Positions 1-64,000 of a stretch of DNA of 64,000 nucleotides are shown one piece after another. Source of the DNA: a phage; NCBI GenBank assembly GCA_014685065.1, contig GCA_014685065.1_4092.2. The stretch is one strand, 5' to 3'. The position numbers were made by a program, and so were the translations under genes. Numbering within the stretch: position 1 is the stretch's first letter; each line of letters opens with the position of its first letter. The notes under the pieces were generated by a model. It searched no databases and had not been told where the DNA came from. It saw only the letters and a program-made list of their open reading frames with translations.

Positions 1-2
1 AA

Positions 3-764
3 CGGAATTCAAAATATTACCAACCATCAGAAATTGTGGATAACATTACTAAATCTGAGTTTGGACCGAACACACGCAAACTCATTCATGTAATGTCACG
101 TGATGGCTTTAAATGTGATTGTTGTGGTGAATCAAATGTAGTATTCACTTTACACAAGCACAGTACTAAAGAACGTTATAAATTCAGACCTTATGTACTT
201 AAAGGGAAACGCCTTGTACGCATGACGTTAGACCATAATGTACTGGACTGTCTTCAGGGCGGTAATGATAAAGAGAACATGACTGCATTGTGTGAAGATT
301 GTAACGCATTACGCCAGCATAAGTTTGCTGAGTACAGTGAGTTTAAACACTGGTATCATAACGCGGATCGTTCAATCGAGCCTGACGTTAACTACTGCTT
401 CATTGAGTACATTAAGAATGCCAAAGATACATACATTCTTAAATCAATGTCACCTATTACCGTGTTTCCTGAGAACCTATTCACTACATTAAAGAATAGT
501 TTTATTGTCGGTGATATTGATGCATTCAAGTATTTTGACAAAGGTGCAAAACATTTTGAAATTCAATGTCTTAGTACTGCACTATGTAAACTCATTAAAA
601 TTTACATAAAAGAGTATTTGGGTATTGACAATGTACGTGTACCAGAGTATACTTTTTCTATTGAATTCGATTGTGAATCAATTAAAGAGTTTGGAATTCT
701 TTTCAATAAACAAATAGAACTTGCAATTCAAAACGAAATCAAGTACTATACTACTAACATTTAA
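3..764 (+). CDS. HNH-family (homing-type) endonuclease; 5' end probably outside window
   Basis: ORF open to window start; motifs CDCCGES, LDHNVLD, GGNDKEN, CEDCNALRQ fit the HNH signature. Confidence 0.6.
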   Translation, partial: RNSKYYQPSEIVDNITKSEFGPNTRKLIHVMSRDGFKCDCCGESNVVFTLHKHSTKERYKFRPYVLKGKRLVRMTLDHNVLDCLQGGNDKENMTALCEDCNALRQHKFAEYSEFKHWYHNADRSIEPDVNYCFIEYIKNAKDTYILKSMSPITVFPENLFTTLKNSFIVGDIDAFKYFDKGAKHFEIQCLSTALCKLIKIYIKEYLGIDNVRVPEYTFSIEFDCESIKEFGILFNKQIELAIQNEIKYYTTNI

Positions 765-779
765 TCAGAGGAAATTATC

Positions 780-962
780 ATGCAAATTATCATTCTTATC
801 GTTGGCATCATGCTGGGTGTTTACGGTCACTCCTGGATGAACGAGAAGTTTCCTAATACGCGTCCTGAGTATTGCAGTACTAATGTATTCCAGAATGGTG
901 AGAAACCAAAGGAAAGTATTGGTAAAAAGCTGGACAAAGTACTTGATGTGATCAATGAATAA
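780..962 (+). CDS. small hypothetical protein, hydrophobic N-terminus
   Basis: RBS GAGG 8 nt upstream of ATG; packed head-to-tail with neighbours. Confidence 0.45.
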   Translation: MQIIILIVGIMLGVYGHSWMNEKFPNTRPEYCSTNVFQNGEKPKESIGKKLDKVLDVINE

Positions 963-1173
963 GGGCCATAAAATGTTTAAACCGAATTCCAATGTTGGAA
1001 AGAAAGTTCAATTACTTGAGGATGTATCCACTCTGAGTGGAATTTTCCCAAGAGGTCACATCATGACTATTATTGCCGAAACATCCCGTGGTTGGGACTT
1101 GGAAGATGCTGATGGTAATCGCATCCTTGAAGCTGGCTTCTATGGTCATCGTGAATATAAAATTATCGATTAA
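955..1173 (+). CDS. hypothetical protein (alternative start at 973)
   Basis: ORF overlapping upstream stop; start uncertain. Confidence 0.4.
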   Translation: MNKGHKMFKPNSNVGKKVQLLEDVSTLSGIFPRGHIMTIIAETSRGWDLEDADGNRILEAGFYGHREYKIID

Positions 1174-1270
1174 GGATATAAAATGATGTTAGAGGCTATC
1201 GTTGGTATTGTTAGTTTTAGTCATCTGTGTTGCTTGCTTTGGGTATATGATGATTTTTGGTGATTAATAC

Positions 1271-1298
1271 TTGACAGAAGATATCAGTACTGTATAAT
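1271..1298 (+). promoter_or_regulatory. sigma70-like promoter, TTGACA - 16 nt - TGTATAAT, with AGTACTG just upstream of -10
   Basis: TTGACA 1271-1276 and TATAAT 1293-1298 read directly. Confidence 0.6.
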
Positions 1299-1343
1299 GT
1301 TTATATCAAACGAAATCCACTTTAACAAATGATAGGAAATATT

Positions 1344-1622
1344 ATGTCTTTTTCTAAAGAAGAACGTGACCTTATTAAAAAAGCAATTTGGTTTTATGCT
1401 AATGAAGGGAAGTGCGATGAAGAAAAAGCACGTGAACTGTGTAATATCCTTGAGAAGAAACAAGAACTGAAAGTGTATCGTATCCGTGATTTGGATGAAG
1501 GGGATCGTATTGTCCTAGCTGAAACAAAAGAAGAAGCAGAACAAATCTTCACTGATAAAAACGAAAATCCACATTGGATGGAAGAAGTCTGTGATGTTAA
1601 AAAAGGTACTTATATCGATTGA
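1344..1622 (+). CDS. hypothetical protein
   Basis: RBS AGGAAA before ATG 1344; downstream of promoter at 1271. Confidence 0.55.
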   Translation: MSFSKEERDLIKKAIWFYANEGKCDEEKARELCNILEKKQELKVYRIRDLDEGDRIVLAETKEEAEQIFTDKNENPHWMEEVCDVKKGTYID

Positions 1623-1647
1623 CAGTACTGAATAATAGCAGTATAAT
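1619..1647 (+). promoter_or_regulatory. sigma70-like promoter, TTGACA - 17 nt - TATAAT
   Basis: TTGACA 1619-1624, TATAAT 1642-1647. Confidence 0.6.
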
Positions 1648-1661
1648 GTTTATATCAAAGG

Positions 1662-1715
1662 GAATGCAGTGAAAGGAAAGACAGCATAATCGTACTCGTC
1701 ACTGCGTTCCCGCCC
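1662..1715 (+). promoter_or_regulatory. 5' leader stem-loop (13-bp stem, one G-U pair, about 26-nt loop)
   Basis: GGGAATGCAGTGA ... TCACTGCGTTCCC inverted repeat between promoter and RBS of gene at 1741. Confidence 0.4.
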
Positions 1716-1740
1716 TTTTAAATTAAATGAGGAATTAACT

Positions 1741-2049
1741 ATGTTTCAAACTAACACTCAAGGTTTTGTAATCATCGATTTGAATCAAAACAGCGGTTAT
1801 TGGATGAAACCTACTGACGCATGTATGCAGTTTGATTTCTTAGGTTACAGAATTAGTGTAAGTACTGGTGCTTCTGTACTGAGAGGTGGTTGTATCGTTG
1901 AACATCTGGTAACTGATCCAGAAGGTCGTGAGTATGAAATCGCAGGTTCAGTACAAGATGCCATTATGTTTGTATGTCAGCGTGAAATGAATGGTTCGAA
2001 CTCAAATGCACTGACTCATGCTCTTTCTCAAGAAGTGGAGGTTCGTTAA
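1741..2049 (+). CDS. hypothetical protein
   Basis: RBS GAGG before ATG; stop overlaps next start. Confidence 0.55.
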   Translation: MFQTNTQGFVIIDLNQNSGYWMKPTDACMQFDFLGYRISVSTGASVLRGGCIVEHLVTDPEGREYEIAGSVQDAIMFVCQREMNGSNSNALTHALSQEVEVR

Positions 2050-2300
2050 TGAAATACATTGTAGCAGTACTCGTCGCATTTTTACTCACTGCATGTGATG
2101 CTTCAACCAAAGAACGCACAAGTGATTTTGAACTCCCTACTGAATTAAAAGAAGCAGGATGTAAGATTTATCGTATGCAACAGGAAGGTGCTGGTGCAAC
2201 GTTGTATACAGTTTATTGTCCTAATGCAAACACCAGTACTGGATACACTAGCGGAAAAACACGAATCAACACTTCAGTGATTAATGGAGTACAACAATGA
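2049..2300 (+). CDS. putative small lipoprotein
   Basis: N-terminal MKYIVAVLVAFLLTAC, signal peptide with lipobox-like LTAC. Confidence 0.55.
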   Translation: MKYIVAVLVAFLLTACDASTKERTSDFELPTELKEAGCKIYRMQQEGAGATLYTVYCPNANTSTGYTSGKTRINTSVINGVQQ

Positions 2301-2665
2301 GCCTTGATACAACCCGTGCAACAGATTTATTCACTCGTCTGAATGATGAAGAATATCTTGCTGAAATAAAGTACAAGCTTGAAAAACTGGCTCGAAGTGC
2401 TGAAGTAATTGAAGTTAAAGGTCATTTACCAATGGATCAATTCCATACGTTCAAAGAAGATATGGTTTATTATCCAAATGAAATTTGGATTGAGTGGGAA
2501 CATTGGACTAACAAAACTCTACGCATTGAAGGTTATTGTGTGAATTATGAATCTGAACCTGGTGATGTTACAAAAACTCTCTCCATTTGGTGTACAAAAA
2601 CACATGAACTAGTTGAGGTGAATTTGAATTATATGAAAGGTTTCCGTTGGGGTGATATTCAATGA
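2297..2665 (+). CDS. hypothetical protein
   Basis: ATGA start/stop overlap with neighbours. Confidence 0.55.
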   Translation: MSLDTTRATDLFTRLNDEEYLAEIKYKLEKLARSAEVIEVKGHLPMDQFHTFKEDMVYYPNEIWIEWEHWTNKTLRIEGYCVNYESEPGDVTKTLSIWCTKTHELVEVNLNYMKGFRWGDIQ

Positions 2666-2937
2666 TTAAAAAACTATTGACAGTTGTCTTTGTATTCTGT
2701 ACAATGTTTCTTACAGCATGTAATGATGACGGCAGGTTTAGTGCAAAAGACTTAGTTCGTCAGGATTGTACATTCACAGGCAAGTCTTTTATTAACGAGT
2801 ATGAAATATGTACACAATCAGGTCGTATCTGTGGTGGTTGGGAAAAACGTCAGGAGCGATTGTATGTATATGAATGCCCTGGACATCACAACAAAGTACT
2901 AAGCACACACAAACTTGTTTATGATAAGGTTGAATAA
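2662..2937 (+). CDS. putative small lipoprotein, Cys-rich
   Basis: N-terminal MIKKLLTVVFVFCTMFLTAC; translationally coupled. Confidence 0.55.
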   Translation: MIKKLLTVVFVFCTMFLTACNDDGRFSAKDLVRQDCTFTGKSFINEYEICTQSGRICGGWEKRQERLYVYECPGHHNKVLSTHKLVYDKVE

Positions 2938-3152
2938 TGACTACCAATGAAATGATGCAGGTTATTTGGGATAAAGGTTGTGATATTAAAATCACCAGTA
3001 CTGAAGTTCGTGTATTCAAAACAGAATATATGGAGTACTTGGACCTTGATACTTATAATAATATTGTATCAATTGAACACAAAGGTGCAGTACTGGAAAC
3101 GATTGATGTAGTTCTCAAGAAAGCTACCGACCTATTAGGAGTGGTAGTGTGA
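2937..3152 (+). CDS. hypothetical protein
   Basis: coupled ORF in operon-like run. Confidence 0.5.
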   Translation: MTTNEMMQVIWDKGCDIKITSTEVRVFKTEYMEYLDLDTYNNIVSIEHKGAVLETIDVVLKKATDLLGVVV

Positions 3153-3303
3153 ATAACAAAGAGTGGGAAGATTACCGCAAGAAGTGCCGAGAGTTTGATA
3201 AAGAACTCACAGGTGCAGTGAACGCGGTAATGTGGGTATCTGCAATTATTGCAGTACTTGGTTTGGGTGCTATTATTATTAATAAATTATTCTAAGGACT
3301 AAT

Positions 3304-3504
3304 ATGTTTACTTTATATCTTGCAGTAGTACTAACTAATGGTGAAATCACTCGCACCGTTGGTGAAGGTGTATATAAAACACCTGATCAGTGTTACTCTG
3401 CAACTCATTGGCCTCGTGATGCTGGTGATGAAACTCGCACTGAATACAAATGTATGAAGGTTAAAGGTGACTTTGTAAATCTAAAGGTTATTGAGACTAA
3501 GTAA
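3304..3504 (+). CDS. hypothetical protein
   Basis: RBS AGGA before ATG. Confidence 0.5.
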   Translation: MFTLYLAVVLTNGEITRTVGEGVYKTPDQCYSATHWPRDAGDETRTEYKCMKVKGDFVNLKVIETK

Positions 3505-4022
3505 TGGATATTAATGAGTTGTTGAAATTAGTGTTTAATCGTGAACGCCGCGATACAAGACCAATTGAATATCAAGATGTGATACGCATTGAAACTGATT
3601 TCTGTTATGGTAAAACAACTCATGATCTTTTGAATCTCTCTGGAAAACGCTATGCTGATGTTTGTTTTTCAGAGAGAAGTGATGGTTCAGAAATAACAAG
3701 TACTGATATTGTTTGTTACGCACGCAGTGCTGATAAATCTTATGAAATAGAACTTATATATTCCCCTAGTTCTAAAACAAATCATCACCGCCATATTTTA
3801 TATGATGTTTACACACCACCTGGTATTGCTGAATATTTTGTTATTGATTATAGTACTGAAGAAAATGTGTTTCAACAAAGTTTGATTCATAACTTTGAGG
3901 TGAATGATCCATTAGTACCAAAGTTGTTCAAACTACTTGACACCATCGATGTTGACTTTGAATTTGTTATGTGCATTAGAACTTCTTTATTCAATGAATT
4001 CATGGAACTTTTTAATATATGA
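3504..4022 (+). CDS. hypothetical protein
   Basis: 172-aa ORF, ATGA-type coupling to neighbours. Confidence 0.55.
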   Translation: MDINELLKLVFNRERRDTRPIEYQDVIRIETDFCYGKTTHDLLNLSGKRYADVCFSERSDGSEITSTDIVCYARSADKSYEIELIYSPSSKTNHHRHILYDVYTPPGIAEYFVIDYSTEENVFQQSLIHNFEVNDPLVPKLFKLLDTIDVDFEFVMCIRTSLFNEFMELFNI

Positions 4023-4240
4023 ATAGATACTATGTTGTGTATGAACACGTCTCTGAATTTAATAACATACGCGGGTTTTCCAGAGTAGTCACCAAGATGG
4101 ATGTATTCATTCGTGCTCTTAGTGAAGTAGATGCACTGTTTGAATTGTTTGATGAAATTACAAAGTATAACACACCCAAAACACACCGCTATGTGGAAAC
4201 TGTACATAGCATTATGCTAACTGAAAGTGATGAGGAATGA
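4019..4240 (+). CDS. hypothetical protein
   Basis: coupled ORF. Confidence 0.5.
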   Translation: MNRYYVVYEHVSEFNNIRGFSRVVTKMDVFIRALSEVDALFELFDEITKYNTPKTHRYVETVHSIMLTESDEE

Positions 4241-4243
4241 TAA

Positions 4244-4462
4244 ATGAATTTATATCTAGTTGAAGGTTTAGTACAAGTCTATAAACCAGAAGGTGAAGGT
4301 CAACGTTTTTCACACGTAGAAGAATTTAAGTACGTTGTACAGGCTGATGGTCAGTACGATGCGGAAATTCAAGTAGATGAATCATTCCGTAAGAAAAATG
4401 AAATTGGTAAATTTCAATACCAGAACTTACAATACAAAGTATGGCCTAGCATAAATGACTAA
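4244..4462 (+). CDS. hypothetical protein
   Basis: ORF with upstream GAGG-like RBS. Confidence 0.5.
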   Translation: MNLYLVEGLVQVYKPEGEGQRFSHVEEFKYVVQADGQYDAEIQVDESFRKKNEIGKFQYQNLQYKVWPSIND

Positions 4463-4670
4463 GATGTGGTGGTGTCATGGTGTATATAACGTGTATGTAA
4501 ATGGTAGATATAAAATGTCTAGTACCTATGCAAGACGTGTTAATGCGAACAACCAAGTTGATGCTGCCTGTGAGATCATTGAGTGGTATGCTGAGTTCAA
4601 TGCACCTGACTATATGTACGAAATAGTTACAATAAATGTTGTACAAATAGATACATCTTTGATACAATAA
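4455..4670 (+). CDS. hypothetical protein
   Basis: ORF overlapping previous stop. Confidence 0.45.
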   Translation: MTKMWWCHGVYNVYVNGRYKMSSTYARRVNANNQVDAACEIIEWYAEFNAPDYMYEIVTINVVQIDTSLIQ

Positions 4671-4701
4671 CCACATCAAAAAATTGCATCTGAGGATACT
4701 T

Positions 4702-5364
4702 ATGTTAGTTAATCTTAATTTCATCACTTCACCTGACTGGGCATTACGTGGGGTTTCTTTAAACTTCAAGGAAACTATGTTTGATTACATTGGTGAGTGT
4801 ACATTGGTAAATGCAACTTTTGACCCAAATCATCCGTTCTGGGCTGAAATTCATGATCCAACTGTAAACAACAATACATCTGTTATGACTATTGTCCAGA
4901 CTAAACATGCAGGTATCCTTGCAGGTTATCGACCTGGACATGCAATTGAACACTTCACTGATTACGATGTAGTGGATGAATACCCAATGATCCATGAAGA
5001 TGGAAGTCTATACACATCTGAAGACTTCCGTGCTATCTTTAATAGTACTGATGATATTCTACCAAGTGGACGTCCACGTCCTGAGTCTTATCTTATGCAT
5101 CCATCTTATGGTGTAGCAGATACGCTTGAACAGATTATGAATAAGTACAAGAACCTAATTGAAGGTCCAGAAGAAATTGTCCTGTGCTATCACCCAGTAC
5201 TTAAGTCTGAACAACCAAAGGATGGTGGATGGCGTTGGCATAAGAATGGTGAGTATATCGGTACTAAACGAAGTAAAGAACGTTTTGAGTACTTGTATGA
5301 TGAACCAGATGTTGATGTGGTTTTGTGTTATAATTTTATTAAGGTGAAAAAGAAATGTATCTAG
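4702..5364 (+). CDS. hypothetical protein
   Basis: start moved to ATG 4702, which follows RBS GAGG; track start 4684 is TTG. Confidence 0.55.
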   Translation: MLVNLNFITSPDWALRGVSLNFKETMFDYIGECTLVNATFDPNHPFWAEIHDPTVNNNTSVMTIVQTKHAGILAGYRPGHAIEHFTDYDVVDEYPMIHEDGSLYTSEDFRAIFNSTDDILPSGRPRPESYLMHPSYGVADTLEQIMNKYKNLIEGPEEIVLCYHPVLKSEQPKDGGWRWHKNGEYIGTKRSKERFEYLYDEPDVDVVLCYNFIKVKKKCI

Positions 5365-5597
5365 TACTAAGTTTTGTTGTTGCACTATTGTTTATGTTCT
5401 ATCCTACACTAGTGGCATTAGCCACTAGACGAACGATGGTAGATCTCACTACTGTATTCTTGCTAAACGTGGCATTAGTACTGGTGTCTATTATCATTCC
5501 AGTGAGCTTTACAGTTATTGATATTATTTCGGTATTACTCTTCGTGTTAAGTTATCTTATGCTTATTGAAGAAACAAATGTTGACAAACGTTCGTAG
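5355..5597 (+). CDS. small membrane protein
   Basis: mostly hydrophobic 80-aa ORF. Confidence 0.5.
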   Translation: MYLVLSFVVALLFMFYPTLVALATRRTMVDLTTVFLLNVALVLVSIIIPVSFTVIDIISVLLFVLSYLMLIEETNVDKRS

Positions 5598-5608
5598 TAC
5601 TGTATAAT
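5581..5608 (+). promoter_or_regulatory. sigma70-like promoter, TTGACA ... AGTACTGTATAAT, overlapping 3' end of previous gene
   Basis: TTGACA 5581-5586, TATAAT 5603-5608. Confidence 0.55.
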
Positions 5609-5654
5609 GGTTCCTGTAGTCTGAAACTTAACACTTAAACTTGAGGTAAAAAAT

Positions 5655-5981
5655 ATGCTATCAGTACTAATTTCAATTCCGTCTTTAATTCTGATTTGGC
5701 TTCTGGTTTACGAATGCTTTATTACTGATGATAATGATAAAAAAGAGTTCTCTGAGTTGTTTATGCTTGATTCACCGATTGTGCGTATTTTCTATACAGT
5801 CGTTGTGGTTTCAGTAATTGTATGGGTTTTGAGTTTTATCTTCCCACTCGGTGCAGTAGTTAAAACTTTGGATTTAGTTGAGAACTTTGTTGCAATTATG
5901 TGGCTAATCAAAGCACTATTTGCAGGAAATGTTAAAATTTGGATTGATATTATCAAATTCAAGTTCACGAATAAGATGTAA
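5655..5981 (+). CDS. small membrane protein
   Basis: RBS GAGG; several hydrophobic segments. Confidence 0.5.
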   Translation: MLSVLISIPSLILIWLLVYECFITDDNDKKEFSELFMLDSPIVRIFYTVVVVSVIVWVLSFIFPLGAVVKTLDLVENFVAIMWLIKALFAGNVKIWIDIIKFKFTNKM

Positions 5982-6006
5982 CAGTGAAAATATCTCTATA
6001 GTATTA

Positions 6007-6040
6007 AATACTTCTGTACATATATATAGTACAGAAGTAT
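6007..6040 (+). terminator. perfect 13-bp inverted repeat around an AT loop, followed by T-rich tract
   Basis: AATACTTCTGTAC-atatatat-GTACAGAAGTATT then TTCTCGTT. Confidence 0.45.
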
Positions 6041-6059
6041 TTCTCGTTAGAGGTTTGTT

Positions 6060-6419
6060 ATGAAGAGTTATATAAAATTAATAGCACTTGTGTGTGCATT
6101 ATTTTCATGTTTTAGTTATGGTGCAGCAGCAGAAACATATTGTCGTAGTACTAAGGGAACGTGGCATGTATTGACTAACGACCCTAGAAATGGTAAAAAT
6201 ATAGTTGTTGATGGTGTGATTTATCGTTTTAAAGTAGAAAGTATTATCGGTAATAAAAAAATCTCGACTTATAGAGATGATTCTGGTACATTAGCAAACG
6301 TAATATTAATTGTAGACCCAAGAACTGGTAATGGTGATATCTATATAGTAATTTACTTGGACTCATCGGTACGCCGTGACCTAGATATAGATAAATTGAA
6401 CTTACACTGTGAAATATAG
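6060..6419 (+). CDS. secreted/periplasmic hypothetical protein
   Basis: signal-peptide-like N-terminus ending YGAAAE. Confidence 0.55.
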   Translation: MKSYIKLIALVCALFSCFSYGAAAETYCRSTKGTWHVLTNDPRNGKNIVVDGVIYRFKVESIIGNKKISTYRDDSGTLANVILIVDPRTGNGDIYIVIYLDSSVRRDLDIDKLNLHCEI

Positions 6420-6430
6420 GACTTAAAAAA

Positions 6431-6808
6431 ATGGTAAACACTATTTTACTTTTGTTGTTGAATATTCCAATTATTCTGTCTTTTTTAATTTCTATTTTTA
6501 TGGCAGGATATTGTTTAGTTGCAGTAATTCATTTCATTTTAACAAACAAATATGTCCTAATTTCTAAGCTTGATTCTATTTTTGCTTGCGATTCGATTGC
6601 TTATAACTTGTGGTTAATTTGTTCTTGCATTATGGGAGTAACTTTCCTTCTGTATGTATTTGATGTCCTTGACCAAAAGTTCGTATATATCAGTACTGGA
6701 TTGGCTCTTTATCCTGCTACGTGGTACTTGATTTACGTTGGTGATATATGGTATAGTACTTATAAAGAATATCAGTACAAGAAATCACTTAACGTTGGAG
6801 GAAAATAA
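6431..6808 (+). CDS. membrane protein
   Basis: multiple hydrophobic helices. Confidence 0.5.
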   Translation: MVNTILLLLLNIPIILSFLISIFMAGYCLVAVIHFILTNKYVLISKLDSIFACDSIAYNLWLICSCIMGVTFLLYVFDVLDQKFVYISTGLALYPATWYLIYVGDIWYSTYKEYQYKKSLNVGGK

Positions 6809-6810
6809 TC

Positions 6811-7161
6811 ATGAAAATTATTTTATTTTTTGTATGTATGTTAATGTGTGGATTGTCATATGCTGAACCATTGGAAGGTTTAGTTTGTACAGATGGTAAT
6901 ATTAAACATATCTATCAAGGTGATAGTGACGATCGAGATATTGTATATATTGATGGACAATCATATACGTTTGTTAAAGAGCATACAGTAGGCGACATTA
7001 GCTTCACTGAGTTTTCTAACGACACAGACCCTAACTTCTTAGCGTTTATTGAAGTAGATGTATATGAAGATAGTAATGGTACACAATATGCTAAATTAGT
7101 TATGATGCGTCGTGGTGCTAAAGAAACTAGTTTTGGTGGCTTGTGTAAATATAAGGATTGA
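6811..7161 (+). CDS. secreted hypothetical protein
   Basis: signal peptide MKIILFFVCMLMCGLSYA; RBS GGAGG. Confidence 0.55.
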   Translation: MKIILFFVCMLMCGLSYAEPLEGLVCTDGNIKHIYQGDSDDRDIVYIDGQSYTFVKEHTVGDISFTEFSNDTDPNFLAFIEVDVYEDSNGTQYAKLVMMRRGAKETSFGGLCKYKD

Positions 7162-7165
7162 TATT

Positions 7166-7357
7166 ATGTTGATTTATCAAGGTGATAATATTCGTGTTAT
7201 GCAGCATCCCTACTTACAAATCTTTGATGTGCAGCAGTATATGGAAGGTGATGACCCAAGAACCTATGGTCGTAAGTATGATTACTTCACTGTAAAGCAG
7301 TGTAACAATATTAACGAAGTACGACAATTAGTTAAAGAACTTCAAAACAAAGGTTGA
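7166..7357 (+). CDS. hypothetical protein
   Basis: ATG 7166 just after previous stop; track ORF 7112 overlaps in another frame. Confidence 0.45.
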   Translation: MLIYQGDNIRVMQHPYLQIFDVQQYMEGDDPRTYGRKYDYFTVKQCNNINEVRQLVKELQNKG

Positions 7358-7383
7358 CTTCGGTCAGCCTTTTTTGTTATAAT
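7351..7383 (+). terminator. bifunctional module: terminator hairpin AGGTTGAC-TTCG-GTCAGCCT + T-run, with -35 TTGACT in the stem and -10 TATAAT downstream
   Basis: hairpin 7351-7370, T-run 7371-7375, TATAAT 7378-7383. Confidence 0.65.
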
Positions 7384-7411
7384 TCTCTTAATAAATTAGA
7401 GGATTTTAATT

Positions 7412-7852
7412 ATGTATGTATATCGTTTTGAACTTAAATTTAGTTACATTGAACCTAACTTAGATCCTGCACGAACTGTAGGTCCGTTTGCACGGTATTC
7501 AACCAGATACAGTACTAAAAATGGATTTGACCGTTTGCTCATGACTACACCTTCTCAATTCCAACCTGAACCAACTGAGGATGGGATCTATTCAATCAAA
7601 AGTGGATGGGTATTTGGCTGTCAAAGTTTGAAAGATTTGTTCAGATTCTTCACTATGGACTTAGGTAAATTGCATCGTGCTGGGTTTGCTATATCTGTAT
7701 ATGAAGTTCCAGACCACCATGTAGACATTGGTCGTAATCAGGTTCAGTACTATTGCGGTAGTGCTAAATTAGTTCGTATCATGTCAGTTAAGGAAGCAAA
7801 GGATGAGTTCCGACAAAGTAAAAGAGAAACACATGAGGTAATATATGGATAA
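7412..7852 (+). CDS. hypothetical protein
   Basis: RBS GAGG; downstream of module. Confidence 0.55.
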   Translation: MYVYRFELKFSYIEPNLDPARTVGPFARYSTRYSTKNGFDRLLMTTPSQFQPEPTEDGIYSIKSGWVFGCQSLKDLFRFFTMDLGKLHRAGFAISVYEVPDHHVDIGRNQVQYYCGSAKLVRIMSVKEAKDEFRQSKRETHEVIYG

Positions 7853-8189
7853 AACTCAAATAGAATTAAAGAAATTTGTTTCATTCTATCTTCCTGATGA
7901 CCCACGTAATTCACAAAAAGATATTGAATATTATAATATCCTATCTAAACAGTTAATGAGAAAGTTTCAACAGTGTTTAACTATATTCAATACAGATGGA
8001 AGACGTAGATACCGAATCGTTTCAATGAATGATGAAAACGCAAATTTCTTTGATTACGATGTGGTTTTTAGAGCATATAATGATGATCGTATAAAATTAA
8101 ATTATGATCAAATTATACTTGACCTGAATGTTATATGTGTTATAATCACTCACGTAGCCGAACTTAATGGTTTTAAAGAATGGTATTGA
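7845..8189 (+). CDS. hypothetical protein
   Basis: overlapping coupled ORF. Confidence 0.5.
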   Translation: MDKTQIELKKFVSFYLPDDPRNSQKDIEYYNILSKQLMRKFQQCLTIFNTDGRRRYRIVSMNDENANFFDYDVVFRAYNDDRIKLNYDQIILDLNVICVIITHVAELNGFKEWY

Positions 8190-8203
8190 ATAAAGGATAA
8201 CAT

Positions 8204-8470
8204 ATGAAGCTTAAATTACAATATAATGGATTTACTTTACGTAATGATACTGAATTTATTAATCGTTCTCCTGGTGCTGAACTGTTTTTACGAGAGATGA
8301 ACATTCCTTTCATCATTACTACAGTGGGCGACCGTGAAGTTCTACAATACGCAGAGCATCCGATCATTGATGTTCCTTGGTACTCTGAGCATATGTACAT
8401 GGATATGGCACGTCGCTACAACTGTAAGTTCGTAGTTGAAGGTGATAAAATTACAGTCGAATTTAAATAA
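8204..8470 (+). CDS. hypothetical protein
   Basis: RBS AGGA before ATG. Confidence 0.5.
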   Translation: MKLKLQYNGFTLRNDTEFINRSPGAELFLREMNIPFIITTVGDREVLQYAEHPIIDVPWYSEHMYMDMARRYNCKFVVEGDKITVEFK

Positions 8471-8481
8471 GGTAAATTAAA

Positions 8482-8775
8482 ATGATCAGTACTTCAGTTA
8501 ATGAAAGCATCGTCGCTGACGTAGAAATGGTTAAAGAATGTGCAGATGAAACTCTTCGTGATATGTACATTAATGATTTAATTACTGAATACGGTAGTCG
8601 TGGTGTACACGAATTTATTCGTTTAAGTGGAGAGTTGATGAAAAATCGAATTCGTATGAAGCTTAACGTACATCCAAAAGCATGGGCATTTACATTAAAA
8701 TACGCAGAAGATATTGTGAATTTGCGTCGAACTGAAGTATATGAACGTTTACACAATGGTATGTTAGATAAATGA
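8482..8775 (+). CDS. hypothetical protein
   Basis: ORF with upstream AAGG RBS. Confidence 0.5.
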   Translation: MISTSVNESIVADVEMVKECADETLRDMYINDLITEYGSRGVHEFIRLSGELMKNRIRMKLNVHPKAWAFTLKYAEDIVNLRRTEVYERLHNGMLDK

Positions 8776-8827
8776 TTGTAAAATAGGAATTCTTAAATGA
8801 ATTCCTTTTTGTTTATAAGGTATAGTA

Positions 8828-9049
8828 ATGAAATATATAGTACTTGTACTGATATTATTCAGTACTGTTGTAAGTGCTAAACAAAAAGAATATGTTAAAT
8901 GTATAAATTACGAAGAGAAATATGTTGAAACATATAAAAAAAGTATAATTAAAAACGTTTCTATTACTGACCGAGGAACAATCATTGTACTTAAAAATGG
9001 GTTAATTATGTTATATAAACCACACGTTAAATGTGAAATTATTAATTGA
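8828..9049 (+). CDS. secreted hypothetical protein
   Basis: signal peptide MKYIVLVLILFSTVVSA. Confidence 0.5.
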   Translation: MKYIVLVLILFSTVVSAKQKEYVKCINYEEKYVETYKKSIIKNVSITDRGTIIVLKNGLIMLYKPHVKCEIIN

Positions 9050-9056
9050 GGAAAAT

Positions 9057-9629
9057 ATGAATCGTAAAGGTCGTTTTAAAGTATCAAAGAAAAATAAGAG
9101 TTCTAGGTTTAAACCTATAGTATTAACAGGTAAATCTAATAAAGAATTGACTGCACTTAGTAAAAAAATAATTTCATCTAAGATTGAAGTATCATACGTA
9201 AATTCATTAAAATATATGAATGTAAAACCACTAGACAAACTCATTTCACTTATATTTCAGCGTAATGATTTTGAGATATCAGTAGATGATTATAGAGCCT
9301 ATAATACTGGTTTCATTAATGTTACTTGTAGTAAAGAACTAACTGAGTTGGAAAACTTGTCATGTATAGTAAATCTAGATAAAGGTGTAGTGAAATACAA
9401 TTTTGTACATTTTACTAATATTAATAATGGCATGGGTGTACAATCCAGACCTATAGTACCTACATGTGATGTTACTAAATTAGCAAAGCTCAATGATGAA
9501 GAATATTTTCAAGAAAGTATTGTGACTGAGCATTTAGATGATATAATAGCTACTTACAAAGAGTGCATATGGGTGTTGAATGCTATAAAGCCTAAATTGT
9601 GTTTAATGAATATTGTTCGTGATTTATGA
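9057..9629 (+). CDS. hypothetical protein
   Basis: ATG 9057 after RBS GAGGAAAAT; track GTG start 9033 overlaps previous gene. Confidence 0.55.
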   Translation: MNRKGRFKVSKKNKSSRFKPIVLTGKSNKELTALSKKIISSKIEVSYVNSLKYMNVKPLDKLISLIFQRNDFEISVDDYRAYNTGFINVTCSKELTELENLSCIVNLDKGVVKYNFVHFTNINNGMGVQSRPIVPTCDVTKLAKLNDEEYFQESIVTEHLDDIIATYKECIWVLNAIKPKLCLMNIVRDL

Positions 9630-9642
9630 ATGGGGAATCGTA

Positions 9643-10086
9643 ATGAGTTGGGTAAATGTTAATAGTATTGAACTTAACGAACAAGATATTTTTGCATTTG
9701 TAAATTTAACCAATAATACAGTACTAAAAGGGCGTTTGTTCAGTGCGAGTGATGGATATAAATGGATCTCTTTGATGGATGATAGTGGTGTGATTTATAA
9801 TGTAATGCAATTACCCCAATGGGTATATAGTAACACTGCTGACGATGTTCTTGCCGCAGTTATGCGTGAGTTTGAAAAACTCCCAGGTGGTGATATCAAA
9901 AACAAAGTTTTTAATGCAGAACGTAAAAATTATACAGCACAGCAGTTGGAATCCCTTGCCATTGCTGCTTATCAAGCTGCTATTAAGAAGCCAGAGTGCG
10001 TTATTCTTAAGTACGTACCAGACTTAAAACTTACGTTGGAAGACATGGATGCATTCATTTTTACATCTGAACTTGATCAGTACTAA
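9643..10086 (+). CDS. hypothetical protein
   Basis: ATG 9643 after RBS GGGGA. Confidence 0.55.
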   Translation: MSWVNVNSIELNEQDIFAFVNLTNNTVLKGRLFSASDGYKWISLMDDSGVIYNVMQLPQWVYSNTADDVLAAVMREFEKLPGGDIKNKVFNAERKNYTAQQLESLAIAAYQAAIKKPECVILKYVPDLKLTLEDMDAFIFTSELDQY

Positions 10087-10201
10087 TTTAACTTTGGGAC
10101 AACCATTCTTATTATGATATAATGTTTTATGTCATTCGATATAAATGACAACGGAACTATAAATATTATAGTAAAATTTATCTCTTATAGGAGTTATAAA
10201 A

Positions 10202-10585
10202 ATGGTTGATAAATGGAATAAGAAAGATCCATCACATGATGTTGATATTTCTGGTCTAGACAATGCACATAAGCACAAGTATCTAGATTCACTAGGTCTT
10301 CTAAAACCAGACCAAAGTCTTGCACATGATCGTCCATCCCGTGAAAAAGCATTTAGCCTAGAATCACTAGGTCATGAGCTTAATCGTGTGTTTGAGGATC
10401 ACCCAATCTATGTACGTGATATTATCGAGAAACTTAAAGTAACTCCTAAAGAGCACTTTAAAGCAACTGTACACTCTGCATTCCGTGCATTGCATGATTC
10501 TCTCAAGAAAACTCACAATCTTCGTAAAATTCATGATGAAATCGTGAATGCAATCGAAAGTGAAAAACATAAGTTCAAGAAGTAA
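10202..10585 (+). CDS. hypothetical protein sharing motifs with large protein at 10831
   Basis: RBS AGGAG; LDSLGLL and I..KL..PKE motifs recur in next large ORF. Confidence 0.55.
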   Translation: MVDKWNKKDPSHDVDISGLDNAHKHKYLDSLGLLKPDQSLAHDRPSREKAFSLESLGHELNRVFEDHPIYVRDIIEKLKVTPKEHFKATVHSAFRALHDSLKKTHNLRKIHDEIVNAIESEKHKFKK

Positions 10586-10592
10586 TAAAAAT

Positions 10593-10626
10593 GGGTTGAC
10601 TAAGGTCAGCCCTTTGTTGTATCATA
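10593..10626 (+). terminator. variant terminator module (GGGTTGAC-TAAG-GTCAGCCC)
   Basis: hairpin 10593-10613; weaker T tract. Confidence 0.5.
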
Positions 10627-10654
10627 ACTTCTCAATATAACTGAGGTATCATAT

Positions 10655-10768
10655 ATGCAAGGTTTGAAATTTGTAGTTGCTGCACTCATCGCCGCAGTTC
10701 TGGTTGGTGGTGTATTCTATGTAGTGGATCAAAAAGTAAATCCACCTGCACAAGAACAATCTAAGTAA
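10655..10768 (+). CDS. 37-aa hydrophobic peptide, single-gene cassette between two terminator modules
   Basis: RBS CTGAGG, ATG 10655; hydrophobic core VVAALIAAVLVGGVFYVV. Confidence 0.35.
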   Translation: MQGLKFVVAALIAAVLVGGVFYVVDQKVNPPAQEQSK

Positions 10769-10776
10769 CAAAATAA

Positions 10777-10813
10777 GGTTGACTTCGGTCAGCCTTTTCT
10801 TTATACTATAAAT
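10777..10813 (+). terminator. bifunctional terminator/promoter module
   Basis: AGGTTGACTTCGGTCAGCCT + TTTTCTTT, then TATACT/TATAAAT. Confidence 0.6.
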
Positions 10814-10830
10814 ATAGACATAGAGAAAAA

Positions 10831-12375
10831 ATGAAATCTATGGAGAGAAATCAAATGCCAAGTAATTTTACTGATAAAAATGGTGGTAACATGGCTGGTC
10901 ACTCGGATAAATGGAGTGAACGCAACCGCCGACCAAATAGTTATCAAGCAGGTCAAGGTTCACGTGGATCACGTAACCAAGGAACTGGTCTAGCTGGTAA
11001 AGCAAACGCAGAAGCAGGTGAAGTTAAGAGTACTGAGAACATGACTGAGCTAGAAAAGCTACGTTATGTTAATTCATTGGGACTTCTTAATGCTACACAA
11101 AAACAACGTCTAGCTGATATGGAACGTGAAGAAAAAGAAAAGTCTGCTCCTGCGAAAGAAGAACCAAAACAAGAAGCACCAAAGGCGGTTAACCCTGTCA
11201 AAGAACTGTCTGATAAGTTAGGTAAGATTTTTGCTAATAAACCACAACTTATCCAAGGTATTGTGAAAGAATTGCAATCTGTACCTAAAGAAGAATTAAA
11301 AGTCAAAGCACAAGCTGTGCTTGATGCAATGAGTGGAAATACCAGTACTGAACCAACTGAAGTATTCAGTACTATAATGCGTGCACTTGAAGGTCAAGAA
11401 GAAGCGACTGCTGAAGAAGCAAGTCTTGAAAGCATCCTCCATACTGTTAACCGTATAGGTAAAGAAGACCGTGCTAACGCCCAGCAAGTTAAGAATGTTC
11501 TTGCTAAGTTAGAAAATCGTCTTGAAGGCAAAGATGATAAGATTCAATTAGTACATGATGCTATTAAAGCAGCATTAGATTCTTACTCACCAGGTGAGAA
11601 GTCTCGATTCATCACTGTTATGAATTCTGCATTCAATACTATGAAAAAGTATGAAGCTGAACATGGTGAGAAAGTATCAAAAGATGGTTACTTAGTTCGT
11701 GCAGATGAAGAAGGTGCAGTTGACCAGAAAGATGCTGAAACATCTCATGATGATTTACCTGATACTGTTGATATGGATGGTTACATTCATCGTCCAGAAA
11801 TGGGAGAGTTTGGTTCTGACAAAGAAGGATTTGAACATGCAATGGCAGTGTACAAAGCTCTCGTGGACAATCCAGATTATGCCAACCGATTTGTAGATGA
11901 GTTTGATAGTGCATGGAACAACTACAAAGACAAAGGTTATGACTTCCCTGCTGAGGCAGCATTCTTTGAACTTGGTAAACTATTAGCTAAACATGGAATT
12001 GATGTAGGTTCTAAAGATGGTACTGATACTGATGGCATGGAAGCAGAATTGGCTAAAGATCGTGAAATGAACGACAACTCCATTCATGAACTCCAAAAGC
12101 TAATGATGTGGATATCCGATATTGGTAAAAAAGCTGGTGCTGATAATAAGAGTATCAACAAAAACATTAGTTGGATTAAAAGTAATGTTGGTAAAAATGC
12201 TCGTAAACTACAAAAAGCATGGACTGATTTAGTAAATGGTGCTGATGATGTTGACATTGAATCACCTGAAGCATACGAATATGCATTAACTACTCTTGAT
12301 AATTCCTTTAAAGATTACGATAACGGTAACGTAACTCATTGGGAAAAGGACATCATGAGCAAATACGGTAAATGA
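10831..12375 (+). CDS. large acidic hypothetical protein (514 aa) with low-complexity Lys/Glu linker
   Basis: longest ORF in first block; alternative ATG at 10855 after GGAGAG. Confidence 0.65.
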   Translation: MKSMERNQMPSNFTDKNGGNMAGHSDKWSERNRRPNSYQAGQGSRGSRNQGTGLAGKANAEAGEVKSTENMTELEKLRYVNSLGLLNATQKQRLADMEREEKEKSAPAKEEPKQEAPKAVNPVKELSDKLGKIFANKPQLIQGIVKELQSVPKEELKVKAQAVLDAMSGNTSTEPTEVFSTIMRALEGQEEATAEEASLESILHTVNRIGKEDRANAQQVKNVLAKLENRLEGKDDKIQLVHDAIKAALDSYSPGEKSRFITVMNSAFNTMKKYEAEHGEKVSKDGYLVRADEEGAVDQKDAETSHDDLPDTVDMDGYIHRPEMGEFGSDKEGFEHAMAVYKALVDNPDYANRFVDEFDSAWNNYKDKGYDFPAEAAFFELGKLLAKHGIDVGSKDGTDTDGMEAELAKDREMNDNSIHELQKLMMWISDIGKKAGADNKSINKNISWIKSNVGKNARKLQKAWTDLVNGADDVDIESPEAYEYALTTLDNSFKDYDNGNVTHWEKDIMSKYGK

Positions 12376-12384
12376 TAAAACTAA

Positions 12385-12418
12385 AGGTTGACTTCGGTCA
12401 GCCTTTTTTTGTAAATAC
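12385..12418 (+). terminator. bifunctional terminator/promoter module
   Basis: AGGTTGACTTCGGTCAGCCT + T7 run. Confidence 0.65.
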
Positions 12419-12445
12419 AAAAGAGGAATTAAGAAGAGGATTACA

Positions 12446-12697
12446 ATGAAAAAATATATTATATTTGGAATTGTATTATTTTCCAGTACTGCTTATGGTG
12501 CAGATTATCATTGCTCCGTAGCAAGGCAGGATTTCAGAAATGGGGAGTTCTATACTACCTCATACACAAAAGGAATAATACACGACACCGACAGAACTAT
12601 TGGATTTAATGCGTTTGACAACAAAGATTCATATACTTCAGGTATACTATCTGAGCGTAAGACGGATGTACTCGGAATAGAAAAAGAGTTTCGGTGA
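12446..12697 (+). CDS. secreted hypothetical protein
   Basis: signal peptide MKKYIIFGIVLFSSTAYGA; RBS AGAGGA. Confidence 0.5.
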   Translation: MKKYIIFGIVLFSSTAYGADYHCSVARQDFRNGEFYTTSYTKGIIHDTDRTIGFNAFDNKDSYTSGILSERKTDVLGIEKEFR

Positions 12698-12707
12698 TTC
12701 CGTGGCA

Positions 12708-13025
12708 ATGTGTAATGACATTGAAAGTACTAAAAAAATTTATTATAATAATGAAATAAATTATCGTTTTCATAATTTAACCACAAATAAAAGTTTACTA
12801 TTTTACAATTGTAAAGAAGTAAAACTCCCACCAGACAATAGCTGTAACCCAACAAACCCATCACCAGCACAATGTAATACTCCAACTGAACCTGATACCA
12901 ATAAAAAAGACAAAGATAAAAAAGAAGACAAAAAACCATTAAAAGATAAAAGGAAAGATAAAAAACCTAATCCGTTTAAAAATAATAAACCAGCACAACC
13001 CGATATGACGTGTAAAATAAAATAA
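12708..13025 (+). CDS. Lys/Pro-rich hypothetical protein
   Basis: ORF with KDKDKKEDKK low-complexity tail; start uncertain (GTG 12702 or ATG 12708). Confidence 0.4.
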   Translation: MCNDIESTKKIYYNNEINYRFHNLTTNKSLLFYNCKEVKLPPDNSCNPTNPSPAQCNTPTEPDTNKKDKDKKEDKKPLKDKRKDKKPNPFKNNKPAQPDMTCKIK

Positions 13026-13034
13026 GGATATATA

Positions 13035-13454
13035 ATGAAAAAGATTTTTTTAAGTATTATTTTAGTACTTTTTAGTTTTAATGTATATGCAGCAGATGCT
13101 AAACAGGTTGCTAATACAGTAAAAGATGTTATAGTAGACAATGCTCCTACCTTAGAGGAAATTGGGGTAAAAACTTGTGATATAGTAATATATAATTTAG
13201 TTAATGATGAACGAGTTATGTTGAATACGTATGAACAAGTAGTCCCATTGGTTGAATCTGGTGATGCTTTTAGCTTTACATATAAAGTTAAATTAACAGG
13301 AGGGGTTGAAGTTAATCTTGACATTGATACCGCTTCAGTACTAAAAGATAAACTAGGATATGTGTTCAATCGTATTCGTGAAGAAGGTCATCTTAAGTAT
13401 GTTTATGAAAGTAAAATACTAAAACGTGCAATAGTTATAGAAAACTGTAAATGA
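13035..13454 (+). CDS. secreted hypothetical protein
   Basis: signal peptide MKKIFLSIILVLFSFNVYAA; RBS AAGGA. Confidence 0.55.
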   Translation: MKKIFLSIILVLFSFNVYAADAKQVANTVKDVIVDNAPTLEEIGVKTCDIVIYNLVNDERVMLNTYEQVVPLVESGDAFSFTYKVKLTGGVEVNLDIDTASVLKDKLGYVFNRIREEGHLKYVYESKILKRAIVIENCK

Positions 13455-13461
13455 TAATAAA

Positions 13462-13495
13462 AGGGTTGACTTCGGTCAGCCTTTTTTGTTATGAT
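13462..13495 (+). terminator. bifunctional terminator/promoter module
   Basis: AGGGTTGACTTCGGTCAGCC + T6, then TATGAT. Confidence 0.65.
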
Positions 13496-13523
13496 GTTGA
13501 TATTAACTACAGAGGATAAAGTA

Positions 13524-14165
13524 ATGACTAAGCAAGAAATATTCAAAACTTTAATTGACATTTTGCGTCCATCAAAAACTCGTTGTGCGATGGAGTTTGA
13601 TATTCCTTATGCTGAACGCGTAATCTTTCCACAAGTTAAAGCTGCTGGACTTACTTTGCTTGGAATGGGGATGTACTCTGTAGTAGTTGAACATAAAAAC
13701 TATCCTGGACGAGCATTTAAAGTAACCACTTCACGCTGGGATGGTTTTCGTGCTTATGCAAAGTACTGCATTGAAAACGCAGGAACCAAGTTTCTTCCAG
13801 TGATCTACAGTGCCAACGAACAAGGAAACTTTGGATGGTATGAGATGGACAAGTACTATCCTATAATTAAACAAAAAAATAATTATGATGACTTTGTTAG
13901 TACTAAAATTGGAGATTTGTATTCGTATGCACATGCTGGTCAGTACGCAACTTCAGTGAATGATATGCGTGGAAATTCTGAAGAGATTGCTATTGCAACG
14001 GTCGCTGCTAACATCATGAAAGAGTTTCACGGGCGTTTTGTACCAGACATTCATTCAAGTAATGTAATGATGGATAAAGATGGGAATGTATTCATTACTG
14101 ATCCTCTTTCGTGTGATGTGCGTAGAGAAATACCAATTACTGAAGAAGATCCAGTTTTTTATTGA
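13524..14165 (+). CDS. protein-kinase-like fold protein (atypical mini-kinase)
   Basis: Gly-loop-like LGMGMYSVVV, AFKV, catalytic-loop-like DIHSSNVMM, ITDP; start set to ATG 13524 after AGAGGA. Confidence 0.5.
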   Translation: MTKQEIFKTLIDILRPSKTRCAMEFDIPYAERVIFPQVKAAGLTLLGMGMYSVVVEHKNYPGRAFKVTTSRWDGFRAYAKYCIENAGTKFLPVIYSANEQGNFGWYEMDKYYPIIKQKNNYDDFVSTKIGDLYSYAHAGQYATSVNDMRGNSEEIAIATVAANIMKEFHGRFVPDIHSSNVMMDKDGNVFITDPLSCDVRREIPITEEDPVFY

Positions 14166-14226
14166 CAGAACTGATGTTCTGATGTATTCTTAATAAACCA
14201 TAAAAATTGCGGTAAAGGATAAAATC

Positions 14227-14508
14227 ATGCGTTCATTTGAAAACTTAATAGGTAAGCATCTTTTATCTGAAATTGATGCAGACGTTAAAGAATTATCCAA
14301 ATCAAAAAGTTACATTCATTTGGATGAACTGTTTGTTAAGTACGGTGAGATTGGTTTTAAATCATTATTTGTTTTTACTATGAAAGTACATAGTTTAAAG
14401 TACTTCGATTTGAGTGCTAAAGATGGTGAACCGAATCTATATTACATGTATTACCTTAAGAACAAAGATGAAGCTAATACATTACTCTCTGAATATATAT
14501 TGGGGTAA
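14227..14508 (+). CDS. hypothetical protein
   Basis: RBS AAGGA before ATG. Confidence 0.5.
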   Translation: MRSFENLIGKHLLSEIDADVKELSKSKSYIHLDELFVKYGEIGFKSLFVFTMKVHSLKYFDLSAKDGEPNLYYMYYLKNKDEANTLLSEYILG

Positions 14509-14510
14509 AA

Positions 14511-14849
14511 ATGGAACAATATTTTGAATTAATAAACAAAGTATCATTTTATGTAGTATCTTTGGTTTGGGTGTATTATATGTTTTGCTACATTATTGCA
14601 TTCTTCCGATACACTACTTTATATGAACGTATCTACTATGATGCCCCAATTTCATTCTTGATGTTTTGTGCATGTACGTGGGGAATATTAGAAGTACTGA
14701 TATGTGGGTATAGTACTGATGAATTAAATCTGGTATCGGTCTTGACTGGGTTTTCATTTGTTGTTATGATAGCTGCCGTTCCAGTATGGTTGTTCTTTGT
14801 ACTAGTTCATCGCATTGATATATGGCGTTCTAATATCCCTGAAAAGTAA
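14511..14849 (+). CDS. small membrane protein, paralog family T
   Basis: 2-3 TM helices; shared F(R/K)Y..L..R.Y motif and basic C-terminal tail NIPEK. Confidence 0.55.
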   Translation: MEQYFELINKVSFYVVSLVWVYYMFCYIIAFFRYTTLYERIYYDAPISFLMFCACTWGILEVLICGYSTDELNLVSVLTGFSFVVMIAAVPVWLFFVLVHRIDIWRSNIPEK

Positions 14850-14852
14850 GGA

Positions 14853-15200
14853 TTGGTAATGATTTATTACACTAACATGTTTGCCTATGCTGTTGCTTGC
14901 ATTTACATTGTTTACTTCTTATTCGGTGGAGTACTGTGCTTCTTTAAGTACAAAACATTGTTCAACCGAATGTACCCAAATCATCCAATTGTAGTTGTAC
15001 TTTTGATTCTTTCAGTTTCTCAAATAATCGTTGAAACTACAATGGGTATCAGTAGTGTACATTATAGTTTTGGCACTATAGTAATTATTACTATGCTTAT
15101 TGCATACATTTTAGTACTTGGATATGGTATCTTTGGTAATATTGGTATGAAAATGTATCATCGAATTAAAACATTACGTGATAATCTACCGGAGCGTTGA
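14853..15200 (+). CDS. small membrane protein, paralog family T
   Basis: same architecture; tail NLPER. Confidence 0.55.
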   Translation: MVMIYYTNMFAYAVACIYIVYFLFGGVLCFFKYKTLFNRMYPNHPIVVVLLILSVSQIIVETTMGISSVHYSFGTIVIITMLIAYILVLGYGIFGNIGMKMYHRIKTLRDNLPER

Positions 15201-15201
15201 T

Positions 15202-15546
15202 ATGTATAATTTGAACCTAATCTCATATATTATAACAACACTGTTTACATTCTATGCCTTTGTTGGTATAATCCTACTGTACTTTAAATTTTATAAAGTG
15301 TTTAACCGTTTCTATCCTTCAATGGAGAATGAGTTTTTCTTTGTGTTGTACGTATGTTACACATTAATGGCTACATGTTTCACTGTAGCCGATGGTGTCA
15401 TCGGCATTAAAACTGCTTCCCCAAATGGTAGTACGCTGGTTGCATTTATTCTTACTGGATTCCTTGCAACTTATATTGCCTTCATTACAACATGGTCAGT
15501 GGTTGAATTTCTCTTGCGACTACGAAAGAATATGCCGAATCGATAG
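15202..15546 (+). CDS. small membrane protein, paralog family T
   Basis: ATG 15202 after GGAG; tail NMPNR. Confidence 0.55.
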   Translation: MYNLNLISYIITTLFTFYAFVGIILLYFKFYKVFNRFYPSMENEFFFVLYVCYTLMATCFTVADGVIGIKTASPNGSTLVAFILTGFLATYIAFITTWSVVEFLLRLRKNMPNR

Positions 15547-15555
15547 GAGACATAT

Positions 15556-15810
15556 ATGTTTGCGTTGCGTAATAAAAACACTAAAGAATTATTATGTATT
15601 GATACCGTATGGGATTGTGCGGGATCAACTACAGTTCTTGAAGAAGGAACTGGATATTGCGTGTTTGTTGTACATGATAGGAATGAACTCGAATTATTAC
15701 TTGCTGAGTTCAATGCTGGTGGTAATCCTAACTGTACTGAATACCCTGAGATTATCAATCCAGCACCACCAGGCTCTTATGAAATTCTACAACTGTGGGA
15801 GTTGAAGTAA
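15556..15810 (+). CDS. hypothetical protein
   Basis: RBS GGAGA before ATG. Confidence 0.5.
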   Translation: MFALRNKNTKELLCIDTVWDCAGSTTVLEEGTGYCVFVVHDRNELELLLAEFNAGGNPNCTEYPEIINPAPPGSYEILQLWELK

Positions 15811-16190
15811 TGCGTCAAATGCACAAAGTAACCGAGCTAAACAAGCGTCTGGTTAAACAATCAATGTTCGAGGATAAAGAGTCTTATTATAACTTTAAAC
15901 GTGCAGTAGAGGCTGCTATCCACATTCAGAAGCTTAAAGAACGTGGTTGTATTATTCTGGAAAATGGTTCGGAAGTTGTAACGGATGACTTTAGTGTAGC
16001 GTTTGATGTTTCACCTGACGGGACGCTATCAATGCCCCGCTTAGGAACTGGAAACATGACTGTTTGGGTTGGCTTCACTATGGGGAATGTACCTGGTACT
16101 GTGTACGTAGATGATGCAGAATTGAAAGACAGTTTCAAAAACTTATCTTATCTTGAACCACAATACGCACATGAAATGAATTTATTTTGA
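15810..16190 (+). CDS. hypothetical protein
   Basis: ATG 15810 overlapping previous stop (TAATG). Confidence 0.5.
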   Translation: MRQMHKVTELNKRLVKQSMFEDKESYYNFKRAVEAAIHIQKLKERGCIILENGSEVVTDDFSVAFDVSPDGTLSMPRLGTGNMTVWVGFTMGNVPGTVYVDDAELKDSFKNLSYLEPQYAHEMNLF

Positions 16191-16191
16191 G

Positions 16192-16249
16192 TTGACAAAC
16201 ACATTCAGTACTGTATAATGCTTATCAAGGGGATGAACTTCTCATCCCT
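16192..16249 (+). promoter_or_regulatory. promoter (TTGACA-16-TGTATAAT) plus 5' stem-loop GGGATGA-ACTTC-TCATCCC
   Basis: TTGACA 16192-16197, TATAAT 16214-16219, hairpin about 16228-16249. Confidence 0.6.
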
Positions 16250-16266
16250 ACAATCGAGGAACTACC

Positions 16267-16821
16267 ATGATTACTTTTAAGAAAACTGCTAACCACATCC
16301 ATGAAATCTACATTAACGGTCACAAAGCTGGCCTTCTTCGTTTACTCGCCCATCACCCTGATGCTACCGTATCTGATAATGAACCTAAAGATTGGCGTGT
16401 CTTTTTCTTTGGAAAGTACAGTGATTTTCAAGTATCAAACCTGAAGAACATTCGTTCAGTATGCACGTTAACTGAAATTAAAGAAAAGTTAGCACAAGCA
16501 TTGAAAACTAATCCAGATGGTGTTCTTCCACCTGATAACTTTGTAGAGAAAGGTTATGCCTTAGCTCATTTCAAAGATGGTACTATTCAATCTATCAGTA
16601 CTGAATATGAATATCATTGGACTGAGTACTTCACTTATGGTTCGAGTAATACATTGATGGATTCACGTAGTAAATTGGAAGAAGTACTGACTCGTATGAA
16701 TGAACGCGAGCGTCAGTTATATGACAAACCAGAAATGTGGAGTTCAACTTACATTGACCGTATTGACTATGTTATTATGACTCCAATCTTTGACACTGCT
16801 TACTATGATTCTTTGAAATAA
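16267..16821 (+). CDS. hypothetical protein
   Basis: RBS GAGGA; 184-aa ORF. Confidence 0.55.
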   Translation: MITFKKTANHIHEIYINGHKAGLLRLLAHHPDATVSDNEPKDWRVFFFGKYSDFQVSNLKNIRSVCTLTEIKEKLAQALKTNPDGVLPPDNFVEKGYALAHFKDGTIQSISTEYEYHWTEYFTYGSSNTLMDSRSKLEEVLTRMNERERQLYDKPEMWSSTYIDRIDYVIMTPIFDTAYYDSLK

Positions 16822-16832
16822 GGATAACTTAT

Positions 16833-17009
16833 ATGAAACTACGTACTCGTAATCGACTGATGGATGCACTGTACAATGAACAGCTTTCACTGAATGAAGT
16901 GAAGCGTCAGTTAATGTACACATATCAGTTTCCCGCTCGCATTGCAAAACAACGTGCTAAAGAATTGCTGAAAGAAGCAATCGAGTACTGGGAATCTGAT
17001 TCGTACTAA
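16833..17009 (+). CDS. small basic hypothetical protein (58 aa)
   Basis: RBS AAGGA, ATG 16833; followed by ACGTGA-tatg-TCACGT hairpin. Confidence 0.35.
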   Translation: MKLRTRNRLMDALYNEQLSLNEVKRQLMYTYQFPARIAKQRAKELLKEAIEYWESDSY

Positions 17010-17048
17010 TATTACGTGATATGTCACGTTAATTAAGTGAGGCGATAA

Positions 17049-17300
17049 ATGAAAATATTATTAGTTCTAATACTACTAATAGTTTTACCATTTACTTTAG
17101 TATCCCCTGGACTTGCATGGAATGTATTTGTGTACTTAGTATGTACTATTGTAGTAAATGGTATCTTGTTCTTAGTTCTATTCATAAATGGAATAGGACA
17201 CGGTGGAGGATGGACCAGTACTGCTGATATTGTACATAAAACCACTATGTCTTTATTTGTAATGTGGAATTTATTCTGGACTTGGTTTGTGTTCTTCTAA
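17049..17300 (+). CDS. small membrane protein
   Basis: RBS GAGG; hydrophobic throughout. Confidence 0.45.
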   Translation: MKILLVLILLIVLPFTLVSPGLAWNVFVYLVCTIVVNGILFLVLFINGIGHGGGWTSTADIVHKTTMSLFVMWNLFWTWFVFF

Positions 17301-17308
17301 TTAAAAAT

Positions 17309-17680
17309 ATGAATATAGATTTGAAAGGTGCAACACGAACTGTTATCCTCATTGGGGAATATGCTATCAAGATTCCAACCTTTAAAAGTTGGAAGCTATT
17401 CTTAACAGGGATGATAGCTAACCTCAATGAACGTTCGTGGATGCAGTACTCCAATCGTAGTGATAGTAGTATCTGTCCTACGTTGTGGTCATCATGTACT
17501 GGACTAGTAACTGTACAGAAACGTTGTAAGCCAGTTCAACATAGGGGTTTATTTTGGGTGGAGTTGTGTGCTTTAGCATTGAATTCAGAGTTAAGTACTG
17601 ACTTCTTCTATTCAGATGCGAAGCCAGAAAACTTTGGGTATCTGGGTGGTAAGTTAGTTAAACTTGATTATGGAGATTAA
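17309..17680 (+). CDS. minimal protein-kinase-like protein
   Basis: GEYAIKIP (VAIK-like), SDAKPENFGY (catalytic-loop-like), KLDYGD (DFG-like) at C-terminus. Confidence 0.5.
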   Translation: MNIDLKGATRTVILIGEYAIKIPTFKSWKLFLTGMIANLNERSWMQYSNRSDSSICPTLWSSCTGLVTVQKRCKPVQHRGLFWVELCALALNSELSTDFFYSDAKPENFGYLGGKLVKLDYGD

Positions 17681-17681
17681 T

Positions 17682-17951
17682 ATGTACGCACTGTATAATA
17701 AAGAAAAGAAACGATTTGCTAAGGTTGAAATTTCGATTGATACATTTGATATGTTGGAGTACTGTATTGTAACTGACCTATATGCTAACTTGTATTACGT
17801 TCTTGATGACGTATCAGTACTGCAACGATTGCTTGAGAATTCCAAAAGTCAATGCCAGGGCATCCATGATGGTTCATCTTATGAAACACCTGAGTGTTCC
17901 TACGGCTATCTGGACGGGTATGAGATTGTGAAGTTGGGGATCATTGAATAA
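17682..17951 (+). CDS. hypothetical protein
   Basis: ATG 17682 after GGAG. Confidence 0.45.
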   Translation: MYALYNKEKKRFAKVEISIDTFDMLEYCIVTDLYANLYYVLDDVSVLQRLLENSKSQCQGIHDGSSYETPECSYGYLDGYEIVKLGIIE

Positions 17952-17954
17952 AGA

Positions 17955-17990
17955 AAAGGGTTGACTTCGGTCAGCCCTTTTTGCTATAAT
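17955..17990 (+). terminator. bifunctional terminator/promoter module, long form
   Basis: AAAGGGTTGACTTCGGTCAGCCCTTTTTGCTATAAT; TTGACT 17961-17966, TATAAT 17985-17990. Confidence 0.7.
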
Positions 17991-18018
17991 TATTTCATCA
18001 AGACGAGAGGATGAATAC

Positions 18019-18534
18019 ATGACACGCATTAACTTAGTACACGTTAAAGAACTTGCTGACCAACATCTGATGGCTGAATATCGTGAACTCCCACGTGTAT
18101 TTGGTGCTGTACAAAAACACGTTCAAGCACGTAAGCGTGTACGTGATTTCAAAATTAACAGTACTTATCTGTTAGGTTCAGGTCATGTGACATTCTTTTA
18201 CGACAAGTTGCTGTACTTACAGAAGCGTCATATCGATATTGTTAACGAATGTTTGCGTCGTGGTATGAAGATTCAAAACACTGAAGTAAACGACATTAGC
18301 GGCTTCCCTGCTGAGTTTTGTAATGACTACGTACCAACGGAGTCAGAGATTAAAATGTCTCGTGATCGTTTGATTGAGAAGCTCCAGATGAAGCCTACGT
18401 GGTATAAGTTTACTGATGTTGAATGTCCACAGTACGTTAAAGATATGCAGAACGTAAGTAGTAAGAACGAATCTAGTACTGATATGTTCGACGAAATTGA
18501 AGAACAAATCAAAGATGAAATGAATAATTATTAA
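18019..18534 (+). CDS. denV: endonuclease V (pyrimidine-dimer DNA glycosylase), T4 DenV homologue
   Basis: N-terminus [39 protein letters not shown]...[10 protein letters not shown] is near-identical to T4 endonuclease V as recalled from memory. Confidence 0.85.
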
Positions 18535-18539
18535 AGGAA

Positions 18540-18556
18540 AGGGTTGACTTCGGTTA
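18540..18556 (+). repeat. truncated copy of the terminator module (left arm only)
   Basis: GGGTTGACTTCGGTTACAC lacks the complementary arm and T-run. Confidence 0.5.
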
Positions 18557-18572
18557 CACAAAGGAACATAAC

Positions 18573-18767
18573 ATGTTATTAGTATATTCAAAGCGTTTCT
18601 GGATTTCTTTTATTGTACTATCGCTAATCGGCTTCGGTTTGAGTATACTCTTTTCGTGGGATGAATTGGGTACATGGTATTATGAAGTCCCGTGGTACAT
18701 GAAGATAGCTCCTTGTTATGCGGCATTGTTCGTGTCATTCCTTATTGTTGTCTTCAGCGAGGATTAG
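18573..18767 (+). CDS. small membrane protein
   Basis: RBS AAGGAA; hydrophobic 64-aa ORF. Confidence 0.4.
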   Translation: MLLVYSKRFWISFIVLSLIGFGLSILFSWDELGTWYYEVPWYMKIAPCYAALFVSFLIVVFSED

Positions 18768-18873
18768 TTGATGTAGTATGTGCTACACCAAAGTATTTGG
18801 ATATTTTAGATATAAACATTGACACCTGTTCTATCTTTCTGTATTATGTACATCACCAAATGAGGAATACAAC

Positions 18874-19233
18874 ATGGCATCTTTAAGTGAAATCGCAGAA
18901 TACAACCCACTAACAATCTCAACAATTCAACGTACAAAAACTTTTTATTTCCGTCCTGCTGATGGATGGAAACGTGGAATGAATGGTGACTATCGAGTAC
19001 TGGAAGATTCACTAATCGAGCGTATCAACTCTGAACTACAGAAGTATGAAGGTGTTAAAGTTGTGCGTTCAACTTCTCGTTATTTTGAGTACTACATTGA
19101 GTCTTCAACTGTAAATGAAAACTCATCATTCTCGGTGGACAACACTGATATTCTTCGTAATGCTGTTGGTCTTTTATGCAGGATTGCAGAAGAAATTGGA
19201 TTAACTATCACCACAATGAGTGAGTTAGAATAA
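18874..19233 (+). CDS. hypothetical protein
   Basis: RBS GAGGAA before ATG. Confidence 0.5.
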   Translation: MASLSEIAEYNPLTISTIQRTKTFYFRPADGWKRGMNGDYRVLEDSLIERINSELQKYEGVKVVRSTSRYFEYYIESSTVNENSSFSVDNTDILRNAVGLLCRIAEEIGLTITTMSELE

Positions 19234-19236
19234 CAT

Positions 19237-19272
19237 AAAGGGTTGACTTCGGTCAGCCCTTTTTGCTATAAT
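19237..19272 (+). terminator. bifunctional terminator/promoter module, long form
   Basis: same 55-bp unit as at 17955 and 20651; TATAAT 19267-19272. Confidence 0.7.
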
Positions 19273-19298
19273 TATTTCATCAACACAAGAGGTAACAA

Positions 19299-29013: not shown

Positions 29014-30189
29014 CTATTCTGGTAAAATCATTTTCTTCATTTTAACTTGTTGTGTACCTGGACTCTGTTCCTGAAACATAGACCCGTTACCACACCAGTA
29101 CACCTCATTAGTCCCTACTAACGCGTATAACACACCAGAACCACCTTGTACTGAAAATGCATTAACATCTGGTGCAACATCCATATCCTCATATTGTACC
29201 TGGTGGTAATAAGATCTTTCTGATGCAGTAGTAACAGGCCAACCAAGAGGAACACCACTACCACATGTATAAAGTTTACCATTCTGTGTCATTGCCATTA
29301 TAAAATAATTCAAACTGTGATTGTTCATCGACCCAGCATCTGGTATAATACCACTAATTGCAGGAGTGGTACTAAATGGACTCATGATAATAGTAGTGTC
29401 GCCATACCCTATTCCTAAACAATAATCAGTGTTTTTTCCAGCAGTATATACATTAATCTTATTTCTATTGGATGTAAGTACTGAAGTGGTTTCAGGAGTA
29501 CATGAAATACCAATAACTGTTCCAGATATATCAGTACTTACTGTAAATGTGGATAGTTTAGATGAACTTGAACCTAGGTTATAACTTGCATTATTACCAC
29601 ATCTGTAATATTGTCCATTTTTTACAAAATGGAAAGCACCACCCGACTGTGTTCCTGCGATTAAAGTAACACCCGTGTTAATCAAAATAGGTGTTGATTT
29701 TATTCCAGTAACACCCAATTCACCCCCAGCATTACGGCCTATCCCATATAAGTTACCATCACTTAACAGAATTAACAAAGAACCATTGGATGCGGTAGTT
29801 TCGGTAGAAGCTATATCTTGAACTGTAGTAAGGCTTGGAATTGTAGACAATATAGATGTAATATTAGTCCATCCGGGAACAGGTGATGCAGATACACCGA
29901 CATAGTTCATTTGCCCTGCTAAGTAAAATTCTCCGTCAGTCGTAAGTATAATTGTCCCTGCGAATAAACACCAAACATTAGAAACTTTATATGGACACTG
30001 TACCCACCCATTTTGTACATACTCCGTACTATTATTTCCTAGCCTATAATGTGCACCACTTCCACGTAGATATAAGTTACCACTATCAAATAACATACCC
30101 ATATGTGATGACGATGTACTAATCTTTAATACACCAGAAGGTGCAGGTTTAATATTTCCATACTTAACCATTCTTGCAAAAGGTAACAT
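29014..30189 (-). CDS. RCC1-like beta-propeller protein with MLPF leader
   Basis: start set at MLPFARMVKYGNI preceded by AAGGAGG; track N-terminal extension rejected. Confidence 0.7.
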   Translation of the reverse strand: MLPFARMVKYGNIKPAPSGVLKISTSSSHMGMLFDSGNLYLRGSGAHYRLGNNSTEYVQNGWVQCPYKVSNVWCLFAGTIILTTDGEFYLAGQMNYVGVSASPVPGWTNITSILSTIPSLTTVQDIASTETTASNGSLLILLSDGNLYGIGRNAGGELGVTGIKSTPILINTGVTLIAGTQSGGAFHFVKNGQYYRCGNNASYNLGSSSSKLSTFTVSTDISGTVIGISCTPETTSVLTSNRNKINVYTAGKNTDYCLGIGYGDTTIIMSPFSTTPAISGIIPDAGSMNNHSLNYFIMAMTQNGKLYTCGSGVPLGWPVTTASERSYYHQVQYEDMDVAPDVNAFSVQGGSGVLYALVGTNEVYWCGNGSMFQEQSPGTQQVKMKKMILPE

Positions 30190-30259
30190 ATTTCCTCCTT
30201 TATTCATTATACTATATTTAATCAAAAAGAAAAGCCAGTACTCTGTACTGGCCTATATT
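30190..30259 (-). promoter_or_regulatory. cassette intergenic module
   Basis: GCCAGTACTCTGTACTGGC hairpin + T-run, TATAAT, AAGGAGG, ATG. Confidence 0.65.
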
Positions 30260-30997
30260 TTATACTGAATTGTTAGGATAATATCTCCCATTTCCCCATA
30301 TTATTCGCACAGCACCACCACCAGCAGCCGTATAAGAAGAATTATCCCATATACTACCACCACCACCATACATCTTACCAGCACCACCACTACCAGCACC
30401 ACCATTATATGAACCACCGTAGCTACCACCAATACCATTAGCACCTTGAACAATGATACCAGTACCACCACCCGTACCAATGAACGAGGTATTATAGAAT
30501 GTACCACCGCCCCCGCCGCCGCCAGCACCATTTTCACCAGTGATTGCATCTCCGTTACCACCTTTACCTGTGTAGCCACCAGCACCACCACCAATGACTG
30601 CACCACCACTTACACCAGTATTGCCACCATTACCACCACCATCATTAATAGCGTTAGCAGCTTTTCCACCTAGTCCACCAACCGTATATGCACCAGTGAA
30701 GCTAACACATAGTTTTTCAGTTCCACGATATAAACCGTTTTCAACTGGTGTAGTAGTGTTGGTATGCGTAAGAGAAACACTTAAGTACTCACCACTAGTA
30801 ACCGGAATATTATTACGCCACGATAAGCCGCCGCCAGCACCACGTTGACCACCCGGCGAAATAACACATACTGATATTTCGGTAACGCCAGCAGGAACTG
30901 TAAATTGTGTTGTTCCTATTGTCGTGATTAATTGTTCACCATGTGGCTTATATTCAATTTCATTCCCGTACTTAATCATTCTTCCAAAAGGTAACAT
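30260..30997 (-). CDS. glycine-rich protein carrying the same MLPF leader (not a propeller)
   Basis: MLPFGRMIKYGN then long GGxGG tracts. Confidence 0.65.
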   Translation of the reverse strand: MLPFGRMIKYGNEIEYKPHGEQLITTIGTTQFTVPAGVTEISVCVISPGGQRGAGGGLSWRNNIPVTSGEYLSVSLTHTNTTTPVENGLYRGTEKLCVSFTGAYTVGGLGGKAANAINDGGGNGGNTGVSGGAVIGGGAGGYTGKGGNGDAITGENGAGGGGGGGTFYNTSFIGTGGGTGIIVQGANGIGGSYGGSYNGGAGSGGAGKMYGGGGSIWDNSSYTAAGGGAVRIIWGNGRYYPNNSV

Positions 30998-31069
30998 AAT
31001 TCCCTCCTTTATTCATTATAATATATTTAATACAAAAAGAAAAGCCAGTACTGAGTACTGGCTATTATA
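30998..31069 (-). promoter_or_regulatory. cassette intergenic module
   Basis: hairpin GCCAGTACTGAGTACTGGC 31044-31062 + T-run, TATAAT, AAGGAGG. Confidence 0.65.
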
Positions 31070-32257
31070 TTATAATTGTCGGGGTGTATCTAGTACATAT
31101 CTAGTTGTACTAGGACCACCATCATCATAAGTTCCGGTTGAATATATATTTTTCATATCAGTTAGAAATGTACGATATGAACCTCTATATATTTTTATTT
31201 TATCATACATAGAATATGTTATTTGTGTAGGCATTGGACATGCAGTAAACTTACCAACAGTTGCACTAGTACCAATACCCAATGAACCAGCATAACTACT
31301 GGCATTTAAACCAGTTGCATATACACCAGTACTCGTAATTAGTATACTAGATTGTGGTGGGTATCCAGTATGAATTGAATACAAAGTACCGGGTGGTAAC
31401 GTCGTACTGTTATTTCCTAAAACTCCATTAACAGAGCTAGATGTAGTGTTATTTCCCCATGCCCCATTATTAGCTAACCCACCGACAAGGAACTGACGTG
31501 CTCCTGTATTTGGATTTTCAACTAAAGCACTTACTGCACCAGTTGAGCATCCTGTGTATTGTAACGTTTTTGTGTATGTTGTATTTGGTTGATATAAAGT
31601 ATATTCATTATATGAAGTCCATGTAGTCGCGGAACTTATACCGGATGTAACACCACCAATATATAAATTATTTTGTTTATCAAACAACAATACACAGTTA
31701 TTTGTTGACTGTATTTGTGCAATATCAACATTAGGTGTGACCGCTTTTACAAATGAACCATCGGTTATTTCATAAGTAGTTCCTGTACCATCTGCGAATT
31801 GTCTAGCACTGTTCCACCCTGTACTCCATATTGTATTATTATCCATTAACACAGTAAACCACGTAGTACCTCCATACATCTGTTTAATTGAAGTACTTGA
31901 ACTTTGTGTGTACAAATTTTGAATATATTGGTTATAACTTAAAAACGTAGTAGTACTAGTTGATAAACCAATATGACTACCATATCCACAGTAATAATAA
32001 TTTGAGTCATTGTCTTTTACTAATAAAGTTCCTTGTGTAAGCCAGCAATCGTTAACGTTTTCTCTAATTAATGTCCATGATTTTAATGCAGTGTTGTTTC
32101 CTCTACCGAATTTCCCAAAACTATTATTCCCACGTGCATATAGTTGACCATCCGTATACAGAACCACAACATCTAAATCAGTTGGGATTATTTTCTTAAT
32201 TTGAAGTGGTACTGGGGCAATATTCCCATAATTCATCATTCTTGCAAAAGGTAACAT
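31070..32257 (-). CDS. RCC1-like beta-propeller protein with MLPF leader
   Basis: MLPFARMMNYGNI; blades such as LYARGNNSFGKFGRGN. Confidence 0.7.
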   Translation of the reverse strand: MLPFARMMNYGNIAPVPLQIKKIIPTDLDVVVLYTDGQLYARGNNSFGKFGRGNNTALKSWTLIRENVNDCWLTQGTLLVKDNDSNYYYCGYGSHIGLSTSTTTFLSYNQYIQNLYTQSSSTSIKQMYGGTTWFTVLMDNNTIWSTGWNSARQFADGTGTTYEITDGSFVKAVTPNVDIAQIQSTNNCVLLFDKQNNLYIGGVTSGISSATTWTSYNEYTLYQPNTTYTKTLQYTGCSTGAVSALVENPNTGARQFLVGGLANNGAWGNNTTSSSVNGVLGNNSTTLPPGTLYSIHTGYPPQSSILITSTGVYATGLNASSYAGSLGIGTSATVGKFTACPMPTQITYSMYDKIKIYRGSYRTFLTDMKNIYSTGTYDDGGPSTTRYVLDTPRQL

Positions 32258-32328
32258 AAATTCCTCCTTTATTCATTATACTATATTTAATACAAATAAG
32301 AAAGCCAGTACAGAGTACTGGCATTAAA
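32258..32328 (-). promoter_or_regulatory. cassette intergenic module
   Basis: hairpin 32304-32322 + T-run, TATAAT, AAGGAGG. Confidence 0.65.
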
Positions 32329-33477
32329 TCATTGTATAAATGACATATCAACTTCTGTATAACTAAGAATGTTTTGTCCAGCAATTCCCCCCATTACTAC
32401 CATAGCATACCCACAATAATATAATTGCTCAGTGTCCGTAAGTATAAGTGAACCAGATGGAGTGCGTACCAAATTACACGAACTATTAAACGAAGTATAC
32501 GAAGGAGTATATGAGTACTGATTAATATTATTACCAACACCTAATTGACCAAATCCATTCGACCCAGATGCGTATAGAACTTCATCACCTTTAGCTATAT
32601 GTGATGCCATGTTACTAACACACGTATATAGAGTATAAACTCCTGAACTCAATAATGTCGGAGTTTTGTATTGTATATCGGTAGATGAAGAAGTACCACC
32701 TGTGCCAAATTCGTTCCCGTATTGTGCACCGAACTGTTTACCACAAGCGTACAAATTATTATCCGATTTAATAAAAAATGTACTCTGATAACTTACATCA
32801 AAATCTATAACATCTGAAGCAATCATCGTCACCCCAGTAATAGAAGTTTGATTACCTGTACCTAACTGATAGTAATAGTTAAAACCACAACCCCATAAAG
32901 TATTATCTTCTTTTAGGTATATGTTACCAACTGCCTTTTTAACCGAAGTTATAGTATCTACCCTTTTGAATGTGTTAAAAGAATTAATGTTTGTACCATC
33001 ACCAAATGATGATAGGTTCGAGTTATTGTTAACTCCACAACAATACAACGTACCATCGTTTGTTATCAAATTCACCTTCATATCATTAAAACTACTCATG
33101 TATTTTATATCAGAAACATTAATACCACCTGATGTTATCCACGTAGTACAGTCCGTCCACAAAGTTTTTGTATCAGTTACACCAGTGAATGCCTTCGTGT
33201 TACCAGTGATAAAAACTTTTCCAGTACCTTTCTCTTCATACAATTGACAACTACTACTGTTATCTTCCAATAGAACTCGTTTAACATTCTCTGCACAAAG
33301 AATAAATTTACTCGATGCTACACCTGTTCCAGTACCCCAATTCGTCGCAGAAGATGCATACAACTTATTAGTATAAGTATCATGAAGATACATAGAATCA
33401 CTTGAATATATTTTAAAACGCCTATCCTTACCAGGGGCAATATTCCCATAATTCATCATTCTTGCAAAAGGTAACAT
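32329..33477 (-). CDS. RCC1-like beta-propeller protein with MLPF leader
   Basis: MLPFARMMNYGNI; LYASGSNGFGQLGVGN. Confidence 0.7.
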   Translation of the reverse strand: MLPFARMMNYGNIAPGKDRRFKIYSSDSMYLHDTYTNKLYASSATNWGTGTGVASSKFILCAENVKRVLLEDNSSSCQLYEEKGTGKVFITGNTKAFTGVTDTKTLWTDCTTWITSGGINVSDIKYMSSFNDMKVNLITNDGTLYCCGVNNNSNLSSFGDGTNINSFNTFKRVDTITSVKKAVGNIYLKEDNTLWGCGFNYYYQLGTGNQTSITGVTMIASDVIDFDVSYQSTFFIKSDNNLYACGKQFGAQYGNEFGTGGTSSSTDIQYKTPTLLSSGVYTLYTCVSNMASHIAKGDEVLYASGSNGFGQLGVGNNINQYSYTPSYTSFNSSCNLVRTPSGSLILTDTEQLYYCGYAMVVMGGIAGQNILSYTEVDMSFIQ

Positions 33478-33548
33478 ATTTCCCTCCTTTATTCATTATA
33501 CTATATTTAATACAAATAAGAAAGCCAGTACAGTGTACTGGCATTATA
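33478..33548 (-). promoter_or_regulatory. cassette intergenic module
   Basis: hairpin 33524-33542 + T-run, TATAAT, AAGGAGGG. Confidence 0.65.
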
Positions 33549-34688
33549 TTATTTCCACGGTAGAAGTGAATCAGGAACCCTTGTTGGTACAGTAGTTGAA
33601 GACATTCCAGTAAGATTGGGTACACCACATGTGTATAAATTATTATATTCGTCAACTAACATCGTATAAGAATAGCTCTTACAAAAACTACTAAGATTAC
33701 TACCTTCTAATGCAGTAAGATCCATTTCAGCGAATGATGTTATATACATATCAGTTGTACCAATACCACATTGACCATTTGAATTAAGGCCACATGAAAA
33801 TAACTTATTATTATTATTAATTATACAGGATGGTCCGGTAAGGTTTGTCCCAAGCTCACCCACCAACTCCACTTCTCCTTGGAATGATAAATTTGGAATT
33901 AATGTACTCATTGGGGCTACTGACCTATTTCCTGTACCTGCTTGTCCATAGTCGTTAATAGATGCAACTTTAACATTACCATCATTAAGAAATATATAAG
34001 AAGTTTCATTTGTATTGACTGCTTTAATTGCATTACTAATCGAAGTATCTTGTGTAAATGTGAGCAAGTTTTGTGTCGTCGTTCCTGATACAAACGTTCT
34101 ACCTGCATACCAATATGAACCATCATTTAGTACTAATCCAGTACTATATATTGCACAACCAGCACTGATAACATTTTCTATTGTACTATAGGTGAATCGT
34201 GAAACGCTTGAAGTTGATCCATTCCCAAAAACACCACCAGTACCAGCACCACAGTAGAACCACTTTCCATTTTTTAAAAATACACGCATACACGAAGATA
34301 TCACAACACTATCAATATCATCTGCACTGACACCGAAATCAGTAAAGTTCTGTGTTATATCAACCCAAACGCCGTTAGTGTTTGAAGATAGTATTGGAAT
34401 AACAGTACGTCTACCAGTGTACCAAATAGTACCATCTTTCTTTATAGCAATTGTTCCTTGTACCCCACCCCAATATCGTGTAACATTTGAGTTGACAAGA
34501 GTCCATTCAGTTGAAGAGTCCAATGAACCATTACCACTTTGTCCATATGCTGAAGAACCAAACCAATATAGATTGCCATTTGTGTGTAAATAAAATTTGG
34601 CATCAGCAGAACATTGTAACCTGTTTTTAGGTAGAATCAGTTCAGGTGCGATATTCCCGTACTTAACCATTCTTGCAAAAGGTAACAT
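33549..34688 (-). CDS. RCC1-like beta-propeller protein with MLPF leader
   Basis: start set at MLPFARMVKYGNI; LFSCGLNSNGQCGIGT, YWFGSSAYGQSGNGS. Confidence 0.7.
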   Translation of the reverse strand: MLPFARMVKYGNIAPELILPKNRLQCSADAKFYLHTNGNLYWFGSSAYGQSGNGSLDSSTEWTLVNSNVTRYWGGVQGTIAIKKDGTIWYTGRRTVIPILSSNTNGVWVDITQNFTDFGVSADDIDSVVISSCMRVFLKNGKWFYCGAGTGGVFGNGSTSSVSRFTYSTIENVISAGCAIYSTGLVLNDGSYWYAGRTFVSGTTTQNLLTFTQDTSISNAIKAVNTNETSYIFLNDGNVKVASINDYGQAGTGNRSVAPMSTLIPNLSFQGEVELVGELGTNLTGPSCIINNNNKLFSCGLNSNGQCGIGTTDMYITSFAEMDLTALEGSNLSSFCKSYSYTMLVDEYNNLYTCGVPNLTGMSSTTVPTRVPDSLLPWK

Positions 34689-34758
34689 ATTCCCTCCTTT
34701 ATTTGTTATACTATATTTAATACAAATAAGAAAGCCAGTACAGTGTACTGGCATTATG
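34689..34758 (-). promoter_or_regulatory. cassette intergenic module
   Basis: hairpin 34734-34752 + T-run, TATAAC, AAGGAGGG. Confidence 0.65.
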
Positions 34759-35868
34759 TTATTTTGGTAAATCAATTTTAGTAAAGACTGCAACATCCTC
34801 GATTGCACCTGGAATGGCGTAATACGATCCAGTACTATACACATCTCCATTTTTGGTTAATATCGATGTCAAACCATCACTAAAAAGAACATCCCTAATC
34901 TCACTAACTTCAACGGGTAATTGTAAATTGGTAGCACTATATATAGCACCAGTTTGAGAATTGTTTAATCCCAAACCACGGTTCGCCCCAACACCCTTCT
35001 GATATGTACTAGTAATTACCATTTGTGTAGCAGTATTTAAGGCAGGTGAATTCGTCATAAACAATGGAGAACTATTAGGCAAAGTACTTACAGGAACTGC
35101 ACGGAATGTAGTCGTACCTGAACTAAGAAAGTTTGGAGTTTGACCACATACGAAATATGATGTACCATTATAGTAATTTAATGCATTACCACCAATGGCT
35201 GCATCGATTACACCAGAACTACGCAATCCCCAAGTGTTAATTTGTGTTTGGTTCCCCGTACCATGCTGCCCACTACTATTCCATCCAGAACTATATAGCT
35301 TATTATCTAATGTAAGATACATACTATCATTCGCATTGGTCATTACTTTACGAACGTTCGTAGCACATTGAGTTAATGTGTAAATTGATGAGGAACCAAT
35401 ACCCAAAGAACCACGATATCCATTATCTCCTGCACCATAGAGTACTGAATTAGTGCTAAGTACAAATATTAAACCATTTGTACATACAATATTAGCAATT
35501 TCACTTACTGGTATAGCATTGGTAAACCAATTAGTTCTTTCAACTAATACAGTACTGTAAGAAGTAGTTGTAGAAGATGAGAACCAGTACGTTTGACCTG
35601 ATGTCCATATCGTATTATCATTTTTAATAATAACAAGTGTACGATCACCCACGAAAAAATTAGAAACATCTGCACTTACTAATGTCCACGAAGACACCGT
35701 GTTGGTATTACCATTTCCAGATTCACCACCTTGATTTCTACCTATGTAATATAAATCATGTGAATCAGTCAATAAGAATTGGCCTTGGGTAGAAGCACCA
35801 ACTTTAATTATTTTTTTAGGACCAGGGACAATATTTCCATACCTAATCATTCTTCCAAAAGGTAACAT
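34759..35868 (-). CDS. RCC1-like beta-propeller protein with MLPF leader
   Basis: start set at MLPFGRMIRYGNI (RBS AGGAGGG); tightly coupled to upstream gene. Confidence 0.7.
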   Translation of the reverse strand: MLPFGRMIRYGNIVPGPKKIIKVGASTQGQFLLTDSHDLYYIGRNQGGESGNGNTNTVSSWTLVSADVSNFFVGDRTLVIIKNDNTIWTSGQTYWFSSSTTTSYSTVLVERTNWFTNAIPVSEIANIVCTNGLIFVLSTNSVLYGAGDNGYRGSLGIGSSSIYTLTQCATNVRKVMTNANDSMYLTLDNKLYSSGWNSSGQHGTGNQTQINTWGLRSSGVIDAAIGGNALNYYNGTSYFVCGQTPNFLSSGTTTFRAVPVSTLPNSSPLFMTNSPALNTATQMVITSTYQKGVGANRGLGLNNSQTGAIYSATNLQLPVEVSEIRDVLFSDGLTSILTKNGDVYSTGSYYAIPGAIEDVAVFTKIDLPK

Positions 35869-35876
35869 ATTCCCTC

Positions 35877-37079
35877 CTATTGTTGCCATAACTGCGTTGG
35901 CATTAATGTTAGTGTAGTAATACTATAAGTACCATTAGGTAATCTACCACCATTTCCATTCCAGCCACCACATGCATATAATTTATAATCTTTAGTAATT
36001 ATTATGGTTCTGCTCCAATCTTTAGATGCCATAAGAACATTGTCATAACCACCACTTATTGCACTAAGATTAAAAATATTCCAAGTTCTAACTAATGTAT
36101 TAGTTCCATTACCTTCTTGACCATATGAGTTAGCACCACTACTTCTAACATATGGTGCGTATTGTGCCATAGGTGCACCAATTGATGCATTTCCCATATT
36201 ACTTGGACAAATAAAAGTACTGTACTTACTTACATCAACCGTGACCGATGTGTTCCTAATTGGTGTTAGCTGATTTACCGATGTAGTCGTACCATTACCA
36301 GCTTGTCCAGTACTGTTAGCCCCGCTATAATATACAGACCCACCAGTAGTAAACCACCAAGTAACATCGTATGTAGTACTAATATGTTCTACATTACTAA
36401 TCACGAATTTGTTCAAATATACAACAGAACTACCACCACATCCACTTTCACCAAAGTTATCCTTACCACAAAACCATGCATCTTTATTTGATTTGATATA
36501 GTGCGTTCCTTGTAATGAACATGCCATATGTGTAACTTCACCCATATTAGTCATAACTGTGAGTGTAGGGATGGAATTTTTATTACCAGAGCCACATTCA
36601 CCATTGGTATTTCTTCCACACGCAATTACTCTACCATCGGTTAATAATATTCTAGTACTTTCACCTATATATACACTCTTGATCATATTAGCCATAACAC
36701 CTATTTTATTAAATGCAACAGTAACATCAGTCCATGTTGTCAAATAACCATTAACAGGTGTTGCATCTCCATAATCAGAAAATGCACCAACCGACCCAGT
36801 GTAGTATATTTTATTATCCAAATCAATCATCAATGAACCTTGAACACCAAGCCAAAAGGCTGCACAGTTCCTTGCAAGTACTGTAAATGACGAAACTGCT
36901 GCTGAATTCCCAAGACCAAATTGATAAAAGTTATTACTACCATAACCATATAAAGTATTAGTTGGGTTATGGAGATACATACAGTTTGTATAATGTTGTT
37001 GTAAAACATCTGAGAACTCTACAGGTTCTGGACCTGGTGCAATATTTGCGTACTTAACCATTCTTCCAAAAGGTAACAT
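35877..37079 (-). CDS. RCC1-like beta-propeller protein with MLPF leader, first gene of cassette
   Basis: MLPFGRMVKYANI; RBS AAGGAGGGAAA. Confidence 0.7.
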   Translation of the reverse strand: MLPFGRMVKYANIAPGPEPVEFSDVLQQHYTNCMYLHNPTNTLYGYGSNNFYQFGLGNSAAVSSFTVLARNCAAFWLGVQGSLMIDLDNKIYYTGSVGAFSDYGDATPVNGYLTTWTDVTVAFNKIGVMANMIKSVYIGESTRILLTDGRVIACGRNTNGECGSGNKNSIPTLTVMTNMGEVTHMACSLQGTHYIKSNKDAWFCGKDNFGESGCGGSSVVYLNKFVISNVEHISTTYDVTWWFTTGGSVYYSGANSTGQAGNGTTTSVNQLTPIRNTSVTVDVSKYSTFICPSNMGNASIGAPMAQYAPYVRSSGANSYGQEGNGTNTLVRTWNIFNLSAISGGYDNVLMASKDWSRTIIITKDYKLYACGGWNGNGGRLPNGTYSITTLTLMPTQLWQQ

Positions 37080-37128
37080 ATTTCCCTCCTTTATTTGTTA
37101 TATCATATTTACCACAAAAAGAAAACCC

Positions 37129-37157
37129 TTGACATCCTTTCTGGACTCATTTATAAT
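37129..37157 (+). promoter_or_regulatory. consensus sigma70 promoter TTGACA - 17 nt - TATAAT for tandem array A; divergent from cassette
   Basis: TTGACA 37129-37134, TATAAT 37152-37157; RBS AAGGAG before ATG 37181. Confidence 0.75.
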
Positions 37158-37180
37158 AGAAAAAATATAAGGAGAAATTC

Positions 37181-37426
37181 ATGAACAATGTAATAGATCA
37201 CTACCAAGCACTTAGCCAAAGTACTAAGAACTATATGAGCTACATGAACGCAGAAGATTTCGCATTCTTCCTCTCAAAATTCTGTGCAATCAATACCCTC
37301 AAAAAAAGTACTACCCCAACAAGTGCACTTATGTTGAATTGCTTTATAGAGGACATCTTTGAGGGACTACAAAACCCTGACGAAAGTAAACGATTCATTA
37401 ACCTTTTAGTACTGGCATCTATATGA
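37181..37426 (+). CDS. array A paralog (divergent, 81 aa)
   Basis: first gene after promoter; C-terminal LLVLASI resembles member at 38468. Confidence 0.55.
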   Translation: MNNVIDHYQALSQSTKNYMSYMNAEDFAFFLSKFCAINTLKKSTTPTSALMLNCFIEDIFEGLQNPDESKRFINLLVLASI

Positions 37427-37632
37427 CCCAAGAACAAATTATGCAGTACTACCTATGTGCTCTGTCAAAAGGTGAACAGAATAGCATAGAGCATCAACAA
37501 ATTATACTTGCAAATGCAAAACGTTCGGCACTTCTGCTTAACTCAGTCAGAAATAACCTCATAAGGAATTTCCTTGAAGGTAACGAGTCTATGCAGTACT
37601 ATTTCATCTTAACACTATTAATCGAGTACTAA
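37423..37632 (+). CDS. array A paralog
   Basis: ATGA overlap; ends ...FILTLLIEY. Confidence 0.55.
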   Translation: MTQEQIMQYYLCALSKGEQNSIEHQQIILANAKRSALLLNSVRNNLIRNFLEGNESMQYYFILTLLIEY

Positions 37633-37633
37633 T

Positions 37634-37843
37634 ATGAATACTGAACATAAAGAATTCTACACCAAATACCTTAGCAACGAAGAACAATTGTTTCTAAGGA
37701 GTGTATCACCTTTAAGTATAGATACACCACACGCCAGAGATTGCTTTAATAATTGTATACGTAGTACTATAGAAGCAATCGAATGTAATAACAAAAATAT
37801 TATGTACTCAGGTTTAATAGGACTAATATATTTCTATGAATAA
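37634..37843 (+). CDS. array A paralog
   Basis: MNTEHKEFYTKYL ... LIGLIYFYE. Confidence 0.55.
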   Translation: MNTEHKEFYTKYLSNEEQLFLRSVSPLSIDTPHARDCFNNCIRSTIEAIECNNKNIMYSGLIGLIYFYE

Positions 37844-38030
37844 TCATAAAGATTTCTATTGTAGTAAACTACCCAAACAAGAACAGCTATCATTCTCTTT
37901 AGCACCACCTATGAGAAAGGATAATCTGTATTATAATTACGATTTCAGGATGGTGACACGTTATGCAATAGAACATACGTTCCCTGCAACTAAGTACCGC
38001 TCTATCCTGAACCTCATCTTTAAGTTCTAA
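37836..38030 (+). CDS. array A paralog
   Basis: MNNHKDFYCSKLP ... LNLIFKF. Confidence 0.55.
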   Translation: MNNHKDFYCSKLPKQEQLSFSLAPPMRKDNLYYNYDFRMVTRYAIEHTFPATKYRSILNLIFKF

Positions 38031-38082
38031 AAGGTACACCAAGGACCGAGTACTTTAATATAGTAAGGCTAATTACATTATA

Positions 38083-38268
38083 ATGAATCATATAAGCTAC
38101 TACTACCAACAACTATCCGACAGAGACAAGTACAGTCACAACTCCCATGTGTGGTACTACAAACGCGGCAGTATAAGAGACAAACAACATTACTTCTGTA
38201 TTTCTATTAAAGAAGCACTAACAACTAAGTACACGTACCGAGCAGTACTTAAACTTATTGAAATGTAA
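38083..38268 (+). CDS. array A paralog
   Basis: MNHISYYYQQL ... VLKLIEM. Confidence 0.5.
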   Translation: MNHISYYYQQLSDRDKYSHNSHVWYYKRGSIRDKQHYFCISIKEALTTKYTYRAVLKLIEM

Positions 38269-38276
38269 GGAAGAAA

Positions 38277-38459
38277 ATGAATATAGAATTCTATTTAACT
38301 AAACTACAACACGCCGAAAGATTCAATTTCAATAAGTTCAGTATTTTCTACAATTGCGGGAACAAAAAAGATAAACACACCTTCCTATATGTCGTCACAA
38401 GAGATGCACAAAACGAAAAGTACACATACAGAGAAGTAATGAAACTAATCGCTATTTAA
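38277..38459 (+). CDS. array A paralog
   Basis: RBS AAGGAAGAAA; ends ...VMKLIAI. Confidence 0.5.
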   Translation: MNIEFYLTKLQHAERFNFNKFSIFYNCGNKKDKHTFLYVVTRDAQNEKYTYREVMKLIAI

Positions 38460-38467
38460 GGAATACT

Positions 38468-38647
38468 ATGCAACAATTCTATATAGAACGTATAACCATA
38501 AAAGACCGTTTCATGTACGACACCTTCGTTGATTACTACAACCTAGGAACAAAAAGTACTAAAAATATTAATCTCAATAGCTGCATTTATGCTGTACTAA
38601 CACAAGATAATCCCTACAGGGAAATCCTCGCCTTGGCATCTATATAA
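38468..38647 (+). CDS. array A paralog (59 aa, below track cutoff)
   Basis: hand-translated MQQFYIERITIKDRFMYD...REILALASI; RBS AAGGAA. Confidence 0.45.
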   Translation: MQQFYIERITIKDRFMYDTFVDYYNLGTKSTKNINLNSCIYAVLTQDNPYREILALASI

Positions 38648-38657
38648 AGGAAACCAA

Positions 38658-39329
38658 ATGAAACTTAATGCACACAGCAAACAATACCTTAAGCACTTTA
38701 AGTACCTCAATAGTATTCAGGCAGAATCAGTTACATCTGCATATACGTATCACCCGAATGTACTAAAGAAACGAAATAAAAAGGAAAAAACCAGTACAAA
38801 TGGAGTTAACGTATCAAAGAACCTTGAATTGTACATGAAGAAAAATAATATAGCTGTTCATTATATGAATATCTATAATACTGATTTAAAAGTATTGAGT
38901 ACTAATACGAGCATGAAGGTACTAAAGAACGCATCCTTCATCATCCATATGCAGTTGGATAATACCCCGTGCACTTTAATGCTATACTTCGGGAATACAT
39001 ACTTCTTCGGGAATTGTAACACCTCCCACGATGTCAATACAGCACAATTCCAAATGGGTGGCATATACAATATGGGTTCAAAAAAAGTACACGAGAATAT
39101 GCACTTCTGGCAAGCACAACGTACAGAAGAAACTAAATCAATTGTAGATTTCCTCAAAGAACTAGAACACAAAGAACTACAGGAAGAAGAACTATTCATG
39201 TACAGTACTGTAATCGATAATCCAGTACTCTATAAAAACGCGTACAATCTGACAAAACATGTACAGGAAATTATCAGTACTAATAAGAAAATGCATCACC
39301 TCATTACGTATATTACAAACTATGTATAA
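38658..39329 (+). CDS. hypothetical protein (223 aa) embedded in array A
   Basis: RBS AAGGAAA; unrelated to the 60-aa paralogs. Confidence 0.55.
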   Translation: MKLNAHSKQYLKHFKYLNSIQAESVTSAYTYHPNVLKKRNKKEKTSTNGVNVSKNLELYMKKNNIAVHYMNIYNTDLKVLSTNTSMKVLKNASFIIHMQLDNTPCTLMLYFGNTYFFGNCNTSHDVNTAQFQMGGIYNMGSKKVHENMHFWQAQRTEETKSIVDFLKELEHKELQEEELFMYSTVIDNPVLYKNAYNLTKHVQEIISTNKKMHHLITYITNYV

Positions 39330-39504
39330 AGAATACTATATCTCTAAACTACCCGTGCAGCAAAAATACTTTGCTGCATACAAAGTTCTTCTCATAACTC
39401 GTGCCGCTCGATCTAACTACATGAATAGCGTAAAACGTGCTATAGAAAATGATGACGCAATGAACCAGTACTATAACATTTTACTACTAATATATAAGTA
39501 CTAA
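39322..39504 (+). CDS. array A paralog
   Basis: MYKEYYISKLP ... YNILLLIYKY; overlaps previous stop. Confidence 0.55.
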   Translation: MYKEYYISKLPVQQKYFAAYKVLLITRAARSNYMNSVKRAIENDDAMNQYYNILLLIYKY

Positions 39505-39514
39505 AGAGAACAAC

Positions 39515-39697
39515 ATGCACAAAGAATACTACAGGGATAAAATACCTATGCATCTCCAGCACCATATACCAACAGAACCAATAGGAATAAAAGATCACGC
39601 AAAGATAATGTTCCAACAATGTACTAAGTACACGCTCATATACGATGATAATCCATATATGCTGTACTACGTAGTAATGCTAACATTCAGGTACTAA
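39515..39697 (+). CDS. array A paralog
   Basis: MHKEYYRDKIP ... VVMLTFRY. Confidence 0.55.
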   Translation: MHKEYYRDKIPMHLQHHIPTEPIGIKDHAKIMFQQCTKYTLIYDDNPYMLYYVVMLTFRY

Positions 39698-39698
39698 T

Positions 39699-39890
39699 AT
39701 GAATAACCACAAAGAATACTACATAGAGAAACTCCCAATGTATCTCCAACACCTTGTACCAACAGAACCATTGGGTATAGAAAAAAACTACGAAAAAGAC
39801 TACTTCATTCAGTGCACTAAATCCTCGATATATATTGAAGACTATAATCGAGTACTGTATCACATCCTTTTACTAATATATAAGTACTAA
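39699..39890 (+). CDS. array A paralog
   Basis: MNNHKEYYIEKLP ... ILLLIYKY. Confidence 0.55.
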   Translation: MNNHKEYYIEKLPMYLQHLVPTEPLGIEKNYEKDYFIQCTKSSIYIEDYNRVLYHILLLIYKY

Positions 39891-39891
39891 T

Positions 39892-40074
39892 ATGCACAAA
39901 GAATACTACACACAATTTCTCCCCAGCATTTTTGAACACTACGCCAGATATAAAGTCCCTCTGGATAACGATTTGGCAGTACTGGGATTCAATAACTGCA
40001 TAGAACGAAGTATAGAAAATAGTAGTAGTTATGACCAGCTATATAACACTATCCTACTTATATTCAGGTACTAA
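39892..40074 (+). CDS. array A paralog
   Basis: MHKEYYTQFLP ... TILLIFRY. Confidence 0.55.
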   Translation: MHKEYYTQFLPSIFEHYARYKVPLDNDLAVLGFNNCIERSIENSSSYDQLYNTILLIFRY

Positions 40075-40075
40075 C

Positions 40076-40264
40076 ATGCATAAAGAATACTACACAAAAT
40101 ATTTCCCAATGTACCTCAGAACTAATCTATTAGATAAACCTCGCGGTATCAATGCACAAAATGATAAAGTGTATTTTACTATGTGCACTAAAGCATGTAT
40201 ACTAGATTTTGACAGCTACCATCGAGTACTGTATCATACCCTGTACCTAGCTTTCGTATTCTAA
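40076..40264 (+). CDS. array A paralog
   Basis: start set to MHKEYYTKYFP (ATG 40076) ... LYLAFVF. Confidence 0.55.
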   Translation: MHKEYYTKYFPMYLRTNLLDKPRGINAQNDKVYFTMCTKACILDFDSYHRVLYHTLYLAFVF

Positions 40265-40273
40265 GAGAACAAT

Positions 40274-40459
40274 ATGCATAAAGAATTCTACTTAAGCCAT
40301 CTGGATCTAAACTCCCAAATGCTTATACCACTAATCCCAATAGATATCAAGGATAAGAAAAATACCGAACAATTCATTTACCATACACAGTGTGCGATCA
40401 CCCCAAATTACATTCCATATGAATTGTACTACATTCTCGCCCTAATATATAGGTACTAA
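40274..40459 (+). CDS. array A paralog
   Basis: MHKEFYLSHL ... ILALIYRY. Confidence 0.55.
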   Translation: MHKEFYLSHLDLNSQMLIPLIPIDIKDKKNTEQFIYHTQCAITPNYIPYELYYILALIYRY

Positions 40460-40460
40460 T

Positions 40461-40646
40461 ATGCATAGAGAATACTACACACAATTTGTTAAAGGGAACT
40501 ACAAACATGCCGTACCCAGAACCCCTTTAAATTCTCATGACCCAAGTACTATATTCTTGTTTAATGACGCAATACGTACAGTACTCAATACTAAAGATGA
40601 AGATGTGCAGTACGTATTCTTACTATTACTTATATACAGACACTAA
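40461..40646 (+). CDS. array A paralog
   Basis: MHREYYTQFV ... LLLLIYRH. Confidence 0.55.
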   Translation: MHREYYTQFVKGNYKHAVPRTPLNSHDPSTIFLFNDAIRTVLNTKDEDVQYVFLLLLIYRH

Positions 40647-40651
40647 CTAAT

Positions 40652-40834
40652 ATGAATAAAGAACATAAAGAATTCTATATAAGAAAACTAACATTCGTCC
40701 CCGTAAGAATATATAAAGAATGCGACCCAAGATTATACCTATGGCACTTCAATGAGTGCATAAAAGATTCTATATACCCTAAGAACTATAAAGAACAATT
40801 GTGCTCAGTACTAACACTAGTACTATCATATTAA
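40652..40834 (+). CDS. array A paralog
   Basis: MNKEHKEFYIRKL ... LTLVLSY. Confidence 0.55.
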   Translation: MNKEHKEFYIRKLTFVPVRIYKECDPRLYLWHFNECIKDSIYPKNYKEQLCSVLTLVLSY

Positions 40835-40849
40835 TTAATAGAGAATACT

Positions 40850-41041
40850 ATGTATAAAAACTTCTATATAAGTAAACTAAAAGAAAATGAACAAGTATGG
40901 ATTAGATCTATAATTCCACTGGCATTTAATAGATATGCATTTAACAGATGTACCGAGATTGCTATAGACCCTTATAATATTAAAGAGAATGTACAGTATA
41001 ATCAGTACTACTATATCTTAATGCTTATATATAGGAAGTAA
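40850..41041 (+). CDS. array A paralog (last member)
   Basis: MYKNFYISKL ... YILMLIYRK. Confidence 0.55.
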   Translation: MYKNFYISKLKENEQVWIRSIIPLAFNRYAFNRCTEIAIDPYNIKENVQYNQYYYILMLIYRK

Positions 41042-41149
41042 TTAAACACAAGTAGACAGGGGAAGCTCCTAGTGAACAACCTTTATGTACAGGCGAATTG
41101 TTAAAATTCAGCCTGGACAAATGCGATCACTAGGATTCTCCCCAGGCTA

Positions 41150-41250
41150 AACCCCGTAATCATAGGTAGTCATAAGTAATCATATATAAACATTTAAGTA
41201 ATCATTTATAATCACTGTAGTGATCAGTAGTGATCAGTAGTGAGTACTAG
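41150..41250. repeat. direct repeats: GTAATCA copies and tandem GTAGTGATCA x3
   Basis: taagtaatcat ... taagtaatcattta ... agtgatcagtagtgatcagtagtgagtact. Confidence 0.6.
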
Positions 41251-41379
41251 AGTACAGGAATGTTCACGTTTAATCAAGAACGTAGCAGTACTGATATGCC
41301 ACTAAGTAGGCAGAGGAAGTCTGCCGTACTTTGTAGTTTCCAAGCTCCTTTTCCATTTTGCAAATTACATCAAATGTAA

Positions 41380-41420
41380 TCAAAAGTAATCAAAAGTAAT
41401 CACGCAATGATTAGTACTGA
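41380..41420. repeat. AAAGTAATCA x3 at 10-bp spacing, plus inverted copy
   Basis: aaatgtaatcaaaagtaatcaaaagtaatcacgcaatgattag; helical-turn periodicity. Confidence 0.6.
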
Positions 41421-41446
41421 ATTATTACTTTCACCTTAATTTCAAT

Positions 41447-41485
41447 TACCCCTTTACCCTTCGGGGTAAAATTCAATTACCCCTT
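41447..41485 (+). repeat. TTCAATTACCCCT direct repeat flanking hairpin TTTACCC-ttcg-GGGTAAA
   Basis: read directly. Confidence 0.5.
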
Positions 41486-41678
41486 GAGGCTCCAGCAAAA
41501 AGTTGGTTAGTACTCCATCCTAAATCTCGATCCTAAAAATTTTGGAGTACCTATGAAATAAAAGTTGGATCTTCGAAAGTTGAAATTTACGTTGGGACAT
41601 ATAGGATTTGTGGGATATAATGAGTTTTGTAGCGATACAGATTATACGATTTCAGTACTGAATAATGAAAGAAAGCTA

Positions 41679-41706
41679 TTGACATTATGATTCAGTACTG
41701 TATAAT
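41679..41706 (+). promoter_or_regulatory. sigma70-like promoter (TTGACA-16-TGTATAAT) inside ORF-free region
   Basis: TTGACA 41679-41684, AGTACTGTATAAT to 41706; no ORF over about 20 codons downstream. Confidence 0.55.
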
Positions 41707-41711
41707 GTTCT

Positions 41712-41820
41712 ACATAGAGAGATGAGTTGCTGCGAACAATTCATTTACTCTACCTCCTGTCGTGAGACAGTACAGAAAAGATAGTTCCTCCTGTGGTGGT
41801 ACATCTTTTTGAACCTCATA
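41712..41820 (+). ncRNA. candidate small non-coding transcript (or 18-codon peptide)
   Basis: starts after promoter at 41679; runs to T-tract CATCTTTTTG about 41803-41812; only ORF is 18 codons. Confidence 0.25.
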
Positions 41821-41890
41821 TGAAAATCGTAATAACAGTACTGATATTAACAGAATGGTGTCAGTACTGATTTTAATCTAAAGCATTATG

Positions 41891-41910
41891 CCACCAGCTT
41901 GTGCTGGTGG
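41891..41910 (+). promoter_or_regulatory. strong stem-loop CCACCAGC-ttgt-GCTGGTGG
   Basis: perfect 8-9 bp GC-rich stem; no T-run. Confidence 0.4.
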
Positions 41911-42075
41911 ATTCCCTCTAACAGTATTCAGTACTACATGATAGTCTTCATCCTCCTACAGTAACAGTGAGGGCTATTGTGGCAGTACTGAATACTCCCT
42001 TTCAAAAGATAGATCTATGGTATAGTACTGACGGATTTTGGGCGTAGTAACCCTAGGTTGAATTTAGACGTAGAG

Positions 42076-42215
42076 ATGTCTAGACCTCCAGATGGCTGGA
42101 AGTAAAGATGGCTATCCCTCTAGGCGGCTGGATGGCTAGATTTCTAGATGGCTGTACTGCTAGACGTTTGGACGGCTAAACGGCTAGATGGTTACACGTC
42201 TGGATGTATAGACGG
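42076..42215. repeat. iteron-like cluster of (A/G)GATGG(C/T)T and GACGGCTAA direct repeats
   Basis: at least 8 copies in about 140 bp with 15-25 bp spacing. Confidence 0.65.
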
Positions 42216-42382
42216 CTAAATCAAAATTTTTATTTTATTTTTTCCAATAGTTCCCCTACCGCGTGGGGATGGTTTCCCCGCAGTATCTGGAGTTAGATTT
42301 TTCTGAATCTGGAATCATTATCCCCGTTTTCGCCTGGTATGTCAACCGTCTGGATGAATAATTTTAAAAAATAATCTAGTAC

Positions 42383-42435
42383 TGAATTTTGGGCGTAACT
42401 ATGCACCCGGTGGGCTTGAGTCTTTCTCGACTTGA
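42383..42435 (+). repeat. repeated element ACTGAATTTTGGGCGTAA...GCACCC...TTTCTCG, copy 1
   Basis: second copy at 42596-42650; shorter third copy near 42028. Confidence 0.55.
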
Positions 42436-42595
42436 TGAAACTATTATACAGTACTGAAAAAATAAAGCAATACCCTAAACGCAAAAAGTTTTAATTAATT
42501 TGCTTGCCATCCTGGGGCGTACTATGGTACTATATTTCAGTACTGAGAAAGTGCTATGACCTGCTAAGGTGCGGGAGTGTATCCTTTTTAAATTT

Positions 42596-42650
42596 ACTGA
42601 ATTTTGGGCGTAATTCCGCACCCCCAGGGGTATCCGCTTTCTCGCGTCTA
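42596..42650 (+). repeat. repeated element, copy 2
   Basis: actgaattttgggcgtaattccgcacccccaggggtatccgctttctcgcg. Confidence 0.55.
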
Positions 42651-42899
42651 TGTAGTAATTATACGCTTTTTCGGTGCTGAGTCAATAGCTAAAAACAAAA
42701 TAATTGAAAATAATTTAACGCGTTTAAACGGCCCGTAAAGCCCTGGTTAGCTGGTGGCGGTGCAAATGTATAGCTTAGGTGTATTAATGCGTTAGAAAGC
42801 GGCTGAGGCCGTTTTATGGTGTATAGTACTGATTCAGTACTGAAAGATAGTTCCCCTATATAGAAAGAAAACTATTTTAAAAGTATTTGTAGAAAGTAC

Positions 42900-42960
42900 T
42901 TGCAAAGTATTGGGAAAGGTGTAGAATGTTTTACATCGAGACGGGGGATACGCTCCCGAC
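42900..42960 (+). promoter_or_regulatory. PeSL-like module: promoter (TTGCAA ... TAGAAT) + leader stem-loop
   Basis: agtacttgcaaagta ... gtagaatgttttacatcgagacgggggatacgctcccg. Confidence 0.55.
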
Positions 42961-42984
42961 TCACTTTTAAAAGAGATTAAAACG

Positions 42985-43347
42985 ATGGCGACTCAAATCA
43001 ATACTATCATGCTTAACCTGGTTTCTTTCCGTGAAGAGATGAAAGATCTTCCCGCTGAGACTGTACGGATTCACATTGCAGCTTATCGGGAATTGATTGC
43101 AATGCTGCCGCTTAAGCGTGAACAGTACGCCGCTACTGCAATGCTGGACGCAATGATACATAAGATGATCCAGACTGATTTAACGATGGCTTATCAGTAC
43201 ATGGGCGAAATGTTTGCAGTGTATAGCAAGCCAGTACCAGGAATGGAAAGTACAGAAGTATTGCACGGCTTAAACTTAAAACAAGATGCATGGGATAATA
43301 TGCCTCGTTTCCTGGTATGGGCTGACAGCGGCAAGATTTACGAATAA
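42985..43347 (+). CDS. hypothetical protein
   Basis: first gene of GC-richer block; RBS AAGAG. Confidence 0.55.
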   Translation: MATQINTIMLNLVSFREEMKDLPAETVRIHIAAYRELIAMLPLKREQYAATAMLDAMIHKMIQTDLTMAYQYMGEMFAVYSKPVPGMESTEVLHGLNLKQDAWDNMPRFLVWADSGKIYE

Positions 43348-43361
43348 GTTTAATAAAGTAC

Positions 43362-43420
43362 TTGCAAACTAAGTTTAAAAGCGTATAATGTTTTACATCA
43401 GGTGGGGAATAGTTCCCCAC
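43362..43420 (+). promoter_or_regulatory. PeSL-like module: TTGCAA-16-TATAAT + stem-loop GTGGGGAATAGTTCCCCAC
   Basis: TTGCAA 43362-43367, TATAAT 43384-43389, hairpin 43402-43420. Confidence 0.65.
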
Positions 43421-43440
43421 TATATAAGAGGATTAAAAAA

Positions 43441-43680
43441 ATGGCTAAATCAAAAATGTTCTTAGGTCACAAAAACAAAACTCAATGGAATGTAAGCCTT
43501 TGGATTAATAACGACGAATCATTATACCGGTTGGCCCAGGACTTTATTGCCGCTAACACTAATCGTAATGATGCGGCCCGTCATATGATGCTATTTTTAG
43601 AACAGACTGGACAAGATAAAACACCGGACGGCTTTAAGTATAGCACTACTGCGATCCGTGCGGCGATGGTTGGAATGTAA
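43441..43680 (+). CDS. hypothetical protein
   Basis: ATG 43441 after GAGGA; track start upstream lies in the hairpin. Confidence 0.55.
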   Translation: MAKSKMFLGHKNKTQWNVSLWINNDESLYRLAQDFIAANTNRNDAARHMMLFLEQTGQDKTPDGFKYSTTAIRAAMVGM

Positions 43681-43762
43681 GAGAATAGATTAAAAGTACT
43701 ATTGCACGGTGATAGTACTTTATAATAGATTTCTTTTATACAACAACGATAGGGGTAACAGC

Positions 43763-44029
43763 ATGAATATTATATACTTTGCAACGCGTGAACTTGCTCG
43801 GATTGCCGCACGCCAGGACGGGGCGACGTTTAAAGATATGGGCGTACAATCTGAACGTGGTAAACGTTGGGCCGTAGTAAAGCAAAGTACAGCCCGATCA
43901 ATTCAGTACTGGCTATCTGCTTTAAAGCGTCCTGATAGTGTATCGCGTCGCGTGGTAGAAATAAAGCACGACCGCAAGGGCAACCGCGTTACTGTGTACA
44001 GTACTAAAAAGATTGCAGTACTTGAATAA
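43763..44029 (+). CDS. hypothetical protein, paralog of 55734 gene
   Basis: FATRELARIAARQDGATFKDMG ... HDRKGNRVTVYS shared with 55734..56129. Confidence 0.55.
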   Translation: MNIIYFATRELARIAARQDGATFKDMGVQSERGKRWAVVKQSTARSIQYWLSALKRPDSVSRRVVEIKHDRKGNRVTVYSTKKIAVLE

Positions 44030-44151
44030 AAGTACTTGACAGTTATCCGGCTTAGTGAGATAATACTTACAAGCCGGACACAAGGCGATAGCCCATAGGG
44101 TGCGGGAGTGTATCTATAGGAAAGTACTAAAAACTATTTTCAAAAAAGTAC

Positions 44152-44179
44152 TTGCAAACTATGTTTAAAGGCGTATAAT
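44152..44179 (+). promoter_or_regulatory. promoter TTGCAA ... TATAAT, upstream of structured element
   Basis: agtacttgcaaactatgtttaaaggcgtataatg. Confidence 0.55.
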
Positions 44180-44180
44180 G

Positions 44181-44262
44181 TTTTACATCAGGACGGGGAA
44201 TGAAATAAGTAACTCCCTGTTAAGTAGTCCAGGAGTAAGACTTACGAAAAACTCCCCTGATA
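44181..44262 (+). ncRNA. structured RNA element, copy A (nested hairpins) between two promoters
   Basis: about 93 percent identical to 54513-54592; stem ACGGGGA/TCCCTGT has G-U where copy B has G-C. Confidence 0.35.
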
Positions 44263-44269
44263 AAATAGT

Positions 44270-44297
44270 TTGACAAAGATTTATAAAAGCGTATAAT
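44270..44297 (+). promoter_or_regulatory. promoter TTGACA-16-TATAAT
   Basis: tttgacaaagatttataaaagcgtataat. Confidence 0.55.
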
Positions 44298-44329
44298 ACT
44301 TACATCAACTAATGAATGAGGGTTACAAA

Positions 44330-44941
44330 ATGAAAACTATCACTACTACTACTTTTGTTATGGCTTTTTCTGAACTGAACGCAGAACAACAAACGGCGGC
44401 TATCGAACTGGTTCGGGATCGGGAACGTGCAAGTGAGGATAATTTCTTTGCTGAGTCAGTACTGGAATACTATAAAGAAACAGTACTGCCAGAATACGGC
44501 ATAGATGAAGCTGAATTGCAATACAGTGGTTTTTGGTCGCAAGGTGACGGTGCATCAATCAGTACTGACCACGTTGACGCTGAGAAGTTTTTACGCAAGG
44601 TTAAGGCGTTAACTAAGTATCGCACTATCCGTCACCTGTTGAACGAAGATGATTTAGAAATGAGTGTAGAACGTTCCCAATCGCGTTATGCACACGAAAA
44701 CACGGTAGGCGGTTGCGTTGATACTCGCTACACTGATTTAACTGTAAAACAGGCTGCATTAGCTGAGGATCTGGAAAACTTACTGACTGATACTATCCGA
44801 GAATTATCTTGTAAGCTGTACCGTGATTTAGAAAATGCTTATGAAGACCAGTTTACTACTGAAAACATTGTAGCACTGATTGAGGGTAACGAATATCAAT
44901 TTAATGTTATCGATGGTGTAGTAGAATCTATCGCATATTAA
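44330..44941 (+). CDS. hypothetical protein
   Basis: ATG 44330 after GAGGG. Confidence 0.55.
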   Translation: MKTITTTTFVMAFSELNAEQQTAAIELVRDRERASEDNFFAESVLEYYKETVLPEYGIDEAELQYSGFWSQGDGASISTDHVDAEKFLRKVKALTKYRTIRHLLNEDDLEMSVERSQSRYAHENTVGGCVDTRYTDLTVKQAALAEDLENLLTDTIRELSCKLYRDLENAYEDQFTTENIVALIEGNEYQFNVIDGVVESIAY

Positions 44942-44999
44942 TTCAGTACTGAATCACTGGCGGGGAATGGTTCCCGCCTATATCCCAGGAGTAAGAGAA

Positions 45000-45236
45000 A
45001 TGATCGAACAAATCAAAACTACAACGCCAAACGTAACGGGTACAGTATCACACTTCATTGGTGACGATTCGCGGGGCGTTCCTTATTGTGCAGTACATGT
45101 AAACCAAAATGGCGACTACTGGCTAACGGTTTACGGTTCTTATTCTTTCGGGCGTAGTGCACACCAAAAGATCCTGGATAAAGTACAGCCAACGGGTAAA
45201 AATATCACCGCTGAGATGTTTTATAAAAAGCACTAA
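45000..45236 (+). CDS. hypothetical protein
   Basis: ATG 45000 after AGGAG; preceded by hairpin GGCGGGGAATGGTTCCCGCC. Confidence 0.5.
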   Translation: MIEQIKTTTPNVTGTVSHFIGDDSRGVPYCAVHVNQNGDYWLTVYGSYSFGRSAHQKILDKVQPTGKNITAEMFYKKH

Positions 45237-45243
45237 AAAGTAC

Positions 45244-45302
45244 TTGCAAAGTAATTAGATTAACGTATAATACTTTATATCGAGAGCGGGAATAGTTCCC
45301 GC
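45244..45302 (+). promoter_or_regulatory. PeSL-like module
   Basis: TTGCAA 45244-45249, TATAAT 45266-45271, hairpin GCGGGAATAGTTCCCGC 45286-45302. Confidence 0.65.
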
Positions 45303-45321
45303 CTTTAATGAGGATTATCTA

Positions 45322-45606
45322 ATGAGCAAAGTAATTAATAGTAAAGTACTAACTAAAACTTTATCTATAACTGAGTGCACCGATGGTTTTTGGCTGTACG
45401 ATGAAACGCGTGGCATGAATTTAGCTATGCAGGAGAAAACTGCTGATGCGGCATATCTTAAAGCACTGGAATACTACCAGAAGCGTTTAAAGGAAGTAGA
45501 AAACGATTATAATAACCTGAAAGCGAAAGTAGATCATTTTGTCGGTCAATTCGTTGACGATGACGAGGACGGGCACTACTGCGACCGTTGCGGATCTTAC
45601 AATTGA
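45322..45606 (+). CDS. hypothetical protein
   Basis: RBS GAGGA; 94 aa. Confidence 0.55.
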   Translation: MSKVINSKVLTKTLSITECTDGFWLYDETRGMNLAMQEKTADAAYLKALEYYQKRLKEVENDYNNLKAKVDHFVGQFVDDDEDGHYCDRCGSYN

Positions 45607-45623
45607 GTACTGAGGATTATCTA

Positions 45624-45827
45624 ATGAGTGATTTAATTGAACGTATCAAAGAGCTTGAAGAAAAAGAATTGCAGTTGATCGGGTTACGGAATAAAGTATT
45701 CCATGATTTAGGTGGCTTCATTAATGCCTGGGATAGTGGCGATCCTGATGCGTTACCTGCTAACCGCCAGGCGATGATCAATGATGTGCGTGGTGTCTTT
45801 GATTATGTTTTAAAGCAATTAAATTAA
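45624..45827 (+). CDS. hypothetical protein
   Basis: ATG 45624 after GAGGA; leader duplicated from upstream gene. Confidence 0.5.
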   Translation: MSDLIERIKELEEKELQLIGLRNKVFHDLGGFINAWDSGDPDALPANRQAMINDVRGVFDYVLKQLN

Positions 45828-45834
45828 AAAAGTA

Positions 45835-45895
45835 CTTGCAATTAGTTTTTAGTACTGTATAATAGTTTACATCAAGGGGGGAAATGGTTCTCCCC
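45835..45895 (+). promoter_or_regulatory. PeSL-like module
   Basis: TTGCAA 45835-45840, TGTATAAT, hairpin GGGGGGAAATGGTTCTCCCC. Confidence 0.65.
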
Positions 45896-45914
45896 ACTAA
45901 TAAGGAGTTTTACA

Positions 45915-46136
45915 ATGGCTAATATCACTACTCTTTCCCAGCTTGAAGCACTGGTTAAATCTATGCGGGCACATGTTGACAGTATCGGCGTAGAAGATCC
46001 GGCTGTATGTTTTTGTGACGAAATAAATGATGATACGCTCGTCATTGCAGAAGTACAAGACGTTTCTAACTATTCATCGCGTTACACTTGCGGAGTATCA
46101 AAGAAAGGTGATTTCTGTTTATATCTTACTAAGTAA
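45915..46136 (+). CDS. hypothetical protein
   Basis: RBS AAGGAG. Confidence 0.55.
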   Translation: MANITTLSQLEALVKSMRAHVDSIGVEDPAVCFCDEINDDTLVIAEVQDVSNYSSRYTCGVSKKGDFCLYLTK

Positions 46137-46304
46137 TACAGAGGGGATCAATTGATCCCCTTTATATTTTTTGTACTGAATCATTTAATAGACGGATCTA
46201 TGCACCCTGTGGGTTAGTGACTATCTCGTCTTTATGTAAGTATTATGCCAGTACTGGATGCAGTTGTCAAGACTTTTTTTTCAAATACTTTTATATCAAA
46301 GTAC

Positions 46305-46360
46305 TTGATAATAGTTTTTAAATGCGTATAATGTTTTACATCTAATCGGGAATACTCCCT
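46305..46360 (+). promoter_or_regulatory. PeSL-like module (TTGATA ... TATAAT, weak hairpin)
   Basis: agtacttgataatagtttttaaatgcgtataatg. Confidence 0.5.
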
Positions 46361-46382
46361 AGTACTAACAAAGGATATACAA

Positions 46383-46682
46383 ATGAAAACTGCAATCATC
46401 GCCCTGGCTTTATCTGTTTCCTCTTTCGCTGTTAACGCTTCCGTTGATGTACCGAAAGAAAAATTCATTCAGTGCACTGTTGCAATGACTAACGAGGAAA
46501 CGGCTGAGATCGTTACCAAATCCCTGGAACTGGCCCCTGCAATGTTTGCTAATGGCCCGTACCATGAAGAAGATGATCAGGGTAGCACGACCATCTATTA
46601 CGATGCAAAAAGTAAACGCGGTTCTGTCACTGTAATGGATACAGAGAAAGTTACATTCACTGGCGTAATTAATTGTTTATAA
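46383..46682 (+). CDS. secreted hypothetical protein
   Basis: signal peptide MKTAIIALALSVSSFAVNA. Confidence 0.55.
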   Translation: MKTAIIALALSVSSFAVNASVDVPKEKFIQCTVAMTNEETAEIVTKSLELAPAMFANGPYHEEDDQGSTTIYYDAKSKRGSVTVMDTEKVTFTGVINCL

Positions 46683-46695
46683 TATAGTACTGAAT

Positions 46696-46728
46696 CACTA
46701 GCCCACTATAAGCAGTGGGCTTTTTTGT
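46696..46728 (+). terminator. intrinsic terminator
   Basis: AGCCCACT-ataagc-AGTGGGCT + T6. Confidence 0.7.
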
Positions 46729-46780
46729 TTTTGTAGTATTGTAGTACTGGTATACTTTGAAAATAGTTTTAAAAAAGTAG

Positions 46781-46808
46781 TTGACATTACCAGGGAAAAG
46801 CGTAGAAT
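46781..46808 (+). promoter_or_regulatory. promoter TTGACA ... TAGAAT
   Basis: agttgacattaccagggaaaagcgtagaatg. Confidence 0.5.
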
Positions 46809-46922
46809 GTATTACATCAAGACGGGGAACATTAAGTAGACCGCCAGTAAGTCGAATGAAAAACTGGACACGTCAATAAAACTTTGATAAACTAACTTAA
46901 ACTTTAATTGAGGATTTATAAA

Positions 46923-47405
46923 ATGGCTAATGTAAAATCATTTCTGAAAGCACTGATTTCTAACGATACTGTTATTGCTGCTGAATTGCTGGCTGACCTG
47001 GATAATGATACCATGAAAGCAGTACGCAACAATTTTAACATTGCTTACAGTGAAGCGAAAGAACTACAAGCCAAAAAGGTAGCAGAACTGGAAGAACAGA
47101 AAAAAGCCCGTGAAGCAGAACTGCAAGCAACAATAGAAAGTATTCAGGCGGCGGTGTCTGGTTTAGATCTGGAAGTGGTTATTGAAATGGCACATAAAGC
47201 CCTGGCGGTTAAGTACGGTGAAGATAAGCCGGAATCTAAGCCTAAAAAATGGATTCAAGAACGTGTTACGGTTGTCCTTGATAACGGGGAAGAACATTTG
47301 ATTCCTGTACGCGGTAACTGCATTGCGGTAGTACTAGATGCAATCAAAGAAAGCGGTATGACTCGCGAGGAATGGATCGAAGCTCACCGCAAAGTTGAAG
47401 CATAA
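46923..47405 (+). CDS. hypothetical protein with coiled-coil-like acidic/basic stretch
   Basis: ATG 46923 after GAGGA. Confidence 0.55.
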   Translation: MANVKSFLKALISNDTVIAAELLADLDNDTMKAVRNNFNIAYSEAKELQAKKVAELEEQKKAREAELQATIESIQAAVSGLDLEVVIEMAHKALAVKYGEDKPESKPKKWIQERVTVVLDNGEEHLIPVRGNCIAVVLDAIKESGMTREEWIEAHRKVEA

Positions 47406-47424
47406 CAATTAAAGTACTGAATCA

Positions 47425-47452
47425 CTAGCCCACTTATACAGTGGGCTTTTTT
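47425..47452 (+). terminator. intrinsic terminator
   Basis: AGCCCACT-tatac-AGTGGGCT + T6. Confidence 0.7.
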
Positions 47453-47606
47453 GTGTCTATAGTATTCCATGCCGTCAGCACCTCATAGAATCGATTCTAA
47501 CGCATTAAACTGATTATCTGATGCATCGCCCTAGCTGGTGGAGTTAAGGCCGTTAGAATGCGATTGAGAGTGTTAAAAGTATTTTACAAAAAGTAATAAA
47601 AAGTAC

Positions 47607-47634
47607 TTGCACGATTCAGAGATTAGCGTATAAT
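47607..47634 (+). promoter_or_regulatory. promoter TTGCAC ... TATAAT
   Basis: agtacttgcacgattcagagattagcgtataatg. Confidence 0.5.
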
Positions 47635-47679
47635 GTTTTACATCAAGGCGAAACACCTTAACTAACTGAGGATATAAAG

Positions 47680-47832
47680 ATGAATACTTATGAACTGGAT
47701 TGTTTCACTATGCAAGTAATGTTAGTATGCAGTAAAAAAGAATGGTCATCAAAGGAATTTAAAGCAGTTATTGCATGTTCAAAAAAAGGTAAGTCTATTA
47801 TTGAAACGGCAGCTATCGTAGATAGTCTTTAA
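47680..47832 (+). CDS. small hypothetical protein (50 aa)
   Basis: hand-called: RBS GAGGA, ATG 47680, stop 47830. Confidence 0.35.
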   Translation: MNTYELDCFTMQVMLVCSKKEWSSKEFKAVIACSKKGKSIIETAAIVDSL

Positions 47833-47840
47833 AAAATAGT

Positions 47841-47868
47841 TTGACAATAGTTTTAAGTACTGACATAA
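47841..47868 (+). promoter_or_regulatory. promoter TTGACA ... CATAAT
   Basis: tttgacaatagttttaagtactgacataat. Confidence 0.5.
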
Positions 47869-47902
47869 TACATACATCAACTACTGAATAGGAATCAAAA
47901 CA

Positions 47903-48130
47903 ATGGCTATCGTAATCACTCGCGTATCTGGTACTACTGGCAATTCTTCTACTGTTGCTGTAATTACTAATAAGAAAGGTGCGGAATTACATTTTGCAAT
48001 GAATACCTGGGCGGTGAATGAGTTCGGTCAGTGGGCTAGTGTAGAATACATTGAAACCTATCAAGTGCCAACCATTAGCTTAACGGATCTCGGCGTAGAT
48101 CGTATCTTATGCCTGGATGAATTAAACTAA
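47903..48130 (+). CDS. hypothetical protein
   Basis: RBS AGGAA. Confidence 0.5.
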   Translation: MAIVITRVSGTTGNSSTVAVITNKKGAELHFAMNTWAVNEFGQWASVEYIETYQVPTISLTDLGVDRILCLDELN

Positions 48131-48137
48131 AAAGTAC

Positions 48138-48197
48138 TTGCAAAGTAAATCGGATAAAGTATAATACATTACATCAAGGGGAGAAATGATTCTCCCC
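48138..48197 (+). promoter_or_regulatory. PeSL-like module
   Basis: TTGCAA 48138-48143, TATAAT 48160-48165, hairpin GGGGAGAAATGATTCTCCCC 48178-48197. Confidence 0.65.
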
Positions 48198-48215
48198 ACT
48201 AAGAGGAAACTAAAA

Positions 48216-48359
48216 ATGAAAACTTGTCAATGTGGTAAAAAATCTATCACTGGTTTGAAACGGGGCGTTGCTCTTTGTCAGTATCACTATAACGCTCAAG
48301 TATGGGGTAAAGAGTGGGCCGACCAGGTGGAAGCAATAAAGAAAGCAAAAAGTAAGTAA
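48216..48359 (+). CDS. small Cys-containing protein (47 aa), possible zinc ribbon
   Basis: hand-called: RBS AGAGGA, ATG 48216; CQCG ... C..H pattern. Confidence 0.35.
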   Translation: MKTCQCGKKSITGLKRGVALCQYHYNAQVWGKEWADQVEAIKKAKSK

Positions 48360-48443
48360 AATTATTATCACAGTACTATTGACATAGATTGATAGTACTG
48401 GCATAATAGATTTTATCAAGACAACTAAGAGGAAACAAAAATG
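48349..48443 (+). repeat. about 95-bp direct repeat, copy 1 (gene end + promoter + leader)
   Basis: near-identical to 48649-48737, including AGTACTATTGACATAG(A/T)TTGATAGTACTGGCATAAT. Confidence 0.6.
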
Positions 48444-48653
48444 GCTATCATTACAAAAATCAAAGTAAACAATTCACTGGTTAAACTGGAACAAGTGAAA
48501 GCGGGTTATAAAGTATCATGGTGCGGAATGTATCGGATGTTCGCAGATATTGACGATGCAATCAAATATTATACTGATACGGTTGCTAACTTTGTTCGTG
48601 CTGATGTAGTGATGGCAGTTGCACAACATAAAGCATCAAAGCAAAGTAAGTAA
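48441..48653 (+). CDS. hypothetical protein
   Basis: RBS AGAGGAAA. Confidence 0.55.
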   Translation: MAIITKIKVNNSLVKLEQVKAGYKVSWCGMYRMFADIDDAIKYYTDTVANFVRADVVMAVAQHKASKQSK

Positions 48654-48737
48654 AATTATTATCACAGTACTATTGACATAGTTTGATAGTACTGGCATAA
48701 TAGATTTTATCAAGACAACTAAGAGGAAATTAAAATG
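48649..48737 (+). repeat. about 95-bp direct repeat, copy 2
   Basis: see copy 1. Confidence 0.6.
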
Positions 48738-49079
48738 GCTAACATCAACACTATCTCAGCACAAAATATCAACCTGTCTTCTGTTGAAGTTGTACATATT
48801 GCCGCTCGGCGTTGGTTCCAGGCTTCATATGGTAACACTTATTTCTCTTTAAGTGTAGACGTAGAAATTGATGGTAATTTTATTGAAGTAGTAAACGTGC
48901 CGTTCCAATATGGATACGGGGATCACTTTGACACTGTAGCAATGGAAGAATTTAGCAAGGTTATTAATATGGAAGATAAAGAGTTTTTACGCGGTTCTTA
49001 TCTTTCCCGTTTTTGCCGTGACAATAATATCACTGTTTACAGTTCGGTAACTGATGTTAAACGCAAAAAAGATCTTTAA
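48735..49079 (+). CDS. hypothetical protein, paralog of 55311 gene
   Basis: shares GNTY(F/H)S ... YGYG ... VKRKKD(L/M) with 55311..55634. Confidence 0.55.
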   Translation: MANINTISAQNINLSSVEVVHIAARRWFQASYGNTYFSLSVDVEIDGNFIEVVNVPFQYGYGDHFDTVAMEEFSKVINMEDKEFLRGSYLSRFCRDNNITVYSSVTDVKRKKDL

Positions 49080-49159
49080 TTAGCTTTACTTTATGCAGAT
49101 ACTTTGATATAGTGTCTGCATAGGGGAAAGAAATTAAATCAAATTAAGAGGATAGTAAA

Positions 49160-49429
49160 ATGAAAAATATCAGTACTTTAATCGATGCAGGTACTCATGT
49201 TCGTCGGTCAATGGTTGCAACCAGTACTACAAAACAAGTAGCAAGCGGTTATCTTGTATTTGTACACGAAGGAAAGCTATTGGAACGTTCAATCAATTTT
49301 GATGTTAAAAACAATTGCCGTTTTATTATTTTTAAGCGTGAACAATATAAAATTGATTTGCCAGCAAAGCCCATTAGCGGGGCGTACAACGTGCAATCAT
49401 TGTTTGAGCGTCAACCATACACCTATTAA
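49160..49429 (+). CDS. hypothetical protein
   Basis: RBS AGAGGA. Confidence 0.5.
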   Translation: MKNISTLIDAGTHVRRSMVATSTTKQVASGYLVFVHEGKLLERSINFDVKNNCRFIIFKREQYKIDLPAKPISGAYNVQSLFERQPYTY

Positions 49430-49480
49430 TCAAAACATCGTTAGCGGTCGATTTAGGCCGCTTATATTGGGGATTATACC

Positions 49481-49651
49481 ATGAACGTTAATCAAGTACT
49501 GAATGAAGTTGAAAGCATCATTAAACCAATGAAACGTATTGATGCTGTTCCTACACCGGAAGAATGCCGCCTTTATGAGCGTTACAGTGTGGAACAAGCC
49601 CAGGAAATGGCCCGTATCCGTCCGGTTGCCAGTACTGATAAGGCGGCGTAA
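49481..49651 (+). CDS. small hypothetical protein (56 aa)
   Basis: hand-called: RBS GGGGA, ATG 49481; replaces N-terminal part of track ORF 49539. Confidence 0.4.
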   Translation: MNVNQVLNEVESIIKPMKRIDAVPTPEECRLYERYSVEQAQEMARIRPVASTDKAA

Positions 49652-49652
49652 T

Positions 49653-49859
49653 ATGCTTACTGTACAGGATAAGATCGACATCTTAAAGGTTAATATGTAT
49701 GTGATTGATGCAGATCCTGAAAAAGTATTTGCATACGATGATTCTAATCGTAGTCCTTTTTATTGTAGTCATGTAGTTGGATACGTGCCGTTAGCGTATG
49801 TTATCGAAAGAGTGGTTGATTCAGCTTATAAACATTACTTAGAAAGTACTTGCAATTAG
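49653..49859 (+). CDS. hypothetical protein
   Basis: ATG 49653 right after previous stop; 3' end overlaps next promoter. Confidence 0.45.
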   Translation: MLTVQDKIDILKVNMYVIDADPEKVFAYDDSNRSPFYCSHVVGYVPLAYVIERVVDSAYKHYLESTCN

Positions 49860-49910
49860 TTTTCAGTACTGTATAATTGTTTACATAGAGGGGGGGAATG
49901 GTTCTCCCCG
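49850..49910 (+). promoter_or_regulatory. PeSL-like module
   Basis: TTGCAA 49850-49855, TGTATAAT 49870-49877, hairpin GGGGGGGAATGGTTCTCCCC. Confidence 0.65.
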
Positions 49911-49927
49911 ATACTAGGAGAAACAAA

Positions 49928-50080
49928 ATGAAACAATATAACGCTCGGTTTGATGTTACTATCGGTAACGGGAAAGGTCAGTACTCTTTCAGTACTCGTA
50001 AAAGTTATACAGAAAACTTCCTGCGTAATTGTGCACTGACCGCCGCACAAATTAAACATTACTTTCAGGCTAAAAAATGA
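49928..50080 (+). CDS. small hypothetical protein (50 aa)
   Basis: ATG 49928 after AGGAGA. Confidence 0.5.
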   Translation: MKQYNARFDVTIGNGKGQYSFSTRKSYTENFLRNCALTAAQIKHYFQAKK

Positions 50081-50166
50081 AATCATTAGCTTACTATAGT
50101 TCGGCCCTGGTCGGTGCAGTACTGGCGGCATTGTTAGTAACCTATCTATTCTTTATGGTGATTTAA
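50077..50166 (+). CDS. 29-aa hydrophobic peptide
   Basis: ATGA overlap; single TM-like segment. Confidence 0.3.
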   Translation: MKSLAYYSSALVGAVLAALLVTYLFFMVI

Positions 50167-50304
50167 ATGAATCCAAATAATATTATCTATCCTAACGCTA
50201 AAACGAAAGCAGATAAGGTAAACGCAAAAAAAGCGAAAGTAAAGCAGTACATCAAGCAAGGCATGACACGCAAAGCGGCATTGCTTAAAGCTAAAAATAA
50301 ATGA
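50167..50304 (+). CDS. 45-aa Lys-rich peptide
   Basis: ATG directly after previous stop; followed by terminator module. Confidence 0.3.
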   Translation: MNPNNIIYPNAKTKADKVNAKKAKVKQYIKQGMTRKAALLKAKNK

Positions 50305-50310
50305 AAAAAG

Positions 50311-50342
50311 TGGTTGACTTCGGTCAGCCATTTTGCTATTAT
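50311..50342 (+). terminator. bifunctional terminator/promoter module
   Basis: TGGTTGACTTCGGTCAGCCA + TTTTGCTATTAT. Confidence 0.65.
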
Positions 50343-50366
50343 ATATTCATTGAGAGATAGCTCACT

Positions 50367-50392
50367 AGCCCACAGGGTGCAGGAATGTATCT
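50367..50392 (+). repeat. conserved element AGCCCACAGGGTGCAGGAATGTATCT
   Basis: same element near 44093, 52048, 54401, 57711, 59965 and inverted near 46197. Confidence 0.5.
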
Positions 50393-50446
50393 ATTGTATA
50401 ATGATTGAGTACTGAAAACTATTTTAAAGTATTTGATAAAAAGTAC

Positions 50447-50506
50447 TTGCAAACTATCTCAATAAGCGTATAATGTTTTACATCGCAAGGGGAAACGGTT
50501 TCCCCT
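50447..50506 (+). promoter_or_regulatory. PeSL-like module
   Basis: TTGCAA, TATAAT 50469-50474, hairpin AGGGGAAACGGTTTCCCCT. Confidence 0.65.
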
Positions 50507-50525
50507 GGTAATAAGGAAACGAATC

Positions 50526-50867
50526 ATGACTATTGCAATTGCTCAATCTAACTTTGAAAACGAAATCATCGCTCAGGCACTGCGTTTAAATGATGGTCGG
50601 GCCGAAATCAATTACGGTTTCAATAGTGGTGGATGTGAAAAATATCAGTACTTTGTAACGGCTGATGGCTGTGTCCTGGGTATCAATACAGTTATTGTAA
50701 ACATTCAGAAAATTAATTTCAATGATCCAGACGATAGCCAGTTTTACATCACGGGCGTAGACGTGAACTACGAAGATGATTCCTTAACTGATGATTACAC
50801 TGGCGAGAAGTTAGAAAGTGCATACGGTGAGGATGATTATCAGTCCGGTCCAGAAGATTTTGAATAA
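50526..50867 (+). CDS. acidic hypothetical protein
   Basis: RBS AAGGAAA. Confidence 0.55.
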   Translation: MTIAIAQSNFENEIIAQALRLNDGRAEINYGFNSGGCEKYQYFVTADGCVLGINTVIVNIQKINFNDPDDSQFYITGVDVNYEDDSLTDDYTGEKLESAYGEDDYQSGPEDFE

Positions 50868-50881
50868 TATTAAAAAATAGT

Positions 50882-50940
50882 TTGACAATAGTTTCCAGTA
50901 CTGTATAATTAATTACATCAAGGGGAGAATAGTTCTCCCC
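50882..50940 (+). promoter_or_regulatory. PeSL-like module (near-identical to 51154-51212)
   Basis: TTGACA 50882-50887, TATAAT 50904-50909, hairpin GGGGAGAATAGTTCTCCCC 50922-50940. Confidence 0.7.
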
Positions 50941-50962
50941 ACTAACAGAGAGAGAAAACAAA

Positions 50963-51145
50963 ATGGCTGAATTAATCGCTCGGAATACAATTGCAGGCGT
51001 TGAAGATGTAACATTATCATATGATTCAGATAAACAAGTTTACGTCATTCGTTATGGTCTGATTGGTGTTAACGTTGATTCAATTGACGAAGCCTTTGAA
51101 AAATACTTTGAATTTATCAACCTGGCTTATGATGATTATCGTTAA
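50963..51145 (+). CDS. hypothetical protein
   Basis: RBS AGAGAGA; flanked by duplicate PeSL modules. Confidence 0.55.
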   Translation: MAELIARNTIAGVEDVTLSYDSDKQVYVIRYGLIGVNVDSIDEAFEKYFEFINLAYDDYR

Positions 51146-51153
51146 AAAATAGT

Positions 51154-51212
51154 TTGACAATAGTTTTAAGTACTGTATAATTAATTACATCAAGGGGAGA
51201 ATAGTTCTCCCC
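51154..51212 (+). promoter_or_regulatory. PeSL-like module (duplicate of 50882-50940)
   Basis: TTGACA 51154-51159, TATAAT 51176-51181, hairpin 51194-51212. Confidence 0.7.
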
Positions 51213-51229
51213 ACTAAGAGGAAAACAAA

Positions 51230-51448
51230 ATGGCTAATATCCGCACTGTACTGAAAAATGCAAAACAAGTTTTATTTTCTGACGATGAATATTTTAATCG
51301 CAATATCAAAGGCGTTCGGAACATTGAGGATGTAAAGGAATTATTTGGAATCAAAGGTAACGTATATCGTAAAGGATTGCACGGTAATCATTTTGAATAT
51401 AAGTTAGCTGATAGTGATTATAACTTTACACTGACTATCATTAACTAA
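51230..51448 (+). CDS. hypothetical protein
   Basis: RBS AGAGGAAA. Confidence 0.55.
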   Translation: MANIRTVLKNAKQVLFSDDEYFNRNIKGVRNIEDVKELFGIKGNVYRKGLHGNHFEYKLADSDYNFTLTIIN

Positions 51449-51540
51449 AAATATTATCACAGTACTATTGACAACTGCCGATAGTACTGGCATAATAACT
51501 TTTATCAACAGTAGTTAACTTAACCTAAGAGAGAAACATC

Positions 51541-51684
51541 ATGACAGCATTAGATTCATTCATCGACGCAGTACTGGCAAAAACTGGCGAGGATCTGACC
51601 GCAGAACAATACGCGATGATCGAGCAATGCCAGCAAAACGGTAAATCGGTGAAAGATACTGTTAAGATTATCCGCAAGATGTAA
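51541..51684 (+). CDS. small hypothetical protein (47 aa)
   Basis: hand-called: RBS AGAGAGA, ATG 51541; followed by terminator-like hairpin. Confidence 0.35.
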   Translation: MTALDSFIDAVLAKTGEDLTAEQYAMIEQCQQNGKSVKDTVKIIRKM

Positions 51685-51789
51685 GAATATAGCCCACTGG
51701 TTAACGCTGGTGGGCTTTAATCATTTACCCTATACAATGCCAGTACTAAACCGTTTATCTCGTTAGAATGCGTTACAGGACGTTTAACA

Positions 51790-51987
51790 ATGATTAGCAT
51801 GAAATCAGTACAAAAACAAATTGATACATTATCAAAAATTAAACGTAAACAGTACTCCTTAGAATATACAATCAATGGTAACTATCATCTAATGAAAGAA
51901 AATAATTTTATAGTCATTGATGAATCATTGCAAATCATTAGTATAGTACTGAAAGCATTAATCAATGACAGAAAAAAGTTAAAATAA
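51790..51987 (+). CDS. hypothetical protein
   Basis: RBS AGGA. Confidence 0.45.
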   Translation: MISMKSVQKQIDTLSKIKRKQYSLEYTINGNYHLMKENNFIVIDESLQIISIVLKALINDRKKLK

Positions 51988-51991
51988 TCTA

Positions 51992-52020
51992 TTGACAATA
52001 TTATCCAGTACTGGCATAAT
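51992..52020 (+). promoter_or_regulatory. promoter TTGACA ... GCATAAT
   Basis: attgacaatattatccagtactggcataat. Confidence 0.5.
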
Positions 52021-52079
52021 ACTTACATCAAGACGAGAACGTCACTAACCCATAGGGTGCACAAATGTAACTGTATAAT

Positions 52080-52120
52080 ATTGATCAAAAAATGATCTGA
52101 TCAATACTTGATCAATTTGC
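52080..52120 (+). promoter_or_regulatory. cluster of three TTGATCA half-palindromes, candidate operator
   Basis: ttgatcaaaaaatgatctgatcaatacttgatcaatttg. Confidence 0.4.
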
Positions 52121-52318
52121 GTAAAGTAGTATAATTCTATGCAGTTGGTTAGACGAAAGGTTATGATTAGTAGTGGAAGTGTATAAAAATTTTCATGGTG
52201 TGGTGATCCGCACATATGGGGATGAATATGTCGTGTCGTATGGATTGGAAAAAGTAAGAACAAGTAATATACTTGTCGCGTTACAGTACTATAGTAATTT
52301 TATAATGAGGTTAAAATA

Positions 52319-52576
52319 ATGGCTGTAGGATTCACGAAAGATGGGGCCGAGCAAGACGAGATTAACGCAGTGATTCAGGCCGCTGTTAACCACGCTAGAA
52401 CGCAAATTAACGCACAAATAGAATCACTGATACATTGCCTCGACTGCGGCGATAAAATCCCTGAGAATCGCCGCCAGGCAGTTAAGGGGTGTAAGTACTG
52501 CATCACTTGCCAGGCTGATCATGATAGCATATTCAAACGCAATCCCCGTAATTGTTGGCATAGATCTATGAGATAA
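52319..52576 (+). CDS. TraR/DksA-family C4 zinc-finger protein
   Basis: CLDCGDKIPENRRQAVKGCKYCITCQ matches the CxxC-(17)-CxxC TraR/DksA pattern. Confidence 0.65.
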   Translation: MAVGFTKDGAEQDEINAVIQAAVNHARTQINAQIESLIHCLDCGDKIPENRRQAVKGCKYCITCQADHDSIFKRNPRNCWHRSMR

Positions 52577-52581
52577 AAAGT

Positions 52582-52610
52582 ATTGACAGTGCTGTTAGTT
52601 AGTGTATAAT
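52582..52610 (+). promoter_or_regulatory. promoter TTGACA-17-TATAAT
   Basis: TTGACA 52582-52587, TATAAT 52605-52610. Confidence 0.55.
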
Positions 52611-52639
52611 ATTTTATATCTTAACTGAGGATTGAAATC

Positions 52640-52996
52640 ATGGGTATACAACATATCACGCGTACTACAGACAATGGTGAGATCACTGGCTATCAAGTAC
52701 AAGGCAAAGTAGCACAATTGCAGTACTGGTTTGTTAAACGTGGCATTGTTGCACCAGATCTTGATTATAATCGTGTAGCGTTTATTGATTCTCTTTATGT
52801 TGATCCCGATAATCGCGGTAACGGTGAAGGTACTGAATTAATGAATGCCTTTATTGATGCCGCCGATGATTCAGATTGTATCATCTTAGAATGCGATACG
52901 GGAGAAGATAACGCATTTAATCTTAAAGAATGGTATGAAAGTTTTGGTTTTGAAGTGCTGATGGACTGCGAATATCCTATAATGATTTTATCCTAG
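52640..52996 (+). CDS. putative small GNAT-like acetyltransferase
   Basis: motif-A-like DNRGNGEGTELM, then WYESFGF. Confidence 0.4.
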   Translation: MGIQHITRTTDNGEITGYQVQGKVAQLQYWFVKRGIVAPDLDYNRVAFIDSLYVDPDNRGNGEGTELMNAFIDAADDSDCIILECDTGEDNAFNLKEWYESFGFEVLMDCEYPIMILS

Positions 52997-52999
52997 TAC

Positions 53000-53058
53000 T
53001 TGCAATTAGTTTTAAGTACTGTATAATAGTTTACATGAAGGGGAGAATAGTTCTCCCC
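53000..53058 (+). promoter_or_regulatory. PeSL-like module
   Basis: TTGCAA 53000-53005, TATAAT 53022-53027, hairpin 53040-53058. Confidence 0.65.
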
Positions 53059-53075
53059 ACTACAAGGAAAGACAA

Positions 53076-53264
53076 ATGCAAAACTTATCAAGTATTTTAG
53101 TACAAGATGATTTCGGTAATCCTGGAAGTGCTATCATTGTTCGGGGTAATAAAGCAACATTTGTTATTGCTGGTGGACCTGTACAGCGTAGCATTAAAAA
53201 CAATGCAGTTACAATCAATAATGTTCGCTATCGCTTGGATAAAGAATTGATTCATAAACTGTAA
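53076..53264 (+). CDS. hypothetical protein
   Basis: RBS AAGGAAA. Confidence 0.5.
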   Translation: MQNLSSILVQDDFGNPGSAIIVRGNKATFVIAGGPVQRSIKNNAVTINNVRYRLDKELIHKL

Positions 53265-53291
53265 TATTAATTTAATAGAGGATAAAAATAA

Positions 53292-53615
53292 ATGTATATT
53301 CATACTACTATCACAAAAGAAGTTCGTTGTCAATTCGAAAGTATCCCTGGTGTATGTTTCATTACAGGCACTTTCTCACCTGGTGACCGTGATAATCCAG
53401 TACTGTTACAGTTACGCCATCCATTATGGGATAAAGCATTTGATCTGCCGTTGAATGAATTCGCAACCACTGCTGATAAGTACATTAAAAATATTCGCGA
53501 GAATGATTGCCTATTCATTAATGCTTTTAGTGATGCCGCGTTAAGTGAGATCCATGCTGTATTGGTTGCAATCATGGAATCAATGGAGAAAACTATATTC
53601 AAACAAGGTGAATAA
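53292..53615 (+). CDS. hypothetical protein
   Basis: RBS AGAGGA. Confidence 0.55.
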   Translation: MYIHTTITKEVRCQFESIPGVCFITGTFSPGDRDNPVLLQLRHPLWDKAFDLPLNEFATTADKYIKNIRENDCLFINAFSDAALSEIHAVLVAIMESMEKTIFKQGE

Positions 53616-53621
53616 AAACTA

Positions 53622-53680
53622 TTGACAATGTAATCTAGTACTGTATAATAGTTTACATGAAGGGGAGAAATGATTCTCCC
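53622..53680 (+). promoter_or_regulatory. PeSL-like module
   Basis: TTGACA 53622-53627, TATAAT 53645-53650, hairpin GGGGAGAAATGATTCTCCCC. Confidence 0.65.
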
Positions 53681-53698
53681 CACTAAGAGGAAAGAAAC

Positions 53699-53911
53699 AT
53701 GCAAGGTCAACTAATCGTTCGTAAATGGTCTGATACTAACGAAAAACCGTGGGATGTTCAATATATCGGACCGGACGGTGTTTCACGTTATCAACCTGGC
53801 GTAACGCATAGTACTGAGCAATATGCCGCCGCTCACCGTGAACGCCTGTTAGAATCTATGAAACAGGGATTCTGTGAAAAATTCATTCAAGATCATTGGC
53901 TGAAAGATTAA
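53699..53911 (+). CDS. hypothetical protein
   Basis: RBS AGAGGAAA. Confidence 0.55.
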   Translation: MQGQLIVRKWSDTNEKPWDVQYIGPDGVSRYQPGVTHSTEQYAAAHRERLLESMKQGFCEKFIQDHWLKD

Positions 53912-53928
53912 TAGAAGGAGTACAGCTT

Positions 53929-54021
53929 ATGCAAATGAATCCGATGATTGTTGTGTTAGCTGTACTTATGGTCATTCATGCCATCGTAGAAGTACTAACA
54001 CAATCAGGAGTAATACAATGA
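53929..54021 (+). CDS. 30-aa hydrophobic peptide
   Basis: hand-called: RBS AGGAG, ATG 53929. Confidence 0.3.
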   Translation: MQMNPMIVVLAVLMVIHAIVEVLTQSGVIQ

Positions 54022-54188
54022 TCCAGGTGGAATTATCAGTACTGAAAGATCTGTTTTATCGGTTAGGCACTACTGGCGAATACCCTAAAGGGGATACTGC
54101 TAAACTATACATTGCATTGGATGTATGGCAACGTAATGAACTGGCTAACGCCTGGCGTAAAGGTAAATCAGAGGGGATTGCAGCATGA
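54018..54188 (+). CDS. small hypothetical protein (56 aa)
   Basis: hand-called: ATGA overlap. Confidence 0.35.
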   Translation: MIQVELSVLKDLFYRLGTTGEYPKGDTAKLYIALDVWQRNELANAWRKGKSEGIAA

Positions 54189-54334
54189 AAGAATTCTTAT
54201 TCGAAGTAGTGTTCCAGGGCGTAGGAAGTAACCAACTGATTCGATCAAGTGGTTACAATGTTAACCAGGCATGGAATAACATTAAACAAATGTACCCGAA
54301 CGCTATCACATATCGCAACCCAAAACAAGTTTAA
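54185..54334 (+). CDS. small hypothetical protein (49 aa)
   Basis: hand-called: ATGA overlap; followed by terminator module. Confidence 0.35.
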   Translation: MKEFLFEVVFQGVGSNQLIRSSGYNVNQAWNNIKQMYPNAITYRNPKQV

Positions 54335-54348
54335 AAAGAATTAAAAAA

Positions 54349-54381
54349 GGGATTGACTCCGGTCAGTCCCTTTGCTATTAT
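54349..54381 (+). terminator. bifunctional terminator/promoter module (GGGATTGACTCCGGTCAGTCCC variant)
   Basis: hairpin 54349-54370 + TTTGCTATTAT. Confidence 0.65.
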
Positions 54382-54481
54382 ATACGCATAGAAACAAATC
54401 AGCCCACAGGGTGCATAAATGTATCTATTATATGCTGGTGGCTAGTACTATCAAGTACTGAAAACTATTTTTAAAAAGTAC

Positions 54482-54509
54482 TTGCAAAGTATCACGATAA
54501 GCGTATAAT
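54482..54509 (+). promoter_or_regulatory. promoter TTGCAA-16-TATAAT upstream of structured element copy B
   Basis: TTGCAA 54482-54487, TATAAT 54504-54509. Confidence 0.55.
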
Positions 54510-54512
54510 GTT

Positions 54513-54592
54513 TTACATCAGGACGGGGAACGAAACAAGTAACTCCCCGTTAAGTAGTCCAGGAGTAAGACATACGAAAACCTCCCCTGATA
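54513..54592 (+). ncRNA. structured RNA element, copy B
   Basis: perfect ACGGGGA/TCCCCGT stem plus second GGAG/CTCC hairpin; see copy A at 44181. Confidence 0.35.
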
Positions 54593-54599
54593 AAATAGT

Positions 54600-54628
54600 T
54601 TGACAATACCAAGTAAACGAGTATAATA
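54600..54628 (+). promoter_or_regulatory. promoter TTGACA-17-TATAAT
   Basis: TTGACA 54600-54605, TATAAT 54623-54628. Confidence 0.55.
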
Positions 54629-54657
54629 CTTACATCAACCACAAAGAGGAATACAAA

Positions 54658-54858
54658 ATGAAACATTTTACTTTCGGTGTAGTAGGCTTTACAGTATCCA
54701 GCGGCGTTTATAAATCAGAACGCGGTGCTAAAAATGCAGCAAGTCGGGCGTATGGTTCACAGCGTGACTTACAGGTCGGTTATATTAGTAACATTAATAA
54801 CATGTTTATTCCTGTTTCACAGCGTAAAGCGGGTAACATGAAATGGGAAACAATTTGA
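54658..54858 (+). CDS. hypothetical protein
   Basis: RBS AGAGGAA. Confidence 0.5.
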   Translation: MKHFTFGVVGFTVSSGVYKSERGAKNAASRAYGSQRDLQVGYISNINNMFIPVSQRKAGNMKWETI

Positions 54859-54867
54859 TAAAATAGT

Positions 54868-54926
54868 TTGACAATAGTTTTTAGTACTGTATAATAGTTT
54901 ACATCAAGTGGGGAATAGTTCCCCAC
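54868..54926 (+). promoter_or_regulatory. PeSL-like module
   Basis: TTGACA 54868-54873, TATAAT 54890-54895, hairpin GTGGGGAATAGTTCCCCAC. Confidence 0.65.
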
Positions 54927-54947
54927 CTAACAAAGAGAGAAATTAAA

Positions 54948-55223
54948 ATGCGGATTCTACTGACAGCTAACGAAATCGAGCAAGTACTGACTACTAACCT
55001 GGAAGACTGGAAACGTGATGCAGATATCCAGGCGGTGCAATGGCTCAATGATAAGTTAACGCCGGATGATTTAAGTAAGATTGTAGATCCACAATTCTAT
55101 GAAGATATTCACGACACGGCTTTAAGCGTCGAGGATGTACTTGATAAGCACTACATTGATATTGATTTGCAGGTTTACGGTCGTAAAAACTTTATCACTA
55201 TTCACGACATTTATAATAATTAA
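54948..55223 (+). CDS. acidic hypothetical protein
   Basis: RBS AGAGAGA. Confidence 0.55.
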   Translation: MRILLTANEIEQVLTTNLEDWKRDADIQAVQWLNDKLTPDDLSKIVDPQFYEDIHDTALSVEDVLDKHYIDIDLQVYGRKNFITIHDIYNN

Positions 55224-55226
55224 GTA

Positions 55227-55286
55227 TTGACAAAGTATCTTAGTACTGTATAATAGTTTACATCAAGGCAGGGGAATGGTTCCCCT
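55227..55286 (+). promoter_or_regulatory. PeSL-like module
   Basis: TTGACA 55227-55232, TATAAT 55249-55254, hairpin AGGGGAATGGTTCCCCT. Confidence 0.65.
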
Positions 55287-55310
55287 CCTAACTAAAAGAG
55301 AGAAATTAAA

Positions 55311-55634
55311 ATGACTATGATCCTTACCCAGAAAGTAGAAATGAAAATTGTAACTTCCTTTGACATTAAAGTTAATCGGTGGACTGATAGCCACGGCAAT
55401 ACTTACCACTCATGCTACGTGTCTGCATTGATTGGTGACCGCTGGGAAGACCTGGGACATGAAACCTTTACTTACGGTTACGGTACACAAGGCGAATACA
55501 CGGGCTTGGAGATCATTAAAGAAACTGTAATAGGTTTCAACCCGAAAGAGAAAGTACTACACAGAATTGAGGATGAGATCAACAAAGAAATTACAGTTCG
55601 TTACTACGATGTAAAACGTAAGAAAGACATGTAA
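55311..55634 (+). CDS. hypothetical protein, paralog of 48735 gene
   Basis: GNTYHS ... YGYG ... VKRKKDM. Confidence 0.55.
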   Translation: MTMILTQKVEMKIVTSFDIKVNRWTDSHGNTYHSCYVSALIGDRWEDLGHETFTYGYGTQGEYTGLEIIKETVIGFNPKEKVLHRIEDEINKEITVRYYDVKRKKDM

Positions 55635-55656
55635 TAGAATCCATTTAAAGTACTAT

Positions 55657-55685
55657 TTGACATTGCCCAGATAGTACTTTATAAT
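55657..55685 (+). promoter_or_regulatory. promoter TTGACA-17-TATAAT flanked by AGTACT
   Basis: agtactatttgacattgcccagatagtactttataat. Confidence 0.55.
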
Positions 55686-55733
55686 AGACTCTAACTTGTA
55701 GTACTAATTAACTTAACTAATAGGATGTACACC

Positions 55734-56129
55734 ATGATTACTAAATTCTTCGCTACCCGTGAACAAGCTCGCATCGTTGCTCGTGAAGAAGGTGAAACAT
55801 TTAAAGACATGGGCAAAGATGCACCGAAAGGACAACGCTGGGCGGTACAGTTCAAAGAGATCTCTGATATTGTGAATTCACCTGAGCCTGTACTTACTGA
55901 AGCAGAACTGAAGAAAGCTCAAGAACTGGCTGAAGTACTGAACGCTCAAGATGACTTCTTGGAAGGTTCTGATATTGAAGTTACAGTTAACGCAAATGCA
56001 TGGACTCACGCGGATCACCTGGCAAACCTTAAGCGTCCAAGTGAACTGATTCGTAACCAGAAAGAGATCCGTCATGACCGTAAAGGAAACCGTGTAACAG
56101 TATACAGTAAACGCCGCCAGGTTATCTAA
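55734..56129 (+). CDS. hypothetical protein, paralog of 43763 gene with insertion
   Basis: FATREQARIVAREEGETFKDMG ... RHDRKGNRVTVYS. Confidence 0.55.
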   Translation: MITKFFATREQARIVAREEGETFKDMGKDAPKGQRWAVQFKEISDIVNSPEPVLTEAELKKAQELAEVLNAQDDFLEGSDIEVTVNANAWTHADHLANLKRPSELIRNQKEIRHDRKGNRVTVYSKRRQVI

Positions 56130-56150
56130 TAACTTTGCAGTACTAACAAC

Positions 56151-56176
56151 ACGGCGGGAATAGTTCCCGCCTTTTT
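56151..56176 (+). terminator. intrinsic terminator
   Basis: GGCGGGAATAGTTCCCGCC + T6. Confidence 0.7.
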
Positions 56177-56192
56177 TATAGGATAAACTAAA

Positions 56193-56447
56193 ATGATGAA
56201 GGTACAACTATCTAAAGATAATATCTTGCGGGTACACTATAAAGCACCACAGAGAATCATCACAAAGGCCGTACAGCTTGCTAATGAGTTTATTAATGGT
56301 AGTCTATTACCCAGGAAGTTAAGCAACGGGAAACTACGTGTTATCGATGTAGACACTAACAATAGAATAGTAATTGAGAGTACTGGAAAAATTAATCTAT
56401 ATGAACACCAACAATACAATAAAAAAATAAAACTAATATCACGTTGA
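56193..56447 (+). CDS. hypothetical protein
   Basis: RBS AGGA. Confidence 0.5.
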   Translation: MMKVQLSKDNILRVHYKAPQRIITKAVQLANEFINGSLLPRKLSNGKLRVIDVDTNNRIVIESTGKINLYEHQQYNKKIKLISR

Positions 56448-56471
56448 CAGTACTCAATTGTTTTAGTATTA
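56444..56471 (+). promoter_or_regulatory. promoter TTGACAGTACTCAA ... TATTAT (homologous to 56722)
   Basis: two genes with unrelated products share this promoter/leader. Confidence 0.5.
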
Positions 56472-56503
56472 TGTATCTATACCAACACAGAGAGAGAAAC
56501 AAA

Positions 56504-56722
56504 ATGAAATTATCTAAAATCGAAAAGAAAACTATTGATGAAGCAGTGAAGCACGGTTATACCTTTCGTAATGATTCACACTTCACCAGTTTTCAACAGG
56601 GAAACCGTACCATCAAAAAACTCATTGATAAAGGTTTACTCACTAAGGTTGATAACGGGAACGGTGTAGAATATCAACCGACAGAAGACGCATTATCACT
56701 AAAGAAATATTCTATTATCTAA
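56504..56722 (+). CDS. hypothetical protein
   Basis: ATG 56504 after AGAGAGA; track N-terminus is a leader read-through. Confidence 0.5.
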   Translation: MKLSKIEKKTIDEAVKHGYTFRNDSHFTSFQQGNRTIKKLIDKGLLTKVDNGNGVEYQPTEDALSLKKYSII

Positions 56723-56750
56723 TTGACAGTACTCAAATGTTTTAGTACTA
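56722..56750 (+). promoter_or_regulatory. promoter TTGACAGTACTCAA ... TACTAT
   Basis: homologous to 56444. Confidence 0.5.
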
Positions 56751-56779
56751 TGTACGCATACCAACACGGGGAAAACAAA

Positions 56780-57022
56780 ATGATTACTTTAGAAAAACGT
56801 ATCAAAGAGACTACAACGCTGGTGGAACTGTTAACCGTTCTTAAATGCCGGGTAACTCCATTCAGTACACCGGACTTTATCAACATGGTGGACGTTAACG
56901 GTCGCTATCGTATTGCGGTCGAACAAGGTACGGCAAAAGTATTCAGTACTAAAAATACGCGTGAAGTATTCCACGCAGTAAGTACGAAAAAAGTAGTTGC
57001 CATTGATAGTAAAGTACTGTAA
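56780..57022 (+). CDS. hypothetical protein
   Basis: ATG 56780 after GGGGAAAA. Confidence 0.5.
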   Translation: MITLEKRIKETTTLVELLTVLKCRVTPFSTPDFINMVDVNGRYRIAVEQGTAKVFSTKNTREVFHAVSTKKVVAIDSKVL

Positions 57023-57053
57023 TATAGTTTCATTAACTCAAGGAGTCAACACA

Positions 57054-57638
57054 ATGCGTAACTATACTAAATTCATCCGTTCACTTCATGCAATGGAAAC
57101 CAACAAAGAGATCCTTTCAGCTTGTCGGTTAGCTGGACTGGAGATCGTCGGTGCGGGTTCTTCCCGTATTGTATTCGCTTTAAATGATCGGTTAGTGATT
57201 AAGGTCGCGAATTGTGATGCGGGTGTAGAACAAAATGAAACTGAATGTAAGGTATGGAATTTTTTAGATTATGACCGTCCGCACCTTAAACAGTTCTTTG
57301 CCAAGGTGCATATGCATTTATGCGATCCTGATAATCTGTTTATTGTTATGGATCGTTTGAGTACTGCAAGCAAAGGCAGTGTAAAGCACGTAACCGCATG
57401 TAATGAGTTAAAGTACAATATTAAACGTAACACTATTGAACGCCATCACCATTTCGCTGATGCTCTCAATCACGTTGATGATACATTATCCACACTAACG
57501 ATAAGAGATATCAGAAAACAGAATATCGGCCAGGATCGCAACGGCTTGATTAAAGTACTTGATTACGGTTTAACCCGCAATATCTGGAATCAGTACTATA
57601 AAAAACGTGATGTTAACGCGATAACTATAACACGATAA
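57054..57638 (+). CDS. protein-kinase-like protein (atypical Ser/Thr-kinase fold)
   Basis: Gly-loop VGAGSSRIVF, VIKVA, catalytic-loop-like IRDIRKQNIG, DFG-like VLDYG; ATG 57054 after AAGGAG. Confidence 0.55.
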   Translation: MRNYTKFIRSLHAMETNKEILSACRLAGLEIVGAGSSRIVFALNDRLVIKVANCDAGVEQNETECKVWNFLDYDRPHLKQFFAKVHMHLCDPDNLFIVMDRLSTASKGSVKHVTACNELKYNIKRNTIERHHHFADALNHVDDTLSTLTIRDIRKQNIGQDRNGLIKVLDYGLTRNIWNQYYKKRDVNAITITR

Positions 57639-57652
57639 AAAAGATTAAAAAA

Positions 57653-57685
57653 GGGATTGACTCCAGTCAGTCCCTTTGCTATTAT
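57653..57685 (+). terminator. bifunctional terminator/promoter module
   Basis: GGGATTGACTCCAGTCAGTCCC + TTTGCTATTAT. Confidence 0.65.
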
Positions 57686-57779
57686 ATATTCATTGAGAGA
57701 TAACTCACTGACCCATAGGGTGCGGAAGTGTATCTATTATATAAGTATTCAGTACTGAAAACTATTTGATAAAAAGTAC

Positions 57780-57840
57780 TTGCAAACTATCTTAATGAGC
57801 GTATAATGTTTTATATCGAGAGGGGGAAATGGTTCTCCCT
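57780..57840 (+). promoter_or_regulatory. PeSL-like module
   Basis: TTGCAA 57780-57785, TATAAT 57802-57807, hairpin AGGGGGAAATGGTTCTCCCT. Confidence 0.65.
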
Positions 57841-57862
57841 GGTACTAAAAGGAATCAAAACG

Positions 57863-58084
57863 ATGGCTACTATGACCTGCGTTCACGCTTCAAATCTTCT
57901 GAATGATGCAGCATTTAAAGCAGGTGAAGAATATCAATGCTATCGGGATGAAAATAAAAAAGTTTTCGTCGTTGATGCTAACGGTTTCCATATTGAATTG
58001 CAATCCGGCTTCACTGGTTTAAATGGTAAATCAGTATGGGGCGTTAATGATGATAATGGTCTTTATCACTTTATCCGTAATTAA
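57863..58084 (+). CDS. hypothetical protein
   Basis: ATG 57863 after AAGGAA. Confidence 0.5.
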   Translation: MATMTCVHASNLLNDAAFKAGEEYQCYRDENKKVFVVDANGFHIELQSGFTGLNGKSVWGVNDDNGLYHFIRN

Positions 58085-58087
58085 GTA

Positions 58088-58146
58088 TTGACAAAGTATA
58101 TCAGTACTGTATAATAGTTTACATCAAGGGGAGAATAGTTCTCCCC
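58088..58146 (+). promoter_or_regulatory. PeSL-like module
   Basis: TTGACA 58088-58093, TATAAT 58110-58115, hairpin GGGGAGAATAGTTCTCCCC. Confidence 0.65.
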
Positions 58147-58168
58147 ACCAATAAAAGGAAACAAAATT

Positions 58169-58441
58169 ATGTCTAGCTACTCCGCTACTATGATCATTAA
58201 AGATATGAACGGTAATCCTACTTCTGCTGGTGGATCATTTGGAAACATTAACTTAGATGGTCGGTTATCAATTGAATCAGCCATCAATGCAGCGAAAGAA
58301 GTTTTTAAGAATGAATGCACTGTAAGTAAGCTGGATTATATGGGATTCGCTATCGAGAAAACTAATCGTTTTGTGAACTACAAAAATCCACTGATGATTG
58401 ATACTAACCTGAAAGCTAACGAAGTGGAATACTTATTATGA
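58169..58441 (+). CDS. hypothetical protein
   Basis: RBS AAAGGAAA. Confidence 0.55.
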   Translation: MSSYSATMIIKDMNGNPTSAGGSFGNINLDGRLSIESAINAAKEVFKNECTVSKLDYMGFAIEKTNRFVNYKNPLMIDTNLKANEVEYLL

Positions 58442-58629
58442 CAGTTGAAGAAGTTAAAAAAGTACTGGCAGTACTACGCTATCATAATCATTGTAAGGTG
58501 AAGAATGATCCTGATTATGTTGATTCATCCCTGGAGGAAGACACCTTAAACGCGATAAGCTATATGCAAACATTAGCAAAGCGTATGACCGAAAAGAATA
58601 GGCCGGACTATATCGGAAATAAAATTTAA
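58438..58629 (+). CDS. hypothetical protein
   Basis: ATGA overlap with upstream gene. Confidence 0.5.
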   Translation: MTVEEVKKVLAVLRYHNHCKVKNDPDYVDSSLEEDTLNAISYMQTLAKRMTEKNRPDYIGNKI

Positions 58630-58635
58630 AAAGTA

Positions 58636-58698
58636 CTTGCATTGTAGTTAGATTAACGTATAATGTTTTATATCGAGAGGGGGAAATGGTTTCCCCTC
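58636..58698 (+). promoter_or_regulatory. PeSL-like module
   Basis: TTGCAT, TATAAT 58659-58664, hairpin GAGGGGGAAATGGTTTCCCCTC. Confidence 0.65.
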
Positions 58699-58716
58699 AA
58701 GTCCAGGAGATACACC

Positions 58717-58980
58717 ATGAACACTATCGAAATCACTATCAATGCACACGTATACGACAACGTAGTACTGCAAACTACTATGACCGCTAATGATACCAGT
58801 ACTTTGCGGAATATCGTTATTAGTTCAGTATGTGCCGCTATCGGTGATGTTGCCCTTGAAAATGCAAAACACGTCAACGATGCCTTTACGATGTGCAAAC
58901 GTGATAACTCAAAACATATCATCTGCGAAGGTTACGGCGGTGTAGAATACAATGTTTATATGAAAAAAGTACTTGCATAA
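58717..58980 (+). CDS. hypothetical protein
   Basis: ATG 58717 after AGGAG; last codons overlap next promoter. Confidence 0.5.
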   Translation: MNTIEITINAHVYDNVVLQTTMTANDTSTLRNIVISSVCAAIGDVALENAKHVNDAFTMCKRDNSKHIICEGYGGVEYNVYMKKVLA

Positions 58981-59029
58981 TAACTAAAACAAAGTATAAT
59001 GTTTTGCATAGGGGGAGATATCCTCCCCC
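58973..59029 (+). promoter_or_regulatory. PeSL-like module
   Basis: TTGCAT 58973-58978, TATAAT 58995-59000, hairpin GGGGGAGATATCCTCCCCC. Confidence 0.65.
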
Positions 59030-59048
59030 ACTAATAAGGAGTACTAAA

Positions 59049-59273
59049 ATGGCTAACTTTGATGAACTGATGCGGGAAGTAGCTACCCTGGCAGAAGAGA
59101 AGAAATCATTCGATTCTATATATAACACCGCTTACAGTGATTCAGTACTGGCATGTACTCAGGATCAAAAAGATGAACTGATCGCCACCTATCATGAAGC
59201 ATGGAAGTATTACCGCCAATGGGAGAAAGAAGAAAGCGAGTCTACCATCAACGGCATCAATAATCTAATCTAA
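59049..59273 (+). CDS. hypothetical protein
   Basis: ATG 59049 after AAGGAG. Confidence 0.5.
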   Translation: MANFDELMREVATLAEEKKSFDSIYNTAYSDSVLACTQDQKDELIATYHEAWKYYRQWEKEESESTINGINNLI

Positions 59274-59291
59274 AGTTTTATTTCAGTACTA

Positions 59292-59320
59292 TTGACAATG
59301 CGTGATAGTACTGATGTGAT
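59292..59320 (+). promoter_or_regulatory. promoter-like TTGACA flanked by AGTACT
   Basis: agtactattgacaatgcgtgatagtactgatgtgataac. Confidence 0.4.
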
Positions 59321-59347
59321 AACTTTACTAACTAAAGGGGAAACATA

Positions 59348-59605
59348 ATGGAACAGTTCACACAATATCGGGTAAATCCTCAAGCTATGGCCTACGTAGA
59401 AGACCATAAAACGTTACCAGTACTAACACCAATTAAAGGCCATATCTATCGTGCTATGCAGTGGAATAACGCCTATAATGGCTATAAAGCGGTATCCGCT
59501 GCAATGTACTTAGGGGATGGCGAATGGTTTGATCCAAATAATCCTGGTGCACTCGATAGTACTGAAAAAATGACATGGGCCGACTATATCGAAGATATCT
59601 CATAA
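59348..59605 (+). CDS. hypothetical protein
   Basis: RBS AAGGGGAAA. Confidence 0.5.
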   Translation: MEQFTQYRVNPQAMAYVEDHKTLPVLTPIKGHIYRAMQWNNAYNGYKAVSAAMYLGDGEWFDPNNPGALDSTEKMTWADYIEDIS

Positions 59606-59612
59606 AAACTAT

Positions 59613-59673
59613 TTGACAGTACTACAAGATAATGTATAATGTTTTACATAGAGCGGGGGAATAGTTCTCCCGC
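59613..59673 (+). promoter_or_regulatory. PeSL-like module
   Basis: TTGACA 59613-59618, TATAAT 59635-59640, hairpin GCGGGGGAATAGTTCTCCCGC. Confidence 0.65.
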
Positions 59674-59693
59674 ACCTTTAGGAGTAAAACATT

Positions 59694-59894
59694 ATGTCAA
59701 TCGCTAACGAATTGGTTGCAGTACTGAATGAAGCAAAAGCCAACTGCATCGATGTACAGATAAAAGAGCTTGGCAATGGCTTGATCGGCTGTACTTGTTC
59801 CGTGCAAACGGCTACCGATTATCGGGAAGTGGAATCACTCGAATCACTGGTACGGTATATTAAAATCCTGGTAGAAGATTGGAGAATCATCTAA
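59694..59894 (+). CDS. hypothetical protein
   Basis: RBS AGGAG. Confidence 0.5.
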   Translation: MSIANELVAVLNEAKANCIDVQIKELGNGLIGCTCSVQTATDYREVESLESLVRYIKILVEDWRII

Positions 59895-59913
59895 CAAAAA
59901 AGAATAAAAAAAA

Positions 59914-59946
59914 GGGATTGACTCCGGTCAGTCCCTTTGCTATTAT
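59914..59946 (+). terminator. bifunctional terminator/promoter module
   Basis: AAAGGGATTGACTCCGGTCAGTCCCTTTGCTATTAT. Confidence 0.65.
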
Positions 59947-60069
59947 ATACGCATAGACAAAAACTAGCCCACAGGGTGCAGAGAAGTATCTGTAAGATAG
60001 TTAATAACGGTGAGTAACTATCTGCTGGTGGATGTAATTCCAGTACTCAAAACTATTTCAAAAAAAGTA

Positions 60070-60099
60070 TTGACAAAGTATATCAGTACTGCGATAATG
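60070..60099 (+). promoter_or_regulatory. promoter TTGACA ... GCGATAAT
   Basis: tattgacaaagtatatcagtactgcgataat. Confidence 0.5.
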
Positions 60100-60151
60100 T
60101 ATCTCGTAGGGCGGCGATGGTGCGACGGCCCACAAAGTTAGGAGATTCAAA

Positions 60152-60478
60152 ATGAGTACTTCAATCGCTATCGTTAAAGCTTTCATCCGTACCAATTTCG
60201 ACCGCATTACTGTTGATGGTAATGATCGGGAAGTAGAATACTCTTTCATTGTTGCACAAACCGCAAACGGTGCACGCTATATCTTAAACGATAGTGAAGC
60301 TAACCACTACTTCTATAATAAAGGATTACACTACATCCCTAGCGAAGTAGTCTACAGTAAGATGAATAAGCTGGTAGACAAGATTAACGCAAAGGGTACT
60401 ATAGATTTACAGTACTGGACCGAAACAGATCCAGAATACGGCTCGTATCGTTACCTGAATCCAGGAATTAAAATGTAA
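60152..60478 (+). CDS. hypothetical protein
   Basis: RBS AGGAGA. Confidence 0.55.
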   Translation: MSTSIAIVKAFIRTNFDRITVDGNDREVEYSFIVAQTANGARYILNDSEANHYFYNKGLHYIPSEVVYSKMNKLVDKINAKGTIDLQYWTETDPEYGSYRYLNPGIKM

Positions 60479-60484
60479 AAAGTA

Positions 60485-60546
60485 CTTGCATAGTACTTAG
60501 AATCAAGTATAATGTTTTACATAGAGAGGGGGAAATGGTTCTCCCT
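60485..60546 (+). promoter_or_regulatory. PeSL-like module
   Basis: TTGCAT 60485-60490, TATAAT 60508-60513, hairpin GAGGGGGAAATGGTTCTCCCTC. Confidence 0.65.
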
Positions 60547-60567
60547 CCTACATTAAGGAGTTTTATC

Positions 60568-60969
60568 ATGACTTTCTCAATCACTTCCTTTGCTGACGTT
60601 TTAGTACTGGCTCGGACTTTTGGTAAAGATGCACTGGAGTACGCTGTAAGTAATGGCACTCTCCAACCGGAACAATGCCGCATCATTGGAAACTGTAAAC
60701 GTTGGGCGGTATCCAATACTATTGCACTAGAAAACTTCAACGATGGTAACAATGAGTATTCAGTTGATGCAGTATTCGAAGCCGTTGATCTTGGCGGTAT
60801 CTATAACACTAACCTAAATGATGTGCGTATCGTTCGCACGGGGTTCGGTGCTTATGATGTATCTATCCGTGAAGCTATGAACACCGGATACATTAGTAAG
60901 GACTTACTTGCTCACATCATGCAGCTATGGACGGAACGTAACGAAGCACGCACTATCTTAGGACTATAA
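60568..60969 (+). CDS. hypothetical protein
   Basis: ATG 60568 after AAGGAG. Confidence 0.55.
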   Translation: MTFSITSFADVLVLARTFGKDALEYAVSNGTLQPEQCRIIGNCKRWAVSNTIALENFNDGNNEYSVDAVFEAVDLGGIYNTNLNDVRIVRTGFGAYDVSIREAMNTGYISKDLLAHIMQLWTERNEARTILGL

Positions 60970-60993
60970 GCATTACACATCACCAAACATCAT

Positions 60994-61013
60994 AGGCCGC
61001 TCTCTAGCGGCCT
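60994..61013 (+). terminator. terminator-like hairpin AGGCCGCT-ctct-AGCGGCCT
   Basis: 8-bp GC-rich stem; weak T tract. Confidence 0.4.
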
Positions 61014-61037
61014 TAACTATATCAGGAGGGCATACAT

Positions 61038-61247
61038 ATGTTCTATACAGTATACAGCGTTCTAGGTACTATTGCTGGCGTACATGATAACGTCAGTGAT
61101 GCTATGCGTACAGTACTGCAACAGGTTCCACTAAAGCCTAAGACTGTTAAGCAGATGACAGCACGACTAACCAGGGCGACGGATGGCGTGGAAGTATGGC
61201 AGGACTACGGGGATACACAGATAATCGTTAGCGTAACGAAGGATTAA
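61038..61247 (+). CDS. hypothetical protein
   Basis: RBS AGGAGGG. Confidence 0.5.
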   Translation: MFYTVYSVLGTIAGVHDNVSDAMRTVLQQVPLKPKTVKQMTARLTRATDGVEVWQDYGDTQIIVSVTKD

Positions 61248-61280
61248 TGCGTAAAGGGATCTAGTACTGATTCAGAAAAA

Positions 61281-61343
61281 AGTCAAGGCGTTTTTAAAAT
61301 TATGCGTTAAAAAAATGCATAGGTAATCCCTTGACTTTTTTGA
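61281..61343. repeat. 13-bp inverted repeat AAAAAAGTCAAGG ... CCTTGACTTTTTT at block boundary
   Basis: arms about 61281-61293 and 61330-61343. Confidence 0.45.
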
Positions 61344-61437
61344 AATAAAAGGGATTGGACTATGGCAAAATGCGTAGGGGGCTAAAGGGCGGGTAACCTT
61401 AGCGACTTCGATAAAGGGGTATTACGAATAAAATGTT

Positions 61438-61466
61438 ATTGACTTTTTATACAAATCGTATAAAAT
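61438..61466 (+). promoter_or_regulatory. promoter for tandem array B (TTGACT ... TATAAA)
   Basis: ttattgactttttatacaaatcgtataaaat upstream of first array gene. Confidence 0.45.
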
Positions 61467-61496
61467 ATGATTGATATTAATTTTAAGGGAGTCCCT

Positions 61497-61694
61497 ATGC
61501 GTATTTTAACTCAAGCAGAACACCACGAAAGACTTATCAATAACATGGCTATGATAATGTATAAGTCACATGAACGTGGTATTGCCTATAAGCGTGAATT
61601 AATTATGGCACTATTCATTGGAACTAACTTTCAGGAAAGGTATGTCAAGGATTGGATTTGGTATTTAATTGAAGATGTAACGAGTAAACTATGA
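61497..61694 (+). CDS. array B paralog
   Basis: ATG 61497 after AAGGGA; ...FIGTNFQERYVKDWIWYLIEDVTSKL. Confidence 0.55.
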   Translation: MRILTQAEHHERLINNMAMIMYKSHERGIAYKRELIMALFIGTNFQERYVKDWIWYLIEDVTSKL

Positions 61695-61891
61695 AAATGC
61701 GTAAATTAACCGAAAAAGAATATCAAGCACTGTTACGTAAAAACTTCACAAAGATTTATAATACAGACTCACACGTAGAACGAATGGAGTTATACCTTTT
61801 GATTACATTGGGAACTAACTATCAGGATGCATGGGTAACGAAATATGTGGATACATTGAAAAATAAAACATTGTCCACGAGGAAACAATGA
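61691..61891 (+). CDS. array B paralog
   Basis: ATGA overlap; LGTNYQDAW. Confidence 0.55.
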   Translation: MKMRKLTEKEYQALLRKNFTKIYNTDSHVERMELYLLITLGTNYQDAWVTKYVDTLKNKTLSTRKQ

Positions 61892-62103
61892 AAACTATAA
61901 CACGAACCCAATCATTCGGACTTATCTTGAAATACATGGACTTAATGGTGGATATCAGCAAAGACCTTAGTAAAACTGAAATTGAAGTTGCAATTGCAAG
62001 AGCAGAGTTCCGCATGTTGGCTGTACTGAACACAAACCATCAGGAAGATTATGTTGAAGAATGGATTCATTTTTTAATAGAAGATATAAAGAGTAAATTA
62101 TGA
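61888..62103 (+). CDS. array B paralog
   Basis: ATGA overlap; LNTNHQEDYVEEWIHFLIEDIKSKL. Confidence 0.55.
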   Translation: MKTITRTQSFGLILKYMDLMVDISKDLSKTEIEVAIARAEFRMLAVLNTNHQEDYVEEWIHFLIEDIKSKL

Positions 62104-62315
62104 TTATTATAGAAAACTCATATCAATATACTGAACGCATCGCTGCCAGACAACTTGAAATCCTCATAATATACGAAGAGACTTCTGATTTAAACTTAGC
62201 CGAGGTATTGGAAAATGATATACTATTGGGTGCATTCTTAGGAACAGACTATCAGAAGTATTATGAGGAAAAGTATTTGTCATCTCTTGAGAAATACATC
62301 AGGAGTAAACTATGA
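62100..62315 (+). CDS. array B paralog
   Basis: ATGA overlap; LGTDYQKYY...IRSKL. Confidence 0.55.
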   Translation: MIIIENSYQYTERIAARQLEILIIYEETSDLNLAEVLENDILLGAFLGTDYQKYYEEKYLSSLEKYIRSKL

Positions 62316-62524
62316 TTTTTTTAACACCAGAAGAATATAAGAAACGTTTCAAATCCGCACAGGGTGAAATCTTACTTATATACCTTTCAAATGCAGACCT
62401 TGACTTATCAAGGGTATTAGAAAAAGATTTACTTATGGGTGCATTTTTGGATACAGACTTTCAGGAGTATTATGTAGGGGAATACTTAATTGCACTCCAG
62501 AAATACATCAGGAGTAAACTATGA
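62312..62524 (+). CDS. array B paralog
   Basis: ATGA overlap; LDTDFQEYY...IRSKL. Confidence 0.55.
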   Translation: MIFLTPEEYKKRFKSAQGEILLIYLSNADLDLSRVLEKDLLMGAFLDTDFQEYYVGEYLIALQKYIRSKL

Positions 62525-62739
62525 AACATTTAAGTATCACCGAGAAGAATAAAATTGTCATTGCTGCAATAAACAAATATTTTACACTTCCTCACAAAGA
62601 AGGTTTATGTGTAAGGGAACACAGGATAAACACCACCGATATACGCATGATGGCTGTACTGGGGACGAACTTTCAGGAAGAGTATGTTGTTGCACACATA
62701 GTTGCCCTCACAAATCTAATAAGGGATAAATGTAAATGA
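62521..62739 (+). CDS. array B paralog
   Basis: ATGA overlap; LGTNFQEEY. Confidence 0.55.
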   Translation: MKHLSITEKNKIVIAAINKYFTLPHKEGLCVREHRINTTDIRMMAVLGTNFQEEYVVAHIVALTNLIRDKCK

Positions 62740-62993
62740 AATACTTAACTTCTGACGAATATTCACTTAGAATTCGTAAACTCACCCCAGAAGCAAGAGT
62801 AATCTACGATGACGATGCACTTTCATGGGTCGAGATGAAAGTTAAAGTTCATGAGCTATGGTTGCTGTACTTTGTGGGAACCCAATATCAAGAGAAATAT
62901 TGTACCGATTATCTTGAACAACTAATGGATCTTATACAGGAAAAACTAAATGATCGAATTGTGGAAAAATATGAAAACTTTATCAAGCACTGA
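62736..62993 (+). CDS. array B paralog with C-terminal read-through
   Basis: canonical ...QEKL end is followed by NDRIVEKYENFIKH because the usual ATGA stop is lost. Confidence 0.5.
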   Translation: MKYLTSDEYSLRIRKLTPEARVIYDDDALSWVEMKVKVHELWLLYFVGTQYQEKYCTDYLEQLMDLIQEKLNDRIVEKYENFIKH

Positions 62994-63222
62994 GTATCAA
63001 ACTGCCCTCTTCTCCCTTCTAAACACCCTCCGCACGAACAATAAACTTTATAATTCCCGTGAAGCTGATATCATCAATGCTGAGGTATATCTTAATAAAT
63101 TCATAGGGACAAACTATCAAGAAATGTTCACTCAACGATATATCTCTGCACTGAGAAACGCAATATGTGATAAAACCCGCCAAGCCCAAAGAGAATGGAA
63201 TAAACAATGCGACAAAGACTAA
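62950..63222 (+). CDS. array B paralog
   Basis: ATG 62950 at the position where the previous stop would normally be; IGTNYQEMF. Confidence 0.5.
   Translation: MIELWKNMKTLSSTEYQTALFSLLNTLRTNNKLYNSREADIINAEVYLNKFIGTNYQEMFTQRYISALRNAICDKTRQAQREWNKQCDKD

Positions 63223-64000: not shown

Follow-up and report, generated by a model that had tools for sequence, protein, structure and literature searches.

Does a short unit that recurs between the early genes of a jumbo phage end one transcript and start the next? We assessed this in a 64,000-nt stretch of DNA (the window) belonging to a 121Q/G17-like jumbo coliphage of the genus Asteriusvirus, with E. coli as host. Over 1–32 kb the window matches Asteriusvirus G17 at 99% identity. 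Asteriusvirus has not been assigned to Straboviridae, and by annotation the phage encodes homologues of T4-like gp17, gp41 and gp44.

Anatomy and placement of the module

Copies were counted with a covariance model built from the window's own copies and run unfiltered on both strands. This gave 12 full copies, which lie on the + strand, as does a single truncated copy; the full modules scored 49–67 bits and the best matches below them were reverse-strand echoes of at most 25 bits. With as many as three mismatches allowed, GGGTTGACTTCGGTCAGCCC matched at 11 sites, all on the + strand, compared to none in 100 shuffles, and no curated Rfam covariance model reached its gathering threshold anywhere in the window. 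A preliminary description had proposed about 13 copies, and one is present at every position it listed, including a loop variant at 57653 and a truncated left arm at 18540, though the count holds only as 12 full units plus that fragment. The unit is ~47 bases long, sits between early genes and is ordered as A-tract, GGG, TTGAC, tetraloop, GTCAG, CCC, T-run, TGn and TATAAT. Two types, A and B, are distinguished below, and copies are otherwise named by the first base of the −35.

7344–7386, + strand: module 1, type A, 61.5 bits; hairpin 7349–7372 (−13.4 kcal/mol); −35 TTGACT 7354–7359, −10 TATAAT 7378–7383, spacer 18, TGn; TGA stop of ORF 7112–7357 inside the −35, next ATG at 7412
10586–10628, + strand: module 2, type A, UAAG loop, 49.3 bits; hairpin 10593–10612 (−14.0 kcal/mol); −35 at 10596, −10 TATCAT 10620–10625, spacer 18; 37-aa ORF next
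10769–10815, + strand: module 3, type A, 60.4 bits; hairpin 10775–10796; −35 at 10779, −10 TATACT 10802–10807, spacer 17; 514-aa virion-protein gene next
12378–12424, + strand: module 4, type A, 52.6 bits; hairpin 12383–12406; −35 at 12388, only a weak −10, GTAAAT 12411–12416; left edge of a 3-ORF cassette that phage UE-S1 lacks
13456–13498, + strand: module 5, type A, 57.4 bits; stem up to 12 bp; −35 at 13466, −10 TATGAT 13490–13495, spacer 18, TGn; 5′ of a T7 gp0.7-like kinase gene, right edge of the UE-S1 indel
17951–17993, + strand: module 6, type A, long form, 65 bits; 13-bp stem (−19.0 kcal/mol); −35 at 17961, −10 TATAAT 17985–17990; denV next; insertions or remnants in JP4, phAPEC6 and CMSTMSU adjoin at −7 to −18
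18536–18556, + strand: truncated copy, left arm and loop only (AAAGGGTTGACTTCGGT); no right arm, T-run or −10
19233–19275, + strand: module 7, type A, long form, 61.4 bits; −35 at 19243, −10 TATAAT 19267–19272; left edge of a cassette of ORF78 and an HNH-like endonuclease gene, missing in UE-S1; in JP4, 639-nt insertion at the site and a degenerate half module kept
20647–20689, + strand: module 8, type A, long form, 65.1 bits; −35 at 20657, −10 TATAAT 20681–20686; right edge of the endonuclease cassette, for which 121Q, PBECO4 and phAPEC6 have a replacement and UE-S1 a deletion
50304–50350, + strand: module 9, type B, 67.1 bits; hairpin 50307–50334, outer pair U-A (−15.9 kcal/mol); −35 at 50314, −10 TATTAT 50337–50342, spacer 17, TGn; conserved ~100-nt non-coding leader next, then a second promoter
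54343–54389, + strand: module 10, type B, UCCG loop, 66.2 bits; stem GGGAUUGAC/GUCAGUCCC with an additional A-U pair (−19.5 kcal/mol), only 3 U afterwards; −35 at 54353, −10 TATTAT 54376–54381
57647–57693, + strand: module 11, type B, UCCA loop, 64.8 bits; −17.6 kcal/mol; −35 at 57657, −10 TATTAT 57680–57685
59908–59954, + strand: module 12, type B, 66.2 bits; −35 at 59918, −10 TATTAT 59941–59946

All 12 full copies, like the truncated one, are intergenic; the full copies lie between co-directional genes, with the upstream stop codon 9–23 nt 5′ of TTGAC. The eight type A copies (7–21 kb) are followed by a Shine-Dalgarno sequence and a start codon ~52–59 nt past TTGAC (for copy 13466 the G17 start was taken), and the four type B copies have a ~100-nt leader and then a second promoter rather than a Shine-Dalgarno sequence and ATG at the type A distance. 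The covariance-model scan returned no copy in the minus-strand block at 25–41 kb. In 121Q, 12 copies fall within 62.5 kb of early DNA and none within 100 kb of replication and structural DNA (P ~ 1 × 10−5). As a separate observation, AGTACT was in 12-fold excess.

RNA hairpin and putative promoter elements

The nine + strand copies that were folded gave hairpins of −12.4 to −19.5 kcal/mol (z −4 to −6), with the U-run directly 3′ of the hairpin, and the reverse strands (two folded) were ~6 kcal/mol weaker because a conserved U·G pair turns into A·C. The truncated copy, which lies inside a 391-nt segment missing from PBECO4 and phAPEC6, does not fold (−1.7 kcal/mol, z +0.9). The G+C core of the stem is 8 bp and reaches the 9 bp first described only in the four copies at 50–60 kb; A·U pairs lengthen the stem to 8–13 bp in the folded copies. 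Similarly, the loop given as UUCG is found in eight copies, the others having UCCG (two), UAAG (one) or UCCA (one). The copies have the G+C-rich stem of at least 5 bp, the loop of 3–8 nt and the U-rich tail of intrinsic terminators, with short tails of just 3–4 U in the four type B copies, where termination may be weak.

In the alignment of copies 97% of cells were paired, and compensatory changes occurred at three outer stem pairs, with the five TTGAC/GTCAG pairs that contain the −35 invariant. The same outer covariation around a frozen TTGAC arm was found in 73 distinct copies from other phages. The −35 TTGACT is present in 12 of 12 copies, and an A-rich stretch, with fewest A's in copies 10596 and 50314, lies 5′ of GGG. 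A −10 matching TATAAT at five or more of six positions at a spacer of 16–19 nt was found in 11 of 12 copies compared to a background of 4.1% (P ~ 6 × 10−15), and a TGn extension in 9 of 12 compared to 0.44%. The spacer described as about 18 nt is 18 nt in six copies and 17 nt in five, copy 12388 having no good −10. Among distinct copies in other phages, with differing loops and flanks, 87 of 131 had a −10 with at least five of six matches and 84 of 131 had TG.

These elements bear on whether the units are ordinary intrinsic terminators, in which TTGAC and a TATAAT-like hexamer arose incidentally from the AT-richness of the genome and the shared ancestry of the copies. In GenBank records and in the CBB paper the hairpins are entered just as terminators, a few bacterial genomes contain the identical 24-mer hairpin, in most cases with no −10, and copy 12388 would also fit this explanation. 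We nevertheless consider it very unlikely, since it does not account for the enrichment of correctly spaced −10 and TGn elements here, for their recurrence in the distinct copies of other phages, for a TTGAC arm that never covaries though the outer pairs do, or for the Shine-Dalgarno sequence and ATG at a fixed downstream distance.

Conversely, the units could be promoters whose hairpin has no role in RNA, the inverted repeat instead serving a DNA-binding regulator as its operator. Operators classically lie where this repeat does, across the −35, and the phage encodes many early proteins of unknown function. However, T stands opposite G in the repeat, which makes it imperfect as DNA but gives a U·G pair in + strand RNA; this holds for all 12 copies here and for 66 of 73 from elsewhere. 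The mostly RNA-stabilising UUCG loop, the U-run directly after it, outer-pair changes that are compensatory rather than conserved in sequence, and a position always immediately 3′ of a stop codon also argue against an operator, leaving it the least probable of the explanations considered.

Indels and chimeric modules in relatives

The preliminary description had suggested looking in related genomes for insertions bounded by the module, and this comparison was positive. UE-S1 lacks window positions 12410–13446 and 19304–20643, and each empty site holds one chimeric module with the upstream flank of the left copy and the downstream flank of the right copy. In JP4, 121Q, PBECO4, phAPEC6 and CMSTMSU, indel boundaries lie at −7 to −18 relative to modules. 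Six of 16 breakpoint clusters fell inside module units, an enrichment that was strong against a uniform null (P = 7 × 10−6) and modest against a conservative junction-only null, which confines breakpoints to gene junctions (P = 0.038). Type B copies were never breakpoints in the four comparators examined, and other promoter cassettes were. The long form said to be shared by three copies over 55 bp is common to 17961, 19243 and 20657, with ~47–50 identical nucleotides; as described, these copies bracket denV with two small ORFs, and a small ORF with an HNH-type homing-endonuclease-like gene.

Several of the indels involve homing endonucleases, which can move autonomously, and free-standing endonucleases inserting between genes might have caused the indels, with modules as bystanders at gene junctions. 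Variable cassettes carry HNH- or GIY-YIG-type genes (the JP4 HNH gene, the phAPEC6 ‘exonuclease ABC C subunit’ and window ORF 19528–20646), the JP4 HNH gene lies between a stop codon and a module without duplication of the module, and the P value under the junction-only null is consistent with this explanation. Both UE-S1 events, in contrast, are clean module-to-module deletions with chimeric modules, and in the deleted segment 12410–13446 no endonuclease match was found among the ORFs other than a 107-aa one. We regard endonuclease insertion as a possible but rather unlikely cause, which in any case bears on the evolutionary role of the modules and not on their transcriptional role.

A probable PeSL-type cassette and its occurrence in other phages

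With the anatomy, fold, covariation, −10 enrichment, intergenic and early placement, and chimeric modules at empty sites observed here, we consider the unit to be a PeSL-type (promoter-early stem-loop) cassette of the Asteriusvirus jumbo phage, with a probability of roughly 80%. PeSLs have been described in T4-like phages (Arbiol 2010, PMC2839356; Comeau 2014, PMC4122927), and in RB49 and phi1 both promoter and terminator activity were demonstrated with lacZ reporters (PMC2839356). The copies agreed with every sequence-level expectation of the dual reading proposed at the outset, and promoter and terminator activity of the present copies is predicted from their sequence and from the RB49/phi1 experiments; early timing and the recombination pathway are likewise presumed.

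In RNA of the upstream gene, the A-tract, GGGUUGAC, UUCG, GUCAGCCC and U-run would fold into an intrinsic terminator, such that the transcript ends in the U-run. In duplex DNA, the same bases would act as a promoter for host sigma-70 RNA polymerase, with the A-tract as a UP-like element, the left arm supplying the −35 TTGACT, the loop, right arm and T-run forming the 17–18-nt spacer, and TGnTATAAT serving as an extended −10. Transcription would restart ~7 nt beyond the −10, 3′ of the hairpin, so that the new transcript would not carry its own terminator, and each early gene or small gene group would be an insulated unit with its own signals. Because the ~50-nt unit recurs in direct orientation, homologous recombination between copies would delete, insert or swap the intervening cassettes.

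PeSLs of the Vibrio phages nt-1 and KVP40 (Comeau, Arbiol & Krisch 2014, PMC4122927) are built the same, base for base. The nt-1 PeSLs (AAAAGGGTTGCTTCGGCAGCCCTTTTTTGTTATTCT), read in the nt-1 record, have the same design: A3–4 G3, TTG in the left arm, UUCG or another small loop, a right arm with G opposite T (U·G), C3 T3–6, TGn and TATTAT, then CATC, a Shine-Dalgarno sequence and ATG, the last two found here at the type A copies. Both sets are intergenic, in hyperplastic regions and beside indels. They differ in the −35, which is TTGC(T/A) in nt-1 and TTGACT here, so that the present stem is 1–2 bp longer, and in host genome, which is ~350–370-kb Asteriusvirus here and Straboviridae T4-like for nt-1/KVP40; nt-1 copies had no score at E < 0.001 with the present covariance model. 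The T4-like myovirus background in which PeSLs were described is absent here, a difference that concerns where the family was found and not its mechanism.

The RB49/phi1 PeSLs (PMC2839356) are similarly composite: a terminator stem-loop is joined to an early sigma-70 promoter, the DNA upstream is AT-rich, and a Shine-Dalgarno sequence and a start codon follow, as they do at the type A copies here. In one subclass the stem overlaps the −35, and cassette loss leaves a single chimeric element, both as here. Their stems are polyG/polyC in five positions relative to the promoter, compared to one fixed and highly conserved geometry here, the reporter-tested stems differ in sequence from the present modules, and mini-circles have been demonstrated for RB49/phi1. 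Canonical intrinsic (Rho-independent) terminators share the G+C-rich stem, tetraloop, 3′ U-run and an A-tract able to pair with the U-run, and ARNOLD calls the copies terminators in the G17 record, but here the stem is fixed at TTGAC rather than free to covary and a −10 lies at promoter spacing. Extended −10 sigma-70 promoters share TTGACT, the 17–18-nt spacer, TGnTATAAT and an upstream A-rich stretch, but in the present modules the −35 and spacer also code for the hairpin and U-run of an RNA. The PeSL architecture is already published and not new in kind; what is new is a PeSL-type composite in a phage group where the hairpins were annotated only as terminators.

The ~35–45-nt core, GGGTTGAC-UUCG-GTCAGCCC-T4–5-G-N-TATWAT, extends beyond this group. 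At least four genera of Rak2-like jumbo phages contain identical 18- to 34-mers, as do Vibrio and Aeromonas T4-like phages, ~150-kb and ~60-kb enterobacterial phages and uncultivated viral contigs, and there are two such occurrences in Brochothrix A9, a Gram-positive Herelleviridae phage; bacterial genomes almost entirely lack the core. We only tentatively suggest that it is not a speciality of T4-like phages but a junction portable across phages in general. It may spread horizontally with the cassettes it flanks, as shared homology for exchange between unrelated phage families, or it may be a near-unique minimal overlap of a UUCG terminator and an extended −10 promoter that has been reached repeatedly. 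Equally tentatively, polymerase released at the U-run could re-initiate at once on the putative promoter beneath it.

As PeSL-type cassettes, the terminator-only annotations would become a transcription map for the Asteriusvirus group, in which 64 kb would hold twelve predicted boundaries of early transcription units, each having a strong host-type promoter of its own, and would give a simple account of the mosaic early regions in these genomes. For phage engineering, the module would offer a compact natural insulator of ~47 nt, predicted to end one transcript and start the next. The PeSL idea would thereby extend beyond T4-like phages, and one may ask if a single short regulatory sequence serves as a common currency of gene exchange among unrelated phages.

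Census, anatomy and placement of the hairpin modules

A 20-mer search of the window allowing up to three mismatches gave 11 matches, all on the + strand (0 in 100 shuffles), and a looser TTGAC...GTCAR search added the copy at 57657, for a total of 12; the left arm alone, a truncated copy, is present at 18540. We also trained a covariance model on the 12 copies and applied it unfiltered to both strands of the window; it returned the same 12 at 49–67 bits, everything else scoring 25 bits or less and consisting of these 12 sites read backwards. No copy falls within any ORF, nor in the 25–41 kb minus-strand block. The copies listed in the preliminary description are complete and correct. The aligned modules, named here by the position of TTGAC, read in the order A-rich, (G/A/T)GG, TTGAC, 4-nt loop, GTCAG, CC(C/T/A), T-run, (TGn) and −10 hexamer, and fall into two types.

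Hairpin modules of the window (position of TTGAC, strand, description)
7354, 10596, 10779, 12388, 13466, 17961, 19243, 20657, + strand: type A, the reference form
Downstream of type A: Shine-Dalgarno sequence (SD) and start codon 52–59 nt after TTGAC (start for 13466 as annotated in G17)
50314, 54353, 57657, 59918, + strand: type B, with −10 TATTAT and a 17-nt spacer in 4/4
Stem of type B: extra A-U pair in 3/4 copies
Downstream of type B: conserved non-coding leader of ~100 nt, then a second promoter

In type A, 9–12 nt separate the end of the upstream stop codon from TTGAC, except at 7354, where the TGA (7355–7357) of ORF 7112–7357 sits within the −35 TTGACT; in type B the distance is 9–23 nt. 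Copies 17961, 19243 and 20657 have ~47–50 identical bases in common, and sequence and domain matches bear out the earlier proposal that this long-form trio brackets denV and nuclease-gene cassettes: the first cassette holds denV (Pyr_excise, 5.9e-15) and two small ORFs, and the second a 78-aa ORF and a 372-aa protein matching HNH/homing-endonuclease PHROGs (7e-24). A minimal cassette, just one 37-aa ORF, is flanked by modules 10596 and 10779, which are 183 nt from each other.

Module neighbours have typical early functions or are ORFans, and include a T7 gp0.7-like kinase at 13491–14165. Applied to the related phage 121Q, the covariance model placed 12 copies in the homologues of the two + strand regions of the window (62.5 kb) and none in 100 kb carrying terminase, replication, nucleotide-metabolism and structural genes (P ~1e-5).

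Predicted terminator and promoter within one hairpin

Nine + strand copies folded as RNA at −12.4 to −19.5 kcal/mol (z −4 to −6), with 0/200 shuffles as good, and the two reverse strands folded were weaker by ~6 kcal/mol because the U·G pair of the + strand, between T of TTGAC and G, becomes an A·C mismatch. Across the 12 copies standard pairs made up 97% of pair cells, with compensatory changes in three outer pairs (G-C, A-U, U-A) and five invariant inner pairs, U·G included; when the 3′ side was displaced by a single column as a control, pairing fell to 55–61%. The truncated copy at 18540 does not fold, and type B copies may be weaker terminators, since their tails have only 3–4 U before G. 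A search of the window for other AARGG...CCYTT hairpins, meant as a non-circular control, returned just the modules and some ribosome-binding regions, so no independent control set was obtained.

The −35 is TTGACT in 12/12 modules. A −10 hexamer, defined as a match of at least 5/6 to TATAAT with A2 and T6 required, 16–19 nt downstream, is present in 11/12 modules compared to 4.1% of positions in the window as a whole (binomial P ~6e-15), as is the TG of an extended −10 in 9/12 compared to 0.44%. The spacer between −35 and −10 is 18 nt in six modules and 17 nt in five, and copy 12388 has just GTAAAT as its −10. Transcription is predicted to start downstream of the hairpin and, because this geometry puts the hairpin upstream, the module transcript would be free of the terminator. 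A double constraint, in which the sequence would be kept for sigma-70 and the pairing for the RNA, would predict just such an invariant TTGAC arm next to outer pairs that covary. The proposal that each module ends one transcript and starts the next is thus supported by the fold, the covariation and the excess of −10 and TGn elements; we infer this dual function from sequence, and the support is good but indirect.

Source phage and genome variation around repeated cassettes

By megablast, the full length of window 17000–22000 is matched at 99.1% by vB_EcoM_G17 and Sharanji, both Escherichia phages, and pieces of it by many further Asteriusvirus genomes; by local blastn, G17 is collinear with window 7–32333 at 99.4%. 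The 40–64 kb region is much more mosaic, the best records covering 53–87% of it at ~90% identity. Judging from these matches and this mosaicism, the window belongs to a 121Q/G17-like jumbo coliphage distinct from the deposited genomes. Asteriusvirus records ELP-22 and BF17 begin at the equivalent of window ~41305, and matches stop at ~61399 in vB_Ec-M-J (at the record end), JP4, WPEC3 and WPEC5; together with the direct terminal repeats of roughly 21 kb reported for the genus (PMC13070987), these ends suggest that the terminal repeat corresponds to window 41.3–61.4 kb, in which case the window would stem from an assembly with the repeat collapsed. A tRNA/tmRNA scan of the window found none, so the 42–64 kb region is not a tRNA cluster, and an Rfam search of the whole window matched no family. 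Window 25400–39000 holds an array of ~10 paralogous minus-strand genes of ~380 aa each, whose products the annotations of relatives call RCC1-like or 'DNA condensation' proteins. Behind many of these genes stands a terminator hairpin of a separate family (GCCAGTAC-NNN-GTACTGGC plus T-run), and the copy content of the array differs among G17, 121Q and PBECO4.

Seven loci from G17, 121Q, PBECO4, JP4, UE-S1, phAPEC6 and CMSTMSU were compared with the window. Two stretches are missing from UE-S1: window 12410–13446, with the three ORFs that modules 12388 and 13466 enclose, and 19304–20643, with ORF78 and the endonuclease-like gene that modules 19243 and 20657 enclose. Each empty site retains one module, whose upstream flank is that of the left copy and whose downstream flank is that of the right copy, the same chimeric signature that was drawn for PeSL (promoter-early stem-loop) mediated excision or insertion in RB49/phi1 (PMC2839356). 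Indels bounded by modules, which the preliminary description proposed to look for as insertions, thus occur twice in the comparison with UE-S1, with chimeric single modules at its empty sites. The endonuclease cassette is replaced by other genes in 121Q, PBECO4 and phAPEC6, the right boundary of the replacement lying 7–11 nt before TTGAC of module 20657, and in JP4 an insertion of 639 nt interrupts the site of module 19243, where a degenerate half module remains.

Some of this variation is due to homing endonucleases. JP4 carries an HNH endonuclease gene exactly between the upstream gene's stop codon and module 17961 (equivalent to window 17952), and phAPEC6 has at the same place only the first and last few dozen bases of a JP4-type HNH gene, which by sequence is a decayed homing-endonuclease insertion. 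Between 12.0 and 24.4 kb of the window, 6/16 breakpoint clusters lie inside module units, an enrichment with P = 7e-6 under a uniform null and only 0.038 if breakpoints are confined to gene junctions; at 42–64 kb, breakpoints fall at other repeated promoter cassettes, not at type B modules. We dropped a transposon-like or MITE-like reading of the modules, as all copies have one orientation. The junctions read showed no target-site duplications and no terminal inverted repeats beyond the hairpin.

A second family of regulatory cassettes, in ~25 copies, occupies window 42800–60600 on the + strand. These consist of AAAAAGTACTTGCAA or TTGACA, N16–17, (G)TATAAT, TTTACATC, a 5′-UTR hairpin such as GGGGAGAATAGTTCTCCCC, SD and ATG, and there are 12 perfect TTGACA-16/17-TATAAT promoters in 40–60 kb. 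Synteny breakpoints relative to 121Q, PBECO4, ELP-22 and phAPEC6 repeatedly fall at cassettes of this family.

Second-family cassettes and associated sites in the window
43352–43438, 45234–45320, 50861–50958, 54847–54944, 58615–58698, + strand: examples of second-family cassettes
44123, 45288, 45829, 46341, 49847, 50968, 51465, 53614, 54856, 58687, 60062: breakpoints at second-family cassettes
44085, 50362, 52042, 54396, 57705, 59961, + strand: motif rCCCAyAGGGTGCr...GTATCT
42380, 42595, 46179, reverse strand: the same motif

Small early ORFs (43377–43680, 48784–49079, 58451–58613) have 81–97% nucleotide identity with unrelated ~135–150-kb coliphages, as does a 39-nt piece of a promoter cassette (45266–45304), a pattern suggesting that early cassettes were recently exchanged across phage groups. 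In all four type B modules, and at some other promoters, the −10 is followed by the conserved motif rCCCAyAGGGTGCr...GTATCT, within a ~100-nt ORF-free stretch ending at the next promoter; the motif also occurs behind modules in other viral contigs. RNAalifold gave no supported structure for the type B downstream leader (0 compensatory pairs), and a short RNA, a leader or a protein site are candidate roles for the motif.

The most surprising side observation, unrelated to the modules, is a 12-fold excess of the palindrome AGTACT (264 in the window compared to ~22 expected; no shuffle above 37), with GGTACC and CGTACG at 0 and CAGTACTG at 55. Its density is 2.3–3.6 per kb in coding and 8.8 per kb in intergenic sequence (expected 0.34 per kb), and it forms part of many window promoters and of minus-strand terminator stems. 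Elsewhere in 121Q, and in pieces of RaK2, CBB and GAP32, AGTACT shows a 4.6–17-fold enrichment. It is not enriched in nt-1, Brochothrix A9 or one IMG/VR contig, which gave no megablast match and resembles cyanophages only at the level of PhoH; the literature searched offered no explanation for the excess.

Kinship with PeSLs and occurrence beyond Asteriusvirus

PeSLs combine strong sigma-70-like early promoters with stem-loops that terminate effectively and in some cases overlap the −35 (Arbiol et al. 2010, PMC2839356). They cluster in hyperplastic regions, and modular shuffling is mediated by them; one stem-loop terminated about like rrnB T1, and one PeSL drove ~13,000 Miller units (PMC2839356). 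They were later extended to PST/T4 and nt-1/KVP40 (Comeau et al. 2014, PMC4122927), the nt-1 form having a stem A3-4G3-loop-C3T3-4 and a promoter TTGYVH-N17-TAWWAT (PMC4122927). Read directly, the nt-1 region described by Comeau et al. contains AAAAGGGTTGCTTCGGCAGCCCTTTTTTGTTATTCT and AAAAGGGTTGCACTATGCAGCCCTTTTTAGTATTAT, with the same architecture as the window modules, including the UUCG loop and the G opposite T. Given this shared architecture, the modules would be PeSLs in everything that could be tested, a known kind and not a new class; the one clear departure from the published description is that Asteriusvirus, unlike the T4-like PeSL phages, is not a member of Straboviridae. G17 and other GenBank records that annotate terminators give these hairpins only as terminators, as does the CBB supplement for identical hairpins (Torf515/518/520), and our search, which covered literature outside subscription-only sources, found no paper tying PeSLs to Rak2-like or Asteriusvirus phages.

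A 64-nt module query matched 183 phage records, among them RaK2/K64-1, GAP32, CBB, Munch/7t3, Serratia BF and fHe-Yen9, as well as KVP40-like Vibrio phages, Aeromonas T4-likes and ~150-kb and ~60-kb enterobacterial phages, and an exact 18-mer occurs in 39 IMG/VR stretches. An identical core, GGGTTGACTTCGGTCAGCCCTTTTGTTATTAT, is found twice in Brochothrix phage A9 (Herelleviridae, Gram-positive host), one copy (NC_015253.1 ~29719–29736, − strand) lying between genes annotated as a co-directional terminase fragment and virion protein, and the other followed by an SD and ATG. Origin as a host element was ruled out: the 64-nt module had no match among 5,426 complete E. coli genomes, and among 185,579 species genomes of bacteria and archaea the exact 24-mer hairpin turned up just 7 times, in most contexts without a −10 at promoter spacing. 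Across 131 distinct contexts, a set biased by the manner of its collection, 71 have a UUCG loop, 103 a G as the wobble base, 103 a spacer of 17 or 18 nt and 84 a TG before the −10. This breadth would reflect either horizontal spread or repeated convergence on an optimum under tight constraint, the latter being conceivable because the TTGAC stem, cUUCGg loop, 17–18-nt spacer and TGn leave few positions free.

Follow-up and report, generated by a model that had tools for sequence, protein, structure and literature searches.

Are three small phage genes that carry the signatures of a protein kinase really kinases, are they of one kind, and what might they do for the phage? The question was raised by a preliminary description of a 64,000 nt stretch of phage DNA (the window), in which three small protein-kinase-like genes had been proposed. 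The window's phage is 98.9–99.6% identical to phages CRJP21, G17, Sharanji, 121Q and SP27, and is a 121Q-like Asteriusvirus jumbo phage with Escherichia coli as host.

All three ORFs, here called K1, K2 and K3, were confirmed on the plus strand with their coordinates unchanged (Table 1), and every motif that had been quoted for them was found, in the order expected of a kinase: LGMGMYSVVV, AFKV, DIHSSNVMM and ITDP in K1; EYAIKIP, SDAKPENFGY and KLDYGD in K2; and VGAGSSRIVF, VIKVA, IRDIRKQNIG and VLDYG in K3. In K2 the stop codon follows KLDYGD directly, so that the protein does end right past its DFG-like motif, as had been described. The quoted motif residues correspond to invariant columns in the alignment of each family, and the PHROG matches are strong (K1 to phrog_15752 at 4.7e-92; K2 and K3 to phrog_4301 at 8e-44 and 1.6e-42, respectively); on these grounds, the motifs are not due to chance. 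HMMs built from all the family alignments and run against six-frame ORFs of >=45 aa found no fourth kinase-like gene, and the count of three is therefore complete for the window. No NCBIfam family covers K1, K2 or K3.

Table 1. Kinase-like genes, a neighbouring gene and candidate regulatory elements in the window; coordinates of K1, K2 and K3 run from the ATG to the end of the stop codon
Feature	Position	Strand	Description
Terminator hairpin containing -35 TTGACT, then TG-TATGAT (-10)	13460..13495	+	Immediately upstream of K1
K1	13524..14165	+	213-aa T7 gp0.7-family kinase domain, without the shut-off domain; orthologue of 121Q gp205
Candidate promoter, perfect sigma-70 consensus TTGACA-16-TATAAT	16192..16219	+	Consensus match only; five-gene unit containing K2
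K2	17309..17680	+	123-aa kinase-fold protein, orthologue of 121Q gp215; ends one residue past D-Y-G
89-aa gene	17682..17951	+	Neighbour of K2, begins 2 nt past its stop; phrog_8563
Terminator/promoter hairpin	17955..17981	+	Closes the K2 transcription unit
Candidate promoter, sigma-70-like site TTGACA-17-TACTAT	56723..56751	+	Consensus match only; upstream of the two-gene unit ending with K3
K3	57054..57638	+	194-aa kinase-like protein, 22 residues past D-Y-G; orthologue of 121Q gp308 and Sharanji WNN14351.1
12-bp terminator hairpin containing TTGACT, then TATTAT	57650..57685	+	Just past K3

A T7 gp0.7-type kinase domain

The family of K1 was aligned by hhalign with T7 gp0.7 at a probability of 98.5% (E 2.9e-15, 169 aligned columns), residues 34–210 of K1 being paired with residues 61–230 of the 359 in the T7 protein. 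When the K1 family profile was compared with PDB sequences, the match to a kinase reached only E 0.28, and a fold search was therefore needed. The AF2 model (pLDDT 92.9) gave 189 Foldseek matches in the PDB at E<=1e-3, and all 50 of the matches listed have the kinase fold, one being an aminoglycoside phosphotransferase and the other 49 protein kinases. Fold prediction, which had been set beforehand as the refutation test, came out in favour of kinases, through this model and through the profile matches of K3 given below.

Across 23 homologues of K1 there is no variation at G47, G49, K66, D175, H177, N180 or T192-D193-P194. We prefer the ATG in Table 1 to the start annotated in 121Q (13491) because the homologues are 213 aa long with the N-terminus MTK..., and AGGA stands 8 nt upstream. 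The protein extends 20 residues past D193 and the shut-off (DNA-binding) domain is absent; K1 is thus a domain-level member of the T7 gp0.7 (T7K) family with a different architecture. The same loss has been reported for the T7K homologues of the jumbophages G17 and Munch, and the DPL that serves K1 as its DFG-like motif is consistent with the looser third position of this motif in jumbophage T7K homologues (PMC13645617). K1 has itself already been published as such a homologue (PMC13645617), and the Sharanji paper lists a T7-kinase homologue and ‘another protein kinase’, the accession of which is that of the K3 orthologue (PMC11895373). To call such kinases unusual was an overstatement for K1 and K3, both of which earlier work on related phages had recorded as kinases.

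Two members of a second lineage

K3 is nearer than K2 to the classical Ser/Thr/Tyr kinases. Its profile matched 251 sequences of solved kinases in the PDB (MKK4 at 2e-4), the alignments staying in register across the HRD and DFG motifs, and both of its Pfam matches were sub-threshold: PK_Tyr_Ser-Thr (PF07714) at 5.8e-4, with 19.7 bits against a gathering threshold of 23.1, and Pkinase (PF00069) at 2.1e-3, with 17.9 against 31.7. G35, R38, K50, E64, D152, N157 and D170 are invariant in the close family, and just 24 residues are retained after D170. Orthologues of K3 are annotated as protein kinases, the record of the Muenster orthologue noting an HHpred match at 99.9% probability, and metagenomic relatives carry 3–4 tandem units within one polypeptide. 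PADLOC returned for K3 weak generic kinase matches to PD-T4-6 and no other match.

K2 ends three residues past D120, and its AF2 model (pLDDT 90.3), a compact and confident fold, has nothing after beta-8. Neither PF00069 nor PF07714 matched K2, and its close-family profile found nothing among PDB sequences. A wider profile of 137 family sequences gave weak matches to TTK, in which SDAKPENFG...DYG was aligned with SDLKPANF...DFG. The catalytic residues K21, E41, D103, N108 and D120 are invariant in the close family, and the retained part of K2, and presumably that of K3, is structurally similar to solved kinases.

K2 and K3 fall in the same PHROG (4301), are linked by hhalign at E 1.1e-5, and the K2-only profile matches K3 at 1.6e-10. 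By these links the two are distant relatives within PHROG 4301, K2 being the shortest form in its lineage, stopping at D-Y-G. BLASTP and hhalign found no sequence link between K1 and either of them, and the window holds two lineages, K1 of the T7 gp0.7 type and K2 with K3. The three proposed kinases are thus not three independent lineages: K1 belongs to a separate family, and K2 and K3 are distantly related.

An end one residue past DYG, with the next ORF beginning 2 nt on, could mean that K2 is only a remnant. It would then be a pseudogene left by the truncation of a longer kinase, or the front part of a split or frameshifted gene whose remainder is the adjacent ORF 17682–17951. We regard this as very improbable and as largely refuted. 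Shortness is a family-wide trait, for which reason K2 as a pseudogene or fragment was rejected: a protein of 111–146 aa that ends 2–5 residues past the DFG Asp is the norm (112 of 137 representatives, from unrelated phages), and the K2 model itself shows a compact, confidently predicted fold. The homologues in lambdoid prophages stand alone, with a non-coding cos region of ~400 nt behind them; when the homologue from a Salmonella prophage was sought in complete E. coli genomes, the cos region was the sole match. ORF 17682–17951 resembles none of the genes that follow K2 homologues in four other contexts, and has a paralogue at 15556–15807 that does not adjoin a kinase. It was rejected on these grounds as a missing C-lobe or fusion partner, and is a neighbour of K2, not a conserved partner.

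The K2 family and its possible activity

At E<=1e-3 the K2 family comprises at least 1,749 clusters, defined at 50% identity, and its members are found among the accessory genes of T4-like, Kuravirus-like, lambdoid and jumbo phages. It is very large and unnamed, has neither a Pfam nor an NCBIfam model, and is nearly invisible to Pfam: no PF00069 or PF07714 match at E<=0.01 was obtained for any of 137 representatives, and weak kinase-like matches for just two. A literature search for a described mini-kinase family matching K2 yielded just a general precedent (PMC5512222), and Pfam found no fused informative domains in longer relatives of K2 and K3. G7, R10, K21, E41 and D120 are invariant across the 137 representatives. 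The catalytic loop reads D-x-K-x-x-N in 73 and E-x-K-x-x-S in 35, Asp and Asn co-varying to Glu and Ser in the latter; an E-x-K-x-x-S loop is unusual for phosphotransfer to protein hydroxyls.

It is possible, though less likely than not, that the K2 family is a self-sufficient active kinase in which a single helix, the catalytic loop and the DFG motif are all that is added to the N-lobe; this would be the smallest protein kinase known. Its ~120-aa members could, with the same reserve, form a widespread class of host-modifying phage enzymes with D-K-N and E-K-S chemistries. The strictly invariant residues of K2 are those expected to bind ATP and Mg, and ATP binding or hydrolysis alone would explain their conservation; K2 is also without every element that classical kinases use for peptide-substrate binding. 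It is conceivable, if unlikely, that K2, and perhaps K3, is an ATP-binding kinase fold whose substrate is a small molecule such as a nucleotide, a signalling molecule or a compound resembling an antibiotic, or which simply hydrolyses ATP or transfers AMP, as some atypical kinase-fold enzymes do. However, the K2 loop, SDAKPEN, has at +2 the Lys characteristic of Ser/Thr protein kinases, which 115 of the 137 representatives share, the sequence-level links of K2 and K3 lead only to protein kinases (TTK, CK1 and MKKs), and T7K, a phage kinase without a C-lobe, phosphorylates proteins (PMC13645617).

We give still less credence to the idea that K2, K3 or both are pseudokinases, dead nucleotide-binding scaffolds that bind and block a host protein. 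The extreme reduction of the fold and the variable catalytic loop of the K2 family would fit such a role, but pseudokinases have usually lost at least one canonical catalytic residue, whereas K2 and K3 retain them all (Lys, Glu, Asp...Asn and the DFG Asp), and the complete set is kept over hundreds of diverged clusters.

If the active-kinase reading of the K2 family is true, a class of enzymes has been overlooked by current domain databases, and the K2 form may be about as small as a kinase can become. Activity would establish what the smallest catalytic core of the kinase fold is and provide a compact, easily expressed system for studying substrate choice without a substrate-binding lobe; an inactive K2 would represent an abundant ATP-binding module.

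Genomic setting, proposed action and known systems

The three genes had been assigned to one accessory region, and this did not hold: K1 and K2 are separated by 3.1 kb, and K3 lies another 39 kb on, within what corresponds to the direct terminal repeat. The hairpin/promoter element upstream of K1 is one of seven copies in the window, against none expected by chance. The total of sigma-70 consensus matches in the window is not above that of shuffled controls, and the two-gene layout at K3 is taken from 121Q gp307–308.

The three ORFs are real genes, and we consider it probable, on balance, that they encode C-lobe-less kinase-fold proteins, most likely early and host-acting. The kinase reading of the three ORFs is supported; beyond the genes, homologies, K1 and K2 folds, residue conservation and genomic context observed here, we infer catalysis, the timing of expression, the host targets and the arms-race role that had been suggested. 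Each protein consists of an N-lobe, a catalytic loop and a DFG-type metal-binding motif, with no activation segment and none of the C-lobe helices alpha-F to alpha-I. Mg-ATP would be held by the Gly/Arg of the glycine loop, by the pair that the beta-3 Lys forms with the alpha-C Glu, and by the DFG Asp, and the catalytic-loop Asp (with Lys/Asn) would hand the gamma-phosphate on to a hydroxyl. With no lobe for substrate binding, substrate choice may be broad, as in T7K, or set by whichever protein the kinase docks on. The candidate sigma-70-type promoters, the setting among small accessory genes and the place of K3 in the terminal repeat suggest that the proteins are made early and act on host proteins, in takeover or in disarming defences. 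This one jumbo phage combines a T7K-type domain with two members of a second C-lobe-less lineage, and the content and type of kinases in other phages bears on phage–host conflict and on the choice of therapeutic phages.

The closest known system for K1, and a true homologue, is T7 gp0.7, together with homologues from other Autographiviridae, among them JSS1_004. Experiments have proven T7K to be a hyperpromiscuous kinase of Ser, Thr and Tyr that counters defence, and recent work showed it to disable many defence systems of bacteria through mass phosphorylation; its kinase domain spans residues 1–242 with the DFG-like DPV at 213–215 (PMC13645617), so T7K too is without a C-lobe. The two share the glycine loop, the FKV lysine, a D-x-H-x-x-N catalytic loop, a TDP DFG-like motif and a domain end ~20–27 residues past it, and both are accessory genes, T7K early and K1 presumably so. 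K1 differs in reading DPL for DPV, and in its lack of the C-terminal DNA-binding shut-off domain, which directs T7K to nucleic-acid-binding proteins. For K2 and K3, whose sequences could not be related to that of T7K (hhalign probability 3%), the likeness is a functional analogy only.

Kinase domains without the C-terminal subdomain were described by Iyer, Burroughs, Anand, de Souza and Aravind in 2017 in polyvalent proteins of phages and plasmids, the elements concerned being those of Verrucomicrobia-Chlamydia and Bacteroidetes; such domains are present in (pro)phages, some stand alone, and a T7-kinase-like action was proposed (PMC5512222). Compared by description, K2 and K3 resemble them in having lost that subdomain with the ATP-binding and phosphotransfer residues intact. 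The published markers of that group are a Glu that precedes strand 2, a Gln on the final strand of the N-lobe, and extra residues inserted between catalytic His and Asp (PMC5512222). In K2 (YSDAKPEN) and K3 (IRDIRKQN) the catalytic loop contains no His, and the glycine loop is of the form G-x-[ST]-R.

The minimal bacterial kinases OspG, NleH1/2 and HopBF1 and the small archaeal RNA kinases Ark1/ArkI have solved chains of 160–216 residues, against the 123 aa of K2; unlike the phage genes, they serve as secreted effectors or as tRNA/RNA kinases. No K2 or K3 profile matched any of them in sequence, and there is no special structural affinity to them, generic kinases scoring higher.

Unlike eukaryotic-like kinases (PF00069/PF07714), K2 and K3 lack the activation segment, the APE motif and the helices alpha-F to alpha-I, and they fall below the Pfam gathering thresholds. 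They share with these kinases the N-lobe topology, the beta-3 Lys, the alpha-C Glu, D-[FY]-G and a catalytic loop of the D-x-K-x-x-N type found in Ser/Thr/Tyr kinases, and their catalytic residues align with the counterparts in TTK and MKK4.

Three kinase-like genes at two locations in a jumbo phage genome

The window derives from a close relative of the Escherichia jumbo phages CRJP21, G17, Sharanji, 121Q and SP27 (genus Asteriusvirus, about 350 kb), with 98.9–99.6 % identity to these phages at 13000–18500 and 97.7 % identity to 121Q at 56000–58500. The preliminary description had proposed three small protein-kinase-like genes, here called K1, K2 and K3, and reading of the sequence bore out all three ORFs and every quoted motif. 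The genes had been described as three divergent kinases in one accessory region, but they lie at two locations and form two lineages, K2 and K3 being related and K1 standing apart. Searches with HMMs from all family alignments revealed no further family members among the window's six-frame ORFs with a length of 45 aa or more. For K1 and K3, the counterparts in close relatives are already known, or annotated, as kinases.

The 121Q record starts K1 at an upstream ATG (13491 in the window), which falls within the -10 box of a promoter-like site immediately 5′ of the gene. Because the homologues are 213 aa long and begin MTK..., and because an AGGA lies 8 nt 5′ of the ATG at 13524, the start originally proposed, 13524, is the better one.

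Table. Kinase-like genes, promoter-like sites, hairpins and neighbouring features in the window
Feature	Position	Strand	Remarks
K1	13524–14165	+	213 aa; 121Q gp205, annotated "protein kinase"
K2	17309–17680	+	123 aa; 121Q gp215, annotated "hypothetical"
K3	57054–57638	+	194 aa; 121Q gp308, annotated "hypothetical"
Repeated intergenic hairpin (AAAGGGTTGACTTCGGTCAGCCCTTTT)	7348–7374	+	TTGACT -35 in stem, then -10 box
Repeated intergenic hairpin (AAAGGGTTGACTTCGGTCAGCCCTTTT)	12382–12408	+	
Repeated intergenic hairpin (AAAGGGTTGACTTCGGTCAGCCCTTTT)	13460–13486	+	5′ of K1
Repeated intergenic hairpin (AAAGGGTTGACTTCGGTCAGCCCTTTT)	17955–17981	+	closes K2 unit
Repeated intergenic hairpin (AAAGGGTTGACTTCGGTCAGCCCTTTT)	19237–19263	+	
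Repeated intergenic hairpin (AAAGGGTTGACTTCGGTCAGCCCTTTT)	20651–20677	+	
Repeated intergenic hairpin (AAAGGGTTGACTTCGGTCAGCCCTTTT)	50308–50334	+	
Variant of repeated hairpin	57650–57685	+	
Promoter-like site, K2 unit	16192–16219		perfect TTGACA-16-TATAAT
Promoter-like site, K3 unit	56723–56751		TTGACA-17-TACTAT
Three tandem phrog_19285 paralogues	14511–15543		between/around K1 and K2
Two dispersed phrog_8563 paralogues	15556–15807; 17682–17951		between/around K1 and K2
Hydrophobic ORF	17049–17300		83 aa, very hydrophobic; ends 8 nt 5′ of K2
Array of paralogues of ~380 aa	about 25300–37300	-	RCC1-like 'regulator of chromosome condensation' in 121Q annotation

Kinase assignments of K1 and K3

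K1 is a T7 gp0.7-type kinase domain. The protein matches phrog_15752 at 4.7e-92, as well as two more kinase-annotated PHROGs, and a profile of 23 homologues aligned with T7 gp0.7, the T7 protein kinase (T7K), over residues 61–230 (98.5 % probability, E 2.9e-15). Foldseek returned 189 PDB matches at E≤1e-3 for the AlphaFold2 model (pLDDT 92.9, pTM 0.88), and the 50 matches listed comprised 49 protein kinases and one aminoglycoside phosphotransferase. The T7 gp0.7 profile match and these kinase-fold enzymes support the kinase interpretation. Whereas T7 gp0.7 carries a C-terminal DNA-binding shut-off domain at residues 243–359, K1 stops 20 residues past T-D-P-L, its equivalent of the metal-binding DFG motif, and so lacks that domain. 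Kinases of the K1 type are already in print for the jumbo phages G17 and Munch, whose T7K homologues are reported to have lost the shut-off domain and to show a less conserved third position in the DPV motif (PMC13645617); for Sharanji, WNN14432.1 is listed as a T7-kinase homologue (PMC11895373).

K3 is a kinase-like protein that some annotators have already recognised. On its own, the sequence gave two sub-threshold Pfam matches over residues 49–188 (PK_Tyr_Ser-Thr, 5.8e-4; Pkinase, 2.1e-3). A 12-member family profile gave 251 distinct matches at E≤1 among PDB sequences; all of the 60 listed are protein kinases, and the alignment with the top match, MKK4 (2e-4), keeps both the catalytic loop and the DFG motif in register, in support of the proposed kinase identity. 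Residues G35, S36, S37, R38, K50, E64, D152, N157 and D170 are invariant in the family. Orthologues are present throughout the Rak2-like jumbo phages; those of K64-1, Munch, Muenster, Turkey3 and Turkey5 are annotated "protein kinase", the Muenster record citing an HHpred match at 99.9 % probability, and the second kinase accession in the Sharanji paper is the K3 orthologue, WNN14351.1 (PMC11895373). Four tandem K3-like kinase units make up the architecture of the metagenomic protein P0062 (923 aa; locus L015, 204–2975) and three that of P0106 (782 aa), an arrangement that recalls polyvalent proteins; some of these units have His at the catalytic-loop Asn position.

K2 and its unnamed family

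K2, which belongs to a very large and unnamed family, is an extreme form of a phage kinase design without the C-lobe, the substrate-binding lobe of kinases. It has no match in Pfam, NCBIfam or PADLOC, and the 11 Asteriusvirus records listed from a tblastn sample all label it "hypothetical"; two Erwinia phage records already name the homologue a kinase. Its relationship to K3 is seen in PHROG 4301, which has no annotated function and is common to K2 (8e-44) and K3 (1.6e-42), in the alignment of the two families by hhalign (E 1.1e-5), and in the match of a K2-type profile of 137 representatives, K3 sequences excluded, to K3 at 1.6e-10. The same profile weakly matches TTK (E 0.006), with SDAKPENFG...DYG of K2 over SDLKPANF...DFG of TTK.

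The top AlphaFold2 model of K2, built on a shallow alignment, reached pLDDT 90.3 and pTM 0.80 (86.6–90.3 pLDDT across five models). The model runs from three N-terminal strands through a long helix bearing E41, two further strands and another helix to the catalytic loop, and then into a beta-hairpin, after which the chain ends. All 50 Foldseek matches listed, including Lpg2603 and TTK, are protein kinases (probability 0.97–1.00), and the predicted fold thus upholds the kinase interpretation. The small kinases Ark1 (7.1), OspG (6.9), NleH1 (6.3) and HopBF1 (6.3) also match the model, but no more closely than ordinary kinases.

As first described, K2 ends directly after its DFG-like motif. That K2 might be a fragment was rejected, since short length and an end close to the motif are the norm among the 137 representatives, which have a median length of 124 aa (10th–90th percentile 118–146) and in 112 cases end 2–5 residues past the DFG aspartate. 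An exhaustive profile search retrieved 1,749 clusters (50 % identity) at E≤1e-3, with 667 remaining at E≤1e-10. Every one of the 137 representatives has G7, R10, K21, E41 and D120, and as strict invariance falls on the residues for holding ATP and Mg, predicted ATP binding is the best-supported property of the family. Phosphotransfer to protein may be inferred from the Ser/Thr-kinase-like Lys at loop position +2 (115/137), the sequence links exclusively to protein kinases and the precedent of T7K. The catalytic loop has two co-varying forms, D-x-K-x-x-N (73/137, including K2) and E-x-K-x-x-S (35/137), which suggests two chemically distinct subfamilies.

K2 homologues are found as accessory genes across a wide variety of phages: T4-like phages (in Bas45, flanked by ipI and the tRNA cluster), Kuravirus/SU10-like phages, Aeromonas, Erwinia and Klebsiella jumbo phages, Pseudomonas siphoviruses and Salmonella lambdoid prophages. 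The Salmonella homologue (45 % identity; L004 and L005, 3001–3372) stands alone, with an Rz-like lysis gene on one side and terminase Nu1 on the other, in a position classic for an accessory ('moron') gene, and so could be expressed from the prophage and benefit the lysogen instead of the infecting phage. On a 64-kb phage-like contig (L016, 2159–2524 and 4001–4381), a homologue is encoded four genes 3′ of a Tad2-like (anti-Thoeris family) gene, which hints at an anti-defence neighbourhood. The hydrophobic ORF 5′ of K2 has a counterpart in an SU10-like phage contig, where the K2 homologue is overlapped at its start by a hydrophobic 36-aa ORF (L006, 2894–3004); this likeness may be coincidence. 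The ORF at 17682–17951 begins 2 nt past the K2 stop and was rejected as a conserved partner, as genes 3′ of K2 homologues elsewhere are unrelated to it and its paralogue at 15556–15807 adjoins no kinase.

Transcription units, possible function and shared architecture

Directly 5′ of K1 lies a terminator hairpin with TTGACT in the stem and TG-TATGAT 18 nt later, a candidate sigma-70 site at 13466–13495. Seven copies of this hairpin/promoter element occur in the window, against zero expected by chance; the hairpin is a terminator-like stem-loop by sequence, and the element resembles the promoter-stem-loops that separate early gene cassettes of T4-like phages. K2 stands fourth in a unit of five genes that runs from its promoter-like site to a copy of the repeated hairpin, and K3 second in a two-gene unit ending in a 12-bp hairpin; the promoter sites of all three units are consensus matches. 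The annotated 21.5-kb direct terminal repeat of vB_Ec-M-J is colinear with about 41305–61400, which places K3 inside the terminal-repeat equivalent and a physical genome end within the window. The Muenster K3 orthologue also lies within a predicted terminal repeat. These features would be in keeping with transcription by the host polymerase early in infection.

The first ~1.7 kb of the repeat equivalent (about 41305–43000) has no annotated gene in vB_Ec-M-J. The RCC1-like array differs from that of 121Q in order and copy number, with rearranged blocks, and is about 2.9 kb shorter in the window. None of the genes adjoining K1–K3 has a function assigned in the annotation.

The precedent of T7K makes it plausible that K1–K3 would be expressed early and phosphorylate host proteins, either broadly or directed by a partner, for host takeover or anti-defence. 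All three proteins terminate 3–24 residues past the DFG-type aspartate, and thus have neither an activation segment nor alpha-F to alpha-I helices. The same layout, ending soon past a DFG-type motif, is found in the kinase domain of T7K (residues 1–242, DPV at 213–215), a kinase with experimentally demonstrated activity and extreme promiscuity (PMC13645617). By architecture alone, K2 and K3 also fit the kinases without a C-terminal subdomain that Iyer et al. 2017 described in phage and plasmid polyvalent proteins (PMC5512222).

Follow-up and report, generated by a model that had tools for sequence, protein, structure and literature searches.

A repeated hairpin, promoter-like and leader module at the gene boundaries of a reshuffled Asteriusvirus cassette array

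The closest known system to the module described here is the PeSL of T4-like phages. A PeSL (promoter-early stem-loop) is a small intergenic composite that joins a terminating stem-loop and an A/T-rich tract to a promoter, a Shine–Dalgarno sequence and a start codon. Conservation over ~100 bp makes it a site of homologous exchange, in which the indels and replacements that separate close relatives have their end points. The promoters carry full E. coli sigma-70 −35 and −10 elements and are early, and the position of the stem-loop varies, with five subclasses described. PeSLs are scattered, at about 50 per genome, before unrelated ORFans in hyperplastic regions, and the formation of excised mini-circles is a further trait of theirs (Arbiol et al. 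2010, PMC2839356; Comeau et al. 2014, PMC4122927). By sequence anatomy, the array module resembles them in combining a stem-loop with a promoter-like block that ends in a Shine–Dalgarno sequence and start codon. It is likewise repeated in plastic regions, its breakpoints coincide with the motif, and a moved gene would keep its own regulation. In contrast to PeSLs, it has a fixed architecture with no −35 box and an invariant late-promoter-like box, and all copies reside in one paralogue array rather than before dispersed ORFans. The array unit also runs 40-45 nt into the coding region, giving every cassette the same N-terminal peptide.

T-even phages package a highly diverse set of proteins into the virion; a short N-terminal targeting sequence is all that these have in common, and related phages are polymorphic for them (PMC3012670). 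The array offers an analogy to these internal proteins, as unrelated folds share a short leader and are detected in virion preparations. However, the leader does not resemble in sequence the T4 capsid targeting sequence (CTS), which the prohead protease cleaves at L/I-x-E in proteins packed inside the head. In tailspikes and other receptor-binding proteins, a conserved N-terminal anchor is joined to swappable C-terminal domains that recombine at the conserved part, and several paralogues may be present per virion. The array differs in that its conserved part is only ~13 residues long and its bodies are single globular propeller or lectin-like domains as opposed to trimeric fibres.

The array belongs to an Asteriusvirus jumbo coliphage of the PBECO4/121Q/SP27/G17 group. 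The same genes have been described as “eleven RCC1-like proteins” in phAPEC6 (PMC7247149) and as 121Q_234-248 (PMC5259590), and they have been treated as DNA-condensation candidates or duplications (PMC7247149, PMC5259590). None of the literature searched describes the module as a composite, its common leader or gene shuffling at its copies, and the Sharanji and fEgEco12 papers contained nothing relevant on the array. In the window (the whole 64-kb stretch of DNA that was analysed), ten genes on the minus strand all start with MLPF.RM.KYGN. The features are given below in the direction of transcription.

37080-37126, minus strand: outer promoter-like region of the array, with a T-run (37116-37125), TAAATA (37106-37111), TG-A-TATAAC (37097-37105) and GGAGG (37085-37089) but no hairpin
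35877-37079, minus strand: cassette D, 400 aa, RCC1-like propeller, start MLPFGRMVKYANI; a decayed hairpin-like GCCAACGCAGTTATGGC lies within its 3′ end
35869-35876, minus strand: coupled junction between D and A, 8 nt, ribosome site only
34759-35868, minus strand: cassette A, 369 aa, RCC1-like; translation truly begins with the leader ATG (35868) and not with the longer ORF from 35889
34689-34758, minus strand: module 1, hairpin 34734-34752, T-run, TTAAATATAGTATAAC AAATAAAGGAGG at 34693-34720
33549-34688, minus strand: cassette E, 379 aa, RCC1-like
33478-33548, minus strand: module 2, hairpin 33524-33542, promoter-like block and Shine–Dalgarno sequence 33483-33510
32329-33477, minus strand: cassette C, 382 aa, RCC1-like
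32258-32328, minus strand: module 3, hairpin 32304-32322, promoter-like block and Shine–Dalgarno sequence 32263-32290
31070-32257, minus strand: cassette B, 395 aa, RCC1-like
30998-31069, minus strand: module 4, hairpin 31044-31062 (9 bp), promoter-like block and Shine–Dalgarno sequence 31003-31030
30260-30997, minus strand: cassette G, 245 aa, glycine-rich body (phrog_4474) unrelated to RCC1, array leader MLPFGRMIKYGNE
30190-30259, minus strand: module 5, hairpin 30234-30252 (extends to 10 bp), promoter-like block and Shine–Dalgarno sequence 30194-30221
29014-30189, minus strand: cassette K, 391 aa, RCC1-like
27863-29005, minus strand: cassette N, 380 aa, RCC1-like, in a coupled junction with K (8 nt, 29006-29013); its last codons include TAAATATAATATAA (27863-27876), left over from a promoter-like block
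26673-27852, minus strand: cassette I, broken, a 269-aa ORF (27043-27852) followed by an out-of-frame 3′ remnant (26673-27042); coupled by 10 nt to N (27853-27862) and by 10 nt to H (26663-26672)
25493-26662, minus strand: cassette H, 389 aa, RCC1-like
25422-25492, minus strand: decayed sixth module, hairpin GCCAGTGC-CTT-GTACTGGC at 25467-25485, T-run, CTAAATATAATAA, GGAGG
25287-25421, minus strand: truncated terminal cassette remnant, 44 aa, MLPFRRII...

The array products are nine RCC1-like beta-propellers and one unrelated glycine-rich protein. Membership was judged by a match to Pfam PF00415, PF13540 or PF25390 above the curated cut-off together with a seven-blade propeller fold. Eight of the ten cassettes match PF00415 or PF13540 above cut-off, cassette I matches PF25390 only and below cut-off, and cassette G has no match to the RCC1 repeat families of Pfam. 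The AF2 model of cassette E is a 7-blade propeller (pLDDT 87.6) that aligns with UVR8, the HERC2 RLD and RCC1 at TM 0.7-0.78. The array, cassette G excepted, is thus of the RCC1-like repeat propeller type. A homologue search with cassette E yielded 14 proteins in total, every one on a contig of Asteriusvirus size, and gave no functional clue from outside. The break in cassette I is identical in all six genomes that carry this cassette.

Each of the five intergenic modules, ~71 bp long, carries a hairpin of 8 bp that includes GC pairs, followed by a T-run, the boxes TAAATA (invariant) and TATAAT, and a strong ribosome site. The minus-strand hairpin GCCAGTAC-N3-GTACTGGC is found in all five gaps, with a one-mismatch sixth copy at 25467-25485, giving six matches where 0.00 are expected (100 shuffles). 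A 28-nt block, TTAAATATAGTATAATGAATAAAGGAGG, is also present in each of the five gaps with 0-2 mismatches, and none is expected by shuffling. These searches and the alignment bear out the original prediction of five near-identical gaps, with a sixth copy before the decayed remnant at the 3′ end of the array. The multiple alignment that it had proposed shows near-identity from just 5′ of the hairpin to approximately codon 13. Module and leader together form a repeated block of ~110-115 bp at most gene starts, and of ~55 bp at coupled starts. The coupled junctions are without a module, as had been claimed, with 8, 8 and 10 nt between genes; the fourth, at 26663-26672, follows the out-of-frame remnant of the broken cassette, whose frame ends at 26673.

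Neither the hairpin nor the 28-nt block occurs elsewhere in the window. A total of 283 module copies were found across 36 Asteriusvirus records, with copies in every Asteriusvirus record searched, all within the array and at 3-12 per genome, and the other phage records searched contained none. A related stem, CAGTAC..GTACTG, occurs once outside the array, at 24340-24357. An Rfam search of 24000-38000 gave sub-threshold chance matches only.

The original prediction read the hairpin and U-run as a terminator. The canonical features are all in place: a GC-containing stem-loop on the transcribed strand, directly followed by a U-rich tract. The stem is 8-10 bp with 5 GC pairs, is followed by UUUCUUAUUU or UUUUCUUUUU, and has a centroid energy of about −13.5 kcal/mol. 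It is kept while the loop varies from 3 to 8 nt, and the T-run always follows it on the coding strand. A terminator scan scored all six hairpins as terminator-like, with 16 such sites in the region against 5.8 expected. The same hairpins are annotated as ARNOLD terminators in the G17 record and as repeat_region in the UE-S1 record. Phage CBB has one junction with the same layout built on an unrelated stem, AGCTCAAC/GTTGGGCT. Covariation analysis of 33 distinct sequences gave no signal beyond shuffles; 89.7% of hairpin cells are paired, a level also reached by 196 of 500 shuffles, and two pairs show double changes. Selection on structure is therefore not separable from plain sequence conservation. 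The layout of hairpin and T-run nevertheless suggests that the module carries an intrinsic terminator, termination itself being the predicted step.

Downstream of the T-run lies the promoter-like block. TAAATA is invariant in about 107 module copies from 13 genomes and sits 2-3 nt upstream of TATAAT. The latter varies, as the module at 34689-34758 has TATAAC, which is also found in many relatives along with TACAAT and TATGAT. Thus, the TATAAT-like element of the original prediction is present in the modules, but the functional box is more likely to be TAAATA, which is T4-late-like and never varies. TAAATA..TATAAT..GGAGG without a hairpin is found upstream of the first array gene in 10 of 10 genomes with covering sequence, whichever cassette comes first. 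As the block precedes the first gene in every genome covered, a promoter function is plausible. A search of the accessible literature found no usable Asteriusvirus transcriptome.

A T4-type late promoter consists of TATAAATA or ATAAATA at −10 with no need of a −35 element, lies upstream of virion genes, and is served by a gp55-like sigma factor. The phage has a late sigma factor gene. The module sequence ATTAAATA matches TATAAATA at 6 of 8 positions with the TAAATA core invariant, so that the late-type reading requires TTAAATA or GTAAATA in place of the ATAAATA consensus. The late genes of phAPEC6 mostly carry (T)ATAAATA 18-50 nt before the ATG. Several have NNTAAATA, including ATTAAATA and GGTAAATA, some have ACTAAATA, and two show the layout ATAAATAT-TTC-TATAAT. 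The balance tips, provisionally, towards a variant late promoter of the T4 type rather than a sigma-70 one.

It is possible, although doubtful, that the block is instead a host sigma-70 promoter of the −10 type (TATAAT), as in classic PeSLs, and the array would then be an early or middle unit. Most copies have a perfect TATAAT, and the T-rich tract upstream of it occupies the position of an UP-element. The outer promoter reads TGATATAAT in most genomes, and the array region contains small early-looking genes with sigma-70 consensus promoters, e.g., at 37129-37157. However, the promoter scan of the modules found no −35 box, the −35 position reading TTTCTT or TTTTCT, and the extended −10 TG (TGnTATAAT) is confined to the outer promoter, with internal copies reading TAGTATAAT. 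TATAAC, TACAAT and TATGAT lose the critical last T or other key bases, and TATAAC would cripple a sigma-70 −10 box, yet TAAATA is constant. The products are also detected in virion preparations, and such proteins are normally made late.

A promoter-free role for the modules is unlikely. Here, the module would be a terminator, attenuator or RNA-stabilising hairpin only, the array would be read from the outer promoter at ~37097-37111 with partial read-through, and the A/T-rich stretch would be kept by recombination and the needs of translation initiation. The missing −35 box, the TATAAC variants and the restriction of the extended −10 TG to the outer promoter are in keeping with this. Coupled cassettes can also be expressed without a promoter of their own, e.g., phAPEC6 gp003, which follows a coupled junction and was detected in virion preparations (PMC7247149). 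On the other hand, up to ten successive canonical terminators would nearly silence the distal genes, yet the distal products gp009 and gp010 are among the virion-preparation proteins of phAPEC6 (PMC7247149). TAAATA and TA(T/C)(A/G)AT are kept in diverged modules in which other positions have changed and the spacer to GGAG differs in sequence and length. The first gene, which must have a promoter, is preceded by the same boxes.

The search for changed cassette order in relatives, as the original prediction had proposed, was clearly positive and shows recombinational cassette swapping. The 11 genomes compared contain 30 sequence clusters, of which 22 are full-length gene types, and arrange them differently, with cassettes reordered, inserted, replaced and deleted at the module and leader blocks. 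Homology ends +28 to +56 (median +46) past the ATG in 37 comparisons. Its upstream limit was taken from 22 module-to-module comparisons and lies at 52-84 nt in 20 of them, the outliers being 106 and 118. The breakpoints therefore bracket module and leader, from the 5′ edge of the hairpin to about 46 nt inside the next gene, and the proposed role of this block as a substrate for swapping holds in these genomes. Cassette identity is uneven between the same two genomes (E 100% versus K 88.9%); only this cassette-to-cassette heterogeneity is used as evidence, as flank-identity baselines for an incongruence test are unreliable because the neighbouring small-gene arrays are themselves variable. Variant columns of the module, set against the upstream and downstream cassettes, gave only the expected trend, which is confounded by synteny and carries no weight here. 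Coupled junctions also recombine, with a ribosome site and leader only. Thus, the hairpin and promoter are not required for shuffling, and the coding leader is the universal exchange site.

That the palindrome acts as DNA, i.e., as the operator of a dimeric regulator, the target of a phage nuclease or recombinase, or an attC-like site, is very improbable. In favour of it, the stem sequence itself is conserved and compensatory changes are almost absent, and the related stem outside the array could be taken in the same sense. However, the half-sites lie 3-8 nt apart, too variable a spacing for a rigid dimer, the T-run keeps to one side of the stem, and CBB has a different stem at the same position. 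The breakpoints are spread across the whole 110 bp and occur at hairpin-less junctions too. All array genes are leader-bearing cassettes, with no integrase or recombinase gene among them. An integron-like array was rejected on the same absence of an integrase in the array, on the 19-nt hairpin versus an attC of 57-141 bp with paired R/L boxes, and on cassettes having their own promoter-like block, those of integrons being promoterless. It is scarcely tenable that the repeats are functionless leftovers of tandem duplication, as although the array is a paralogue family for which such duplication has been proposed (PMC7247149), the cassette bodies have a median amino-acid identity of 25% while identity among the modules is about 90% or more at most positions, the synonymous sites of the leader are invariant, and one cassette of unrelated fold has the same module and leader.

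The shared leader is 12-13 residues long (MLPF.RM.KYGN), and its 11 copies in the window all lie inside the array. It is found on RCC1-like, glycine-rich, Kelch and LamG-like bodies, and also heads Kelch and lectin-like virion proteins of phage CBB. In the AF2 model of cassette E, residues 1-20 have a pLDDT below 50 and lie outside the propeller. The leader codons are fixed in the array (TTA 112/112, CCT 112/112 and AGA 110/112, against 47, 33 and 39% in the bodies), whereas the Pro codon varies in CBB. Some CBB leaders have a protease-site-like L/I-x-E, which is absent from Asteriusvirus, where there is no conserved Glu. Three single IMG/VR matches to the leader pattern (L014-L016) were rejected as short chance ORFs. 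Mass spectrometry detected six array proteins, encoded downstream of several hairpins, in phAPEC6 virion preparations, at low counts of 1-4 peptides and in a list that also has a topoisomerase and a RecA-like protein (PMC7247149). The most likely role of the leader peptide is to target the protein to the virion or to hold it there.

Taken together, the module and the first 13-15 codons are probably a portable expression-and-exchange unit for interchangeable genes of virion-preparation proteins. In the minus-strand RNA, the hairpin and T-run would end or attenuate the upstream transcript. TAAATA-N3-TATAAT, 18-25 nt before the AAGGAGG ribosome site, would then restart transcription, most likely as a late promoter of the T4 type that has only a −10 box and is recognised by the phage’s gp55-like sigma factor. 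With a terminator and a restart promoter at the module, each cassette would be expressed independently. The common N-terminal peptide, outside the folded domain, would most likely serve in virion targeting or anchoring. As the blocks are near-identical over ~110-115 bp at most starts or ~55 bp at coupled starts, homologous recombination within them could exchange, insert and delete whole cassette bodies, either within one genome or between co-infecting relatives, leaving expression and the N-terminal tag intact.

More tentatively, and by analogy, the leader may be a universal virion-loading signal of Rak2-like jumbo phages that works like the T4 capsid targeting sequence. Module and leader would then be a dedicated plug-in system through which the phages draw on a large and recombining set of binding domains (RCC1, Kelch, LamG, glycine-rich), any of which could be loaded into the particle or onto its surface. 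If so, such domains might act against host defences as injected effectors, or they might form the tips with which the unexplained “hairy” appendages of phAPEC6 and CBB bind.

The array extends modular shuffling of the PeSL type, previously associated with early ORFans of T4-like phages, to a jumbo-phage lineage and to genes of virion-preparation proteins. The new twist is that the exchange unit enters the coding region, so that swapped genes inherit the same N-terminal tag. The “DNA condensation/RCC1” genes of Asteriusvirus may accordingly be re-framed as a fast-reshuffled repertoire of tagged binding proteins, and a link emerges between the array and structural proteins of the Kelch and lectin-like kinds in CBB and GAP32. 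The leader provides a testable handle on how such proteins enter the virion and on the possible make-up of the hair-like appendages. The array is also a likely source of differences between otherwise near-identical therapeutic jumbo coliphages.

In a sequence search, the central 5 kb of the finding hit the Asteriusvirus jumbo coliphages, with SP27 as the best match (98% identity), followed in order by E9.1, SHEFM2K, PBECO4, slurp01, G17 and 121Q. The window has a single large minus-strand block, in which ten genes are arrayed in tandem from 37079 down to 25493; small plus-strand genes surround it. Every array gene starts with the leader MLPF[GAS]RM.[KN]YGN. By Pfam and PHROGs, nine of the ten encode RCC1-like propellers (phrog_4219). 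The remaining gene (30260-30997) codes for a glycine-rich protein of phrog_4474 that is unrelated to them but bears the same leader. The array and its hairpins had been annotated previously, but piecemeal, in the G17 and UE-S1 records and in two papers (PMC7247149; PMC5259590). At its far end lies a remnant:

25421-25287, minus strand, truncated eleventh array gene

Cassette I (26673-27852) is broken into a 269-aa ORF and an out-of-frame remnant of 380 nt in which a C-terminus typical of the cassettes can still be read. The break is identical in all six genomes carrying I, and the 30-kDa product (phAPEC6 gp007) has nonetheless been detected in virions.

The original prediction described a near-identical intergenic module between many of the array genes, and this observation is confirmed. 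The hairpin GCCAGTAC-N3-GTACTGGC is present in five copies and once more with a single mismatch, against 0 expected in shuffled sequence, and five copies of the 28-nt block TTAAATATAGTATAATGAATAAAGGAGG were found at no more than two mismatches (0 expected). Alignment places the near-identity of the copies between a few bases before the hairpin and approximately codon 13. Coupled junctions, at which two cassettes are joined without a module, are as described, with gaps of 8, 8 and 10 nt; the fourth comes after the broken cassette and its out-of-frame tail.

For comparison of gene orders, arrays were taken from ten annotated relatives, all leaders were located and the products clustered. Together with the window, the 11 genomes yielded 30 clusters: 22 are full-length cassette types, and the others are truncated remnants. 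Within any one genome, a cassette type occurs at most once.

Cassette orders in five arrays (slash, module; equals sign, coupled junction; bracketed number, length of a longer gap in nt)
Window: D=A/E/C/B/G/K=N=I(380)H/L
G17: T/D=A/U/C/O/B/G/K=N=I(380)H/L
SP27: M/D=A/E/C/B/G/F/K(108)I(380)Q/H/L
121Q: C/O/A/E/B/G/Z/F/...
UE-S1: C/W/X/A/F/G/B/P/Y

Among these genomes E is replaced by U, cassettes O, F, T, M and S are inserted, C and A are moved, and the order B/G is inverted to G/B. The order changes occur at module boundaries, with breakpoints that bracket the module and leader. In alignments of the window with G17 and SP27, identity of 99-100% ends sharply, either a few bases before the hairpin or at about +42 to +46 past the ATG. 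Where the upstream side is the same and the downstream side differs (37 distinct comparisons), homology stops between +28 and +56 (median +46). In the reverse situation (22 module-to-module comparisons), its start lies 52-84 nt before the ATG in 20, and at 106 and 118 nt in the two outliers. Module-less junctions also recombine, with the ribosome site and leader only. Within one genome pair, neighbouring cassettes can be 100% or 89% identical, as expected for a mosaic. Judged from the orders in 11 genomes and the breakpoint positions, the recombinational cassette swapping that had been proposed is shown by genome comparison. A separate junction was noted in Salmonella phage SD-15_S21 (L010:9931-10036), where a 13-codon leader runs straight into the next module's hairpin and the whole cassette body between them has been lost by deletion. 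CCAGTAC, in which the join lies, is a microhomology that the hairpin arm shares with the start of B-type bodies (GCCCCAGTAC).

The leader is conserved beyond its amino acids. The cassette bodies of the window have a median amino-acid identity of 25%, and the 39-nt leaders a mean DNA identity of 88%. In all 112 full-length genes compared, Leu2 is encoded by TTA and Pro3 by CCT, and in 110 of them Arg6 is encoded by AGA, compared with a usage of 47, 33 and 39% for these codons in cassette bodies. The leader's Pro codon is variable in the related array of phage CBB. The identity and codon bias are evidence for homogenisation or selection at the DNA level.

With one 71-nt module as the BLAST query, 283 copies were retrieved from 36 phage records, all of them Asteriusvirus, at 3-12 per genome, a number equal to that of the array junctions. 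No copy of module or leader lies outside the array within the 64-kb window, and the leader was not found in a 50-kb structural region of phAPEC6. The module is thus specific to the array rather than a regulatory word used generally by the phage.

The module had also been read as a terminator followed by a promoter. The sequence features of that claim hold, while for its function we infer, on good grounds, a role in transcription. The hairpin and T-run would constitute an intrinsic terminator: the canonical shape is scored for all six hairpins (stem of 8-10 bp, five GC pairs, then UUUCUUAUUU or UUUUCUUUUU), the centroid energy is approximately -13.5 kcal/mol, and the same hairpins were independently called as terminators by ARNOLD in the G17 record. 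Stem and T-run are kept across copies while the loop varies from 3 to 8 nt, and this variable length argues against a dimeric duplex-DNA site. Covariation counts for the hairpin are no higher than in shuffles, the stem being simply conserved, and no Rfam family matches the region searched. One CBB junction has the identical order of elements with another stem sequence; it reads AGCTCAAC-TTAG-GTTGGGCT, followed by a T-run and GTAAATAC (L018:4629-4705). Outside the array, between two plus-strand genes at 24337-24360, lies the hairpin ATCCAGTAC-TTAATA-GTACTGGAT, with the stem CAGTAC...GTACTG of the modules and its T-run on the minus strand. A terminator is annotated there in G17, and it may be a backstop for minus-strand read-through or a bidirectional terminator.

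For the promoter, the favoured reading of the module box is a candidate variant late-type, -10-only promoter. A promoter must exist upstream of the first array gene, and TAAATAT-RR-TATAA..AAGGAGG is found there, without the hairpin, in 10 of the 10 genomes with fetched coverage, whichever cassette leads. The diverged modules of UE-S1, ph0011 and JNE01 retain the hairpin, T-run, (G/T)TAAATA(T/C), TA(T/C)(A/G)AT and GGAG, with other positions and the spacer before GGAG altered; TAAATA is the sole box without variation. The structural region of phAPEC6 includes an annotated late sigma gene, and (T)ATAAATA lies 18-50 nt upstream of the ATG of its late genes; this motif was predicted for late genes of this phage group in the CBB paper (PMC5259590). 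Some of these genes have ATTAAATA, ACTAAATA or GGTAAATA, and two have ATAAATAT-TTC-TATAAT-like layouts. A sigma-70 promoter in the module is a live rival. The outer copy is TGATATAAT, an extended -10, in most genomes; the internal copies are TAGTATAAT, lack a -35 box and, in a subset, read TATAAC. No Asteriusvirus transcriptome was found in the literature searched. Over the whole window, 13.9 +/- 3.4 copies of the T4-type late promoter word TATAAATA would be expected and only two are present, a deficit consistent with an early-gene region that avoids late promoters.

Other repeats lie nearby. A second tandem array (37181-41000, plus strand) adjoins and diverges from the first, with many genes of ~60 aa spaced at ~190 bp, repeated start regions (...GGTACTAATATGCATAAAGAATACTAC) and a gene number that differs among relatives. 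A perfect sigma-70 consensus promoter (TTGACA-17-TATAAT; 37129-37157, plus strand) faces away from the first array, its -35 box inside that array's outer control region. Among plus-strand small genes, repeated intergenic elements (42380-42449 and 42595-42664; 42874-42937 and 43336-43399) hold sigma-70-like boxes (TTGCAA...TAGAAT/TATAAT) or GC-rich stem-forming stretches, and may be true PeSL-type elements. At 21551-24331 (plus strand), eight ORFs of 104-141 aa follow one another directly, each stop codon touching or overlapping the next start codon, in an order conserved in all relatives.

Among described systems, the PeSL of T4-like phages comes closest; it is a composite of ~100 bp made of a stem-loop terminator, A/T-rich tract, promoter and SD, which is repeated in hyperplastic regions and through which modular shuffling has been shown (PMC2839356; PMC4122927). 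The array module resembles it in anatomy and breakpoint evidence. However, it lacks a full sigma-70 early promoter, its copies are not scattered before unrelated ORFans, and its exchange unit also includes the coding leader. The leader may be analogous to the T4 capsid targeting sequence, which internal proteins of otherwise different kinds have in common (PMC3012670). In the literature searched, neither the composite module nor the common leader was found described, nor any shuffling at the module.

Mass spectrometry of phAPEC6 lists six array proteins as virion-associated (gp003, 005, 006, 007, 009 and 010), at low peptide counts and alongside some clearly non-structural proteins (PMC7247149). 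The AlphaFold model of cassette E predicts a confident seven-blade propeller (pLDDT 87.6) resembling UVR8, the HERC2 RLD and RCC1 (TM 0.7-0.78), with residues 1-20 modelled at low confidence outside the fold. Scanning IMG/VR with the leader DNA pattern recovered phage CBB, of another genus (Mimasvirus). Its CBB_548-554 are seven tandem minus-strand genes (L018:872-6140; KU574722.1, 350196-355464), each starting MLPF with Y[AG]N at residues 10-12; MLPF[APS]R..[KEQ]Y[AG]N fits five of them. The bodies are Kelch propellers or LamG/ConA-like domains. According to the available text of the CBB paper, which makes no mention of a common N-terminal leader, five of the seven are structural proteins confirmed by mass spectrometry (2-7 peptides each), and GAP32_001 is an RCC1-like virion protein (PMC5259590). 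The CBB annotation links CBB_548, 549 and 553 to GAP32_530, 531 and 002. Upstream of CBB_554 (L018:6141-6300), a solo leader is fused to the apparent C-terminal end of a cassette of the glycine-rich G type (GGAVRIIYG...); this fusion would be the scar of a deletion.

Since array genes of another genus also bear the leader, on other bodies, it appears to be an old, protein-level feature of a virion-protein family whose binding-type domains are interchangeable. Asteriusvirus has elaborated on it with the uniform terminator-promoter module and with frozen codons.

Follow-up and report, generated by a model that had tools for sequence, protein, structure and literature searches.

Why does a phage keep a long row of short, similar genes? 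This question is raised by one locus in the stretch of DNA analysed here (64,000 nucleotides, hereafter the window), whose source is an Asteriusvirus, that is, a 121Q/PBECO4-like, Rak2-like jumbo coliphage. Seventeen genes lie on the plus strand between 37181 and 41041, of which 16 encode 59 to 81 aa and one encodes 223 aa. Their counterparts in phage 121Q are gp249-265, every one labelled 'hypothetical', and the region 37590-41100 is 99.3% identical to 121Q 131743-135253 (gp250-265). Some of the array ORFs are left without annotation in several public records. The original prediction described the small genes as 16 paralogues under one promoter, and proposed that such an array reflects dosage amplification or diversification against a variable target.

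The predicted tight head-to-tail packing was confirmed. Stop-to-start distances range from -8 to +15 nt, with the sole exception of 52 nt between g04 and g05. Five junctions have the form TAAnATG with a 1-nt spacer, four of them TAAtATG and one, at g12/g13, TAAcATG.

We found that 11 of the small genes form a core, and that all 11 match phrog_11711 (PHROG: unknown function) with E-values between 1.6e-6 and 5e-28 and alignments that span profile positions 1-62. Two of them stand near the head of the array, g03 (37634..37843, 69 aa, E 7e-14) and g04 (37836..38030, 64 aa, E 1.4e-25). The others follow the 223-aa gene: g09 (39322..39504, 60 aa, E 3e-12), whose start overlaps the g08 stop and was picked by family alignment and the 121Q annotation, g10 (39515..39697, 60 aa, E 8e-26), g11 (39699..39890, 63 aa, E 1.2e-27), g12 (39892..40074, 60 aa, E 2e-24), g13 (40076..40264, 62 aa, E 5e-28), g14 (40274..40459, 61 aa, E 8e-12), g15 (40461..40646, 61 aa, E 6.5e-9), g16 (40652..40834, 60 aa, E 1.6e-6) and the final gene g17 (40850..41041, 63 aa, E 7e-24). 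The shared motifs MHKEYY..., C(T/I)xxxI and ...LLIY(R/K)Y, which had been ascribed to all the small genes, are present in these 11.

The remaining five small genes had no PHROG match at E <= 0.01. Profile comparison aligned sub-family S, comprising g05 (38083..38268, 61 aa), g06 (38277..38459, 60 aa) and g07 (38468..38647, 59 aa), with the core from end to end (hhalign probability 88%, E 3e-6). Similarly, g02 (37423..37632, 69 aa, class b), whose start overlaps the g01 stop (ATGA), was aligned with the core over 59 columns (probability 87%, E 4e-6). S and g02 are thus probable members of the core family, and join it at the profile level only. The first gene, g01 (37181..37426, 81 aa, class a), has a strong Shine-Dalgarno sequence, AAGGAG, and is 83% identical to its JNE01 orthologue and 27% identical to 121Q gp249. 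In hhalign comparisons it reached a probability of 1.5% with the core and 12% with class b. The claimed 16 paralogues therefore become 11 clear and four probable ones, with the relationship of g01 undemonstrated.

The 223-aa gene, g08 (38658..39329), is unrelated to the others, as had been expected, and belongs to a separate family, phrog_29152 (PHROG: unknown function). Its position is conserved by synteny: in all relatives examined it separates the S block from the second block of core genes. The AlphaFold2 model of its product was poor (pLDDT 40).

Searches of Pfam and NCBIfam gave no match for the array proteins, and no helix-turn-helix protein was found in the array. Within the scope of these two collections, neither a known anti-defence family nor an Aca-type helix-turn-helix linkage was detected. 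In the literature searched, we found no account of the phrog_11711 family or of the related sub-family S and class b.

Selection on the array was estimated from orthologues. The pooled orthologue dN/dS was 0.39-0.50. The comparison with ECO103 gave 196.7 non-synonymous differences over 2212 sites and 108.3 synonymous differences over 524 sites, a non-synonymous deficit of about 7 standard deviations below neutrality. The array genes are genuine protein-coding genes under purifying selection, and their conserved codon structure, together with a confident model for g11, bears out the view that they are not chance frames. The flanking genes had dN/dS values of 0.12-0.35, so that the omega of the array is only modestly higher. 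When omega was estimated by column class, it was 0.34-0.48 in all classes, conserved and variable alike. Because the variable columns showed no non-synonymous excess, an ongoing arms race by point mutation is not seen.

The AlphaFold2 model of g11 (pLDDT 91.8) contains helices at residues 3-9, 14-17, 30-45 and 49-62, and predicts with high confidence that the core protein is a small soluble four-helix domain. No known structural relatives of the model were found. Conserved columns in helices 3 and 4 are spaced i, i+3/4 and i+7; the hydrophobic core is constant and the other positions are variable. The tyrosine content is 10.9% against a background of 5.3%, and the members differ widely in pI (5.1 to 9.6) and net charge (-3 to +5).

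How old are the copies, and how do they vary? Paralogues within the window share 18-50% identity (median 31%), and no pair within any of 11 phages exceeds 59%, whereas orthologues are 77-100% identical. Because of this gap, the duplications must predate the divergence of these phages. The 11 phages hold at least 37 orthogroups, each present in 0 or 1 copy per phage. The relatives carry different subsets of these orthogroups, and JNE01 shares none. The layout (class a, class b, two core genes, an optional b, two to six S genes, the g08 family, six to 11 core genes) recurs in 10 relatives and on two metagenomic contigs, and the counts per phage vary from 10 to 13 for the core and from 2 to 6 for S. 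One mosaic breakpoint was detected, at the gene boundary g02/g03. Variation proceeds via the presence, absence and replacement of whole genes. Diversification, as the original prediction put it, thus holds as a pattern, with a constant core, variable remaining positions and a wide range of pI, though not as a non-synonymous excess at variable positions.

We found 68 family clusters among 5.8 billion proteins, and 30 true representatives among 1.84 billion proteins; the latter search listed 31, from which P0086, an unrelated repetitive protein, was dropped. All 36 phage records with the family are Escherichia or Salmonella jumbo phages. In these sequence searches, the small four-helix family was found in only one phage genus.

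The sigma-70-type promoter predicted at 37129..37157 on the plus strand is an exact TTGACA-17 nt-TATAAT (12/12 match). It lies 23 nt before the start codon of g01, in back-to-back arrangement with the region 5' of the divergent RCC1-like gene. Perfect sites of this kind number 17 in the window and all lie on the plus strand; shuffles give an expectation of 0.16. The head promoter is kept in position, with a 10-11/12 match, in the eight relatives with an identifiable first array gene, either as TTGACA-17-TACTAT plus an AGTACTG box (121Q type) or as TTGACA-17-TACAAT (JNE01). In related Rak2-like phages, RpoD-like promoters cluster upstream of short hypothetical genes that are regarded as early (PMC5259590), and PA5oct depends on host RNA polymerase (PMC7318152). 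The conserved consensus promoter fits early expression of the array, by analogy with the Rak2-like phages.

Is the array one transcription unit? No intrinsic terminator was found inside it, which makes the claim of a single promoter plausible. However, a candidate internal promoter, TTGACA-N10-AGTACTG-TATCAT (11/12), lies on the plus strand within g13 (40209..40237). This candidate is weak because its -35 hexamer is not conserved, reading ATGACA in JP4/SD15 and TTGATA in ECO103. An imperfect long hairpin (inverted repeat I2, 41053..41149, plus strand) follows directly after the last stop, and the region 41030-41350 folds with z = -4.6 against shuffles. The hairpin may form a structured 3' end of the transcript, but it has no U-run, and a canonical terminator downstream of g17 is absent. 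This and the candidate within g13 weaken the case for a single transcript.

Taking these results together, we propose that the array is an early, translationally coupled operon transcribed by host RNA polymerase, and that it supplies a repertoire of small binders for variable host targets. We give this largely inferred reading a probability of about 0.5. The sigma-70 polymerase of the host would start at 37129-37157 soon after DNA entry and would read through about 3.9 kb of packed genes. Translation of g01 and some other genes would use their own Shine-Dalgarno sequences, and genes with TAAnATG or overlapping stops and starts would be translated by termination-reinitiation coupling. The products are about 15 forms of a single soluble four-helix protein that is small and rich in tyrosine; around a conserved hydrophobic core, the other residues and the net charges differ strongly. 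The copies came from ancient tandem duplication, each kept since as a distinct single-copy lineage, and related phages carry different subsets of at least 37 lineages, with whole genes swapped at gene boundaries, as shown by the one breakpoint. Most probably, each product would bind or inhibit its own host protein, one that varies between strains, in the early phase of infection; takeover targets, effectors of defence and toxins are among the candidates. If this is so, the set carried would affect which strains the phage can exploit. However, proteins engaged in an arms race today should show positive selection, which is not seen here, and the small excess of omega over the flanks also counts against such binders. 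The early timing is drawn from the promoter match and from analogy.

The diversity might instead match partners within the phage. The small proteins would then be adaptors, chaperones or regulators of the RCC1-like propeller proteins, or would bind the abundant AGTACTG sites. The array always adjoins, divergently, a row of some 10 paralogous RCC1-like genes, which likewise differs from phage to phage; one palindrome is strikingly over-represented in the genome; and steady purifying selection on orthologues without a signal of positive selection agrees with an internal role. However, searches revealed neither a helix-turn-helix nor any other DNA-binding fold, and the spread of net charge argues against a common nucleic-acid ligand. 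Co-regulation with the RCC1-like genes is not evident either, because those genes carry terminators of their own and promoter-like sequences of a different kind. We consider a phage-internal role doubtful.

It is also rather improbable that the locus is a store of immunity proteins or antitoxins, whose copies neutralise abortive-infection or polymorphic toxins of the host, or a toxic product of g08. This architecture is known from bacteria and some DNA viruses (PMC3113570, PMC3482391), and the small, all-helical products and the conserved larger gene embedded among them would suit it. However, the array proteins match no Pfam immunity or antitoxin family, domain searches recognised no toxin domain either in g08 or in the genes around it, the g08 model is uninformative and no toxin cassette is evident nearby.

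Dosage amplification is very unlikely. In such a 'gene accordion', of which poxvirus K3L under host pressure is an example, recent tandem copies raise the output of one product. Head-to-tail order and varying copy number would be expected from it, but paralogues as far apart as those described above, in orthogroups found at most once per phage, are not recent copies. For these 11 genomes, which hold no near-identical copies, the dosage proposal is refuted.

A C-terminal tail anchoring the proteins in the membrane, for superinfection exclusion, a holin/antiholin-like function or envelope modification, is just as improbable. The conserved hydrophobic C-terminus (I/L)LL(I/T)(Y/F)(R/K)Y noted in the original prediction is real, but it is hydrophobic over a mere 8-10 residues or so, and the highest 19-residue Kyte-Doolittle mean among the array proteins is <= 1.02, below the usual membrane-segment threshold of 1.6. 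In the model this segment is helix 4 (49-62) of the compact soluble fold. No membrane-spanning segment was thus found in the core proteins by hydropathy or in the model.

Least credible, and refuted as far as sequence evidence reaches, is that the ORFs are chance frames or a DNA-level repeat that might, for instance, carry GTAC/AGTACT sites: the enrichment of GTAC is 5.3-fold in the array and 2.8-fold across the window, all three codon frames contain it, and annotation is incomplete in public records, but dN/dS is well below 1, the family-wide alignment gives a model of pLDDT 92, frames, lengths and start/stop packing are kept in all relatives, and an independent PHROG profile matches.

The proposed binder repertoire may be compared with several known systems. 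Zhang, Iyer and Aravind have described poly-immunity loci, in which the diversity of small paralogues mirrors the diversity of targets (PMC3113570, PMC3482391). These loci, too, line up small paralogues in tandem that have diverged from each other. However, the present array has no adjacent toxin gene, immunity family or immunity fold, and it belongs to a virulent phage and stands behind an early-type promoter.

The short-ORF region CBB_390-546 with RpoD-like promoters (PMC5259590) is likewise packed and mostly without database matches. The host-takeover module of SPO1 (about 24-26 small genes) and the early genes of T4 are also short, packed, mostly without database matches and served by strong host-sigma consensus promoters. 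However, the clusters of SPO1, T4 and CBB bring together genes that are not related to each other, while the present array repeats one fold about 15 times. Some products of SPO1 and T4 are known to shut off the host or to be toxic to it, whereas for those of the present array such an effect is a proposal.

The MGF110/360/505 families of African swine fever virus and the ankyrin and Bcl-2-like families of poxviruses are diverged tandem paralogues in distinct lineages. They lie in regions linked to host range and immune evasion, where isolates gain and lose whole members. The array resembles them in both its distinct paralogue lineages and its whole-member gain and loss. However, hosts, folds and sizes differ, there is no sequence or structural relationship, and the link to host range, established for some of the viral families, is conjectured for the phage array.

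A further comparison is with other jumbo phages. Hua et al. (2017) reported that phage G and 121Q have arrays in which more than 30 genes resemble each other (PMC5646251), and Wagemans et al. (2020) reported eleven RCC1-like genes in phAPEC6 (PMC7247149). The array of more than 30 genes is probably a different family of about 70 aa, which starts at 61467 in the window. These arrays come from the same type of genome, and for 121Q from the same genome; they are also head to tail, have a tandem-duplication origin and are regarded as one of the ways in which these genomes expand. The members described here differ in being about 60 aa long, far more diverged and placed behind a host-type consensus promoter. 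Jumbo phages are already known to carry tandem paralogue arrays, and the small-gene array adds a further case.

We searched a phage collection with the region 37100-41100 by megablast. It was matched by 36 records, all from Escherichia/Salmonella jumbo phages (about 310-386 kb) that belong to the genus Asteriusvirus, including 121Q, PBECO4, G17 and phAPEC6. Positions 37590-41100 are 99.3% identical to 121Q 131743-135253. The array corresponds to gp249-gp265 of 121Q, each annotated as a "hypothetical protein". There, RCC1-like "DNA condensation" genes form a minus-strand array on its left, and about 2 kb on its right has no annotated genes. The first two genes, g01-g02 (37181-37632), are not of the 121Q type and are matched by JNE01 and Turkey5 at 92-95%. 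The small family genes are under-annotated in the GenBank entries of the genus: SP27, Sharanji, PBECO4, slurp01 and others carry no feature over some members. The left neighbours in the window (25493-37079, minus strand) form an array of about ten RCC1-like (beta-propeller) paralogues, oriented divergently from the small-gene array. Every one of these genes has a separate promoter-like sequence (aaatatagTATAATga) and hairpin terminator; the copy adjoining the small-gene array varies among relatives. Scans of the whole window for tRNA genes and against Rfam gave no match.

The array comprises 17 plus-strand genes (37181-41041), of which sixteen encode 59-81 aa and one (g08) encodes 223 aa. Stop-to-start spacings, read from the coordinates, are -4, +1, -8, +52, +8, +8 and +10 nt from g01 to g08 and -8, +10, +1, +1, +1, +9, +1, +5 and +15 nt from g08 to g17; thus the tight "TAAtATG" packing claimed for these genes is real. 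Clear Shine-Dalgarno sequences precede g01, g06, g07 and g08 and are absent from most of the closely abutted genes, which fits translational coupling along the array. The sole sizeable intergenic gap (38031-38082, 52 nt) lies where G17, slurp01 and phAPEC6 hold an extra gene of the "b" type, the type of g02, and looks like the scar of a cassette lost or never acquired. The array is on the plus strand, yet over 36001-42000 the GC skew is negative (-0.17 to -0.19) and the AT skew strongly positive (+0.23), whereas GC skew is positive in the other plus-strand coding regions of the window. A composition rich in Tyr/His/Asn/Gln and poor in Gly/Val probably accounts for this.

The consensus promoter described at the head of the array is exact (TTGACA, 17 nt, TATAAT; 37129-37157). 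The window holds 17 perfect TTGACA-N16-18-TATAAT sites, all on the plus strand, against 0.16 expected from dinucleotide-preserving shuffles, so the head promoter is no isolated chance match. A head promoter occupies the same place in eight relatives, those in which the first array gene is identifiable. In the 121Q type it is TTGACA-17-TACTAT, and the spacer contains an AGTACTG box; JNE01 has TTGACA-17-TACAAT. Compared with the eight relatives, the -10 hexamer is perfect in the window alone, where the AGTACTG box is missing. A scan for terminator-like sites inside the array found none. Directly 3' of the last stop lies an imperfect long hairpin (41053-41149) without a U-run; the region that contains it folds far better than shuffled sequences do (z = -4.6). 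One 11/12 promoter-like site within g13 (40209-40237) is a weak candidate for an internal promoter. Its -35 hexamer is altered in JP4, SD15, ECO103 and CMSTMSU, and it is therefore not obviously constrained.

Searches of the literature on 121Q, PBECO4, Asteriusvirus and early small-protein arrays yielded neither a description of the array nor expression data. The related phage CBB has clusters of RpoD-like promoters 5' of short hypothetical genes that are regarded as early (PMC5259590), and PA5oct is reportedly reliant on host RNA polymerase (PMC7318152). Together with the conserved head promoter, these reports let us reasonably infer that the array is expressed early.

The palindrome AGTACT occurs 264 times in the 64 kb, about 12 times the base-composition expectation (for example at 41651-41660, 41691-41706, 41836-41869 and 42821-42841). 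GTAC is the most over-represented 4-mer of the window (2.8-fold, and 5.3-fold within the array) and falls in each of the three codon frames. Of the 17 perfect sigma-70 promoters, 11 have AGTACTG immediately next to the -10 hexamer; the motif also forms terminator-like hairpins (CCAGTAC-N3-GTACTGG plus a T-run) between the RCC1-like genes. Our literature search found no paper mentioning the AGTACTG motif; AGTACT may be bound by a phage factor or be the target of a DNA modification. Another motif, AAGTACTTGC, occurs 14 times between 42894 and 60480, on the plus strand only, and is typically followed about 16 nt on by a -10-like hexamer (e.g., TTGCAA-16-TAGAAT, 42900-42927). These sites look like a second promoter class, absent from the array. 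Downstream of the array, almost 2 kb (41041-42985) contains no ORF of at least 100 aa and no gene annotated in 121Q. It is dense with iteron-like repeats: GTAATCA recurs every 10 nt, about 10 times in all (41149-41412), GATGGCT is present about 8 times (42075-42194) and ATTTTGGGCGTA three times. It also contains a perfect promoter (41679-41706) with a GC-rich hairpin about 200 nt on (41889-41909). An Rfam scan of this stretch gave no match. The stretch may serve as an origin or a regulatory hub, or may encode a small RNA.

All-against-all BLASTP placed g03, g04 and g09-g17 in one group, the core, and g05-g07 in another, the S sub-family. All 11 core genes were matched end to end by phrog_11711, a family of unknown function (E 1.6e-6 to 5e-28). 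Using alignments enriched with orthologues of ten related phages, profile-profile comparison related the core to the S sub-family (probability 88%, E 3e-6, 54 columns) and to the "b" type g02 (87%, E 4e-6, 59 columns). The first core-S comparison was thin, giving a probability of 22% with three S sequences, and became convincing only with 24. The "a" type, g01, fell below significance (1.5% against the core, 12% against b); it shares with the family its size, its position and a similar C-terminus. The 223-aa gene belongs to a different family, phrog_29152, also unknown. Thus, the 16 paralogues of the original prediction become 11 clear members, four probable ones and one, g01, that is unproven.

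Between window genes and their orthologues, pooled dN/dS (Nei-Gojobori) ranged from 0.36 to 0.50 (121Q, 0.50; G17, 0.42; SP27, 0.45; ECO103, 0.39; CMSTMSU, 0.39; JNE01, 0.36, from g01 and g02 only). Against ECO103 there were 196.7 non-synonymous differences over 2212 sites and 108.3 synonymous differences over 524 sites; calculated from these counts, non-synonymous changes lie about seven standard deviations below the neutral prediction. Flanking genes gave 0.12-0.35. The array is under constraint, somewhat less so than the flanking genes. Orthologue omega was 0.34 at conserved, 0.48 at intermediate and 0.37 at paralogue-variable columns. Thus, the orthologue differences gave no sign of positive selection at the paralogue-variable columns, and the surfaces that distinguish paralogues are themselves maintained. 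The AlphaFold2 model of the core member g11, based on a 67-sequence family alignment, reached a mean pLDDT of 91.8, with helices at 3-9, 14-17, 30-45 and 49-62. This model and the orthologue dN/dS below 1 led us to reject the reading that the genes are chance ORFs.

The conserved family columns are Y8, L12, P24, L25, F36, C39, T/I40, I/L44, Y/L53, L57, L59, I60 and Y/F61. Within helices 3 and 4 their spacing is i, i+3/4 and i+7, as for a buried face, and the columns outside this set are highly variable. Array products contain 10.9% tyrosine, compared with 5.3% in the other long ORFs of the window; they are poor in Gly, Trp and Val, and their pI runs from 5.1 to 9.6. Their highest Kyte-Doolittle mean over 19 residues is 1.02. 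This value and the modelled helix argue that the hydrophobic C-terminus forms the final helix of the fold and does not anchor the protein in a membrane, and the products are predicted to be soluble.

Scans of representatives with Pfam, NCBIfam and PADLOC returned sub-threshold noise only; matches to MjAgo_N-like (E 0.028), PDC-S19 (E 0.013) and SseB (E 0.0013, far under its cut-off) were rejected as such. A Foldseek search against BFVD matched family members only, and for the 223-aa gene AlphaFold2 gave no usable model (pLDDT 40). The core profile identified 68 clusters among 5.8 billion proteins, and an exhaustive HMMER search of 1.84 billion representatives listed 31. Among the 31 was P0086 (531 aa, seven matched stretches), which was considered as a fused array and rejected as an unrelated repetitive protein. 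By tBLASTN the family was found in 36 phage records, all Escherichia/Salmonella jumbo phages. Based on this distribution, the family appears to be confined to this phage lineage.

Ten related genomes share one layout, which opens with a, b and two core genes. Some then have a further b; next come 2-6 S genes, the 223-aa gene and finally 6-11 core genes. Two metagenomic contigs agree with this synteny, down to the propeller genes alongside and the gap that follows the array. At a threshold of 65% identity, core and S genes cluster into 37 orthogroups, each with 0 or 1 copy per phage, and JNE01 has no orthogroup in common with the other phages. Within a phage, identity between gene pairs is never above 59%; the core paralogues of the window share 18-50% (median 31%). 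Single-copy orthogroups and low within-phage identity show that the duplications are old, with the copies kept as lineages of their own and phages differing in the lineages they carry. Dosage amplification, which the original prediction offered as one meaning of such arrays, is thereby excluded. Identity to a given relative jumps between genes; against SP27 it is 62% for g06, 78% for g07 and 98-100% for g11-g17. A mosaic breakpoint lies within 37620-37660, at the g02/g03 boundary: the sequence to its left (from at least 36000) is JNE01/Turkey5-like, and that to its right is 99-100% 121Q-like. This switch is direct evidence of whole-gene exchange.

On the best-supported reading, the locus would act as an early polycistronic, translationally coupled operon yielding about 15 differing versions of one small helical scaffold. 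We give a probability of about 0.5 to the reading that the array is a host-directed binder repertoire. A conserved core with divergent residues and charges elsewhere is expected of a set of binders with different, variable partners, and so are long-term retention of lineages, presence/absence polymorphism and cassette exchange. We tentatively consider, as an unlikely but specific possibility, that the array is an exchangeable phage-borne repertoire of miniature binders on a four-helix scaffold, in which each lineage neutralises a different strain-variable host defence or toxin protein, reshuffled by recombination at conserved gene ends between co-infecting jumbo phages. If true, this would give bacterial viruses an equivalent of the multigene families with which large eukaryotic DNA viruses evade immunity.

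The partners could also belong to the phage itself. A phage-internal role, for example with the RCC1-like neighbours, which are equally expanded and variable, is much less probable than the host-directed repertoire; early-type expression would make host proteins the likelier partners. A role in immunity or as antitoxins is somewhat less probable than a phage-internal one, and the refuted alternatives each have very little chance of being right. If the members of a host-directed repertoire bind distinct host proteins, they would provide about 40 natural small inhibitors, ready-made on one 60-residue scaffold, and the locus would be a candidate host-range determinant in jumbo coliphages considered for therapy.

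That these genes exist as deposited hypothetical proteins grouped in PHROG, and that tandem paralogue arrays occur in jumbo phages, is already known. Hua et al. pointed to tandem duplication as one way in which jumbo-phage genomes grow, with a 121Q array of more than 30 genes among the cases (PMC5646251), and this view was echoed for phAPEC6 (PMC7247149); we found no mention of the small-gene array family in either paper. Another tandem array, unrelated to the first, lies at 61467-63872 and runs past the window end; it has at least 10 genes, each of about 70 aa, with overlapping stops and starts and a conserved G-T-N-Y-Q motif. It is probably the 121Q array of Hua et al. The small-gene array is a clean example of jumbo genome growth by ancient tandem duplication with long-term retention of copies, not by recent amplification. 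Its promoter type and gene size recall early accessory clusters in the style of SPO1 or T4; however, it differs from them in being one family repeated. Its evolutionary pattern is similar to that of the multigene families of large eukaryotic DNA viruses, a likeness that does not imply homology.
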